64,000 nucleotides of DNA, from positions 186,001 to 250,000 of the forward strand of contig NW_025767351.1 of the NCBI RefSeq assembly GCF_003918875.1, in the 5' to 3' direction. Source of the stretch: Haliotis rubra (taxonomy: Eukaryota). The notes under the pieces were generated by a model that worked only from the letters and a program-made list of their open reading frames with translations, was not told the origin of the DNA and ran no database searches. Shown here in pieces: positions 1 to 64,000 of this stretch. A program made the translations under genes and the position numbers. Within the stretch, counting starts at the first letter, position 1. The number at the start of each line of letters is the position of its first letter.

Positions 1-245
1 GAAGCCCATTTGTGGTGTCCCCCGCCGTGATGTTGCTGGAATATTGCTAAAAGCGGCGTAAAACCAAACTCAGTCAGTCAGTCAGTCACTGTCTATTCAC
101 TTCAGTTAGGGGTGGTTGGGTAGCTAAGTGGGTTCGCTCGAAGACCCGGGTTTGAGTCCCTACATGGGTACAATGTGTGAAGGTCATTTCTGGTGGTATT
201 GCTAAAAGCGACGTAAAACCGTACTCATTCGCAGCAGTCAGTCAG
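1..245 (+). mobile_element. Two tRNA-derived SINE (family 1) copies, the first cut by the window edge
   Basis: Shared body gaagcccatttctggtgtcccccgccgtga...gctaaaagcggcgtaaaac plus (tcag)n tail. Confidence 0.85.
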
Positions 246-632
246 TAACTTGATGCACGGCTCCTACACTGTCAGACATTTGGTTGTACAGGTCCATGGG
301 TGATCAAGTACATTTAACTAAGTGAACGCACTCTTAGTTCGTGTTTCCACTTGGGATTTCGGGTTCCTTGTTTACCCGACAAATACACTGGGCAGTATTC
401 CGTGTGATTATTGACAACTGAATTCTATTGTTTATAAGAATGTATTGTTAATGAGCTCAAGGTAACGTCCTGACACCTCACACACTACACACAATCATTT
501 CTATTAGCTCTACCAAGTGACGCTTATATATCTCCCGAATACATAATTAAGAAAACGTCTTGAAACTAGAAATATCCTAGCAGAGCTCTGGCGCGGTTTG
601 TTTCCATTCCCATTTCCACAGTGTCAGTAACC

Positions 633-841
633 NNNNNNNNNNNNNNNNNNNNNNNNNNNNNNNNNNNNNNNNNNNNNNNNNNNNNNNNNNNNNNNNNNNN
701 NNNNNNNNNNNNNNNNNNNNNNNNNNNNNNNNNNNNNNNNNNNNNNNNNNNNNNNNNNNNNNNNNNNNNNNNNNNNNNNNNNNNNNNNNNNNNNNNNNNN
801 NNNNNNNNNNNNNNNNNNNNNNNNNNNNNNNNNNNNNNNNN
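633..841. other. Assembly gap (N run)
   Basis: Ns. Confidence 1.
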
Positions 842-1484
842 CGCCACAAAACAAACATTCTTTCATTCATTTATAAAGCGTTTTCATCACGTCTCAAACC
901 CGGGTTTCATTCGGCCCACGGGTACAATGTTTCAAGATTATTGTTTGATATTGCTAACATATCACATGTCACTCACTCACTCACTCAATGGGCAACATGG
1001 AAGGTAGTTGATACATTAGGTCTAACCTCTTTACACTCTGTCGTCGGATTAGTGCACATGCTGCGTTTTCCACCAATCAGAGCAATATTTCAATTGTATC
1101 CTGGCGTGTCAGTATCTTGATTTTGGGAATCGAACCCGTGTCTTCGTCGTGACGATCGAACACTTTAACAAAAAGGTGATTAGCACTAACAGGCCGTTAC
1201 TTAAACAATTTGTAAAACACATTGAAATGTATTTCGTCCATCTAAACTTTTTCCATGACATTAAGCGTGAGATAACTCTGTCGCTTTAACCACTGAGCTA
1301 TCCATCAGCAGTGTAATGGCCGGCCTGCACTTTCTTGGTTCAACTTGGTGATCTTTTTGTCACAAAATCGGGATCTACATTTAGCTTGTATTCCTAAATA
1401 CATGAAACCACAAGTTTGGGTACTTTATGTATGTATGAGTTCGAATCCGAACCACTATCAGCAGATCCGGGCCGAGATCGACAA

Positions 1485-1620
1485 ACCATGTTTGTTCGTT
1501 GTTTAACGCCTCACTCAGCAATATTCCATCTGTATGGCGAAATATAATAATCGAGTCTGAACCAGACAATTCAGTGATCAACGGCATGAGCATCGATGAC
1601 CAGTCTATGGAATGCTATCG
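1485..1620 (-). mobile_element. Short retroposon family 2, 3' part
   Basis: Reverse complement of ...gatcactggattgtctggtccagactcgattatt...gctggaatattgctgag...ttaaacaac. Confidence 0.75.
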
Positions 1621-3329
1621 TCAGTTCCGGCGTAGATAGGTCTTTAATGGCCCAAGTCGCCTTAAAACACAAATACCCGCATAGGGCGCCTAACTGCAAG
1701 TGTTTGAAAGCGTGTATGCTAATGAACGTTATACTGGGAGATAACAACCATTGCATCTGTTTTCATTACCCTCCCCGGCTGTGACGTTTGTGAGACTTGC
1801 ACGCGTGAAACGGATATTACAGAGTGGGCTTGTCACACCTAAGCACGCTGTTAAACTGTGTAATGTCACGTTAAACAGCCATCCAAACACTCTCTGTTAA
1901 ATACTTGTCGGCGCTATTAGGTTTGACACTACCGCCACGATCACTATCATAATAGCTTACCGTAAATCCAATAGCATTGATTTTGTGGGCTACAGTGAAC
2001 ACAGTTTCCGAACCGTGAGCTTTATCAACTGAAGGCCATATCTAGTCTGGTTTCAGACATCGTGATAGCACGAGATAGGACAAGGACTCCTTGTGACAGA
2101 TACCACTCGAAAGAAGTCAAAGATCATCTGTTCTTCTATTGCTATAGTCAACAAGTATACAAACCTTTGTGTAGCTGTTGTTGCGTTTGAGACCTGTAAC
2201 CACGGTACCAACAAATAAGGAAAATCTCACGAACACTAATTTTCACGAAATTTGGTCAAAATCTAACTAAAACATGTATCCGATATTTACAGCATTGGCG
2301 AAACCCACAAGCTTACAAAGCATAATCGAAACGAAACGGAATTCGAATCCCCAGTCGTAGGTTCCTGGTGTGTCCAAGGGACGCAACTGTGCACCTCATA
2401 TTGCAGCTCCTTGGACGACTATCAGTCGGATTTATTCACATTTTGAACGGACCCCGAGTAACGTCTTGGACAGAGATTCGGTTCATTCACAATTCTCTCA
2501 TTTACCTCCAAGTCGTAGAATAATGCTTGTTGGTGTTACCAGAACACTCCCAGAACACTACCAAATAAAATTTATGAATTTATCGCCAAGTACCGTGTGA
2601 CATATATAATATAATTAAGTTTTTTTTTCCTAAATATACGGTCATATGTATGGAGTTTCCACTGCCATTGCTAATGTGATATTTTAACACAAGTCTATAG
2701 ACAATGCATTCCAATTTATGCTTCGTATTGATCGCGTTCGTCGTCAATATATCACAATATCAATATCAAACGCCATTCTAAAATAAACACTGATAGAAGT
2801 CAACTAATTAAAGTCGTATCTGTGTAAAACAGGAACTTCACAGCTGTATTGATATTCTTGGAAACCATCTTGTCAGTTCACGTAGAAAAGCAGGCTGATA
2901 ACGAAGATGAAAGCGTCTTTTTAAATTACGTTTTTTAAGCTCGATATGTGTGTTTTCTGTCACTCATAATAGGTTAATTAAGTAATGTATACGGATCCTC
3001 AGGCGCCGACGTATACTGCCTTGATTGACAGTGACGTATGGTGTTACCCATTTAGATGCTGCAATGCCGTATTACTTGAAGGTAATGTTCGTTGTTCAAG
3101 GCCACGTATTAATTAATCAAACAAACGTTTATTGATAAGAGTGTGATGCTGCTTCTTGTTTTATCCCACAGATGGTTATCTAGTATTGCAACTAATCCAT
3201 GGGGCTTTTAAATCACACAGCTGGACAATACAATATGCTATAATAACGTTAACAGAAGACGCTTTTAAAATTAAAGAAAGACTAAAAACAGACGATTAAG
3301 AAATATGGCATTTTGTCACATACTCTGAG

Positions 3330-3355
3330 TTTGTGTGAGCGTGTGTGTGTGTGTG

Positions 3356-3400
<45 letters not shown>

Positions 3401-3878
3401 GCTTCGGGGTTTTTTTTGTGTGGCTGTTTGTTTTCCTTTGGTAATTTTGTTTTGGTTGTGTGTGTGTGTGTTTTTGTGTCCTGTTATATTTGTGTGTGTG
3501 GATGTTTGTTTTCCTTTGGTAATTTTGTTTTGGTTGTGTGTGTGTGCGTTTTTGTGTCCTGTTATATTTGTGTGTGTGGCTGCGTGTGTTTGTAGTTTGT
3601 TGTTATTTGTGTATATGTGTATGTGTTTTAAAGATATTTGTGTGTGCGTGTTTTTGTTTTGTTGTTATTTGTGTCAGTGTGTGTTTGTGTTTTGTTTTTA
3701 TTTGTGTTTTTGGTTACTTGTGTTTTGTGTTATTTGTGTTTTGTTATTTTGTCATTTGTTTTGTTGTCATTTGTGTGCGTTCGTGTTCGTGTTGTTTTTT
3801 CTGTGTCTGTGGGTGTGTATGTGTTTGTTTTCTTGCTCTTTCTGACTGTGTGTTTTGTATCTGTGTATGTGTGTGCGA
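3330..3878. repeat. (TG)n and TG/T-rich low-complexity tract
   Basis: Seen directly. Confidence 0.95.
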
Positions 3879-4416
3879 TGAAGCGGAGTCCGTATTCTAT
3901 AGCATAAGCAATTTTAATACTGTCCTGGTTCCATGGAAATCAGTGAAGCATATCGTACAGTCGGTTTCTTCCGGGTCCACTTTGAAGTAAATAGAAATTC
4001 GGTATCAACACACAAGGCGTCCTTTGCGACCAGACTCACCGTCGGGGTAGGATACGTTTCCCTGTTCGCCCCTTGGCATTCTCACCAGAAGGTTATGTGA
4101 AAAAATACACCTCGCCAGGATTTCCCGTCTTTTTGAGCATGCAAAAACCTAATTCATCCGCTACACTGGCGCCACGATATATGAAGTTTCGGTTACAAAC
4201 CAGATCATCTTGACATTCATATCAGCTGGTCCCCTTTGACTGTTGCGAATAGACTCCTACGCTACCACACCGTCTGTCACTCAAAGTACCGATGTTGACA
4301 CCGCTCAGAACCAAACTCTATTGATCTGTCTGTAAAGCATTCGTTCACACGTCTTAAGGCAGGCAACCTGCTGAAAAACGTTCATTTCTAAACCTTTGAA
4401 TTTTACCTAGGAAATC

Positions 4417-4606
4417 AACCCGTGAACATCCGGGTTAGAATTTGTCTTCTGGAGCGGGTGGTCAGACTGGCTGACTTGATTGATACATGTGATCGTATCA
4501 TGCTGTTTAACACTGGATTGTCTGGTCCAGACTTGATTATTTACAGACCGCCGCCATATAGCTGGAATATTGCAGAGTGCGGCGTTAAACAACAAACAAA
4601 CAAACG
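4417..4606 (+). mobile_element. Short retroposon family 2 (internally deleted)
   Basis: Head cccgtgaa.atccgggttagaa, shared body, (aaac)n tail. Confidence 0.85.
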
Positions 4607-4944
4607 AATCCCTAGAAATCATTTGTTTAAATACAAAGTGGTGTCAGGGACGGAGTACGAGAAATAGTGAAGGGTTTTGTGGGTGGTGTCGGGTGTGTCA
4701 AGGCCAAACCTTATTATTTTGGTCCTCTTTACACAGGCAAAGTCGTCTCGTTTCTAAACCCCTCCAGAAGAGGGGTTTGTTTCTGGGCCTCCTTCCACAA
4801 AGCGCTAAGGTGATCGTAAGTCACTAAGGTAACCTTAGTGCAATGTTAAAGAATGGGAGTTAAGGTTAACCTTAGTAAAGGTTGCTTCGTGAAAGGAACC
4901 CCTGGTCCTTACAGTAACAATCACTACAGCGACCAGTGCCTACA

Positions 4945-5724
4945 CTGACTAACTTCTGCAATGGCAAATGGATACAGTGACAATGCCTACTCTGACCAAT
5001 GACCACGGCAACTACTGCCTAGAGACACATGCTTATAGTGACAATGCCTTACGTGACGAAAGTCTGCAATGGCAATTGGATACCGTGACAATGCCTACTC
5101 TGACCAATGACCACAGCAACTGCTGCCTAGAGACACATGCTTATAGTGACAATGCCTTACGTGACGAAAGTCTGCAATGGCAAATGGATACCGTGACAAT
5201 ACCTACTCTGACCAATGACTACAGCAACTGCTGCCTAGAGACACATGCTTATAGTGACAATGCCTAACGTGACTAAAGTCCGCAATGGAAAATGGATACA
5301 GTGACAATACCTACTCTGACCAATGACCACAGCAACTGCTGTCTAGGGACATATGATTATAGTGACATTGCCTTACGTGACTAACTTCTGCAATGGCAAA
5401 TGGATACCGTGACAATACCTACTCTGACCAATGACTACAGCAGTTTGCCTAGAGACACGTGCTTATAGTGACAATGCCTTACGTGACTAAAGTCTGCAAT
5501 GGAAAATGGATACAGTGACAATACCTACTCTGACCAATGACTACAGCAACTGCTGCCTAGAGACACGTGATTATAGTGACAATGCCTTACGTGACTAAAG
5601 TCTGCAATGGAAAATGGATACAGTGACAATACCTACTCTGACCAATGGCCACAGCAACTGCTGCCTAGAGACACGTGCTTAGAGTGACAACGCCTTACGT
5701 GACTATAGTCTGCAATGGCAAATT
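4945..5724. repeat. 108-bp tandem repeat, ~7 copies
   Basis: Same motif (agtc[t/c]gcaatgg) at 5061, 5169 and 5277. Confidence 0.95.
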
Positions 5725-5820
5725 CATAGACTTGACTCTCTAGACTTGTAACTGCACAGACTAGTGACTTCAAAATGTCCACAGTGACTAACGCATGCAG
5801 TACCTAATGCCTACTGTACA

Positions 5821-5995
5821 AGTGAGTGAGTGAGTGAATGTGTATATTCTTACGCCGCGTTTAGCAATATTCCAGCAATATCACGACGGGGGACACCAGA
5901 AATGGGCTTCACACATTGTACCCATGTGAGGAATCGAACACGTGTCTTCCGCGTGACGAGCGGACGCTTTAACCACAGTGCTACCTCACCGCCCC
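5821..5995 (-). mobile_element. SINE family 1
   Basis: A/B boxes, tRNA-Asp-like head, (tcac)n tail. Confidence 0.9.
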
Positions 5996-6914
5996 GCCTA
6001 CTCTAACAATTGAATACGGTGATTCATGATGGTAACCAACAGTGTTGTTTTACGCCGCAATATTCCATTCGTTGTTAGAATGTATCTGAGATACTGGATC
6101 ACACCACCACAACCAGGGCAAGAAACACGCTGACCTTGGTATAGTTGGATCAGACCCCATTATGACGCTATATTAAATCCACGGATATAACTTTGGTAAC
6201 TCTGGTCCATAAGTAATGACCAGTTAGTGCAGCACGTACTGAACAGGTACTGTATGGCGCCGTTTTCCAATGACCATTTACAGAAGCAGTGGAGCGGCTT
6301 AAGCCCAACTATAAGGAAACTGCTTCCAACCATCTTGATGGTCAGGTCAAAATAGCAATATCAAGATTAGACTAAGCGTTAGAATCGAGAACCAACTAAA
6401 GGGAACCCTTCCGGAAGATTTATCACTGCTCTTTCCGTTTCAAAAAACATTTGCAAGGTCACCAGTCCGAGGGAGTAGGCAGAAGAAAAGGGCAATGATG
6501 TGAGATGCTTCGGGTGAGTTTTTGCATGAGAGATATACATGATTTGAAAAATAAGCTGGTTTGAAAGAAGTGACGTGATTAGTTATATGGTCGCAATAGA
6601 AACGCATTTGAGTGTGATTTTCTCAGTGAACAGAGCAATGAGATGAGATGCTTCGGGGTATCCTTGCGAGCGAAATTCATACTTGATTTAAAGTTAAGCT
6701 AGTTTGAAAAGAGAGGTGCATTTAGGCTCTATCCGAAAATAGTATCGTATTTGAGCGAGATTTGAGTGATATGTGTGAAGGGTAGCAATTGCAAGAATAA
6801 TCACTTCTGAAAGTCTTTCCTCAAGTTGGATATACTTCGAAACATTTTTGGGAGTAGGTAAGTGAGTGAGTATGATGCTCGGCAATAGATGTATGAGCAA
6901 TAATCTGTCCTTTA

Positions 6915-7091
6915 GTGAGTGAGTGAGTGAGTATGGTTTTACGCCGCTTTTAGCAATATTCCAGCAATATCACGGGGGGGGGGGGGGGAGGCACAAAAAA
7001 TTGGCCCCACACATTGTATCCATGTGAGAATCGAATCCAGTCTTCGGCGTTACAAGCCAACGCTTTGACCACTAGGCTACCCCACCGCCCC
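6915..7091 (-). mobile_element. SINE family 1 with 13-bp TSD aatctgtccttta
   Basis: Family body; TSD seen on both sides. Confidence 0.9.
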
Positions 7092-7202
7092 AATCTGTCC
7101 TTTAAATCGAATACGTATATAGTGCTTTGTGTTGGATTTCCTTTGAATATGGAATGGGTTTTTACGCTCTTTTTGTTTGTCAGAAGTGGTCATAACTCAT
7201 TA

Positions 7203-7345
7203 GTGGTGATGATGATGATGATGATGATGATGGGACTGGTGGTGGAGATGATGATGAAGACGAAGATGATGGAGCTGGTGGTGGAGATGGTGGTGAGGAA
7301 GATGATGAGTAGTCGTAGTAGCAGTAGTAGTTGTAATAGTAGTGA
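7203..7345. repeat. (GAT/GGT/AGT)n trinucleotide tract
   Basis: Seen directly. Confidence 0.9.
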
Positions 7346-8554
7346 AAAGGTTCAACTCAGCTTCAGCCCGGGCCCACGAACTCCTTACAAAACTAGATAT
7401 ACACATTGCTGGAAGAATGTGTGTGTGTGTGTGTGTGTGTGTGTGAGTATGGTTTTAAACTCTTAAAGTAATAGACAAGTAATGCCTCGGCGGGGGACAC
7501 CAAAAATGATCTTCAAACTTTGTAAGGAATCGAACCCGTGCAAACACCTTAACCACAAGACCACCCCGCCTCCCCGCAGCTGCCGACAAAGGGTTTAACT
7601 CCTTGAGAGATAGGATACATTCAGTCGGGCTCTCCACGGACCACAAAGCCTCGAATCATGTGTAAACAAACGGAGAATCACTTAACACTTCAACAAGTTG
7701 GTATTATCAAAATCGAACGCTCTATTACAGTTCCTTTTACACAAATTGCCATTACATATATGTCACTGAACATGATTTAACAGGAAAAATCAATCTTTAA
7801 GTATTTCGTAAGGAAGATGAATATTTGCCTTACAATATACATGTTAATCAGGGTGTATCGATCAAGCTGGTAATGGGGGTTCAATGTTTGCTATCAATCT
7901 GTCTGATTTAGTAGGTTTAATCGATCCTTGTTGGAGCATCAAACTAGGTGTAATTATGAATAGGAGCTGTGCGTGAAGCCGTGTGTCAATATGCTAAATG
8001 GTGATGAAGAGGACTTGACACCGCGATCTGGGAACTGTTCCTCCAGTACAAGAGGAAATGTAACATCGCACGACCCACTGGAGTGCTGCCTTACCTTGAA
8101 GCCCAGGTAAAACACTTTTTACATTACATTGATAGAACAGGGGAAAGTTTTGTTAACGCTAAATTGGCTTCTTCACGAATTTTCGGGTAATGATTTGGTT
8201 CGGAAGAGAATTTACTGCTACGGTGGTTTAAAAGGATATATTTTAGCTTAAAACCATCGTTTCAGTGCCGCTTTGATGGCTCTGTGTACTGGGAACTCTG
8301 TTCACTAGGCGACAGTAGCCCTACATGTACATCCATCGCCAGTATGATTTAGTATAATCTAACCAATTCATCTGGAATTGGTCATAAGTCGACTGGGCTG
8401 TCGTTGTGAAGGTCGTGGAACAAAGACCGATAGATGGAATGGGGAAAGGGATGATACGTAAATGTTCCACGCTTAAAACGTGGTATGGTTTGGCACAAAG
8501 TATAGATGGTCCTTAAAGAAAAGGCACCGCGGTTCCCCTAGGGTGGGTCGTTCA

Positions 8555-8718
8555 GGGCGGTGGGGTAGCCCAGTGGTTAACGCGTTCGCTCGTCACGCTG
8601 AAGACTCGGGTTCGATTTCCCACATGGGTACAATGTGTGAAGTCCATTTTTGGTGTCCCCCGCCGTGATATAGCTAGGATATTGCTAAAAGCAGCGTAAA
8701 ACTAAACTCACTCACTCA
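8555..8718 (+). mobile_element. SINE family 1
   Basis: Full head (TAGCCCAGTGG A box, GGTTCGATTTCC B box) and tail. Confidence 0.9.
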
Positions 8719-9025
8719 TAGCTCGTTCACCTTTACAAGGACTCCAGAAGACCCCAAAATGAATTTCTTTCTGCACACGTCAGGACTTCTTGATTGACTG
8801 AACATTTCCAATCTGGTAGAACAATGCATTCGAGTTATCGTGTTTGTGCATCTTTTCTGTTACACAAATCTTGCATCAATTTTGTTGCTTCATGACGATG
8901 TGTGGATTTAATAAAGCGATTGTTTACTGAAAAAGACCAGGTGCTTACAGTTGAATGCAGTGGCGATTCTATTGAGTTAGTTGTGTTAGACGCTGCTTTG
9001 AATAATATTTCAGGTATATCCCGGT

Positions 9026-9171
9026 CAGGGGCGTAGCTACCATTATTTAAAAAAGCCTGAGCTTACTCATGATTGTTGCTAAAAAGGTTGGACAAGCCCT
9101 CAATACTATCTAAAGGTAAATCTTTGCAACCTATCGGGCTTACACGAAAAAATTGGCTTGCTACGCGCCTG
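9026..9171. mobile_element. MITE with CAGG..CCTG ends and 5-bp TSD ccggt (hAT5-like?)
   Basis: TIR caggggcgtagc/gctacgcgcctg; ccggt on both sides. Confidence 0.7.
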
Positions 9172-9888
9172 CCGGTGTTCAGCGTGATGTGAGAGAAACG
9201 CCCGGAGTGAGGCAAGTGTTAGATGTTTGCCACTTTGCCAAGAGCAAGGGTGCTGACAAAGCAAGAAACAAACCAAAGGCAAACTGAGAATCGATCCAAA
9301 GTTCATTGGTTAGTGAAACGGCTTTAAGACAACATGGCCACTTGGTCAGTACACGTGCTTCAGATTTAGTGCGGTCAGATGAATATGGTCTGGTTCCACT
9401 GCGGTTGACAGCATTGCAATGCACTTTGTCCAGCGTCAATGATTTTGGTGTAAACCCGCTTTGTAGAATATTTTCTTATATTACGGCGTACTGTCAGTTT
9501 AATGCCGGAAGAAAATCCAAAATGGTCGTAGGCGTTCAAGCTTGGTGCATATACCAAGGTTAATCATTTTGCAATTTGGAAATCGAAGTCCCAAACAACT
9601 AATAGACACGCCATTAAACTGTGAGATGTAGCAGGGCATGTACCATGTGTTATATTTGGGATTACACTTTCTTAGTAAAGTACTGATTCTAGTGCTTTTG
9701 TTGGGTTGAGTCCCATCCGGGATTCGAGCCCACACTCTCAGAGTCAGGCACCTATTCGCCAGCACAGAAATGGAATTCTGAAAACTGGTAGCCCAGACCA
9801 CGGACTTTGTGTACCTCTCTGATAAGTGTAAATTGGCACGGCTCCCACGGCCTAGACTACCAGTTGTCGGATTTTCTTTGTGGAAGAC

Positions 9889-10719
9889 AAGGATAGTTAC
9901 TGGTTTACTAAAATATGCTACTAGAGATACTCTAATTTATGAAACAGGTTGGCAATTGTTAAAAGAGAGAAGAAGATGTCGTAAACTGTCTTTATTCTAT
10001 AATATCTACAACAAAAATGCTCCATCCTACCTTTGTGATCTCATGCCTCAAATTGTTGAATCTAGGACAAAATATAATCTTAGAAACATTCGTGATCTTT
10101 CCCTGTCCTATTCCCGCACAAGTACCTACAGTCAAGCATGTTTCCCATCATCTTCACAACTCCCGTTATATGTTATAGAATCGGTTTCCCTTAAAGGTTT
10201 TAAATCGCATATAAGCTCGCGTAAGTCAAAAGCACCAGGATATTTCTCATTTGGTAATAGAAAACTCAATGTAATTCATACCCAGGTAAGATATTCAAAT
10301 AGTAGATTAAATGATGATCTATATAGGATTGGTCTTATAGAGAACCCTGAATGTAATTGTAAAATTACCTGTGAAAATCTCATCATTATTTTATGGAATG
10401 TTCTTTGTATTCTTATATCAGACAGGAAATGTTTCAAAATATAAGCAGAATTTGTAACATTAGAGTGCCAACAAACCTAGACGTACTATTAAATGGCAGT
10501 GCAGATCTTCCGTACAGTGACAATATTCAGATTTTTAAAGAAGTTCAAAAAAATATATATTAAACTCCAAAAGGATCAGTAATTGGATATAATGTTTATG
10601 ATCTAAATATTTCATGTATTCAATGTATTGATTTATTTATGATGTCTAATTCTCCTTTTGTATATATCTTTCTATCCCTGTACATATAGTTTGTTTCACT
10701 TGAATAAATATGTTTAAAA
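9889..10719 (+). mobile_element. 3' fragment of a CR1-group LINE ORF2 (RT C-terminal part and 3'UTR)
   Basis: ORF 9809-10444: RIVTGL..ETGW..L.ERR...KL.LFY.I...APSYL...YNLRN..C.C; tail aataaatatgtttaaa. Confidence 0.85.
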
Positions 10720-10800
10720 CCACGGACTTTGTGTACCCCTCTGATAAGTGTAAATTGGCACGGCTCCCACGGTCTAGACTACCAGTTGTCGGACTTTCTT

Positions 10801-11249
10801 TGTAATTCATACCCAGCTAAGATATTCAAATAGTAGATTAAATGATGAGATCTATATCGGATTGGTCTTATAGAGAACCCTGAATGTAATTGTAAATTTA
10901 CCTCCAGAAATTCGCATTATTACTTTTATGGAATGTTCTTTGTATTCTTATATCAGACAGGAAATGTTTCAAAAAATATTAGCAGAATTTACATAACATT
11001 AGAACGCCAACAAAACCTAGACGTACTATTAAATGGCAGTGCAGATCTTCCAAAATAGTGACAATATTCAGATTTTTAAAGAAGTTCAAAAATATATATT
11101 AAACTCCAAAAGGATAAGTAATGGGATATAATGTTTATGATCTAAATATTTCATGTATTCAATGTATTACTTTATTTTAAATGTCTAGTTCTCCTTTTGT
11201 ATATATCTTTCTATCCCTGTACATATAGTTTGTTTCACTTGAATAAATA
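10801..11249 (+). mobile_element. Second, shorter copy of the same LINE 3' end
   Basis: Near-identical to 10270-10710. Confidence 0.85.
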
Positions 11250-12284
11250 AACTAGTGTCCAAAAGAAACGATACCACGTGTTTCAAAGATCACTAAATGA
11301 AAACAAAACAACATAGACATTTCAAATTGATATCTTTCATTAGATAAATGATTTTACGGCATGTGTACAAAAAGTCATTGCAACCAAAGATTTACAATCA
11401 TTAACACAGGGCTTTAAACGAAGTGTGGTGCCCAAAATTGAAATTTCATTTTAGCACAGTGGAGGAGGCTAGTGAGGGTAGTCTCTGAAAACCGGGTACC
11501 ACTTTAGTGTACTGGGTATGTCCACCAGCAGCTGCGATACATGCCATGACACGCCTCCGCGATTGATGACGTCAAACGTCGGATGACGTTAGGGGCGATT
11601 TGGTTGCCACTCATCCTGGAGACAATGTTCCAATCTGTTGGAGGTTGGCTGGGGCGCAGGGCGTTTTCTCGATTTTCCGATTGAGGTGATCCCATGCTCA
11701 ATGGGATTCAAATCCAGAACACGTATGGCCATGGCAAAACCCGTATGTTGGCGTTGGCAAGGAAGTTCTGGTCAATCTTTGCCGTATGAGGCCTAGTGTT
11801 ATCGTGTGCTGGAACACGATTCCTCCTCGATGCTGCGTTGGCCGAATGACTGCATGACTGGTCGTAAAACCTCATCCTGGTAACGCTGTGCGTTCAGGGT
11901 TCCCCCGAATAACAGACGAGCCTCGTTTTTCTACATCACCGCAGATACTTCCCCACATCATTACACCTCCGCCTCCAAATGCATGGACTTTCTGGATGCA
12001 GTTCGGCGCCAAAACGTTCACGAACTCTTTCGGTATGGGCCTCGCTGCCGACCATCGTTCTTGTAAAGGCAAAACCGGCTTTCGTCCGGAAAACAAGACA
12101 CGTGCCGCTCACGTTGCCACCGCCGGAACATCGCCTGGCCCATATCATCAATCGGTTGATCTCTGCTTTGACGTGTCAGGTAGGCTCCGCGGTAGGGGCG
12201 ACGTGCACGGATACCATGTACCTGCAGTCTCCCCAGACGGTTTGTCGACTGATCCGGTGTCCCAGTCCCGTCGCCGCCGTTAAC
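11250..12284 (-). mobile_element. Degraded Tc1-family transposon (frameshifted DDE transposase, one TIR)
   Basis: Motifs FPDESRF, GGGGVMMWGSI, HDNTRPHTA, DLNPIEH, GGHTQY; TIR-like actagtgtccaaaag after TA. Confidence 0.88.
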
Positions 12285-13824
12285 TATGTTTAAAAAGCAC
12301 GGACTTTGTGTACCCCTCTGATAAGTGTAAATTGGCACGGCTCCCACGGTCTAGACTACCAGTTGTCGGACTTTCTTTGTGGAAGACGCGGTGGCTGGGG
12401 AGGTTAGGCGGCTGACTTTGTGTGCTGGCGATTAGGTGCCTGACTCTTAGACTGTGGGTTCGAATCCCGGATGAGACTCAACCCAACAAAAGTACTAGAA
12501 TCTTTACTTTACTAAGAAAGTGTAATCCTCAAATATAACGTATGTTACATTTGACCACTTTCTAAATGACATTGTGTATTCGTAGCGGAGCATAGGTATG
12601 ATCATGAAGGACCAAGGTTAATATTTTGGCAGTTTGGGATTCGAACTCGCGTCAAGCCAGTTCCAGTACAACATAGTGAGGTACGAAGACCAGAGTGCCA
12701 GTGTGTCCTACTAATCCAATGTAGTTAATCGGTGCTGCATTGATATGTAGGTGGCGTAATTACATTATCCCCCTCCTCTACCTGCACTGAGGCGTGTTTG
12801 AGACCTAAGGTAAATGAGGCAGTTCTAATTTTACTGTAAACAATAACCCGTCTTTAAATTGCACTGAGACATTTTGAGATTGCTAAGTACGAGATGGTTT
12901 TCTCGATGACGCCTTGTTTAAAAGGTTACTTGTGGCCGTAAGAAACTGGTAATTCTTTACGCCAGACATGGAACACACCATACTGGATATTACTGTGGAC
13001 TCTCGGAGAAAGGAAGTCAAATTGTATCGATTTATTTTCATGTAATCCATTTCGATAAACGATTCTGAGTGTCAGGTCATAAGATTACCGAGCCTTTCAC
13101 TCGTAATAAGTATGTTTTCCTGATGGTGCCCTTGACTCAGTAATATCTTACACTCTTTCGAAATCGATAATCTGCAGACAATTTTCATTCACAGTTTTAA
13201 AGTGAAAGAAATATTTGATAATGGGTATGTGTGAGATTCCAATGGTAATGCAAATTCGAGGGGAGAAAAAGGTTGCCTTTTGCCATCAGGGGAATTTCAG
13301 AAAGTTACACGTTATTTTTTTTCAGACACTAATGGCCTTGTGTGGAGCAGCGGAAGTGTTTAATCTTTCAATATTTTTCAGTCCGGAGGATATCGAGATA
13401 AAACATGGGTGTAATACGTATATTCACAGGGAGTCGACGGAATAGCCTTGAGTGTGGTGTCGAAATTCCTCTGATCTATACCTAGCAGTCTCTGAAGTGA
13501 ATAAGCCAGCTCTTCTGACAGACACAAGAGTGCGTCATATCCTGATTCGTGAAATCATCTTTTTTTAATCAGTGGAACCGTATGGCTTTGTCGTAATTTC
13601 AAATGTGCATTTCAAAGCCATGCAGCATTCAATTTTCATTGTAGACTATTTTAAAAATCAAAGATTCTCGCTTGGCGGCCACGTTGAATTACGAAACATG
13701 ATACGTTATACAAAAGTTAACCCTTTAATTGCAAGAAATAGTATATATGTTGTTTAGCGCCTGACCGTGAAGGAGGGATGTAAACAATCGCGTTTTGACC
13801 AGACAACTGATTAATCCAGAGATT

Positions 13825-14218
13825 NNNNNNNNNNNNNNNNNNNNNNNNNNNNNNNNNNNNNNNNNNNNNNNNNNNNNNNNNNNNNNNNNNNNNNNNNNNN
13901 NNNNNNNNNNNNNNNNNNNNNNNNNNNNNNNNNNNNNNNNNNNNNNNNNNNNNNNNNNNNNNNNNNNNNNNNNNNNNNNNNNNNNNNNNNNNNNNNNNNN
14001 NNNNNNNNNNNNNNNNNNNNNNNNNNNNNNNNNNNNNNNNNNNNNNNNNNNNNNNNNNNNNNNNNNNNNNNNNNNNNNNNNNNNNNNNNNNNNNNNNNNN
14101 NNNNNNNNNNNNNNNNNNNNNNNNNNNNNNNNNNNNNNNNNNNNNNNNNNNNNNNNNNNNNNNNNNNNNNNNNNNNNNNNNNNNNNNNNNNNNNNNNNNN
14201 NNNNNNNNNNNNNNNNNN
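13825..14218. other. Assembly gap (N run)
   Basis: Ns. Confidence 1.
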
Positions 14219-14685
14219 CCCAACCCAACTCAACTCAACTACTACAGGCAATCGACCAGGTTACCGACAATCCAGTCCATTAAGACGCTTCTTACAACAT
14301 ACATAGATTGCTGGGGATTTCTTCCTTGACATGCATATAGACGATGGTGTGCTAAACAATGATAGGATACAACGTCTTTATTACTGTTAGGGGTCAGGTT
14401 TGGATGTAGGTTCTAACACCGTTATCTAGGAAGTCGTCACGGGGTCTTGAGTGTTTTCTTGGGTGAATCAGTGGAAGGGGTTTGGCTGTTCAACCCTTAT
14501 GGAATCATATCATATCGTCGATATACCTCTAGCTTTAGTGAAACATATTTTACCAAATTGCCCTGTTGTGATTTGTCAATTTGAGCCGACAATCCGATTC
14601 CTTTGCATAAACAAAGAGAGCCAAGTACGGGGCATATTTGGGGACCTTCACACGTTTCCAAAGATAAATATATCTACACGAAACA

Positions 14686-14995
14686 ATCCGGGTTAGAAGT
14701 GGTCTTCTGCAACCAATGCTTGTAAGAGGCGACTAGTGAGTGAGTGAGTGAGTGAGTTAATATTTAACGTCACATCGACAATATCTCAGCCATATCGTGA
14801 CGAGTAAGAGGCGACTAATGGGATCGGGTGGCCAGGCTCGCTGACTTGGTTGACACATGTCATCGTATCCCACAGATCGATGTTCATGCTGTTGATCACT
14901 GGATTGTCTGGTCCAGACTCGATTATTTACAGACCGCCGCCATATAGCTGGAACATTGCTGAGTGCGGCGTAAAACTAAACTCATTCACTCGCTC
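14686..14995 (+). mobile_element. Family 2 copy interrupted by a 68-bp SINE-tail insertion (14736-14803) with 14-bp TSD gtaagaggcgacta
   Basis: TSD at 14722-14735 and 14804-14817. Confidence 0.85.
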
Positions 14996-16805
14996 ATTAC
15001 ATGAAACAAAAATAAGACGGGAAAAGACGAGAAATATGACATGCCTCATCACAGTTACCAGCACGGGTACAACACATATAGCTTGTAAGGTGAGACATCA
15101 ATACTGTCTCTGTGAAAGGTTTATATAAGGTGTTGCATCCTGGATACCCCAATCAGATCGGTAGCGAATGGAAAGCGTGACATCTTGAGAAATTAGTCAA
15201 TAAAACACAAACGATTATCATCCTCACCATCAACTTTTGTAGAAATGGGGAATTCGATTTTCAGGAAGGCTAGTCTTAAAGTGGTCGATGAAAGGTGATA
15301 CCGAGTATAATTTTAACGTAGTCTCTCCCTAAGTATAGTGTGTACTTGGAACAAACTCTCGTCCAACGATTTTATACGTCTATTTCGGTTGCGTGGTCTT
15401 GTTGAACATCAGGGGAATTCTTGACCTTCTCATTTGTCAACCTCTTCCCTAGGCATTGGCCTAGTGGTTAAAGTGTTAGTTCGGCGCGCCGAAGGCCCGG
15501 GTTCGATTCTCCACAGAATTTGAGGTATTTCATTACTCATATCCTTGTTTATCTCATACCAGTTTCGCATACGAAATTCCATGTGTTATTTTTGTATATG
15601 AACAGTCTCGTGGAATTATTTTTGTAATGGCGGGTGACTAATTTTAATGAACGTATTGAATGTCATTGTATAATTTACAGTTATATATATCTCAATATAC
15701 ATTGTACACAAACGGTACGAGTTTAATGCATTGTCTGTCTGTCCTTTATAATGATCAGGGAATACGGTAGACAATAGTCTAAACGCTCAAATGGGTAGTT
15801 TTATGGACTCTTTGATATCATAATAATGACACTGATTTAAGGGTGAGAAGCTCCTATACTACGCTAGTCCATTTTCTCATAAATTAACCTTTAGTTCGCA
15901 TAACTGTATGATAGGCATTACAACAGGCCAACGCGGTGGGCTCATTAAATTCCGTGTGCTGGCTTCGCCTTCCCAAGTACAACCCGCAAAACACAGACAT
16001 TTGTTACTCCTTACGATGTGCGCCAAGCAATAGAGGTTTTAACTGTAAATAATCAGTTATATTGACGTGTCATCAGCTGTCTGTACCAGTCCCTTAAGAC
16101 GATGTGCATTGTTGTACTCAACCCATGCTGCTTTTGAGACAATCAATCAGGAAAACAAAGAAAAAGCGAAGCTGTCCTGCAGATCTGGTGGTTAACTATC
16201 GGCGAATTATAGTCCAGAATAGATGTTCCCGGTCCCGTTCCAAAACCTGTCGTTGGGTTTTCGCTGATTCAGCTGTCGTAATATACATGCAATTGTCGTA
16301 ATAAGATAAGATCTGTTGAAATTGAGGCTGAATGAACATCCGCTGATAGTCGGGTCTTACTTTGGAATCAGGAAAGCTTCACTGACTCGCTATTGTGTCT
16401 AACGTTCCTTCATCCCGGAAGAAAAATCTGAATACTTGAAAAAATTATAGAAACATCACATGTTTGGAAAAGAACCAAATGCTTGGAAAAAATGCTTCGG
16501 AAACGCCAAATGCTTCTTTTTACCTATTACGACGATCAATTCATCATATTGCCACGACGCTGAAGACAGAATTCGTATCTAGTACCTCATGCTTGTTGTG
16601 CGATTCTTCTGATGAGGACAACTGCTGGTTGTGCGTTGTGGTGCCTCTAAAGGGTTGCCGCGATTCCCAGTGTTTCGTTTGTAATACGTACAAGCATAGT
16701 GTGCGTGTTGTCAATACACTATACATATCCTTTACAGAAATGTTGTGCCTGGAATATCATAAAAATCCTGATTTTGGTGAATCACGTGCATGTTATGGAC
16801 ACATC

Positions 16806-18256
16806 AATATAATAATAATAATAATTGATTTATAGAGCGCCTATTTCCAAAAGATATTGCTCAATGGCGCTATGAAGAGAAAAGATTGTAGACAATGTCT
16901 ATGGAAAAGAGAGTTTGAACAGATGAGTTTTGAGGGCAGTTTTGAAAGCATCAGCAGATTCTATTTCTTTTAGGGTGAGTGGTAGAATGTTCCAGAGATA
17001 GGGGGCTGCAGCAGAGAACGCTCTTGATCCCATGGCTGTTTTGACGTGAGGCTGTGTAAGCAGTAGGGAGTTTGATGAGCGGAGCAATCGGCTTGGAACA
17101 TGGAGATGAATGAGGCTTTTAAGATATTGAGAAAACATGTTTTCATAGATGCAGCTGTGTGTAAGAAGAAGAAGTTTGTATTGAATTCTGCTTGATACAG
17201 GAAGCCAGTGAAGAGTTTGGAGGATAGGTGTCACAGTTTGGTAGCGTGGTGTACGGGCAACAACACGGGCGGCTGAATTCTGAATCCGTTGGAGTTGTGA
17301 AAGGAGCTGTTGAGGAATGTTGTAATAGAGGAGTTGCAGTAATCAAGTTTAGAGAACAAGGCTGGTCGTTAGAAGCTGGGCGGTGTTGAAGTCTAAGAGG
17401 GTTCGGATCTTGCTAATATTGAAGATATGGTAGAAACATCCTTTGCTGAGTGATTTGATTTGATTTTCTAATGACATTGTTGATTGAAAGATGACACCAA
17501 GATTTTTTGCAGAGTCGGACTGCGTGATAACATCTTGTCCAATTTCAAGAGATAAACTGTCAGGCACTTTGGAAAGTTGATGCCTGGATCCGATGGTTAA
17601 GAACTCAGTCTTTGTGTCATTCAATTTCAGAAAGTTCAAGGTCATCCAGTCTCTTATTTCAGCAATACATTGTTGTATCATCAGTGCACAACCTTGAGCA
17701 AGGTTAGGCTCCGCTGACAGATATAACTGATTGTCATCAGCATAAAGATGAAATTTCAGTGAGTGCTTTCGGACAATGTCACCAATGGGAAGAATGTACA
17801 GACTAAACAGTAAAGGTCCAAGGACAGATCCTTGGGGAACGCCATAGTGGAGTGGTGATGCAGTGGAGAGTACAGATTCCACTTTGACGGACTGTGACCT
17901 ATCAGATAGGTAAGAACGTACCCAGTCAAGGACAATTCCATCGATACTGACTCTGACCTTCAGACGCTGCAGAAGAATTTGGTGATCAACAGTATCAAAA
18001 GCACTGGAGAGATCCAAAAGAACAAGGAGAGTCACCTGACGCTGGTCCATGGCAGTCATGATGTCATTGTGTACTTGGACTAGCGCAGTCTCTGTACTGT
18101 GCTTTGACCTGTACGCTGATTGGTAGGGCTCCATCAAGTCATGTTGCTGAAGGTGTTCCACAATTCTGTTTGCAACAATCTTCTCGAGACATTTAGACAG
18201 AAAGGACAAATTTGACACTGGCCTGTAGTTTCTGAAATTGTCTGCATCAAGGGTTG
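16806..18256 (-). mobile_element. 5'-truncated L2-clade LINE (RT domain and 3' end), frameshifted
   Basis: NYRPVSNLSFLSK, QSAYR..HSTETAL, LLDLSSAFDTVDH, GVPQGSVLGPLLF, YADD; LHWLPV; tail gcgctctataaat(tat)n. Confidence 0.95.
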
Positions 18257-20324
18257 CAAAGATTATCAGCGGGGACGTCACTGGAATGTCGCACATAGGG
18301 GCTTTACTGACTGACTGAGTTTGGTTTTACTCCGCTCTTTATTTTTTTGCCTATAATAATCCTCCAAACCGAGGTGCATACTTTCTTTTGTACGTCAGTG
18401 TATTTCAAGATGGAACACTCTCGACTAGTTTTAATATGTTGTTACACCGGATGCCTAGCCCATGATAGGAAGGTAATGGCGACTGGGGACACTTAAAACA
18501 CTTCAAAACAAGTTGAGAAGTTAAAGTATAAAATATGCTGCGTAACGATGGTACGATGCATCTGTCAAGATTAAATCGACCCGCATTTGCCACTCCAGTG
18601 ACATTTATGTATTGAAAACCTTCACCCGTTTTGCCTGATTGCCTTCTCTCAACATTAATAGCGAGAGATGATCACTTTACCGTGAAAGTAGCGATAACGA
18701 CTCGAGATATAGGAGGTCGCCCTGCCCGCGGGTAGAGGATGATTTGCATACCTACCGTCCTTCCCCTCTAGACAAACAAGACCAGTTCTTGCCTGTTTTA
18801 TCCGTCAGCAGTAATTATAAGGACAGTTTACTCCACAGTTCAATGATTTTAGTAAGGTAGCCTAGTGGTTCAAGCGTTTGCTTGTCGGCAACATCTCACG
18901 GTAGCAGGGCTCCAAGGCTGCACTGTATGCTGAGCCAAGGGATGTATAGTAGTCCTATCCTTCAAAGAGGCAAGTCTAGATACGTGGACAGGACGCACAT
19001 ATATATTTAGAAATTATCATTGAAACTATTATTTTTATCTTAGAGGCTTATGGAAGGCTAATCTCACGTCTGTATACCGTGTCTTAACCCCAGTACATGG
19101 TTTTGCTGTCCGATACTCTTCCCTATTTGACTTGTACCTTATGCTCCCGTGTTTGTTCAATCATAAACTTGCCTGGCCTTTGCATGTGTTTTAACTAGTG
19201 TACAATCACATAGTATCGTCACTAATTGATGCTAGTTCATAAATACATGCTTATGATAAAGTCACAATCGTAGTTAATATTTCCTTGAGGGGAGACAAGG
19301 TAATAATTTGTCGCATGTATTTGACTGTATATCACTTTGACGTTCTGTGCGTCTACAAGTTAGGGACGCTGTCAAACAGAAATGAAGGAAAGTTTGGTTG
19401 ATCGTGTAAACTCATTACAAGACAGAAATCAATGCAAATTAATTTCGATGCAAATGTGAGACGAAAGGGCTACTTTCCGTATAGTTCCATTCTAAATTTA
19501 ATTCCAAATGCCGTTTAAAGTTGAAAGCATCATATGAAAGCACGGTCGCCATTGTGTATGACTGTACATTATACATTACAGTCTTTGACTTCAAAGAACC
19601 TTCCTCTGTTGATTACAAATTTCCTCACGGTTTAAAAATTCTCATAGCTACTAGGTTCGTTTGATGCAGGACGATAGGTCTTTACAGCTCAAAACCTCAT
19701 CAATAATTCTTTGAAATGTGAAATCTCAGGATGACATGCGTTGCAGCCATATTCATCACATTTGTAATACATATGTAAACCTATTTGTTCTCACAGACAC
19801 TGCGGGTTGTTACATTTCATCCGTAATTAAAATGGCCAGAGCAACGCTAAATCCAGAATCTCGTTAATTGGAGTCTCTTCTTGAAGACGTCTTCTTCCAG
19901 AAACCCAATGTATTAACGCGACAGCTGACCGACTGGGAGATGTACTTGTTTATTGCCTGATCGTTATATAGCACTGAAATGCCAGTCGGAAACTTAAGGG
20001 TCCAGGGTTTTTGCATGCGATGTGTAGATACCGTATACTGCGCTTCAAAGTCTGTAGACATGTGTTGATTAGATGCGTCTGCGTACGGCTGTACCTCAGT
20101 GCCAATCTCTCCTGGTGTAGGTCATCGTTGGGGGATTCGATTTCCAACCAAGTACGATGCCGGTGCAGCATCTGCATGTGGTATCGGTATTACCTATATA
20201 TTAATTACATGTAGACTCATTCCATTAGCAAACAGCCTTCTATTCTGCACGGTGAAGTAATGGTAGGTGTATTCATGCGAAAGTGTTATTGCGATGATTA
20301 AACAGCCTGTCCTGGGTTTCAGAA

Positions 20325-20494
20325 CTGACTGACTGACTGAGTTTGGTTTTACGCCGCTTTTAGCAATATTCCAGCAACATCACGGCGGAGGACACCAGAA
20401 TTGGGCTTCACACATTGTACCCATGTGGGGATTCGAACCCGGGTCTTCGGCGTGACGAGCCAACGCTTTAACCACTAGGCTACCCCACCGCCCC
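20325..20494 (-). mobile_element. SINE family 1, (tcag)n-tail subfamily, 11-bp TSD gggtttcagaa
   Basis: Full length, TSD. Confidence 0.92.
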
Positions 20495-20548
20495 GGGTTT
20501 CAGAAGGTATCTGGAGGAGGTATAGGTTGCGTCTACTAATGATATCGG

Positions 20549-20820
20549 TAACATATGTTATAGTTGGGATTACACTTTCTTAGTAAAGTACAAATTCTAG
20601 TACTTTTGTTGGGTTGGAGTCCCATCCGGGATTCGAACCCACACTCCGGGAGTCAGGCCCCAATCGCTAGCACACAAAGTCAGCCGCCTAACCCACTCAG
20701 CCAACGAAACTTGTCAGCCGCCTAACCCGCTCAGCTGAGTGGGTTAGACGGATGACTTTGTGTGCGGGCGATTAGGTGCCTGACTCTGAGGATGTGGGTT
20801 CGAATCCCGGATGGGACTCT
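20549..20820. mobile_element. Second fold-back copy with head-to-head tRNA-like arms
   Basis: Palindrome centred at tcag|ctga (20734/20735); A box and GGTTCGAATCC B box on each arm. Confidence 0.75.
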
Positions 20821-20968
20821 AGTGGTTAAAGCGTTCGCCCGTCACGCCGAAGACCCGGGTTCAATTCCCAACATGGGTACAATGTGTGAAGCCCATTTCT
20901 GGTGTCCCCCGCTGTGATATTGCTGGAATATTGCTAAAAGCGGCGTAAAACCATACTTACTCACTCAT
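20820..20968 (+). mobile_element. SINE family 1, 5'-truncated, abutting the fold-back element
   Basis: Family body and tail. Confidence 0.88.
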
Positions 20969-21027
20969 TCCCTGTAGTGGCTTCATGGTTTAACCATGTG
21001 CAGAGTCGGGTTCTGGTGACTGTGATA

Positions 21028-21492
21028 TCAGGGCCTAATCACAGTCGTAGATGGATCTGCTCACAATGAATGAGAGCCTAATCACAGTCGTAGCAGGATC
21101 TGCTCACAATGGATCAGGGCCTAATCACAGTAGTAGCGGGATCTGCTCACAATGGATCAGGGCCTAATCACAGTCGTAGCGGGATCTGCAATGGCTCACA
21201 ATCATCAATGGACGAGGGCCTAATCACAGTCGTAGCGGGATCTGCTCACAATGGATCAGGGCCTAATCACAGTCGTAGCGGGATCTGCTCACAATGGATG
21301 AGGGCCTAATCACAGTCGTAGCGGGATCTGCTCACAATGGATGAGGGCCTAATCACAGTCGTAGATGGATCTGCTCACAATGGATCAGGGCCTAATCACA
21401 GTCGTAGATGGATCTGCTCACAATGGATCAGGGCCTAATCACAGTCGTAGCGGGATCTGCTCACAATGGATCAGGGCCTAATCACAGTAGTA
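21028..21492. repeat. 43-bp minisatellite, ~10 copies
   Basis: Unit agggcctaatcacagtcgtagcgggatctgctcacaatggatc. Confidence 0.95.
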
Positions 21493-21834
21493 CTTGGGCC
21501 TTGAGTCTGGCGACAGTGGTATCAGGGTCCGGTCACAGTGGTATCAGGATCTAGCAACACTCGTATCAAGGTCTAATCACAGCGTATGAGAGCCATATCC
21601 CAGTTGCATCAGGGTCTGGCCACAGCCGTATGTGTAGAGATATGTATTGAAATTCCCAAAACTGACTTGATATTTCCTCCTGATCTGTCACGCCAACATA
21701 AAGTCATTATGAACTCATTCACGACAAAAAAAAGGAATGGTTGGAAATAATCCGCACAGACAAGACATATCTCATCATTATTCACTTCCTTGTTTCCCAT
21801 CAATCATACATGATTTGTTCGACGTTAGGGTGTT

Positions 21835-23670
21835 GTGAGCGAGTGACCACTTCTGTGTTTGTTTCAAGTGAGGGTTGGTATACTGGGAGCGAGCGACCAC
21901 TTCTGTGTTTGTTTCAGGTGAGGGTTGGTATGCTGGGAGCGAGCGACCACTTCTGTGTTTGTTTCAGGTGAGGGTTGGTATGCTGGGAGCCAGTGACCAC
22001 TTGTGTGTTTGTTTCAGGTGAGGGTTCGTGTGGTGTGAGCCAGTGCACATGACCACTTGTGTGTTTGTTTCAGGTGAGGGTTCATGTGGTGTGAGCCGGT
22101 GACCACTTGTGCGTTTGTTTCAGGTGAGGGTTGGTATGCTGGGAGCCAGTGACCACTTGTGTGTTTGCTTCAGGTGAGGGTTGGTGTGGTGTGAGCCAGT
22201 GCACATGACCACTTGTGTGTTTGTTTCAGGTGAGGGTTGGTGTGGTGTGAGCCAGTGACCACTTCTGTGTTTGTTTCAGGTGAGGGTTCATGTGGTGTGA
22301 GCCAGTGACAACTTGTGTGTTTGCTTCAGGTGAGGGTTCGTGTGGTGTGAGCCGGTGACATCGTGTGTGTTTGTTTCAGGTGAGGGTTCGTGTGGTGTGA
22401 GCCAGTGACCACTTGTGTGTTTGTTTCAGGTGAGGGTTGGTGTGGTGTGAGCCAGTGACAACTTGTGTGTTTGTTTCAGGTGAGGGTTCGTGTGGTGTGA
22501 GCCAGTGACAACTTGTGTGTTTGTTTCAGGTGAGGGTTCGTGTGGTGTGAGCCGGTGACATCGTGTGTGTTTGTTTCAGGTGAGGGTTCGTGTGGTGTGA
22601 GCCAGTGACCATTTGTGTGTTTGTTTCAGGTGAGGGTTGATATGCCGGGAGCCAGTGACCACTTGTGTGTTTGTTTCAGGTGAGGGTTGGTATGCTGGGA
22701 TTGAGTGACCAGTTGCGTATTTGTTTTAGGTGAGGGTTGGTGTGGTGTGAGCCGGTGACCACTTCTGTGTTTGCTTCAGGTGAGGGTTGGTATCCTGGGA
22801 GCGAGTGACCACTTCTGTGTTTGTTTCAGGTGAGGGTTGGTATGTGATGTGAGCCAGTGACCACTTGTGTGTTTGTTTCAGGTGAGGGTTGGTATGCTGG
22901 GAGCCAGTGACCACTTGTGTGTTTGCTTCAGGTGAGGGTTGGTATGCTGGGAGCGAGTGACCACTTGTGTGTTTGTTTCAGGTGAGGGTTGGTATGCTGG
23001 GAGCCAGTGACCACTTGTGTGTTTGTTTCAGGTGAGGGTTGGTGGGGTGTGAGCCAGTGACCACTTGTGTGTTTGTTTCAGGTGAGGGTTCATGTGGTGT
23101 GAGCCGGTGACCACTTGTGTCTTTGTTCCAGGTGAGGGTTGGTGTGGTGTGAGCCAGTGACCACTTCTGTGTTTGTTTCAGGTGAGGGTTGGTATGCTGG
23201 GAGCGAGTGACCACTTGTGTGTTTGTTTCAGGTGAGGGTTGGTATGCTGGGAGCCAGTGACCACTTGTGTGTTTGTTTCAGGTGAGGGTTGGTGGGGTGT
23301 GAGCCAGTGACCACTTGTGTGTTTGTTTCAGGTGAGGGTTCATGTGGTGTGAGCCGGTGACCACTTGTGTCTTTGTTCCAGGTGAGGGTTGGTGTGGTGT
23401 GAGCCAGTGACCACTTCTGTGTTTGTTTCAGGTGAGGGTTCATGTGGTGTGAGCCAGTGACCACTTGTGTGTTTCAGGTAAGGGTTGCTGTGTAACGAGA
23501 AGTGACCACTTGTGTGTTTGTTTCAGGTAAGTGTTGCTGTGTAACGAGAAGTGACCACGTGTGTTTGTTTCAGGTAAGGATTGTTGTGTAACGAGAAGTG
23601 CCCACTGGTGTGTTTGTTTCAGGTAAGGATTGTTGTGTAACGAGAAGTGACGACGGATGTGTTTGCTGCA
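21835..23670 (+). repeat. 50-bp minisatellite, ~36 copies, most containing tttcag|gtgag or tttcag|gtaag
   Basis: Unit caggtgagggttggtatgctgggagccagtgaccacttgtgtgtttgttt. Confidence 0.95.
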
Positions 23671-23712
23671 GCTGGGGATTTGAGTTCTGCCCGTCAACAA
23701 TACTTCAAAGTC

Positions 23713-23780
23713 ATGAACTCGGACATCGAAGACTCGGTCCACAGCACCGGACATCGGCTCGTCATACATGTGGATTACTG
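23713..23780 (+). CDS. MIEN1: Rdx-family selenoprotein (MIEN1/SELENOW2-like), coding exon 1: MNSDIEDSVHSTGHRLVIHVDY-C(split)
   Basis: ATG in aaagtcATGa context; VIHVDYC resembles the Rdx beta1 strand (IxVEYC); ends TG|gtcagt (phase 2), completing Cys with the next exon; acceptor gtttgctgcag at ~23671 with an open frame upstream of the ATG. Confidence 0.8.
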
Positions 23781-25429
23781 GTCAGTTGAATTTCGTTGTT
23801 GAACGTTGAGTTGTCAGGTACCCAGTTAACTGTTACGTCGCTTTTACAGTTAGACCCTCGAACAATAACTGAATAATACCTACACATTTGAAAACACTTT
23901 ATGTTTGCGGAATGAAATAAATGACACGAAATAGGTTCATCAGAAAGTGAAGTAGTACCTTCAGCCGTGGAATGCTTACAAAAATCATCTGAAGGCAATT
24001 TGTGTTTTTTCAAAACATGAAGCATAAATGATCTTATGTTTTGTCGTGCACTGACTATGAATTTTGTAAGAAAGGTTCATTCGCCTCGCATTTTGACTAT
24101 ATACGAAAGTTGGGGTTCAAGTCACATTAACCCATTATTTTCATTCTATCACATTTAAAATCGCATGGCAGGAACTTGTATGTCAGAGGTAGTTCTGTTG
24201 TAGTTGTGGTGTTGTTCGTAGCGAGCTGTATCATGTGTTCAGGAAATATGACAAGGGGATTTAGTGATGCCCATATATTTTTGTTCTGAAATAACCAAAT
24301 GCTAATGGTATATGAAGATACACCCGTAACAACTATAATCACCAGTCCTTCCTGTGTACTTTATAATCATATATGTAACATTACTGTGATGGTATTTTTA
24401 TAAATGTTTTAGCTATCAAGAAAAATCTGTGGAAATGTTGTTGCATCCTTTGAAGCAGAGGAAGTTAGGACAGAGTTAAAGGTGGTCATATACATACTGC
24501 CAGGAAATATGAAATGTTTACGGCACAATTGGGGTTTTGATTTTCAGTATGTATGTAACTTGTAAGCAATAACAAATGTCGGGGTTTTTTTCCAGTATGC
24601 ATATCTATAATGTCAATTGAATATCGGAATATCTAGTAAGCAGTCTTTTTTCAAGGTAGATACATAAAGGTATATGACTGACGACACAAGTGCTAATGAC
24701 AATCATGAACACCAAAGCAAAAGCTGCGTGTCGATTATAAATAATTGTAATATACTTCTGGACAAGTGTCATATCTGGAAATGGTTTCTTCTCAGCAAGT
24801 CCTATGCTATCAATAGGATCTGCGTTTCATCTGAATAGCAGTCAGTACGGCAAATCACATACGCCAACTATTCCCAACGAACATAGAGAATCTTCAAATC
24901 TGTATTTTCTTACCGCGGATCCTTTTTAATACGAAGTCAATGTTTCAATGCCTGCAGTTATTTCGTCAAGTAAAATAAAACCTTTCAACAGTGGGTAATT
25001 GAGCTTCTAAACCGGATTATCCTTAACACTCACCAAACACATCCCACACGCACAGGAGATCAATTAAGTACGCGTTTACAAATTAGATTATATAGGTCCA
25101 AATCAAGGCCGATATTGAAATGTTCCAATGTGTCCGTGTTGACCATTAGGCGGTAAGGGTAAATTGTGTTCTGGTACAGAGCCACGTAGTGCAGCACGGT
25201 CCACGTGTGTGTATTGTGTGTGTATAGGGACTGTATTGCCATGGGGCATAGTAGCATTAACTCTGTAATGGCCATGTTGGCTAGCTGTATATCAACATTA
25301 ACTTGTGTTCGGGTCGTCTTGTCAAGTAGTATATCAACATTGACGTGTGTTAGGTCCTTGCTGGCAAGTAGTATGTTAACATTATCTAGTGTAACGACTT
25401 TTTCTGACCAAGAAGTATGTTGACATTAA

Positions 25430-27050
25430 AGTGTTGCCAAGAAGTATGTTAACGCTAAGGTGTTTAATGGCAGTGTTGCCAAGAGTATTAACATTAAAGT
25501 CTTGCCAAGAAGTATGTTAACATTAAAGTGTTGCCAAGAAGTATGTTAACATCAAGGTGTGTACTTGAGGTGTTACAGGAAGTATTTTAACATTAACGTG
25601 TTGCCAAGAAGCATATCAACATTAACGAGTTGCCATGAAGTATATTAACAATAACGTGTTGCCAAGAAGCATATCAACATTAACGTGTTGCAAAGAAGTA
25701 TATTAACAATAACGTGTTGCCAAGAAGTATATCAACAGGAACGTGTTGACAAGAAGTATTTTAACATTAACGTGTTGACAAGAAATATATTAACATAAAC
25801 GTGTTGCCATGAAGTATATTAACAATAACGTGTTGACAAGAAGTATATTAACAATAATGTGTTGCCATGAAGTATATTAACATTAACGTGTTGCCAAGAA
25901 GCATATCAACATTAACGTGTTGCAAAGAAGAATATTAACAATAACGTGTTGCCAAGAAGTATATCAACAAGAACGTGTTGACAAGAAGTATTTTAACATT
26001 AACGTGTTGACAAGAAATATATTAACATAAACGTGTTGCCATGAAGTATATTAACAATAACGTGTTGACAAGAAGTATATTAACAATAATGTGTTGCCAT
26101 GAAGTATATTAACATTAACGTGTTGCCAAGAAGTATATCAACATTAACGAGTTGCCATGAAGTATATTAACAATAACGTGTTGCCAAGAAGTATATCAAC
26201 ATTAACGTGTTGACAAGAAGTATATTTACAATAACGTGCTGACAAGAAGTATATCAACATTAACGTGTTGACAAGAAGTATATTAACAATAACGTGTTGA
26301 CAAGAAGTATATTAACATTAACGTGTTGACAAGAAGTATATCAACATTAACGTGTTGACAAGAAATATATCAACATTAACGTGTTAACAAGAAGTATATC
26401 AACATGAACGTGTTGACAAGAAGTATTTTAACAATAACGTGTTGCCAAGAAGCATATCAACATTAACGAGTTGCCTTGAAGTATATTAACAATGACGTGT
26501 TGCCATGAAGTATATCAACATTAACGTGTTGACAAGAAGTATATTAACAATAACGTGCTGACAAGAAGTATATCAACATTAACGTGTTGACAAGAAGTAT
26601 ATTAACAATAACGTGTTGACAAGAAGTATATCAACAAGAACGTGTTGACAAGAAGTATATTAACATTAACGAGTTGCCAAAAAGTATTTTAACATTAAGG
26701 TGTGTAATGGCCGAGTTGCCAAGAAGTGTATTCTCATTAACCTGTTTGCCAAGAAGTGTATTAACATTCAAGTGTGTAATGGCCGTATTGAGAAGTAGTA
26801 TATTAACATTAAAGTGAGTAATGGCCGTATTGAGAAGTAGTATATTAAGATTAATGTGTGTAATGGCCGTATTGAGAAGTAGTATATTAACATTAAAGTG
26901 TGTACTTGAGGTGTTGCAAGGAGAGTATTAACATTAACGTATTAACATTAAAGTATATCAACTTTAAGATGTGTAATGGCTATATTGAGAAGTAGTATAT
27001 TAATTTAAAATGTGTATTTTAGGTATTGCAAGAAGTATATCAATATTAAC
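25430..27050. repeat. 29-bp minisatellite with degenerate edges
   Basis: Unit aacgtgttgacaagaagtatattaacaat. Confidence 0.95.
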
Positions 27051-28129
27051 TCACCAACATAAAGATAGCAAGTCCTTCCACCCCATCATATAGTATATAT
27101 TACTATCTGATTCATTGACTGTTATCAAATATTGCCATTCCGGTTGTCTCGAACATCAAATCTTGAGGTCTTTCCAGTGCCCCAAAATAGATCGAAGCAA
27201 CGAACATTTATTGTAGTGAATCACAGATTCTGTGGCAGTTCAAACTATCACTGTTGTAAGGAGCTCTATTCATGCAAACCGAGAACCCCTTTCCATCCAT
27301 GATGACTACATATTAAACAATTAACGGCCTTTTGTAGAATGTGAAACATCGTGATCATTCACCCTACAACTGAAACCCTTCATGTTTAAATAAGAATTAT
27401 TCATATGAAATTCCTACGCTAAACATTTTCACTTTGATCGAGCCTTATATAATTATGATTTACATTAAACGGTTTCCGATTACGAATCCCCTACAATGTG
27501 TGATGTTTGATCATATTAAATTGACGCTTGATTAAATAAAATTATGCTGTGCATGAAATGAATAACAACGTTACCGCAAATGGCTCATTATCTGGAGATT
27601 ACCTCGAGGTAGTATGAATATTAGAGCCTTGGCACATTGCAATTACACGTAATACTATTTTAATTATGTTTGCACACAATTGGAAATCAATGTGCTAAAC
27701 ACTTAAATCCTTTCGTTCTTCTGAACTATTTTTGTCATTTTCGAGGAGCTATCCAGGATGCCAACGTGCTTTGATAAAGAATATAGAGCTTGGCAGTATG
27801 GTAATAATCGCCATTAGTGTGTTTTCAGTCGTAAATGTTAGTGCATTGATGCTTGAAAACTATATTGACAAATAGAATTAGTCCGTGTGTTCCACTTCAC
27901 AGCTGCTGATTCATGGACAAAGAACATTACACTTAATGGCATAAATATTGAGAGGAAAGAAGTGACAAAAATATATCTGATGTGAGATACGTTGTAATAA
28001 GGTTCTAATAAAGAATCATAAAATGTAGGTAAATATAGAACGTCACATCCAAAGAAAACCTCTTTGTGTTATCCGACGAAACTGATTTCATGTGGGTGTA
28101 CAGGACAAACTAGCGGTGAAAATTATATT

Positions 28130-28800
28130 CATTTTGTTCTTTACTTAACACGTGTACGGATATGCCTAACTTCACAAATAACGACACTATTTGCAGATGT
28201 ATTATTTTCTTTATTTAACATGTGTACGGGTATGCCTAACTTCACAAATAACGACACTATTTGCAGATGTATTATTTTCTTTACTTAACATGTGTACGGG
28301 TTTGCCTAACTTCACAAATAACGACACTATTTGCAGATGTATTATTTTCTTTACTTAACATGTGTACGGGTATGCCTAACTTCACAAATACCTACACTAT
28401 TTGCAGATTATTATTTTTTTTACTTAACATGTGTACGGGTATGCCTAACTTCACAAATAGCTACTTTATTTGCAGATGTATTATTTTCTTTACTTAACAT
28501 GTGTACGGATATGCCTAACTTCACAAATAACGACACTATTTGCAGATGTATTATTTTCTTTACTTAACATGTGTACGGGTTTGCCTAACTTCACAAATAA
28601 CGACACTATTTGCAGATACAGATATTATTGTCTTTATAACACATGTGTATGAGCAAGCCCAACTTCAGACAAAACTACACTATTTACAGATGTATTATTA
28701 TGTTTAACACACGTGTACAAATATGCCTAAATTCACAAATACTAGTGACTACACTATTTGCAGATGCATTATTTTCTTTATTACACATGTGTATGAGAAT
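28130..28800. repeat. 70-bp tandem repeat, ~7 good and 2 diverged copies
   Basis: Period 70 (28141, 28211, 28281, 28351). Confidence 0.95.
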
Positions 28801-29000
28801 GCCAAATTTTACTCAAAACTATGCTATTTGCAAAAGAATTGTCTCCTTTATCAAAAGGTGTAAGGATATACCTAATTTACTAATATCTATGCTATGTTAC
28901 ATGTAAGTGCTGATGTGTCTCACTTTACTTACTGCTGCACTATATGAAAAAGTATTATCTTCTTCATTACATATATGTGTGGGTTTTCGTAACATTACTT

Positions 29001-29289
29001 GTAGTACATACGTCTTATCCTCTATATACAGATAAGTAAAATACCTGATAAGTAAACAATTTTGGCGAGTCCCTTGAAATTTTACTTATCAGGTTTCCAC
29101 TGTACTACATTCAGTCAAACATGGTTATGACGAAGTTGAAGGAACCTGCGTAAATACTTCGAGTTATCCGAGGTTTAATACTAACAAACATGGTAAATAA
29201 GTAAGGAATACGCATAAAAATCTGCTTTTACTTCGACACAACCGTGTGTTCGACACATCAGAAATTCGATACAACAATGTTGGACAGTA
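29001..29289. mobile_element. Two adjacent degraded pogo/Tigger-like MITEs
   Basis: End caggtttccactgta; pair cagtcaaacatggttatgacgaa / ttcgatacaacaatgttggacagta. Confidence 0.5.
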
Positions 29290-29308
29290 CATTAACATCT
29301 CCCCTCAG

Positions 29309-29409
29309 CTACGTGTGACCGGACTACAGCCAGATGTTCACGGAGCTGAAGCTGGCTGTGTTGTCGAAGTTCCCGACAGCTGACGTCTCCGGGACCTACT
29401 CCGTTAAAG
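29309..29409 (+). CDS. MIEN1: Selenoprotein exon 2: (C)YVUPDYSQMFTELKLAVLSKFPTADVSGTYSVK; in-frame TGA (Sec) at 29316-29318
   Basis: ctcccctcag| acceptor, aag|gtaact donor, phase 2 to phase 1; CxxU motif followed by the Rdx helix and FP motif. Confidence 0.88.
29326..29359 (+). promoter_or_regulatory. Candidate Sec-redefinition (SRE-like) stem-loop 7 nt after the UGA
   Basis: ACAGCCAG pairs perfectly with CTGGCTGT; inner TTCA/TGAA. Confidence 0.5.
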
Positions 29410-29471
29410 GTAACTCACAAACTTCCTTCCTCGTTGTGCACAACACATTGATTAAGATTTCATTAGACATG

Positions 29472-29641
29472 AGTGAGTGAATGAGTGAATTTAGTTTTAC
29501 ACCGCTTTTAGCAATATTCCAGCATGATTAATGCGGGGGACACCACAAATGGACTTCAAACAGTGTACCAATGAGGGAACTCGAACCCGGGTCTTCGGCG
29601 TGACGAGCGAACGCTTTAACCACTAGGCTACCCCACCGCCC
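29472..29641 (-). mobile_element. SINE family 1 (TSD tagacatga)
   Basis: Family body, TSD. Confidence 0.9.
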
Positions 29642-31239
29642 ACTAGACATGAATATAATACATGTCACGACTAGATAAACTTAGAAGCAAGAGAAGATGT
29701 GTCAGCTGGTAGGTTAGCTATGCTATGATGTGTTGGTCATTCATTCATTCATTCATTCATTCCAGATGCTACATTATACATAAATGCAATAATGGATTGG
29801 GATGTCTGACTCGGTTTCATAGCGTGTCATGATAGCTCGGCGCCGCTTATAATGAGCGGTTTCCTTGTCCAAACTCGATTATTTACAGGCTGTTGTCGTA
29901 TATTTGGTTGAGTTCGGTGTTGGTTCTGTACCTTGTTAGCGCCATACCGTGCAGACAGATTGGTGCCAGTTAGGGATTTCTCCTTAAATGTTTAGTCTCA
30001 ATTATTCCGTCTTCAAACAGAGAAATCTTATTCTCTCCAAGCAATTCTCTGTTATTAATGCAATGCATAGTCAAGTTTACTCTAATTGTAATTTTCTTAT
30101 CAAGTTTGGCTTTCAAAGACATTTGTTTTAAATCCATTCCTGTTCCATAAACCCAAACCTCCTTCATTCTCAACCCTCCGCTTTTTCCTGCTGTTGAACA
30201 CAATTATTTGAGGATTGGAGAGACAACACATGAATATACTTGAATATTACATAGCTTTTCATAAATCGCCAGACCATGTACAATGAAGAACAAGGCAGGT
30301 GTTTTTGTTTTCTAAAAATCGTTATTCTATCATAAGCTCGCAACTTGATGACCTCGTAAATTGGACCACGCTGTAATCAGTTCTTCCCCATAGATGTCAA
30401 TGGAGATAAATGCTATGTTCCAACGATCTTCCAAACGTGAGTGATAAACAGCCATCGGCAATGGGAGAAAGTACACAAGTAATGGCCGTCAATGGTTTGA
30501 ATTTCTGAGAAAATTCAGAAAATATCAAACTTAACCCCCTGGTCATAAAATGGGCTCGTCTCACATTGCCGAGCTCGGAGCGTCTTCATGCTGTCATCAT
30601 TATCTAAATACGGGTAAATGCTTTTAAAGTTTGTAAATGTTATTCATATACTTTAGGCGGCGGTACATAATTTTGATATCTCGTAGAAGAAATAAACGAC
30701 TCGTGGTCCTTAGTTTTTGAAAACACGGTAGGGAGAATGTAAAGGAACTATGTGGACGGTCTTTTATAAACTAGTCATCAGGTTCCCAGCAAAATATATG
30801 GATTATTGATAACCCGCGGTGGTACCAATGACCTTATATCGTTATATGCATATTTAATGCTTACCTTGTCACAGACAAAAAAGGACAAACGGATATTGAA
30901 CATGTATTACATCTTTTCGGAGAGGTCCTTTAGTTCCTGGGATTGGTTTGTAAGTGCAAGATACTATACAATACTGCTCGGTCGAATTTAAAGATTTAGT
31001 GTATGACTATGATTAATCGGTCACGGCTGGCGGGTTAAGCAAAACACAGGCATCCAATTGTGTGAGTTCTTTAAATAACACGTCACAATTTAATTCTGGA
31101 CTCACAAAAGTCCAGAAACTCTCCGCACTGTGGGCACTTTCTGACAAGGGATTTGACCAAATTAAACATGCAGTTGTTATGAATATATGCCAAGGATGAA
31201 AAAATGAAAAAGATTTTTTTCGAAAACTTTAAATTTAAA

Positions 31240-34200
31240 CTCGCTCGCCCATGGACCGGCCCATGGGCGAACAGTGGCCCATGGGCGAGAATGTTTAATT
31301 TCGACCAGAATTCATGTTTTGGAGGTTGTAAATGAATGAGTGTATGTTTGTAAGCATCATGACACAAATTTCAACTCATTTTGACTTCATTCGTCTAATT
31401 TAGACCGATATTAAAAACTTTTACTCAAAATATATGTTTTTCCATGTTTTGGAGGTTGTAAATGAATGAGTGTATGTTTATAAGTATCATGAAACAAAAT
31501 TCAACTCACATTGACTTAATTCGACTAATTTAGAGCGATATTAAAAACATCTCGCCCATGGGCGAAAAACATTTTGGCCCATGGGCGAGAATATTGACTT
31601 TTACTCATAATACATGATTTTCCATGTTTTGGAAGTTGTAAATGAATGAGTGTATGTTTATAAGTATCATGAAACAAAAATTCAACTCACATATTGACTG
31701 AATTCGACTAATTTAGAGCGATATTAAAAATCTCGCCCATGGGCGAAAAACATTTTGGCCCATGGGCGAGAATATTTACTTTTACTCAAAATATATGTTT
31801 TTCCATGTTTTGGAGGTTGTAAATGAATGAGTGTATGTTTATAAGTATCATGAAACAAAATTCAACTCACATTGACTTAATTCGACTAACTTAGAGCGAT
31901 ATTAAAAAATCTCGCCCATGGGCGAAAGATAGGTTAGCCCATGGGCGAGAATATTTACTTTTACTCAAAATACATGATTTTCCATGTTTTGGAGGTTGTA
32001 AATGAATAAGTGTATGTTTATAAGTATCATGAAACAAAATTCAACTCACATTGACTGAATTCGATTAACTTAGAGCGATATTAAAAAATCTCGCCCATGG
32101 GCGAAAAACATTTTGGCCCATGGGCGAGAATAATGACTTTTACTCAAAGTATGTGTTTTTCATGTTTTGGAGGTTGTAAATGAATGAGTGTATGTTTATA
32201 AGTATCATGAAACAAAAATTCAACTCATATTGACTGAATTCGACTAATTTAGAGCGATATTAAAAAATCTCGCCCATGGGCGAAAAACATTTTGGCCCAT
32301 GGGCGAGAATATTGACTTTTACTCAAAATATATGTTTTTCCATGTTTTGGAGGTTGTAAATGAATGAGTGTATGTTTATAAGTATCATGAAACAAAATTC
32401 AACTCACATTGACTTAATTCGACTAACTTAGAGCGATATTAAAAAATCTCGCCCATGGGCGAAAGATAGGTTAGCCCATGGGCGAGAATATTTACTTTTA
32501 CTCAAAATACATGATTTTCCATGTTTTGGAAGTTGTAAATGAATGAGTGTATGTTTATAAGTATCATGAAATAAAATTCAACTCATATTGACTTAATTCG
32601 ACTAATTTAGACCGATATTAAAATCTCGCCCATGGGCGAAAAACATTTTGGCCCATGGGCGAGAATATTTACTTTTACTCAAAATATATGTTTTCCATGT
32701 TTTGGAGGCTGTAAATGAATGAGTGTATGTTTATAAGTATCATGAAACAAAATTCAACTCACATTGACTTAATTCGACTAACTTAGAGCGATATTAAAAA
32801 AATCTCGCCCATGGGCGAAAGATAGGTTGGCCCATGGGCGAGAATATTTACTTTTACTCAAAATACATGATTTTCCATGTTTTGGAGGTTGTAAATGAAT
32901 GAGTGTATGTTTATAAGTATCATGAAACAAAATTCAACTCACATTGACTGAATTCGACTAACTTAGAGCGATATTAAAAAATCTCGCCCATGGGCGAAAA
33001 ACATTTTGGCCCATGGGCGAGAATATTTACTTTTACTCAAAGTATGTGTTTTCATGTTTTGGAGGTTGTAAATGAATAAGTGTATGTTTATAAGTATCAT
33101 GAAACAAAATTCAACTCATATTGACTGAATTCGACTAATTTAGAGCGATATTAAAACATCGCCCATGGGCGAAAAAATTTTGGCCCATGGGCGAGAATAT
33201 TGACTTTTACTCATAATACATGATTTTCCATGTTTTGGAAGTTGTAAATGAATGAGTGTATGTTTATAAGCATCATGAAACAAAATTCAACTCATATTGA
33301 CTTAATTCGACTAATTTAGAGCGATATTAAAAATCTCGCCCATGGGCGAAAAACATTTTGGCCCATGGGCGAGAATATTTACTTTTACTCAAAATATATG
33401 TTTTCCATGTTTTGGAGGTTGTAAAAAAAATGAATGAGTGTATGTTTATAAGTATCATGAAACAAAATTCAACTCACATTGACTTAATTCTGACTAACTT
33501 AGAGCGATATTAAAATCTCGCCCATGGGCGAAAGATACAGTTGGCCCATGGGCGAGAATATTGACTTACTTTTACTTGAAACACATGATTTTCCATGTTT
33601 TGGAGGTTGTAAATGAATGAGTGTATGTTTATAAGTATCATGAAACAAAATTCAACTCACATTTGACTTCATTCGACTAATTTTAGAGCGATATTAAAAA
33701 ATCTCGCCCATGGGCGAAAAAACATTTTGGCCCATGGGCGAGAATATTTACTTTTACTCAAAATATATGTTTTTCCATGTTTTGGAGGTTGTAAATGAAT
33801 GAGTGTATGTTTATAAGTATCATGAAACAAAATTCAACTCACATTGACTTAATTCGACTAACTTAGAGCGATATTTAAAATCTCGCCCATGGGCGAAAAG
33901 ATAGGTTGGCCCATGGGCGAGAAATATTTACTTTACTCAAAAATACATGATTTTCCATGTTTTGGAGGTTGTAAATGAATGAGTGTATGTTTATAAGTAT
34001 CATGAAACAAAATTCAACTCACATTGACTTAATTCGACTAATTTAGAGCGATATTAAAAATCTCGCCCATGGGCGAAAAACATTTTGGCCCATGGGCGAG
34101 AATATTGACTTTACTCAAAATATATGTTTTTCCATGTTTTGGAGGTTGTAAATGAATGAGTGTATGTTTATAAGTATCATGAAACAAAATTCAACTCACA

Positions 34201-35050
34201 TTGACTTAATTCGACTAACTTAGAGCGATATTAAAAAATCTCGCCCATGGGCGAAAAACATTTTGGCCCATGGGCGAGAATAATGACTTTTACTCAAAGT
34301 ATGTGTTTTTCATGTTTTGGAGGTTGTAAATGAATAAGTGTATGTTTATAAGTATCATGAAACAAAATTCAACTCATATTGACTGAATTCGACTAATTTA
34401 GAGCGATATTAAAAAAATCTCGCCCATGGGCGAAAAACATTTTGGCCCATGGGCGAGAATATTGACTTTTACTCATAATACATGATTTTCCATGTTTTGG
34501 AAGTTGTAAATGAATGAGTGTATGTTTATAAGTATCATGAAATAAAATTCAACTCATATTGACTGAATTCGACTAATTTAGACCGATATTAAAAAATCTC
34601 GCCCATGGGCGAAAAACATTTTGGCCCATGGGCGAGAATATTTACTTTTACTCAAAATATATGTTTTTCCATGTTTTGGAGGTTGTAAATGAATGAGTGT
34701 ATGTTTATAAGTATCATGAAACAAAATTCAACTCACATTGACTTAATTCGACTAACTTTAGAGCGATATTAAAAAATCTCGCCCATGGGCGAAAGATATA
34801 GATTGGCCCATGGGCGAGAATATTTACTTTTACTCAAAAATACATGATTTTCCATGTTTTGGAGGTTGTAAATGAATGAGTGTATGTTTATAAGTATCAT
34901 GAAACAAAATTCAACTCACATTGACTTAATTCGACTAACTTAGAGCGATATTAAAAAATCTCGCCCATGGGCGAAAAACATTTTGGCCCATGGGTGAGAA
35001 TAATGACTTTTACTCAAAATACATGATTTTACTCAAAATACATGATTTTT
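31240..35050. repeat. ~180-bp satellite, ~21 monomers, each with paired gcccatgggc palindromes
   Basis: Seen directly. Confidence 0.97.
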
Positions 35051-35454
35051 CATGTCGGTGTTATTGGCCACAGCCAGAAGCCGACGTTAAACTCATAATC
35101 ATCATCATATGTAGTCACTAGGCACTTAAAACATTAGAAGTAATGCCATGAAATGTGTCTCGTCAATGGTATGCGTGTACGAACAGATAATATCAAAACA
35201 TACACGTCAGAACAGTCAAAATTAAGAAATTGTTGAATATGAAATATTGTTAATTTAATTGTTTTGAGTGATATATATGGAACATAAGCGTGGCAAATCA
35301 CAGGTTATCACATACAGGAAAACTACCTTTATGATGAATTCTTCTTGAAACGAACTGACTGATTTTAGGAACTGTTGGTTTTCGACATTTTTTTGTCCAG
35401 CAGAAGTAGTGTAGATTTTGGTAGAAATGCACATAACGAGATTCTCCAACGTCT

Positions 35455-36150
35455 TTTTTTGTACGCTTCGGAAATATGGGGTTTTCGGAAATGGCATGTT
35501 ATTGAACAGTTTCAAATCAGATTTTGTAAGTATGTGTTGGGCGTAAGTTATACATGCTCTAACGCTGCTGTATTGGCGGAATGTGGTAGAAATTATATTT
35601 ATGTTGATAGTTTATTACGTGTTATGAAGTATTGGTTCAAACTTTTACGCTTACCAAAGGATAGAAACCCAAAGCAGTGCTATATTATGTTGCACAATTT
35701 AGACAAAGTTGGTAGGAAAACGTGGGTATATTTTGTCCGAAATACTTTGTTCAATTATGGTTTTGGTTTTGTGTGGGAAGCTCAAGGAGTTGGCAACGAG
35801 GAACAATTTTTGAAAGATTTTCATGTAAGAGTTGGTGATTGTCAGAAGCAATTCATATTTTCAGAAATGCACAAATGTTCATCACTTGATGTCTATTCCA
35901 GTATCAAAAGTGTATTTTGCATTGAGCCATATTTAACTTTATTGAAATCTAAAAATGCGAGGCGTCGAATAACAATGTTACGAATCGGTGCACTTCAATA
36001 TATAAAAATACCGGCAGATTTGATGGCGTTCCGAGGCACCAAAGACTATGTAATATTTGTAATGATAATTTTGTAGAAAATGAATTTCATTTCCTATTTG
36101 AATGTAAAAGTTTATCATGATTTGCGCTATAAGTATTTTAAAGCATTACC
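35455..36150 (+). mobile_element. RTEX-like LINE ORF2 3' fragment
   Basis: LYASEIWGF..IEQFQIRFCKYVLGV..SNAAVLAECGR..MKYWFKLL; ENEFHFLFEC; absent from the paralogous site ~39695. Confidence 0.8.
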
Positions 36151-37129
36151 AAATTACCTGGACATTTAATTGAATCATCCATCCAACCTTTTTGTACCCA
36201 GGATGTTTAACTGTATCGAATTCGTCACAGATCATCTCCCGATACATCGTCTGCTGCAACGTTGATCCTTGTTCAGTTATCGATTCCTTCTTGAACGCCA
36301 AATACCACACAACGCACCGTTGGTGGGTCGAAGGTTCAGTGCCATCAACACAAAGGAGTGTTTATAACCAAACCATCCCAGTCCCGACACATTCAATCCA
36401 ATGACACCATTTATTCCATTTTGAACAATTGCTTTTAGTACTTGCAAATCAATACGTTATTTGGTGGTCACTGGTCATGCAATAAAACTGATTACAGGAG
36501 ATAACGGTGTTTACCGAGCAGTTGTCTGTAGGCAGGACTGGCAGTCCGGACACTGCAATAACATTAGCAATGTTCCGTGCATTATCTTTGAGGCAGAAAC
36601 ATTACACTTAATCTACTCGAACGGCGTCTCTCTAGGACCGTAATGCGGTTCCAGCGACAATGTTGGGATTGTTTTAGCGATGTGTTGTTGCATCTATGTT
36701 TGTTAACAAAACAGTTTGTTAGGAAAACACGTAGACTAATGCATTTGCACTGTTGATGATGGTAAACATGGCCGTATATGATGGCATCTGTTGACATATA
36801 TCTTGTTATTCTCTCGAGGATCGGGGACAAGGTACGCATAATGGAGAAAAAACTGAGTGCATTGTACGTTGTGCAATCTGTCCAGGGTTGGTTATATTGG
36901 TTCTCGGGGAACGGTGAAACACTGGTTTGTTGTATTTGTTGCGAGTTTGATCCTTCAACAATCGGCACTCGTGGGTGTCACAGACTTGTAAACGTCAAAG
37001 ACATTGTTAACATAGTCATGTTTGCCTATCCTCAGACGTTAAACGCAGTACACCCACTCCTTATCCTGTGTGCTTGTGCAACTGAAAATATAAATTTGTT
37101 CTTTGGAATTTTTTAAAGTTTTGATTTGC

Positions 37130-37340
37130 CTGTTGTTTTAACGGCACACACTACAAAAGTATAGCTAATATGACTGCGGTCTGTAGTTAATCGAGTCTGG
37201 ACAAGGTAATCTAGAGATTGACATCATGAGCATCGATCTACGCGTTAGGGATATGATGACATGCATCAACCAATCCCCTTAGTCGAATCTTACGACAATC
37301 ACGGGTTACTGAAGACCATTTCTAACCTGGATCTGTACGG
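37130..37340 (-). mobile_element. Family 2 copy (in duplicated block 1)
   Basis: Reverse complement of the family head and body. Confidence 0.75.
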
Positions 37341-38104
37341 CTATTGATAACTTTTGAACATGTAATGATAAATTTCTCACATGTGTCAAAAGTCCGTGTG
37401 CGCCACAATTACCGATTGTTGAAAGGCATACAAACCCTAACCCTCTATGTAACCTGTTGCCCTGCATCGTACTACTGCTTAAACATTTCTGAAATTAAAA
37501 GCATAATCACCTCTTCGATGAGTCTTTTTATCAGTGGGTATTGGTTAACCTCTCCAAATATCCCGTGCAATTACATGAACTTGTATCGACTCATTTCCAT
37601 CATGCAGCATAATTCTGACCATGCGTCGATACGTCCTAACTCTCTAACATTAGACAACTTTACTGTCTCTGAGGATAGTTGAGACTGGGTATTTTGCATT
37701 GGCCTCTATATTTAATTAAAAGCGAAAACGACAAAACCGTAAGAAATTTCTGCAAAAGTCCATTTTGCGATTCCGACTTCATTGTAATCATTATCAAATA
37801 CTAGTAGTGATGATATAAGCTGTTCGCGAAGAGGTAAGCGTATCCTGCCTCACCGGTGACAACCCTTATGAATGCATGCAAAGACAAGTCAAGTAGGCAA
37901 TGATCAAACACCGGAACGTAAGGTAGAAGTAAAACAAGAACATTGCATCAGAACTCATTCGGAAATGTGCCCCATATGGCTACCATAAAACCTTTGGAAA
38001 GCTCTTCTAAAGGTTTGAATGTTGTAACCCAGGCGAGGAAACGCTTCAGCAATAGTCGTATGACGCAATATGAAGTTTTGGTAGAAAGAGCATGCTCGAA
38101 TGTA

Positions 38105-38479
38105 CAGCTTGTTCAGCTTGACCTGATCAAGTGAATACTAATGCATTGCGTGACCGTGTCACAACTGGTTGGGTCTATTAGTGTGAAGGGGTGCACCTTT
38201 GTCAGTCGATTGTCAACATGTCCGAACAGCCGAGACAAGGTAGCCGTTTGATATCTCAGTGTCGAGAAATAGTCAGCAATGTCCTAACTTTCTTTAAACT
38301 TGAAAAAGAAGCTACATATGGTTTAATGTTTCCGATTCGGGCTTTTAGGCAGCGAGCAGCAATATTAATAACATTCTCTGCTCCCCTATTTAATGAAGTT
38401 AACTCGACCTGCCGTTTGTGCCATTTGACCTCCCGGGTCATGCATATGTAGAGTAGCTCGGGTCAAGCTGAACAAGCTG
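38105..38479 (+). mobile_element. Internally deleted IS630-Tc1-mariner element
   Basis: 19-bp TIR cagcttgttcagcttgacc after TA; ORF remnant GSRLISQCREIVSNVLTFFKLEKE resembles ITm transposase N-termini. Confidence 0.65.
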
Positions 38480-40613
38480 GTAAACACGGCGTATTGCTCG
38501 ACAGGAATGGAAACTTGACTGTTGAGACACTGACCGCATCTATTTTGGTGGTCTAGTGGATAGAATGTCTGCTTGAAGGGTGGAAGACGCTGAAAAATAG
38601 TACTCGTTGTTCTACCATGAGGTCACTTCATCAGTTCGCAACTTGATGACATCATAAATTGGACGACGCTATATTGTTGTCAGTTCTTCCCCATAGATGC
38701 AGATAAATGCTATGTTAGAGCGAACGCTCACGCGTGGGTGATAAATAGCCATCGGTAATGGGAGAAAAGATACCGATAATGGCCGTCAATGGTTTGTATT
38801 TCTGGGAAAATTCAGAAAATACTGAACTTACCCCGCTATAAATGGATTCGTCTCACTTTGCCGAGCTTGGAGCGTCTTCATGCTGTCATCATTATCTAAA
38901 TACGGGTAAATGTTTTTGAAGCTTGCAAATGTTATTGATATCCTTTAAACGGCGGTACATAATGTTGATATCTCGTAGAAGAAATAAACGACTCGTGGTC
39001 TTTGGTTATTGAAAACACGATAGGGAGAATATAAACAGACATATATGTAGATGGCGTTCCCGACAAAATATATAGATTATTGATAACCCGCTGTGACACC
39101 AATGACCTTATATCGTAATATGCATATTTAATACTTACATATCACAGACAAGAGTTCAACCAAATAGGGAACGTGTGTTACATGTTTTCGGAGAGCGCCT
39201 GTAGCTGTTAGTATTGGTTTGTAAGTGCAGGATACTATATACTACTCGAAACAAGTTAAAGAACACGGTGGTGTATGTATGACTATGATTCATGTGTCAT
39301 GGCTAGTCGATATTGCAACACACGCTACCAGTTGTGTGAGTTCCATCTTTTCGGAGAGGTCCTTTAGTTCCTGGGATTGGTTTGTAAGTGCAAGATACTA
39401 TACAATACTGCTCAGCGAATGTAAAGATTTAGTGTATGACTATGATTAATCCGTCACGGCTGGCGGGTTAAGCAAAACACAGGCATCCAATTGTGTGAGT
39501 TCCTTAAATTGTTTTGAGTGGTATATATAGTACATAAGCGTGGCAAGTGACAGGTTATTACCAAACAGTAAACTACTTTTATGACGAACACTCTTGTAAC
39601 AAACTGACTGATTTTAGGAACTGTTGGTTTGGGCGGGGTCTTTTTTGGCCCGAAGACTTAATGTAGATTTTAACAAAACATGTATGAGATTCCAGAAAGC
39701 CTGGTCATTAATTGAATCATCTATCCAACCTTTTTGCACCCAGGATGTTTAACTGTATCGAATTCGTCACAGATCATCTCCCGATACATCGTCTGCTGCA
39801 ACGTTGATCCTTGTTCAGTTATCGATTCCTTCTTGAACGCCAAATACCACACAACGCACCGTTGGTGGGTCGAAGGTTCAGTGCCATCAACACAAAATAG
39901 TGTTTGTAACCAAACCATCCCAGTCCCGACACATTCAATCCAATGACACCATTTATTCCATTTGGAACAATTGCTTTTAGTACTTGCAAATCAATACGTT
40001 ATTTGGTGGTCACTGGTCATGCAATAAAACTGATTACAGGAGATAACGGTGTTTACCGAGCAGTTGTCTGTAGGCAGGACTGGCAGTCCGGACACTGCAA
40101 TAACATTAGCAATGTTCCGTGCATTATCTTTGAGGCAGAAACATTACACTTAATCTACTCGAACGGCGTCTCTCTAGGACCGTAATGCGGTTCCAGCGAC
40201 AATGTTGGGATTGTTTTAGCGATGTGTTGTTGCATCTATGTTTGTTAACAAAACAGTTTGTTAGGAAAACACGTAGACTAATGCATTTGCACTGTTGATG
40301 ATGGTAAACATGGCCGTATATGATGGCATCTGTTGACATATATCTTGTTATTCTCTCGAGGATCGGGGACAAGGTACGCATAATGGAGAAAAAACTGAGT
40401 GCATTGTACGTTGTGCAATCTGTCCAGGGTTGGTTATATTGGTTCTCGGGGAACGGTGAAACACTGGTTTGTTGTATTTGTTGCGAGTTTGATCCTTCAA
40501 CACTTGTCTCTTGGGTGTCACAGACTTGTAAACGTCAAAGACATCGTTAACATGTTTGCCTCTCATGTGACGTTACACGCAATACACCCACTCCTTATCC
40601 TGTGTGGGGCAAT

Positions 40614-40768
40614 GGGGCGGTGGGTAGCCTAGTGGTTAAAGAGTTCGCTCGTCACGCCGAAGAGCCGGGCTCGATTCCCCACATGGGTACAAATATGTGA
40701 AGCCCATTTCTGGTGATGTTGCTGGAATATTGCTAAAAGCGGTGTAAAACCACACTCACTCATTCACT
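40614..40768 (+). mobile_element. SINE family 1
   Basis: Family body; absent from the paralogous site near 37070. Confidence 0.88.
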
Positions 40769-40829
40769 TACCCTGTGTGCAAGTGCGACACAAAATATAT
40801 ATTTGTACGTTGGTTGGCTTTAGTTTTGC

Positions 40830-41306
40830 TTGTTGTTTTCACGGGAAACACTGCAATATTCCAGCTATGACGGCTGCCTGTAGTTCATCGAGCCTGGACA
40901 AGACAATACAGTGATTGACATCATGAGCATCGACCGAGGCATAAGTATGGAATCCGAGAAGGGACACTGACCACCCATTAGTCGTCTCATTGTCGACCCT
41001 CTCAAAACAAATAAAATGAGGTCCAAAATAGAGCCAAGGTCTCAGCGATCCCCGACATCGCGACAATGCGACAAATGGCCTAATGTCGCGTTGTCGCGAT
41101 GTCGATTGTCGGCCAGAGTTTGGTTAATTTTGCCTCATTTTTACTTGTATTTGAGAGGGTGACAACGCGACAATGCGACAACGCGACAATGTCCCTTCCA
41201 GGATTCCATACATAAGCGATACGATGACTTGCATCAACCAACCTGACCACCCATTAGTCGTCTCTTACGACAAGCGTGGGTTACAAGCTAAGCCGGATTT
41301 CCACGG
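40830..41306 (-). mobile_element. Family 2 copy (in duplicated block 2), interrupted by a MITE
   Basis: Reverse complement of the family head and body. Confidence 0.75.
40946..41210. mobile_element. IS3EU-type MITE (TATGG...CCATA, 6-bp TSD cataag)
   Basis: TIR tatggaatcc..gaagggaca; TSD at 40940-40945 and 41211-41216; internal gcgacaa repeats; palindromic body. Confidence 0.75.
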
Positions 41307-41754
41307 CTATAGGTAACTTTTGAACATGTGATGATAAATCTGTTACATGTGTCAAGAATATCGATGGTCGAAAGGTATACAAACCTGAATTCCCATAAGT
41401 CATATTTAACTTGATGTCCCGCAACGTAATACTGTTTAAATATTTCTGAAAGAAACAGCATAAACTCACTCACTCATCCATCTGACCATGCGTCGCTCTA
41501 CCTCTCTGCCATTAGACTGCTTTACTGCCTCTGAAGAGAGTCAATGCTTGGTATTCCTTTGCACTAGCCATCTTTGTTTAAATAAAAGCATTTCAGACAA
41601 AATCCTACGAAATCCCTGCTAAAGACTCTGCACAGTATTTTACTGGTGCTTTTATCATTTGGGTCATTGTTTCATAGGTTTTCTGTATGATATGTTGATA
41701 GGCTTTGATTCGTCATGACAACTGATACTTTAAGTTTCCTTTGCATCACATTCT

Positions 41755-41952
41755 CGTGTTTACATATACAGATATTGAAGCACACGTGTTTACATATACA
41801 GATATTGAAGCACACGTGTTTACATATACAGATATTGAAGCACACGTGTTTACATGTACAGATATTGAAGTAAACGTGTTTACATATACAGATATTGAAG
41901 CACACGTGTTTACATATACAGATATTGAAGCACACGTGTTTACATATACAGA
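41755..41952. repeat. 30-bp minisatellite, ~6.5 copies
   Basis: Unit tacatatacagatattgaagcacacgtgtt. Confidence 0.95.
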
Positions 41953-42271
41953 AGGATGTTAATAAGTCAAATATCTTCATATTAAAGTGAGTGAGTGACT
42001 ATGCTTTTGCACCGCTGTTAGCAATACTCCATGATAGAACCACTAGGCTGCCCCACCGTCCCCTTCATATAATAGGGGAGACTGGTAACCTAGTCATCTA
42101 CAGCACAGCAGTTCAATTCGCTGTTGAGAATTGCACAAGACACCTGTGATCAAGTGTTCGAATCTCAGTCCGTCCTGATAATAAGCCGAATCTTGTCAGC
42201 ACCGTACCCTTGCTCATGGATTTTACCGAAGTGGTAAAAAGCTACATCACGTGGACCTTTCATCCAACACA

Positions 42272-42423
42272 GGGCGGTGGGGTAGCCCAGTAGTTAAAGC
42301 ATTCGCTCGCCGCGCCGAAGGCCCAGGTTCGATTCCCCACATGGGTACAATGTGTGAAGCCCATTTCTGGTGTCCCCCGATGTGATATTGCTAAAAGCGG
42401 CGTAAAACTAAACTCACTCACTC
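42272..42423 (+). mobile_element. SINE family 1 (TSD tccaacaca)
   Basis: Family body, TSD. Confidence 0.9.
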
Positions 42424-42486
42424 GTCCAACACAAAGTGACAAGCCGTGATATGACTTGAATATTGTTCAACATGAGGTCAAACAAT

Positions 42487-42813
42487 ACTCACCCCTATCT
42501 ACTCACTCCTATCTACTCACCCCTATCTACTCACTCCTATCTACCCACCCCTATCTACCCACCCCTATCTACTCACCCCTATCTGGGGCGGTGGGGTAGC
42601 CTAATGGTTAAAGCGTTGGCTCGTCACGCCGAAGACCCGGGTTCGAATCCCCACATGGGCACAATGTGTGAAGCCCATTTCTGGTGTCCCCCGCCGTGAT
42701 GTTGCTGGAATATTGCTAAAAGCGGCGTAAAACCAAACTCAGTCAGTCAGTCAGTCACCCCTATCTACTCACTCCTATCTACTCACCCCTATCTACCCAC
42801 TCCTATCTACTCA
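42487..42813. repeat. 14-bp minisatellite (ctatctactcaccc) split by a SINE
   Basis: Seen directly. Confidence 0.9.
42585..42754 (+). mobile_element. SINE family 1 inserted in a 14-bp minisatellite
   Basis: Full length, flanked by tcacccctatct. Confidence 0.9.
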
Positions 42814-43548
42814 TTGCTATTAATCTATGGAGCCGGGTTATTGTTGATTTTAAGATACATTCACACCCCTTCCCCCAAAATGAAAGAACCTTTATGTCTG
42901 GCTTCTCTGTGCCATATATATCTGCTGAAGTGTTTCTGTCGAAGAACACACGATTCTTTCATAATATTATTGATAATCTGTCCTCTAGGTATCTCCTTAA
43001 TTCCAAATCTAAATGTGCTTTTCCGCAAACAGAAATATACTCCTGGTTCATAGCTCTTGGCATTTCTTTGTAACAGTATCTGAAATCCTGCTGATCTTTG
43101 TGAAACGGAGCATGGTATTTTGTGATTTATAATCGTCTCGTTTCAGATTACTTTTTATCGAAATAACTCGAAATGGAATTGGTTTAGTGCTGTAGAGGCC
43201 GGATTAATAGATCGTGTGGTTAGGCGTACTGCAATATGTCAATCATTCCGTATATGGTCAACTGAATCACAGGTCGCCCACATAAATATACTGATGTGCA
43301 GAAAAAACTATACACTTGTTTGAGACTGGCTGCATAAAACACAACTAAGAAACGGTTATTGGATGGTGATGTATGTAACATGGTTATCATGGCTGTGCTT
43401 TGGAACTTATATTTATCATGAATAGGCGACTGATTTCGGCCAAGTAACGTTTAGGTAATGATTGGAAACTGTTGGTCAAAATTCATTTTGAGAGTACACT
43501 TTCTTTTGCCTAGCAGTGTAACTTTAAAAGTGGTGATTTTGGCTTTAT

Positions 43549-43711
43549 GAATGACTGACTGACTGACTGACTGACTGAGTTTGGTTTACGCCGCTTTTAG
43601 CAATATTCCAGCAACATCACGGCGGGGGACACCAGAAATGGGCTTCACACATTGTACCCATGAGGGAATTCGAACCCGGGTCTTCGGCGTGACGAGCCAA
43701 CGCTTTAACCG
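43549..43711 (-). mobile_element. SINE family 1, (tcag)n subfamily
   Basis: Family body. Confidence 0.88.
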
Positions 43712-43800
43712 GCTGTATGAATGAATATTTATCCATATAGAGATCAATAAACCGCGTTGCTATGATTACCAAAACGTATTTACATCTTTTTGTACTTCAG

Positions 43801-43877
43801 ATTCTTTTGAAGTCTTCTCGAATGGCTACCTGATACACTCAAAGCTGGAGATGGGAAGCATGCCACAGATCAAACAG
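43801..43877 (+). CDS. MIEN1: Selenoprotein exon 3: (D)SFEVFSNGYLIHSKLEMGSMPQIKQ
   Basis: tttttgtacttcag| acceptor, cag|gtaatg donor; matches the Rdx signature FEVxxNGxLIHSKLExGxxP. Confidence 0.9.
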
Positions 43878-44004
43878 GTAATGTAAACTTCACACCTGTA
43901 CCTGACACAGTTCGTCCTCGCGACAGCTAAATTCACAAAAACATATTGCAATTATTGTCAAATCGGAAGTGTCCAAATGATTATTTTAAGCAGGTAAAAT
44001 TATA

Positions 44005-44166
44005 ACTGACCGAGTTTGGTTTACGCCGCTTTTAGCAATATTCCAGCAACATCACGGCGGGGGACACCAGAAATGGGCTTCACACATTGTACCCATGTGG
44101 GGATTCGAACCCGGGTCTTCGGCGTGACGAGCCAACGCTTTTACCATTAGGCTACCCCACCGCCCC
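44005..44166 (-). mobile_element. SINE family 1 (TSD aaattataa)
   Basis: Family body, TSD. Confidence 0.9.
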
Positions 44167-44401
44167 TCAAATTATAAGGTCCTAGTACTTAGTCACTCAG
44201 GTAATAGCATAAGGATGTCAACATTTCATTTTGAAGTTTTGAGAAACGTTCTGCGCACACATGGACCAGCTTAAATATATGCACGGGGGGATTACAGAGT
44301 TGCAGAAGCCGTAACCGATTATACAAATACTGCCTTGTACATGTTCGGTGCCAATAGTTATGTTTACCTAAATAATATCTTCCTTTCTTACATGCATCAT
44401 A

Positions 44402-44620
44402 GACCCATCCATGAAGATCCGGGTTAGACTTCAGCAAAAATGCTTGTCGAAAGACACGACTAACGGGATCGGGTGGTCAGGCTCGATGACTTGGTTGACA
44501 CATGCTATCGAATCCCAGTTGTGTAGATCGATGCTCATACTCACTGGATTGTCTGGTCCGATTATTTACAGACCGCCGCCATATAGCTGGAATATTGCGG
44601 CGTTTAACAAACAAACAAAA
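44402..44620 (+). mobile_element. Family 2 copy
   Basis: Head, body and (aaac)n tail. Confidence 0.85.
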
Positions 44621-45349
44621 TTGCATCATGGCCAAGGGCGTGCGATCTTCTCTTAAAAAAATCTTTTCTTTATTTTCATCGAAATATAATCAATGCCATG
44701 TTGGGATCTCAAAATCTTAATTTGTTTTGCTGAGCTTTTTATTTTCTCACATGACGGTGAATGGTATTTCGTAACAAATAATTAAACACTGGTTGTGAAT
44801 CTGGTAGAATCCTTGGTCCAAAACATCTTGGTAAAGTATGAAACGCTGTTGTAGTGGTAACGAGGAATCTTTTCACGTCGGTACATTTCCTACATTCCCA
44901 GTTGAATCCTGTTGTCCATCAACACGTTTACAGTTAATTACCAGTATTGTGTACTGAACTGGCACGAAAACAAGAAAGGGTAGCAACTTCCTGGTTAATC
45001 TAACAACAGCCCAGCGCCATATTGGTCTCAGGAAGCGCCGAAAATTTATACACAATCTCAGAGTCTGTTGATCTCACTGACATTAAGAAATAATATTCGT
45101 GACAGGATCGTGTACAGGAGATAGACTTCATCTTCGGTGTCTATTTACAAGCCCCGTCTAGACTTCGTAATTAAGGCTCCGTGTGAATTTGACGCATTGT
45201 ATCAGTGTAATTAGGACACTCTGTAATTGTTGGAATACACAAGATCGATAAAAGGATAGCAGAGGGGTCAATTATTGCTTGAATTGCCCGAGTCAAAACA
45301 TACTTTTCCTCTGTTAATTTCCATTAATCAGTAGTCGAATCATTTCCAG

Positions 45350-45430
45350 GTGATGGCCGATATTGAAGCAGATAGTCATGGAGATTCCAACAAATATGGA
45401 AAGAAGTCATCACTGTGTGCAATTTTGTAA
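45350..45430 (+). CDS. MIEN1: Selenoprotein exon 4: VMADIEADSHGDSNKYGKKSSLCAIL* (CaaX prenylation box)
   Basis: catttccag| acceptor in phase 0; ends CAIL-TAA, like the CVIL terminus of MIEN1. Confidence 0.85.
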   Translation: MMADIEADSHGDSNKYGKKSSLCAIL

Positions 45431-45707
45431 CATTACCTTCATCCGAATCCTGTCTGTGATATTTCTCACACGAAGTTGTGCATTTAGATCTGAACAATGA
45501 ATAAAAGAAACCCATCTAAAGATAACCAACATCGCCCATCGATTCCCATGGACTGAAATGTCGATGGTGTCGGACAATCGTAAGTCCGAATTGGTGGAGA
45601 TGATTAAGAAAGCATCAAGTCTGCAACCAGATGTCATTTTCACCCCCCACAGATGTTCTATCATCAACAAGATTGTTTCGTGCTGCTGTGCTTGAGAATG
45701 GGCTTAA

Positions 45708-45767
45708 GAAGTCTAGATGACGGAGCATCTCCAAATGCGTGGCTGAGATGATCTTGACGGAGACTTC
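45708..45767 (+). promoter_or_regulatory. Eukaryotic SECIS element in the selenoprotein 3'UTR
   Basis: Lower stem GAAGTCT/AGACTTC; ATGA core at 45717-45720; upper stem GGAGCATCTC/GAGATGATCT (one mismatch); apical AAA; 3' TGAC; ~280 nt after the stop. Confidence 0.85.
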
Positions 45768-45943
45768 CTCACAGCACCAGGAAACACTTAGCCTTACTTC
45801 ATTCTAGACTTTCAATGGCTTTTTGTCCAAAGTGGAATTTATCGTGTACAACTCTTTATATAAAGTATCCAGGGAAAAACGTATGTGCATCATGCTATTA
45901 TTCTTTCCATTCCAATATATGCTTAATCTTTTGAGAGTAGATT

Positions 45944-46172
45944 TCGTGAAGATCCAGGTTAGGATTGGTCTTCAGCAATACATGCGTGTCGCAAAAGGCG
46001 ACTAACTGGATCGGGTGGTCAGGCTCGCTGACTTGGTTGACACATGTCATCGTATCCCAATTGCGTTGAGCGATGATCACGGTATTGATCACTGGATTGT
46101 CTGGTCCAGACTCGATTATTTACAGACCGCCGCCATATAGCTGGAACATTGCTGAGTGCAAAGTTAAACAAT
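45944..46172 (+). mobile_element. Family 2 copy, near full length
   Basis: Head tgaagatcc..ggtcttcagc..gtcg..ggcgactaa; body; tail. Confidence 0.85.
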
Positions 46173-46522
46173 AATCATTGGACTTTTTTCACCGTCATGG
46201 CTATGTACGGCATCCTTTTCTCACAGGGCAATTTAAACCTGTCAGTGTTGTATATTGCATCATGGCAGACTGCATAAATTCTCTTTTCCATTCCTTGATA
46301 AGGTCAATACTCCGTGTGTGAATTATTGGTGAGCTCTCATAACATCAACACAAAACTAATTGAAAGACATCACCACTTCACTAGTGTAAGAACATGGTGT
46401 AATTTACAACCCACCTTCACAGCAGAACCATATCCCAACACATTTCACCGTAATAAGAACTTGAACTTGTATGTAGAGTGTCGATTTCAGGCATGCAAGC
46501 AGATAAGTTTCGTTATATTGCA

Positions 46523-46666
46523 GGGCGGTGGGGTAGCCTAGTGGTTAAAGCGTTCGCTCGTCACGCCGAAGACCCAGGTTCGATTCCCCACATGGGTACA
46601 ATGTGTGAAGCCCATTTCTGGTGTCCCTGGTCGTGATATTGCTGGAATATTGCTACTCACTCACTC
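46523..46666 (+). mobile_element. SINE family 1 (TSD tcgttatattgca)
   Basis: Family body, TSD. Confidence 0.9.
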
Positions 46667-47554
46667 GTTATATTGCAAATCACTGCCCCACAGCAAGGCC
46701 TTCTGGCATTTTCTTCTGGCCATCGGGTCAAGCAACGTACAGCTGGTATGCGATCACAGCATCCATTGTTTTATACTCAGATGGGTTTTAATAACGAACT
46801 TGCAACGAAAATGTAATCTGACTGCACACAATATTGTTTGACAAGCCTAGTTTCTGGTGTTCACACTACAGTAACTTGCACTGTGGCCTGTAAGTAAGTC
46901 TGCACCTAGTAAACCAGCTGATAGATATCGCCTAAGTATAACATCAAAAACAAAATGCAGATTTTGGTCAAGAACATGTCCTAAGCAACCTGACTGTCCT
47001 GAAACTGACCAAAACAACGCTCCTCAATCACTGATTTGTACAATTCAGAATTATTTAGAGGATGCATTCATATGCATGTAGTATTTCTGCTCCATTCAGC
47101 AAGCATGCTACAATTCTGACCTTTTCTGCCTGGAATCATGGGCAGGGTACAAAACAAGCACTTTTTTTGTTTACTGACGCACTCAGTATTCCAGCAATAT
47201 GGCGACAGTCTGTGAATAATCAAGTCTGGACCAGATAATCCAGTTATCATGAGCATTGATCTGTACAATGGGGATATGAGTTACCCAAGTCAGCGAGATC
47301 AAGCACAGTATTTACAATGGGGATATTGACAATAACCAATAATGGTCATGCTTTTGACTGATGACTGAGTTTGGCACAGTATTCCAGCAACATGCACGGC
47401 CGGGGACACAGAAATTAACATATTGACAAGGTCTTACTCAATAACCACTAGGCTATGTCTTTTGAGGTGTTTGAGCAAAGAAAATACTTATTTACAAAAT
47501 ACTGTTAAGACAGGTGTTCACATCCTTGAAATTGTAATGACAAACATAACAAAC

Positions 47555-50500
47555 CATGTTATATCAATAAAGTTTAATACCTTTCTCATTCTGTACATTG
47601 CCAAACCACATCACAATGCGAACTAATACAAGATAGAAACCACACACTGTGGCCACAGGGAGACACATCAAAGTTAGGACAATAAAATAGGTAAAATCTG
47701 CTTTCTGTCAGTCGAGTCCAGTGGTGGCAGGCAGGCGGGGCCAATATCTACATGCTGAGTTACCTGGTTAACAAACCTCTATACCAACTACTGTGATCTG
47801 GCGACTGGGCTGCAGCAGAAAATGGGGAACTGTTGCCCTGGACTCAACCAGAGCTCCAGGTCCAGATTCAGGGCATCATCTCACAACCATATAAGCATGG
47901 GGCCTGATAAACACATCACCGATGCAAATATCCATTAAGAAATATGAAATACTGAGGGTGCAATTCTAGCATTCATGAATTGACAAAAATGAGCATGAAG
48001 AATAGAGGTGAAAAATATCACAATTTTGATAATAATCAAGTTCATATGAATACAAATATACAATTAAGTGTATTTCTCCCCTATACCCTGCTGTCGTCAA
48101 GCGAGACGTCTTGGGTCTACTGCAGCCCAGTTAAATGAAATGTCACGTCCATCTATATGTAATGGCTAGGGAAGGACATGGCAGCCAATATACAGATGCT
48201 GTTTCTATTCCACTATAGGATTTAGGTCTCATCTGACTAGATATGTCGTCAAGTACTGAGTAAGGCAAGAAAATAGCAGGACCCTCAATTATCCTGCACA
48301 TCTGCTTCACAAGTTGGTGACAAGGCATCAAACTACTCATGTGAACCTCAAAGGTAGCCAGTATATAGGACTGCACTTTCCAATTAATACTCTCCTTTTA
48401 ACGAGTTCAGATGAAAGAGATATAATATTCACAACTTCTTGAACTGTTTTCACCAAATTCCAAATTCTGGTAAAGCTTCAAATGAACAGTCTCCTCTTGC
48501 CACCATCTTGTGCTGACAGTTTTGTGAACACAATTATCATACCAGTCCCATTGTAAACTGTGACCAGCAAGTAAAATTTGACAATATCATTGACAGTAGA
48601 AATACACATAATATACTCAATCATACCTTTTGATTTTCCTCCTCATTTGGTCATTTAAAAGATAGTGTGACGAAAACGCAACATGAAGCACTTGTAATGC
48701 TAGTTGAATGCTTTGATTTTGATTGATAAATAAATGCAAAATACTGATAGGGGCAGAACCAAATATCAGCTAGACAGACACGTTTTTGATATCACCCAAG
48801 GAATCACATCTCGCTGATCCACAGCGCATCGCTATGTCCATAATACAAGATATATACTGATTTGGGTCGATCACCAAATGTACACACATTCAACGAACCT
48901 GAGGTATGAAGATTTTGTAACAAATGTTTATATCCAACATACTCTGAACAGGAAAGACTCAATACTGTTAAACAGCTGTGAAACTAAACGAGACTGCAAA
49001 GTAACAGGTTAGGCTTGGTGCGTTAAAAATGGGTACCCAGTAATAAATTGTGTTGCTTTTAAAGCAAGACGTGCCCGAATGGAACAACATGGACAGAGAA
49101 CACATAGTCCTGAGTTTGTGCCGACAGCAAATTGGTAGGGGGGTCCAATCAACTCCGGGGATCAAGACAAGTCACAGCCAGACAAACGGATCTGAGGGCA
49201 TCAACATGCATGTTTTGCTTTAGGAAGGATTATTATAACTGAAGATTACAAATTCAAATGAGAGTGATAAGTCTGGTGAATACTGTTCTGTGAAGCAGAA
49301 ACCAAACGGTATGGGCTGTTACAGTTGCCACCACTTAAGCAGCAGTGCCATCACATCATACCGGAGACCAAGAATACCAAACCATGCAAATGAAATCTTC
49401 GTCTGATCTTCACAAGTCAACACATGGACTACAAAGCCACTCACTCATTCAAAGTGTTCAAATATTGGAGGGCTTACATACAACGTAACACACTTGTAAC
49501 CGTACATCTTATAAGAGCAACTTCAAAGGGACAAACTATTTCCGTATTGGCTGACTGTGACTAATCTGCGGAACCTAAAATGATGTTAAGCATACGATTG
49601 TGAACTGTTGTAACAAGTAAAATAATTGCAAACTTTACTCATAATTGACAAAGGTATTAACTATTGGGATCACAACCAGAACATACAACTGTAATAAAAA
49701 ATACTTCCAGAGTCACTCATGCAGCATGTCTTGTGTGTTTTTAAAAAAAAAATCTATCTTGTAAACAAATCAAACACATGTACAAACATGACACATCACT
49801 AGTTCAAGTAAGTCGTAAGTTTCCAATCTCAAATACACATATAAGGTTATCCACAAAAATTGGAGACATGGTAAAATTTTGATATGGTCTAACTACGTAG
49901 TAAGTATCTACAGTTAAAAAATATGCTGTAAAACTATGGTCTATGCAGATGCTAAATCTACTCTTTGGTTCAACTATGTAGCATGCAAGGCAAGCAGCTA
50001 TAGAGAACATCGACTGTGCAAGTACGCGACTAAACAAGACAATTGCATACCACTAAAAAAAAGCTAAGGATCGCGGATTCTTTTATTCGACTGTAGTTTG
50101 TCATGTCATGCCATAACATGTCACAACATAACATGACAGATTAACAATAATCATAGCAAAGAATCAGTGGTCCTCAACTTTTGTTTTGCAGTATGCTTAA
50201 CAGAGTCCTGTTATGAAACAAAAACTGTACTACTGTTGTAACCTCAAGAAACAGAACCAGCGTTGTAAGTTTGGGGAAATAGTTTAAAGCTACAGAGAAA
50301 GGACACAATGAGGTATTTTTACAGAACTTACACATAAACCATGCAGAAATCTTTGATTGGCTCAAAAAGATGAACACTCAAGTTTGCAAAGTATGATTTT
50401 AATCAAGTTAACAAAACATCCACAAAATAAATATCACTCTTTCCACAAAGATCGCTTTTTTGGGTCAGCTTATGACTAGATACCACTGAAGTAATTTGGA

Positions 50501-52932
50501 TATATTCCTACTGACGATGTCTTCGACCTAACCTGACCCCGATTGTCTGCTGCTTACATAGAACATTCACCTGGGTTTACATCAGTTTTCTCGGCTGGTC
50601 ACACTTGGTCATATTCAACAGCACACAAAATGGAAGTGGCGAACATAATTTGACATTTACATCTTATTTCTTCCTGCAATGCATGATTTAGTACTTTTGA
50701 TTCTGGAAATGGTAACTCGAAGCAATGAGACAGCATCGTAATGAAAAATACTTCTATAAAATATTTTAAACACAACTGATATGTTAACAAGTCTTAAATT
50801 TTCAACATAAACAATCAAGTATTTCGGCTACATATGTGCCACATCTACATTTATAAAACTGACATAAATATGAATAGATGTTTACAAAAGTTGAAAATGT
50901 AAAATGTCTACAAGTTCAAGAGTTATACGGACGCCCCCAAGCTACTGTCTAAGGTTCAAGGCTATTTTGCCTCAACGAGCAGATAACGAGACACACCATT
51001 CTACTCAGCATATGATTTCAAACGACTCACTCAACACCAGTAAATACAGTCCTCAAAAACAAACTTTCACTTAAAGGGAAAACTCCACAACATTTAAATG
51101 AGATTAATTTTTTGATTTTCACACATTGTAACAAGAAAACTCGATAAACATCAACAACTTTTCATTTAAAAAAAAGAACGAACACTGCAAACAAGTTATC
51201 ACTTTGTTGAGAAAGAACTGAAGTACATTACATGTCTAAAATGTTCCTCTCCTTCACAATATAAGGCAGCATTTGTTGTTAGACGATGAAGTCAAGAAGG
51301 TCTAACTCTTGCATTTACTAAATAATGGGGTACCTTTGCAGCAGGGGAACTGACAGACACAGGAAGGGCCTGATTCACAAACTCTACATGATAATGCGAT
51401 CTGCAATGAACTGTTAATTTACACCTGTAGCTATTGGCATTTCATACATATCGGACATGATACAGCTAGAAATTGAACAAAGATGTTAAATTAAGGGCCT
51501 TTTTACCAATCTGAATGAGGTATGGTTGCACAAATCATTGATGAAATCAAGCAATATTCTGTGACACAAGTCCCTTCCTGTTTTACAGTATTATAGGATA
51601 TTAGCTTCTGAATACGTCAAGTAACATGATGACAATCTCTCCTTGTAATAAATACTTCAAGAATATGTTCTCAGGTTTATTCCCCACCTACTAATGTATA
51701 TGTACATGAGACAAATAATATTAAATGCAAACATTCTCCACATTGTCATGAAGAGACATTTAACTAAAATGGAGCTTGAATATCGAAGACTCCGAACCAC
51801 CATGAAAATGAAACGTGGCATGAAACAACATGAATTAGAAACAATGATCCCTTTGGTACAGTAAACATGTTAAAATATAAATTGAAAATAAAATGAACTA
51901 CATTGAAACAGTTTCCATCTATCTGGGTACAGAACGTAAGGCCTGGAGTAGCGAGAATCCACATAGAAACCAACTATCCTTACTACGGGCTCTGAGGCCA
52001 AGTCTAGCATAACAATTCATGGTGGATCATAAGACTGCAGGGATAGGTTTCCAACACAGCCACGGAACATTCTCCTGACTCGGATTCACTTGATAGAACT
52101 GTTCAGGTTGTCCCGGCACAAGTAATATGTAATCGGCAAAGTGTGTAAGTTTGGGGATTAGTAATATAAGTGCAGATTTTGAGGCGACATTAATACTGTA
52201 AGGATTCCATAGTTGCTTGAGACATAATACAATGGCAAGACAGGCTTATGGAATAGTTATGGAAATAATTGGTATGAAATCTTTCTCTGGACTATATGCA
52301 AGCAAAAAAGCATCTAAACTGCAAATCTGAAATCTCTATCCATAAGCACTCTTTGGATAATCAATGGACACAGCATGGATCATATTCATATGGCTAAAGC
52401 ATGATTAAGGCTGATGTTGAACTACCTCAACTTGATACAAGTAATCCCTGCAGTCTTAATAAGCATAAAAGAACAAAATTAAAATCAAATACAATTCCTT
52501 CACCAAAATGATGGGTGATATCGCTTGAATCACTGAACACATTTCCGCTGTCGTCTTGCAGGCAGTGCCACCATCTCTATCGTGTCGCCCAACAATGGTA
52601 CCCCAATACAGAAACATGTACACCTTGGACGAGAACTTGAATAAAACAAACCACATCTCCCTCTCTCGCCCAACCACAGTTATTTATCACTTTCAGCAGT
52701 CTGTAGCCCAGAACCATGCTGATCACATTGCTTAGGGAGGATTAACCTTGACCCAAGATCAGGGTCAGTCGGTCGGTCGGGCGAGAGAATCAACCAATCG
52801 TTGATGTCGGAGGAAGCTAGCGGGCTACAGTGACAACAGCTATTTACGTGACAGGCAAACTCATTTGTTTGAGGAGACATGAAGGACAGCACGGCAACAT
52901 GGGTAACACGCCACGACGCACGGCACGGTCAT
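47555..52932 (-). other. Probable terminal 3'UTR exon of CELF
   Basis: Long polypyrimidine tract + TAG acceptor at 52934-52933; no recognisable TE in ~5.4 kb; TGTA...ATTAAA (47578-47573) followed by GU-rich sequence. Confidence 0.55.
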
Positions 52933-53254
52933 CTACATAGAAAAGAAGCAAAAAGAAAACAAATTAAAAACATTGCCCCAAGCAGTTGGATTTAGTCAGT
53001 CTGGCCTTTGTTTAAATGGGGTGATACTGTTAGATTAACAGAAGTGATGGTTAAGGATTCACAGAGGAATGGGACAGAACAGAATAGTGTCATGATTGGA
53101 GGACTGATGCCTCAATAATCACGCTGAGAAAAACTGATTTGAGTTCACAAGAAATGTACCTGCACTATCATTCCATGAAAATGTTCCTTAACTGCATTCA
53201 ATTTATGACAACTTCACAGTATGACATGTATTTGGCAAGTTTTCACACCATACA

Positions 53255-53644
53255 CAGGGGTTCAAAAATCCCATCGCCCGAACCCCGGGGCAATTCAGTT
53301 TTCATTTCGGGCAATCAAATAATGGTATCTTACTTGTCCGTGGGCTACTAGATAATTTCCACTTATGGTTTCAAACTGCAAATAAACTTGGATCTTAATT
53401 TCATATCTGCTCAAAATGTAGCTATTAAATTTTGCAATGATAATATAGTAGAGTTATCTTTCTTTGCTATTTATCAATTTTCAATAAATAGTCCAGTAAA
53501 CATTAACATCAAATACCATGTTGATTTATTCTTTCATAATTACATCATCATGATTATGTCATAAAATCAGGGCAAGAGGAAAATTAGTCAGGACAAGTTA
53601 CACTTGTGGCAAGTGGCTTTTTAAAAAAAAAAATTGAACCCCTG
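53255..53644. mobile_element. Non-autonomous DNA transposon, TIR caggggttcaa, 5-bp TSD ataca
   Basis: TIRs and TSD seen. Confidence 0.75.
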
Positions 53645-55469
53645 ATACAACAGAAACACAACAAACCACACAGACAGCACACCACACAAACATCAGAAAC
53701 CTGCCCATGCCGTACAAAACATCCTTCATAACATGCACCAAAATCCAAGTTCATGATTCATACATTTTGAAGGTTGGGAAGTAAAAGAGCCAGAGAATGA
53801 GTCCTGCGAGTAGGAGAGAGATGGAGCCAGGTCATGGACCTCATGGCCAACAACAGCAGGTGGATGAGGGAGAACACAAAGGCCAGACAGAAGCCAGAGA
53901 GCAAGGAGAGACAGACAAACAGGTGGCTGGGTTATCAAATCGCAGAGGGGCTAGCACTAGGAGACCATACAGGACAACCCATACAGGACAACCCGTACAG
54001 GACAACCTAACACACAACAAAACGTGTCTCCAGAAACATCAGTTCAGATATGATGTCTTCGGAATAAATCTTGCCCATTGACAGATAACAGACATTTTGG
54101 ATACCATAAGTTCCTAGCCATACACTGTCAAAATTTATTCAAATCCTGGGGTGACTATCACTAAATCAAAAAAACTTAACCGTGTCCTTTCCGTATTCAT
54201 GAGTATCCCCTGAATTTACTTCTCACTGAAGCACTGGACAATAAGCTGTTATTACTCCCTGACAATCCACTGTCAAAAATGACAAGGTCTCGACATATTC
54301 TCTACTAAAGGTAAAAACTTTCAGTATAACCTTCCCTGTCTGATGGTTTCATTCGTGCCAAATATATTCTTTTGCTATTCATCATCAAACTAGTCATTTA
54401 CATAGCGCTTGTTTCCTGTACGTGAAAGTCTGCTCGAAGGCGCTTAGAGGAGCTCTGACACAAAGTTTTCAGTTGTATGCCATTTTGAAGAAGTGGGTTT
54501 TCAAATATATCTTCCAATGCATTAACCTTCCAGCTTATCGTCACCTTCCATATTATACGACCACTGCCACTGACATCAAAGCCCACACATCCTATTTTTC
54601 CTGAACCAAGACAAAGCATGCCATTAATGGTGCCAAGACTCATTGATAGAGCATACAGAAGGACAGGACAAACATGGGGGGACAAAAAAACACTGAAGAT
54701 GGACAGTCACTGGCAACAAACAGCTGGGTCATCTCTGCTGTTTACACACTGTTGCAGGACATCAATATCCAAACCATGTCCATCTTGTCAGGATATCAGA
54801 TACAGGCAAGACAGAGGTAGATGACAATCTTTCAACCTGAGACAGTGTTGAGAGTATTAGAACAGCTCATAAATCCAATGGTTAAAATTATATACCGATT
54901 CTGAATATATACTGTATATCTGACAATCTTGCAATGATTATCGCTGTTGTAAACTGTTCAAAACTGCCATATCCATTGTCCAATGTGACATTTAAAACAA
55001 TGATTTAAAAAAACTTCATTCTGATAACAGATATGTCTATCTTTACAGCAACATTAAATCTGACCTTGTGTTCATTTTATCGAAACGTGTGTCACAAATT
55101 CTTCAATGAAAGTGTTAAAATTTAAGAACAAAAGGGCTGAATCTCGACTTGGGACAATGACTGAGACATAGACCATCACAACAATGTTAGGATTGCAGTG
55201 TACATTTTCAACACATGAAAATTTATCACCAAGTAACTTGCATTTCTTAGAAAATCATAAGAACAGACAAGCACCACACAGACAAATCTGTCTGTGCATG
55301 AGTCAATGAGTGTCCCTTCTTCTCAACGCCACCTATGTTTAGACTGTCATGTACCTCTCTGCCCACCATATGTTCACCTGTGGAACTCGACAGTCAGGAC
55401 TGTTGTCAGCATGGCATTTACTGATAAGCTCCTACCTTGGGGGTACTCACCGTGCTAACAAACAGCTAG

Positions 55470-55597
55470 CTAGTAGGGCTTGCTGTCGTTTTTTGGACGC
55501 TTTAACTGGACTTTGAGGCGTTTCATGCCGATCTGGAACCCGTTCATGGCCTGTATTGCTGCTTGAGCCGACATGGGGTTGTCGTAGCTCACAAAAC
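55470..55597 (-). CDS. CELF1/2: CELF last coding exon: [42 protein letters not shown]
   Basis: Canonical CELF C-terminus; TAG at 55472-55470; donor cacg|gtgagt 19 nt later (exon end 55451). Confidence 0.97.
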
Positions 55598-55761
55598 CTG
55601 CATCAGGGTATGGTATTGTCACTACTTACAGCTCTCAGGCAGAGAAACTGTTACAATCAAGACTAAACATTTCGAGCACATCAACACAAAGGCTTACAGA
55701 TTATTGCTGAAATTACAAACCGGTAATCATCTGACGCACAAGCCTATTCTATTTTTCGACA

Positions 55762-55792
<31 letters not shown>

Positions 55793-56411
55793 TGTGTTTA
55801 GATTTGCGAATTTTGATTTAATACAGCTTTGAAAATTATTTCCGTTCACACATATTTCAGGTCAACGATATTACAATTTTGGAAACCGTAACTGCAACAT
55901 GGTGCTGACAGACCAGAAATACAGGCAAGTTTGTTTTGAAACAATAATTGTAAGACTCCAGCATGCCTACTCATCACAGAAATGCAGCCATACTGGCCTT
56001 TGGCTTCCACTGGAATTATTTGTTGTCTTAACTCTGACATTCAGCAATATTCCCTGTAAGATGGCAGTCTGTACAAATTAAGTCTAGACTACACAATGAT
56101 CTGATTGACATCAATAGTGTGGATGTGAGCAGTTATAAATAATATGCATAAAAAAAGAGCACACTATATCATTAGTCGCCGCTTGTGGCAAGCATGGCCT
56201 ACTTTCGATTATTGTGGACTCCTGAAGGGCTATTCTAAACTTCACCAATCATTTGAGAAGAGCTTTTAACATAAGGATCATCATTAGCTAAACTTCCAAT
56301 TCCAAAAGGAATTTGACTGGACAATGACTGATGGTCAAAGTTTGACAGTCATAGATTAAATCAGAGGTGGTCATCATGAACAACAACTTTGTCTAATACT
56401 GCATTACTTAC

Positions 56412-56555
56412 CGAAGCACTTGCTGAGGTTGGTTTGTTTGTCAATGAAAACTTTTGCTGAGATCACATTTCCAAACGGCACAAACATCTGCATTAAATCA
56501 TGGTCACTGAATTCTTGTGGGAGATGATAGATGAACAGGTTGGCTCCCTCCGGGC
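56412..56555 (-). CDS. CELF1/2: CELF RRM3 exon: [48 protein letters not shown](G)
   Basis: Near-identical to CELF1/2 RRM3; tttcag| and |gtaagt splice sites. Confidence 0.97.
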
Positions 56556-57870
56556 CTGAAATCGAAGCTACTGATGATATATGAGGTGAATCTCAACAGC
56601 AGGTCAGCACAGCACAGCAGCAACATGGAAAACAACATGTCTCACCTTGCACAGCAGAAATAGGGACTAAACTTCAGATATCTCTATGAAACAATCTATC
56701 CATGGGGCATGGAAGGGATTATGATTTTACTTTTGTAGCACTCTTTGGAATACATATTATTTCAAATAAGAATTAGTCATTTCAATATTCCTTTTACATG
56801 TTCAATTTATTGTCACAAATATCAGAACTCATTTGACTTTGAGAGAAGATTTGTAAAATCATATGATTGAGAATCAGTTACATGAATTTGAAAGATCACT
56901 TTATGAATAAATTGTGTTAATGAATGTCAAGTCCCTGTAAGGAAATGCTTCTGAAGTTGAATCCACATACAGATAAAGCATGATGTAACAATAGCTAAAG
57001 CAGTGCAAGTTATTGCTTTAAGAAGTGCAGATTAATCACATTTGAAAGTTGAAAGAAAGAGAAAGTTCACAAAGACAGAAGCTGTTGTCAGTAATATAAA
57101 AACATGAGGGAAATTACAGAAAATACCATCTACAATAAAAACCCTAGTCTTGTTCCCACAACCCTTCTAGATTAAAATCTACCGGCATCTAATTTACCGT
57201 AATTTTTGGTGTAAAGTCCACAAAGCTGATACAAGGCCTTCCCTTGAAAGCTACTGCTGTGATCTTCCCCTGCACTAGCAGTGTAAAGTCCCCACTCTGT
57301 TCCTATAACACAACGGACACCAGGTCAAACTACCACTCTTACACTCCCATCACCATCAGGAGGGGGGACACCTCTTTCAATCTCCCATCAGCATCAGGGA
57401 GGTAGCATTGCTCTAATCAACATTAGAGGGAGGGACACCACTCTTACGTTCCCCATCACCAGCACGAGGCAGACACCACCCTCCTTTCTACACCAGAAGG
57501 GAGGGACACTACTTTTACACTCCCATCAACATGAAGGGGATGTCACTCCTAAAATCCCATCACCAGCACGACTTGGGTTACAACAATACCCACTCAAATT
57601 GGATAACCATCTTGGCTTCTTTCATTAGGTATGTGTCTACTGATGTTATCAGAATGGGAATGCATCAAATCTACCTTGGCAGTAACTGTGGTTTAAGAAT
57701 AGATATTTAATTTTTTTTAGACAATTTCTGTTTTGATTCCTGATTTCGATGACCTGCTGAAGAAGTATGTCTTAATGATTTAGCTTCAATTTGCTGTCTT
57801 TCAGTGGCATTTAGAAGTTGTACATTGATGTCCAAGATATTTTTATGGATTAAACTTCTTTTTAATTTCT

Positions 57871-57915
57871 CTCATGATGTTTCGAGACCATTCCAGGTCC
57901 CTTCATCAGGTGAAC
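57871..57915 (-). ncRNA. Decayed type-I minimal hammerhead ribozyme (Penelope-like terminal repeat remnant)
   Basis: TTCAC-CTGATGA-A-GGGACC/GGTCTC-GAAA-CATC-ATGAG followed by ATTAAA. Confidence 0.65.
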
Positions 57916-58249
57916 TGGCAGTTAGGACTATGACGTCGTCGCTATACACCAATTTGCTGTTCCATCAACCGTGTAAATATCCAAGAACTAGAATGTTCTT
58001 TAAATCCAACGAGACAAGATAAACATTGAAAATCAGTGACATCCAAAGCCTACTTTACAATTCCCCACCCGTTGAACACACCAGGAATTATGGTGGTATA
58101 GGCTGGAATACATTGATATGACTTGTCTGGTAAGGGGACAGAGCACTATAACCAAGCTAGGTAGGTCTACAGCAATTTTCCGGTGTAGAGACATGGATGG
58201 ATGGACTGGAATACTCGTGTACCCTACTAATCCATGGTACATCTACCCC

Positions 58250-58790
58250 TTCAGCAGTCTTAAGACATAGCACCAAGTAAGGATTGAGGTTTGGGGTGGG
58301 GGTGGGCTTGAATAGGAGGAATACACCAGTATCACATGCACTGGAAAGAGAGACGAACACCCTGGCCCTGGTAGGTCTACCATCTACCCTGTCAGCTACC
58401 TTAGATCACAGCACCAAGTAAGGATCAACATTTGAGGAGGCTTGAATAGGAGGAATACACCAGTATCATGTGCACTGGAAAGAGAGAACGAACACCCTGG
58501 CCATGGTAGGGCTACCATCTACCCTGTCAGCTACCTTAGGACACAGCACCAAATAAGGACTAAGTTTAGGACAGGCTAAAGCAGGAGGAATTCACCAGTG
58601 TCACGTGCATTGGAGACAGGGCTGTGCACCCTGGCCCTGGTAGGGCTACCTACTACCCTGTCAGCTACCTTAGGACCACAGCACCTAGTAAGGATTAAGT
58701 TCAGGACAGGTTTAAATAGGAGGAATATACCAGTGTCACATGCATTGGAGAGACGGCTGTGCACCCTGGCCATGGTAGGTTTACCATATA
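58250..58790. repeat. ~135-bp diverged tandem repeat, ~4 copies
   Basis: aataggaggaat motif at 58311, 58445 and 58715, with a variant at ~58580. Confidence 0.85.
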
Positions 58791-59102
58791 GAGTAACTTG
58801 TAAGTACACAGTGGTGGACAGAAGAGAGTGGAGAGGAATATGGTATCATGTGGAATAACTTCATCCCTGTGACTACTAAGAGCTCAAAAGATGAAGACAA
58901 AAAGTCAGGGTAAATACGTATTACAATCTCTCCTATGAAAATCACAGGACAATTTCTAATAATAATTGTATGTAAGACAAATTACTTGAAATATTTAGTT
59001 GAAGTTCCTTGCTTGAAATGTTTCCCTAACAAGGTAACATACACATGTAGAAAACGAAGGTGCACCAAGAGATTTTATGTCACTTCAGGCACTTGGCAAC
59101 AT

Positions 59103-59481
59103 CAGGGCTCGAAAAATTAAATCTGCACTCTCCATACAGGGCGTGTAATATGAACTTTCCACTCGTCCTTCTAAAACTTGTACTTGCCCTATTGATCATG
59201 CATCACAATGAATATAAATTTAAATTATTTTTATTTCAAAATGTTTGCTTGGAATAAAACTAGAAAAAACATTATTTACTTTGTCGTCTGTACAAAATCT
59301 TTGACAAAATTAAATTCGTTCAAAGTTTAAGATAGCTTAACTTCAAGGAAAAAGAAAAATGTTACTTTTGGGTGAGAAAACGTACTCGTCCTCTAGGACA
59401 AGCAAATTATGTTCTTCACACCTTGCCCGAAACAAATTTGACTCATCAATACGAGCGGACGAGTGGAATTAAAGAGCCCTG
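59103..59481. mobile_element. Non-autonomous DNA transposon, TIR cagggctc, flanks aacat/tacat
   Basis: TIRs; ctcgtcc subterminal repeats. Confidence 0.7.
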
Positions 59482-60720
59482 TACATGACACCCAGTATCA
59501 AACAGTTCATCATGGGGACTGAACTCGAACCTTTGGCAGCAAAACTATCACACTAACAACTGGGACACCCAGGAGAATTCAGAAAGAAGTGCCATGGAAG
59601 ACAGAACTGCACTGATGAAAGAACCTTGCATGTCCTCAACAGACACACTAAATTCCTGCAGACGTTGATATAAAAGGATAACCAAAACTGAAGGGAAAAC
59701 ATTTAGCAAATTAAATTTCATGCAACAACAAAAAAAACAAAGTGTCTGAGGAAAACATATAGCAAATGTCTTCACAAAATATATTAGAATCTAATACTGG
59801 TAGCCACTGCCAAAAGCTCTATACAACCAATATTCAAGTTCAACGCCTTTGACTCGTAGTTAAAGCACTCCCATACATATAACCATCTTTTCCAAAAAGG
59901 GTTTTCTGACTCTTTGATCAATAAAATTCCAGAATTATCACTGGGATGCAGTGAAAAAAGAACATAAACCTGAAAATCATCATCAGAAGTGTTTTGAGTT
60001 TGGGACTTATCTTCAAGGCATGAATTGATGCCCAACATGGATTTATCTAGTGTATAGTCAAGACAAGTTTATTTCTTACATAATCTTCTGCAAATGAGGA
60101 CAAACAGTTTGGGACTAGACACGGAAGGAACCTTTTGAAACGGATTGAAAATTCATAATCAAGACAAGTTTATTTTGGACATAATCTTCTGAAAATGAGG
60201 ATGAACAGTTTGGGGCCAGATGCTGGATTATGTTTTTGAGACAGATTAGGAAGATAGATAATTACTGAAGGCTGACCGCATGGACATACTTAGTGAGTAA
60301 TGTGTAGAGGAGAGGAAGGAAACAGGGCAGAGGGCTCTGACAGTATGAGGTGAGTAATCCAAGCAGAGAGAAGCAGGGTGCTGGGACACACACACAATGA
60401 AAACCCAACAAGTGCTACAACAGTTCCACCAATGTCACACTAGTTCTTCCTGACAACCACCCACACTCAGATGTTAGTGTGCAACATGGTTAATACTTGA
60501 GACGTCAGGGACAAACTTTATGTCTGTGAAAAACTATTTTCGCCAATAGATGACAATATGATTAAATACTGCCTTCAAGTAGCATTGAAGATACATTAAT
60601 ACGGCTTTAAAGTTCTGGTATCCAAAAGCAAATATTGCTCGATGGTTCTCCACAAGTCTTGCAACTATTTGCATTGATGAAGCAAGGATCGAGAAAAGCT
60701 CATCAAGGTAAGTAACTCAC

Positions 60721-60807
60721 CTTCAGTCTGCTTCCCTGCAGGAGAGGCTGCAGCTTGCTGAAGTTGGGCTGCTGCTGTTGGACTGCTGAAAGCGTTGGGG
60801 AAAGATG
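60721..60807 (-). CDS. CELF1/2: CELF exon: (A)SFPNAFSSPTAAAQLQQAAASPAGKQTE(G)
   Basis: tttccatttcag| acceptor, gaag|gtgagt donor, phase 1-1; KQTEG precedes RRM3 as in CELF proteins. Confidence 0.9.
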
Positions 60808-61942
60808 CTGAAATGGAAAGGAAAACATGCTTAATAATGTGTATGGACAAGTATCACTAAAATCCAAAACGCAGTAGCGTGTTAGTTGTGATCAAATTAG
60901 GATCAGTAAAGAGGAAATAAAAAACAGTCCAAACAGTAAGTATCAGATGTCAAAACCATATTTCTGTTGGGGCTAAATATTTTTGCAATAATGGAGTTGT
61001 GATAAAAGATATAAAAGGTGAGTAGACATATACATTTTTATCCAAAGTTTGTCAAGAGAACTGAATCAGAACAGAACCACATGTATATAAAATTCCTGTG
61101 AGAGTGCAGGACATTTTACGCAGGTGAGGAGCTATCCATGCAGCCAATGCATGGAGCTTGTGTTGCCACCTACAGATAACGTCTCACTTTGAGGCCTTAT
61201 CATGTATAGTCATTGATGCCTGGGTCATTACATGCAATGCAATAATACTTAAAGATCAGTTAGTCATGAATAAAATATTTCAGTTTTCAAACTCAATTCA
61301 TAATGTGACAAAAAGAAGCAAAGCAGAACAAATGGAACACAAACAGACCCAGGATTTGACATATGAACAAAAAGCAGTGAAAAATATGTGAGTTGCTTCC
61401 CTTTGATCCTGCATGGTCTTTGACTTGCGATGACCTTAGTGCAGATTATTCCTTCATAACCAGGTGAATTAACTAATCAATAATAAGGAAGCGTAGTGAA
61501 GTTGTAACACTCTTCGAAGGCTAGTTAGCAATAATCTCAATATTGCATTGACTGTTATTTTTGAAAAAATGTTACTAAGAGATCAAATGAGTGAAATCAC
61601 TGACATATTTACACTGCTCCAATGTCTCTGTGACACACAATTTTCAAATAATTTTTAATAATACTAAGAAGTTGATCACCAAAGAACCAAATATGAGGAA
61701 AAATCTGGACGCACATTTCCAAACCAGTTAACTAGACAATAGTGGTTGAATCAAAATGGCAGATAAATTTACCGAGATACACATAACAAATTTCAACATT
61801 TGCTCAACATTACAAATGTTTACTATCCTGAGTTGATTAATCCAGACAGGTCCGCATGCACGATTTCACATGCCAGTCAATGAAAGCACTGCACCAATTA
61901 TACTATACAAAACCTACATGCATATTCTTTGACCATCATATT

Positions 61943-62292
61943 CAGGGATAGAAATACTTTTTTTTCTAAGTGTGCCTTAGGGCACCAGACAAATATTTTA
62001 GGTGTGCCTTTCAGAAATCAAGTGTGCCCACATGTTTTTAGAATAAATGACAATGATGATGATCATTTGAAATTTATTGTTAAATAAAGAAATGGGTTTA
62101 TGAGCATTCAAATATGTATGGTATTACTTAGTTTGGAAAAAAATAATTGTTTGGGGGATTAAATGACTAACTGTGAGTTATGTCTCTGAAAAATCAGGAG
62201 TGTCAAAAGGGCACCGAGAACATTTTTTAGCCGTGCCATTTCAATAATTACCGTGCCATGGCACACTAATATATGGGGTATTTCGAACTCTG
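61943..62292. mobile_element. hAT-like MITE
   Basis: TIR cagggatagaaatac / gtatttcgaactctg; gtgcc subterminal repeats. Confidence 0.6.
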
Positions 62293-62800
62293 GAGTTAGT
62301 TGTGGATAAAACAACATGGTGAAGCTGTTACTCAACAGGGAAAAAACAAACAAAGCATTCACAACGCATTCATGAAACCAAATTTTGTCAAAATTAATCA
62401 AATGAAATGAAATGAGAAAGCTTCACTCAAACTAGAGCTGTCCAGTATCTCAAGTTTCAATTTGCCTCCTTGATCACCTTGACCTATGAAACTCTTCAAA
62501 CTGGTTTCATCAAATGAGAGAGATAACCAAACTTGTCAGTAACACACCCTTCACATATGAATGTTTTCATGGAAGTGTTGGTTTCATACACAAAGCAGCT
62601 GATGCCACTTAACATCATTCCAAGGGTAAAATGCAGGCTGCTACTTTCAAGAGCAGACGGCAAAGTCAGCCATGTTACCTCTTTCAGAATCTGAGCCAAC
62701 TCTTCACCAGGACGAATGCCAGTTGTCAAACATTTAACAAAAAATTTCAACCAATAATGACAGAAATAAATGAGTGAACCCATGATTATGTTTTATCACC

Positions 62801-62964
62801 TGAGTGAGTGAGTTTAGTTTATGCCACTTTTAGCAATATTTCAGCAATATCACGGCAGGGTACTCCAGAAATGGGCTTCACACATTGTACCCATGTGGGG
62901 ACTCGAACCCGGGTCTTCAGTGTGACGAGTAATCGCTTTAACTACTTGGTTACCCCCATCCCAC
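62801..62964 (-). mobile_element. SINE family 1 (TSD ttatcacctga) in a CELF intron
   Basis: Family body, TSD. Confidence 0.88.
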
Positions 62965-63742
62965 TTATCACCTGAACTATTAACAGAAAATATCACTTAT
63001 GAAAATACTCAATGCCTGTCAACATCAGAATATGGCATCCCCATCACAGAATTGCTTCTTGTGACCTGTGGCTGGCATATCAAGACCAACTGTGAAGAGA
63101 TAGTCCCAGGTTCCACCTTCTGCCATGAGGTAAGCAGAAGCCTGCAGCAGTTAGTGTGTGACTTGTTAGATCAAACAGCATAGCAAAAGACCTGCCACCT
63201 ATCCTGCTACACCTTCAATACCACCTAGCACTGCCACAGATCCTCCGCTGCCCAAACCCATGCATATACAGCAGTGATCTTAACTACGATGCTTCAGCTT
63301 TAGATTCCCAAGTGTGAAGGATTTGAAGCTAATTTTCCAAGACTTTAAGTGCATTATCAAGCCATTAGCATTTGTGTGAGCTCCACACTGGAACCATGCT
63401 TCTAATTCAGCTTATAACCAGTGGTAAAGATTCAGTGCAGAATTAGTGATCACTAAAATATAGCTCAGCAATCTTATCTTGCAGACACTGGTGCAAAATC
63501 CAAATCCATTATATCAAAGAATTAATTTGGTTAGGTGCAGGAAAGAGATATATATTGAAATCAATGTATTCGTCTTCAGTATAATAACAAAAAAGGTTCA
63601 GGTTGTTTCTTCACTATCGGAGAGTTGACAGGTCGGCTGGGTGAGAGACAAAAACTACGAACAAGTGGACACGCGGATGTACGGACACTGACGGGCACAC
63701 ACCTGCAAAATGAAAGTAGAAAATGAAGAAACGAACCTTTAC

Positions 63743-63967
63743 CTGGAGTGAGTAAACCTGACAAACCTGCGTATTGCTGGATACCAGTGTAGGCTTGGCT
63801 CAGGGCATCAATGCCCTGGGGGTTGGAGGTGGAACCTAGGCCGTTCATGCCGCCGTTCATGCCGCCCTGTGTGAGGGCAGAGATACCAGACATATTGCTG
63901 GCCGACAGGCTGGGAATACCGATGCCACCCAAGGCAGTGCTGGTTGTTGTTGTGCCAGACATGCTGC
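63743..63967 (-). CDS. CELF1/2: CELF1/2 (CUGBP/Bruno-like) linker exon: GSMSG...DALSQAYTGIQQYA(GLSGLLTP)
   Basis: tctttcttcacag| acceptor; ALSQAYTGIQQYA is the conserved CELF linker motif; donors at 63767, 63758 and 63743 are all phase 1. Confidence 0.9.
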
Positions 63968-64000
63968 CTGTGAAGAAAGACATTTTGTTACAAGACCAAT

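Follow-up and report, generated by a model that had tools for sequence, protein, structure and literature searches.

The 64-kb stretch of abalone DNA analyzed here (the window) very probably carries a functional four-exon gene that encodes a 108-residue Rdx selenoprotein of the SELENOW2/MIEN1 group, and selenocysteine (Sec) insertion, SECIS function, prenylation and redox activity are the properties we infer for its product. It is a genuine, unannotated Sec-form gene of the SELENOW2/MIEN1 type, which belongs to a known family and does not constitute a new type of system. The spliced coding frame comprises 108 codons, which are contributed by four exons spread over 22 kb and separated by repeat-rich introns. 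The following features were assigned:

23713..23780, + strand: exon 1 (68 nt) with the ATG start, the N-terminal tail, strand beta-1 (..L-V-I-H-V-D-Y) and bases 1-2 of the Cys codon
29309..29409, + strand: exon 2 (101 nt) with base 3 of the Cys codon, Y-V, the Sec codon and helix alpha-1
29316..29318, + strand: the predicted Sec codon TGA (codon 26) within the C-x-x-U redox motif
43801..43877, + strand: exon 3 (77 nt) with the S-F-E-V ... H-S-K-L-E core of the Rdx domain
45350..45430, + strand: exon 4 (78 nt + TAA) with the end of helix alpha-2, the flexible K-rich tail and the CaaX box
45416-45427, + strand: the CaaX box C-A-I-L in exon 4, at the C-terminus of the protein
45431..45708, + strand: the 3' UTR before the SECIS candidate, with AATAAA at 45500-45505
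45709..45766, + strand: the SECIS candidate with helix I, the AUGA/UGA quartet, a helix II of about 11 positions and AAA in the apical loop

Exon 1 starts with an ATG that carries a G at position -3, and there is an upstream in-frame stop at 23638-40. All three introns are of the GT..AG type with pyrimidine-rich acceptors, and their phases are 2, 1 and 0. Intron 1 splits the Cys codon (slash), and the motif reads GAT TAC TG/C TAC GTG TGA, which corresponds to D-Y-C-Y-V-U. The TGA at 29316-29318 is the sole internal stop of the spliced frame, and the 82 codons on its 3' side are open through the remaining exons with matching phases. An earlier sequence-only reading of the window had proposed these four exons, and the coordinates, the splice sites, the phases and the lone TGA were all reproduced exactly. 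When family members were compared by tblastn with the six-frame translation of the 64 kb, no second Rdx copy was found. Here, exon 2 (E-values of 3e-7 to 3e-3) and exon 3 (6e-7 to 3e-2) gave the only significant matches, and the alignment of P0001 at exon 2 crosses the TGA (E 3e-7). Since independent family members match only these two exons, the exons are not a product of chance. The hairpin that follows the UGA ("SRE-like") was nothing special when compared with shuffled sequences (z = -0.93).

For the protein searches, we used the 82-residue post-Sec piece, i.e. the residues after the TGA, as query. The sequence-only reading had placed the gene among SelW2/MIEN1-type Rdx proteins and had suggested HMMER with Pfam Rdx (PF10262) as a check. 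In this comparison, the post-Sec piece scored 35 bits (E 1.7e-8) at a cut-off of 22.6 bits, and the match spans positions 12-73 of the 74 profile positions. If this alignment is extended without gaps, the Cys would lie at profile position 6 and the TGA at position 9. For exon 3 alone, Rdx was the single Pfam match (18.3 bits, E 0.0028) and MIEN1 the only PDB match; exons 1, 2 and 4 searched singly gave no Pfam matches, and exon 2 searched singly gave no PDB matches. When the PDB sequences were searched with the post-Sec piece, the sole match was 2LJK (C17orf37, i.e. MIEN1), which aligned over 64 residues without gaps (E 7.2e-5), and no eukaryotic SelW1 structure was found among the matches at E<=1. 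An AlphaFold model of the piece, which does not include beta-1, reached a pLDDT of 75.6 with the element order H-E-E-E-H-H. In Foldseek, 2LJK ranked top (TMq 0.54, prob 0.82) and was followed by bacterial SelW-related proteins (TM about 0.5), and there was no match at E<=0.001. A scan of 1.84 billion representative proteins yielded 20 matches, 18 of which were fetched and scanned, and all 18 carried Rdx. Named matches were MIEN1 or MIEN1-like (Cimex, Mobula), "Selenoprotein W, 2b" (Pangasianodon) and Rdx (Amblyomma, Fasciola). The post-Sec piece has also retained F-E, S-K and P at the invariant positions, as well as the CaaX box. The Pfam score and MIEN1 as the only solved structure matched uphold the earlier assignment, and judged by the best matches the closest relatives are SELENOW2/MIEN1 rather than SELENOW1, SELENOT or SELENOH.

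In the alignment with its relatives, the abalone TGA occupies the same column as the TGA of the CGA-U forms (verified in L003), and in the CGTC/CRAC forms it is the second Cys that stands opposite to it. A TGA away from the Sec/Cys column of the relatives had been named as evidence that would speak against a selenoprotein, and the abalone codon lies on that column. C-Y-V-U is located just past the hydrophobic strand beta-1 and before helix alpha-1. When compared with the usual C-G-x-U-G-Y, the abalone motif C-Y-V-U-P-D-Y does not involve the Gly residues and carries a one-residue insertion. The nearest relative (L001) reads U-Y-V-U, with TGA codons at both motif positions, and it has the stretch H-[VI]-[DE]-Y-(C/U)-Y-V-U in common with the exon 1/2 product. 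The previous suggestion of a lineage-specific paralog is weakened, since L001, which originates from another sequencing run, has both (C/U)-Y-V-U and the one-residue insertion.

The C-Y-V-U centre and the two-Sec relative are the only pointers to something less ordinary. It is a tentative and rather doubtful idea that the abalone gene and L001 form a divergent, undescribed branch of prenylated SELENOW2-like proteins, in which Cys and Sec would switch at the first position of (C/U)-Y-V-U, so that in some of the members a membrane-anchored Rdx scaffold would carry an intramolecular diselenide. If so, the abalone copy might be a paralogue beside a canonical C-G-x-U SELENOW2.

Exons 2-4 are expressed and spliced. 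RNA contigs cover these exons (not exon 1) and leave intron 3 uncovered; its depth was zero in three RNA runs vs about 60x in a DNA run. An RNA contig of run X1 is 189 nt long (82 nt of upstream overhang, 76 nt of exon 3 and another 31 nt) and ends at 45377, and since 189 equals 82 + 76 + 31, it fits the 43877/45350 junction exactly. Exon 4 RNA contigs start at 45350/45357, and words of exon 2 were present in the RNA runs X1, X3 and X20. Among the junctions that the sequence-only reading had listed for inspection in RNA data, it is thus 43877/45350 that is supported, both by the length of the X1 contig and by the zero depth of intron 3. In the same comparison for exon 2, DNA runs with four other organism labels contained 13-35% of the sampled words, roughly the fraction that falls within this exon.

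The SECIS candidate involves AUGA at 45717-20, a spacing of 12 nt, AAA at 45733-35, UGA at 45754-56 and a helix I formed by AAGUCU/AGACUU. The Rfam model SECIS_1 aligns over its full length (model positions 1-64) at 45709-45766, but the score of 14.8 bits is far below the gathering score of 35. This match came from a search of 101 nt with an E-value of 1.7 for 101 nt x 4227 families, and rescaling gives about 4e-4 for one family and about 2e-3 if one strand of a 3' UTR of 1 kb is considered. Rfam did not report a SECIS in the whole window at the gathering threshold or in 1.3 kb (45300-46600) at E<=10. Thus, the complete SECIS described in the sequence-only reading holds for all core motifs and for the full-length alignment, but not for the Rfam threshold. 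The candidate does not fold more stably than shuffled sequences (z -0.43). A loose SECIS pattern was rejected as evidence because it is unspecific: in 128 kb of sequence it matched about 40 loci, and a 179-bp satellite accounts for many of these. From the stop codon to 50300, the candidate is its only match on the + strand. At their 3' ends, the RNA contigs stop at 45536, 45573 and 45632 (depth about 2.6), the last position being 76 nt upstream of the candidate. As the AATAAA at 45500 lies upstream of all these ends, it is read through in at least a part of the transcripts, and no canonical poly(A) signal follows the candidate before 47566. Run X8 was rejected as a coverage test for the SECIS: it contained 0.48 of the words, with 0.43 expected without and 0.54 with the element, and does not discriminate. 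The mRNA contig of L001 has a SECIS in its 3' UTR in the same position class, which scores 16.1 bits with SECIS_1, and as this value is equally low, low scores seem to be typical of the clade.

The CaaX terminus noticed in the sequence-only reading was confirmed as C-A-I-L, and the box is kept in 13 of the 18 relatives; these 13 come from very different organisms, and some of them are Sec forms. P0009, P0014 and P0017 do not carry it, and the catfish "Selenoprotein W, 2b" (P0004) ends with CVIS. Residues 75-82 of the piece have a pLDDT below 50, which predicts a disordered tail for the abalone protein, and K-x-G-K-K stands in front of this tail, similar to Rho-type substrates.

According to our model, the mRNA would be spliced from the four small exons, and the ribosome would meet the UGA at codon 26. 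The SECIS hairpin, about 280 nt past the stop codon, would recruit SBP2 and the Sec-specific elongation factor, and selenocysteine would be inserted in place of termination. In the product, C-Y-V-U would form a redox centre flanked by strand beta-1 and helix alpha-1, and C-A-I-L behind the lysine-rich flexible tail would serve as a CaaL box, the type geranylgeranylated by GGTase-I in human MIEN1. The mature protein would thus most likely be a lipid-anchored thiol/selenol oxidoreductase at the cytosolic face of a membrane.

If the TGA truly terminated translation, the locus would either be a pseudogene in decay or encode a 25-residue peptide only, and the frame behind the TGA would just be a remnant. 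C-Y-V-U is atypical when compared with C-G-x-U, and read-through is a prediction. However, the 82 codons after the TGA are open over three further exons with matching phases, they encode a part that exceeds the Pfam cut-off and keeps the invariant F-E, S-K and P as well as CaaX, and exons 2-4 are transcribed and spliced. Two further points go in the same direction: DNA runs labelled as other organisms contain exon 2 words in roughly the proportion that the exon by itself would give, and a relative (L001) has a TGA in the same column plus a SECIS. We consider a true stop extremely improbable. It is very unlikely, though slightly less so, that the gene is real and uses Sec by means of another SECIS than the hairpin at 45709-45766, the functional element then being located at a different site of a 3' UTR that is longer or spliced. 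Such a scenario would be consistent with the sub-threshold Rfam score, the position outside the RNA contigs and the insignificant fold. Against it stand AUGA, the 12-nt spacing, AAA and UGA, which are all in register, and the fact that the hairpin is the sole SECIS_1 match across the 45300-46600 (E<=10) and 101-nt searches and the sole + strand match of the loose pattern between the stop codon and 50300.

Our preferred reading, a membrane-anchored selenoprotein, would be wrong in its first part if C-A-I-L were terminal without being prenylated and the selenoprotein were soluble. We regard this as unlikely: a Cys at -4 with aliphatic residues is present in 13 of the 18 relatives, even if P0009, P0014 and P0017 miss the box, and the predicted disordered tail with its Rho-like K-x-G-K-K also argues for prenylation. 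Moreover, CVIL of human MIEN1, likewise a CaaL box of the GGTase-I type, does carry a geranylgeranyl group (PMC6738349).

Human MIEN1 (C17orf37, formerly Rdx12, PDB 2LJK) has the beta-alpha-beta-beta-beta-alpha Rdx domain that is predicted for the abalone protein, and it resembles this protein in the location of the redox motif in the same loop, in the flexible C-terminal tail and in the CaaL box (CVIL vs CAIL). In contrast to the abalone gene, it involves CxxC (Cys for Sec) and no SECIS, and the degree of identity is about 30%. Between the motif and helix alpha-1, the abalone protein presumably has one residue more than human MIEN1. SELENOW (SelW1) and bacterial SelW-like proteins share the Pfam family PF10262 and the predicted fold, and SelW1 is not known to have a CaaX box. 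The diselenide motif UxxU has been described for selenoprotein L, which is a peroxiredoxin-like protein and not Rdx; it is comparable only to U-Y-V-U of L001, and unlike both, the abalone gene has Cys (TG/C) at the first motif position. SELENOW2 of fishes, amphibians and invertebrates is, like the predicted abalone protein, a Sec-containing CxxU Rdx protein with a SECIS (a candidate in abalone), but its usual motif is C-G-x-U-G-Y instead of C-Y-V-U-P-D-Y with the insertion, and our placement is by best matches. MIEN1 proper arose through duplication in jawed vertebrates and all invertebrate genes of the SELENOW2/MIEN1 group fall into the SELENOW2 branch (PMC13134290). Because of this origin, the abalone gene is not a one-to-one orthologue of MIEN1. 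SelW2-type genes are known from flatworms, Trichoplax and the gastropod Lottia (PMC3828610), and Sec-form SELENOW2 in invertebrates including a gastropod as well as Sec-form MIEN1 in fishes have already been published (PMC13134290, PMC3316567, PMC3828610).

In a collection of 5.8 billion proteins, we found no product of the abalone gene, neither whole nor truncated; the queries (exon 3 plus intron read-through, the 82-residue piece, and this piece with P0001) retrieved nothing besides P0001. This agrees with the earlier expectation that ORF-based annotation would miss this Sec-type gene. Literature searches found nothing on abalone SelW2/MIEN1 or on the sequencing run of L001 (SRR31406944). 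Ordinary annotation misses the gene because its Sec codon looks like a stop, and annotation failure at Sec-UGA codons is already known (PMC12822975, PMC13134290). The abalone gene is another concrete example of this failure and adds a correctly modelled selenoprotein to the gene set. Since the CaaX box of the cancer-related MIEN1 is also present in Sec forms outside the jawed vertebrates, these sequences suggest that prenylation is probably older than the vertebrate SELENOW2/MIEN1 duplication.

The candidate Sec-form SELENOW2/MIEN1-type gene of Haliotis rubra consists of four exons, the coordinates of which match exactly those proposed in the sequence-only reading, and is followed by a SECIS-like hairpin:

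23713-23780, + strand, exon 1 (68 nt)
29309-29409, + strand, exon 2 (101 nt)
43801-43877, + strand, exon 3 (77 nt)
45350-45430, + strand, exon 4 (78 nt plus TAA)
45709-45766, + strand, candidate SECIS hairpin (motifs, fold, SECIS_1 alignment)

All three introns (5.5, 14.4 and 1.5 kb; phases 2, 1 and 0) are bounded by GT and AG, and a pyrimidine tract precedes each AG. The joined frame comprises, as had been claimed, 108 codons, and its sole internal stop is the TGA at 29316-29318. The motif region translates as D-Y-C-Y-V-U, where intron 1 splits the Cys codon (TG/C), and the C-terminus reads K-x-G-K-K-S-S-L-C-A-I-L. The start ATG carries G at -3 and an upstream in-frame stop is located at 23638-40. 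The gene is spread over 22 kb because its introns are full of minisatellites, satellites and high-copy repeats. When the six frames of the window were searched by tblastn with eight family members, the only matches were to exon 2, where the best alignment (E 3e-7) spans the TGA, and to exon 3 (best E 6e-7), and no second Rdx copy was found.

The assignment to the Rdx family was already apparent from the 25 residues of exon 3 alone, for which Rdx was the sole Pfam match (E 0.0028) and 2LJK ('Protein C17orf37', MIEN1) the sole PDB sequence match. As spliced query we used the 82 residues encoded after the Sec codon, which were checked by alignment to the three exon translations. The Pfam Rdx profile, suggested earlier as a check, recognized this piece with 35 bits (cut-off 22.6, E 1.7e-8), and residues 3-62 were aligned to profile positions 12-73 of 74. 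Gapless extrapolation of this alignment assigns the TGA to profile position 9 and the Cys to profile position 6. Among PDB sequences, MIEN1 was again the sole match (E 7.2e-5, gapless over 64 residues). The AlphaFold model of the post-Sec piece (pLDDT 75.6) involves a helix, three strands, further helices and a disordered tail. In Foldseek, 2LJK was its best match, followed by bacterial SelW-related proteins with TM scores of about 0.5. None reached E<=0.001, which is not surprising since the modelled domain is short and lacks strand beta-1.

When the full set of 1.84 billion cluster representatives was scanned with HMMER, 20 proteins were obtained at E<=0.001; 18 of them were fetched and scanned in turn, and each is an Rdx protein. 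Named relatives include MIEN1 of the bedbug Cimex, a MIEN1-like protein of the ray Mobula, a catfish 'Selenoprotein W, 2b' and Rdx proteins of a tick and of Fasciola. As predicted from the sequence, the TGA falls on the Sec/Cys column, aligning with the second Cys of CGTC/CRAC in Cimex and Fasciola. Several unannotated relatives carry 'W' in this column. Translation of L003, the contig of one of the relatives, indicated that its 'W' is a TGA, which gives a C-G-A-U form with the CaaX end CSIM. A CaaX-like C-terminal box is present in 13 of the 18 relatives, so that Sec plus CaaX is normal for the group and the pairing is not peculiar to the abalone gene. Among the collected proteins, P0002 (888 aa) contains 10 tandem Rdx-like stretches and P0010 (400 aa) contains 4, and these may be multi-Rdx repeat proteins or assembly/annotation artefacts.

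The abalone redox centre C-Y-V-U-P-D-Y replaces C-G-x-U-G-Y, and there is a one-residue insertion besides. A C-Y-V-U-type centre and the insertion are shared with a single close relative, P0001, encoded at L001:319-660 (Logan contig SRR31406944_28778). This protein is 36% identical to that of abalone, gapless after the motif, and since it stems from another run the unusual centre is not confined to abalone. The motif of L001 reads GAG TAC TGA TAC GTT TGA (E-Y-U-Y-V-U), so that motif positions 1 and 4 are both in-frame TGA codons, an observation from one contig of one run. The gene caller had taken TGA as W and extended the L001 reading frame upstream through a third TGA. Its C-terminal end is CTLL.

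Transcription was assessed with the RNA-type runs X1-X3 (Logan contigs, depth about 2.6). Where intron 3 is free of repeats (44616-45250), depth was zero in these runs and about 60x in run X5, which evidently is DNA from an individual or species that has diverged somewhat. One X1 contig of 189 nt matches 43799-43874 with its positions 83-158, its first 82 letters have no match in the compared stretch, and of its last 31 letters 3 complete exon 3, leaving 28. In the depth bin 45251-45377, about 29 letters show the depth of this contig, and none follow past 45377. Thus, the proposed junction 43877/45350 fits to the base, as deduced from these lengths. The X5 allele differs synonymously at 45376 and has Leu in place of His at 45378 in the C-terminal tail, and both differences are also present in an X3 RNA contig. 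For exon 2, we searched 23 words sampled from the exon and its intronic flanks (60 nt each), about 8 of which are expected inside the exon. The RNA runs X1, X3 and X20 contained 3-4 of the 23 words. DNA runs labelled as four other organisms contained 13-35%, roughly the share of the exon in this stretch, and this suggests an exon conserved amid diverged introns. The RNA evidence reaches exons 2-4 and stops short of exon 1 and junction 23780/29309; exon 1 is supported by the H-[VI]-[DE]-Y that precedes the motif and is conserved in the nearest relative.

The candidate SECIS displays helix I (AAGUCU/AGACUU), AUGA at 45717-20 followed after 12 nt by AAA at 45733-35, UGA at 45754-56, and nine standard pairs in helix II along with C·U and G·A mismatches. 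It was reported neither by Rfam at the gathering threshold nor in a 1.3-kb search. A 101-nt search gave a full-length SECIS_1 alignment with 14.8 bits and E 1.7, a value that includes multiplication by 4227 families. By our arithmetic, this corresponds to about 4e-4 for a single family hypothesized in advance and to about 2e-3 for one strand of a 1-kb UTR. We consider this sequence match real evidence for the element, if not strong evidence. In the mRNA-like L001, a full-length SECIS_1 match (728-795, 68 nt after the stop) scored only 16.1 bits, so that low scores seem typical of these elements. Among the differences listed for the X5 allele, 15-nt and 2-nt deletions (45693, 45709) are confined to the 5' foot of helix I, which is cut to about 5 bp; none of these listed differences alters the part from AUGA to the 3' side of helix I. 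The RNA contigs extend to 45536, 45573 and 45632, past the AATAAA at 45500 and 76 nt short of the candidate SECIS. This AATAAA is the only canonical signal before the element, and the next one follows at 47566. The share of words found in run X8 was compatible both with coverage of the candidate SECIS and with its absence.

Other features of the window are:

17349-18296, - strand, intact ORF of 315 codons with an RVT_1 reverse-transcriptase domain (E 6.5e-36)
20615-20710, - strand, tRNA-Thr-like sequence of 96 nt (ARAGORN)
21830-23637, 50-bp minisatellite, 36 copies, unit containing TTTCAGGTGAG, ending 76 nt before the start codon
25570-26703, 29-bp array, 39 copies, intron 1
28137-28793, 70-bp array, 9 copies, intron 1
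31417-35030, 179-bp satellite, 20 copies, intron 2
46527-46595, tRNA-like element (Rfam tRNA, 20 bits)

The RVT_1 ORF is a retroelement upstream of the abalone gene, and the 50-bp array looks like an ordinary minisatellite rather than a set of splice sites. The tRNA-like element is probably a SINE head. Together with repeats at 43981-44234, 44362-44615 and 45886-46266, the word depths of which range from thousands to millions in every run, it flanks the 3' end of the gene, and these sequences swamp the junction tables. An 'SRE-like' hairpin after the Sec UGA (29326-29359, 8-bp stem) was rejected, its 72-nt stretch giving z -0.93 against shuffles.

Of the mechanism, the analysis demonstrates the gene structure, the family, the Sec column, the conserved CaaX box and that exons 2-4 are transcribed and spliced; the remaining steps are proposed from established knowledge. 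The UGA would be recoded via SECIS, SBP2 and eEFSec. By analogy with SELENOW, the CxxU centre may form a selenenylsulfide. The CaaL box may be geranylgeranylated, as has been demonstrated for the CVIL of MIEN1 (PMC6738349). Under selenium scarcity, the mRNA would likely be sensitive to nonsense-mediated decay, since two exon junctions separate the UGA from the last exon downstream.

Mariotti et al. 2012 (PMC3316567) defined SelW2 along with Rdx12 (MIEN1), the related Cys form, and SelW2-type genes are known from flatworms, from Trichoplax and from the gastropod Lottia (PMC3828610). A 2026 vertebrate study assigned every invertebrate member to the SELENOW2 branch, dated MIEN1 to a jawed-vertebrate duplication and described fishes with Sec-form MIEN1 copies (PMC13134290). 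The product of the abalone gene was not found in a collection of 5.8 billion proteins. In the light of this literature, the abalone gene is a previously unannotated addition to the already described SELENOW2/MIEN1 group. If real, the U-Y-V-U of its nearest relative would provide an Rdx scaffold with a motif of the diselenide type.
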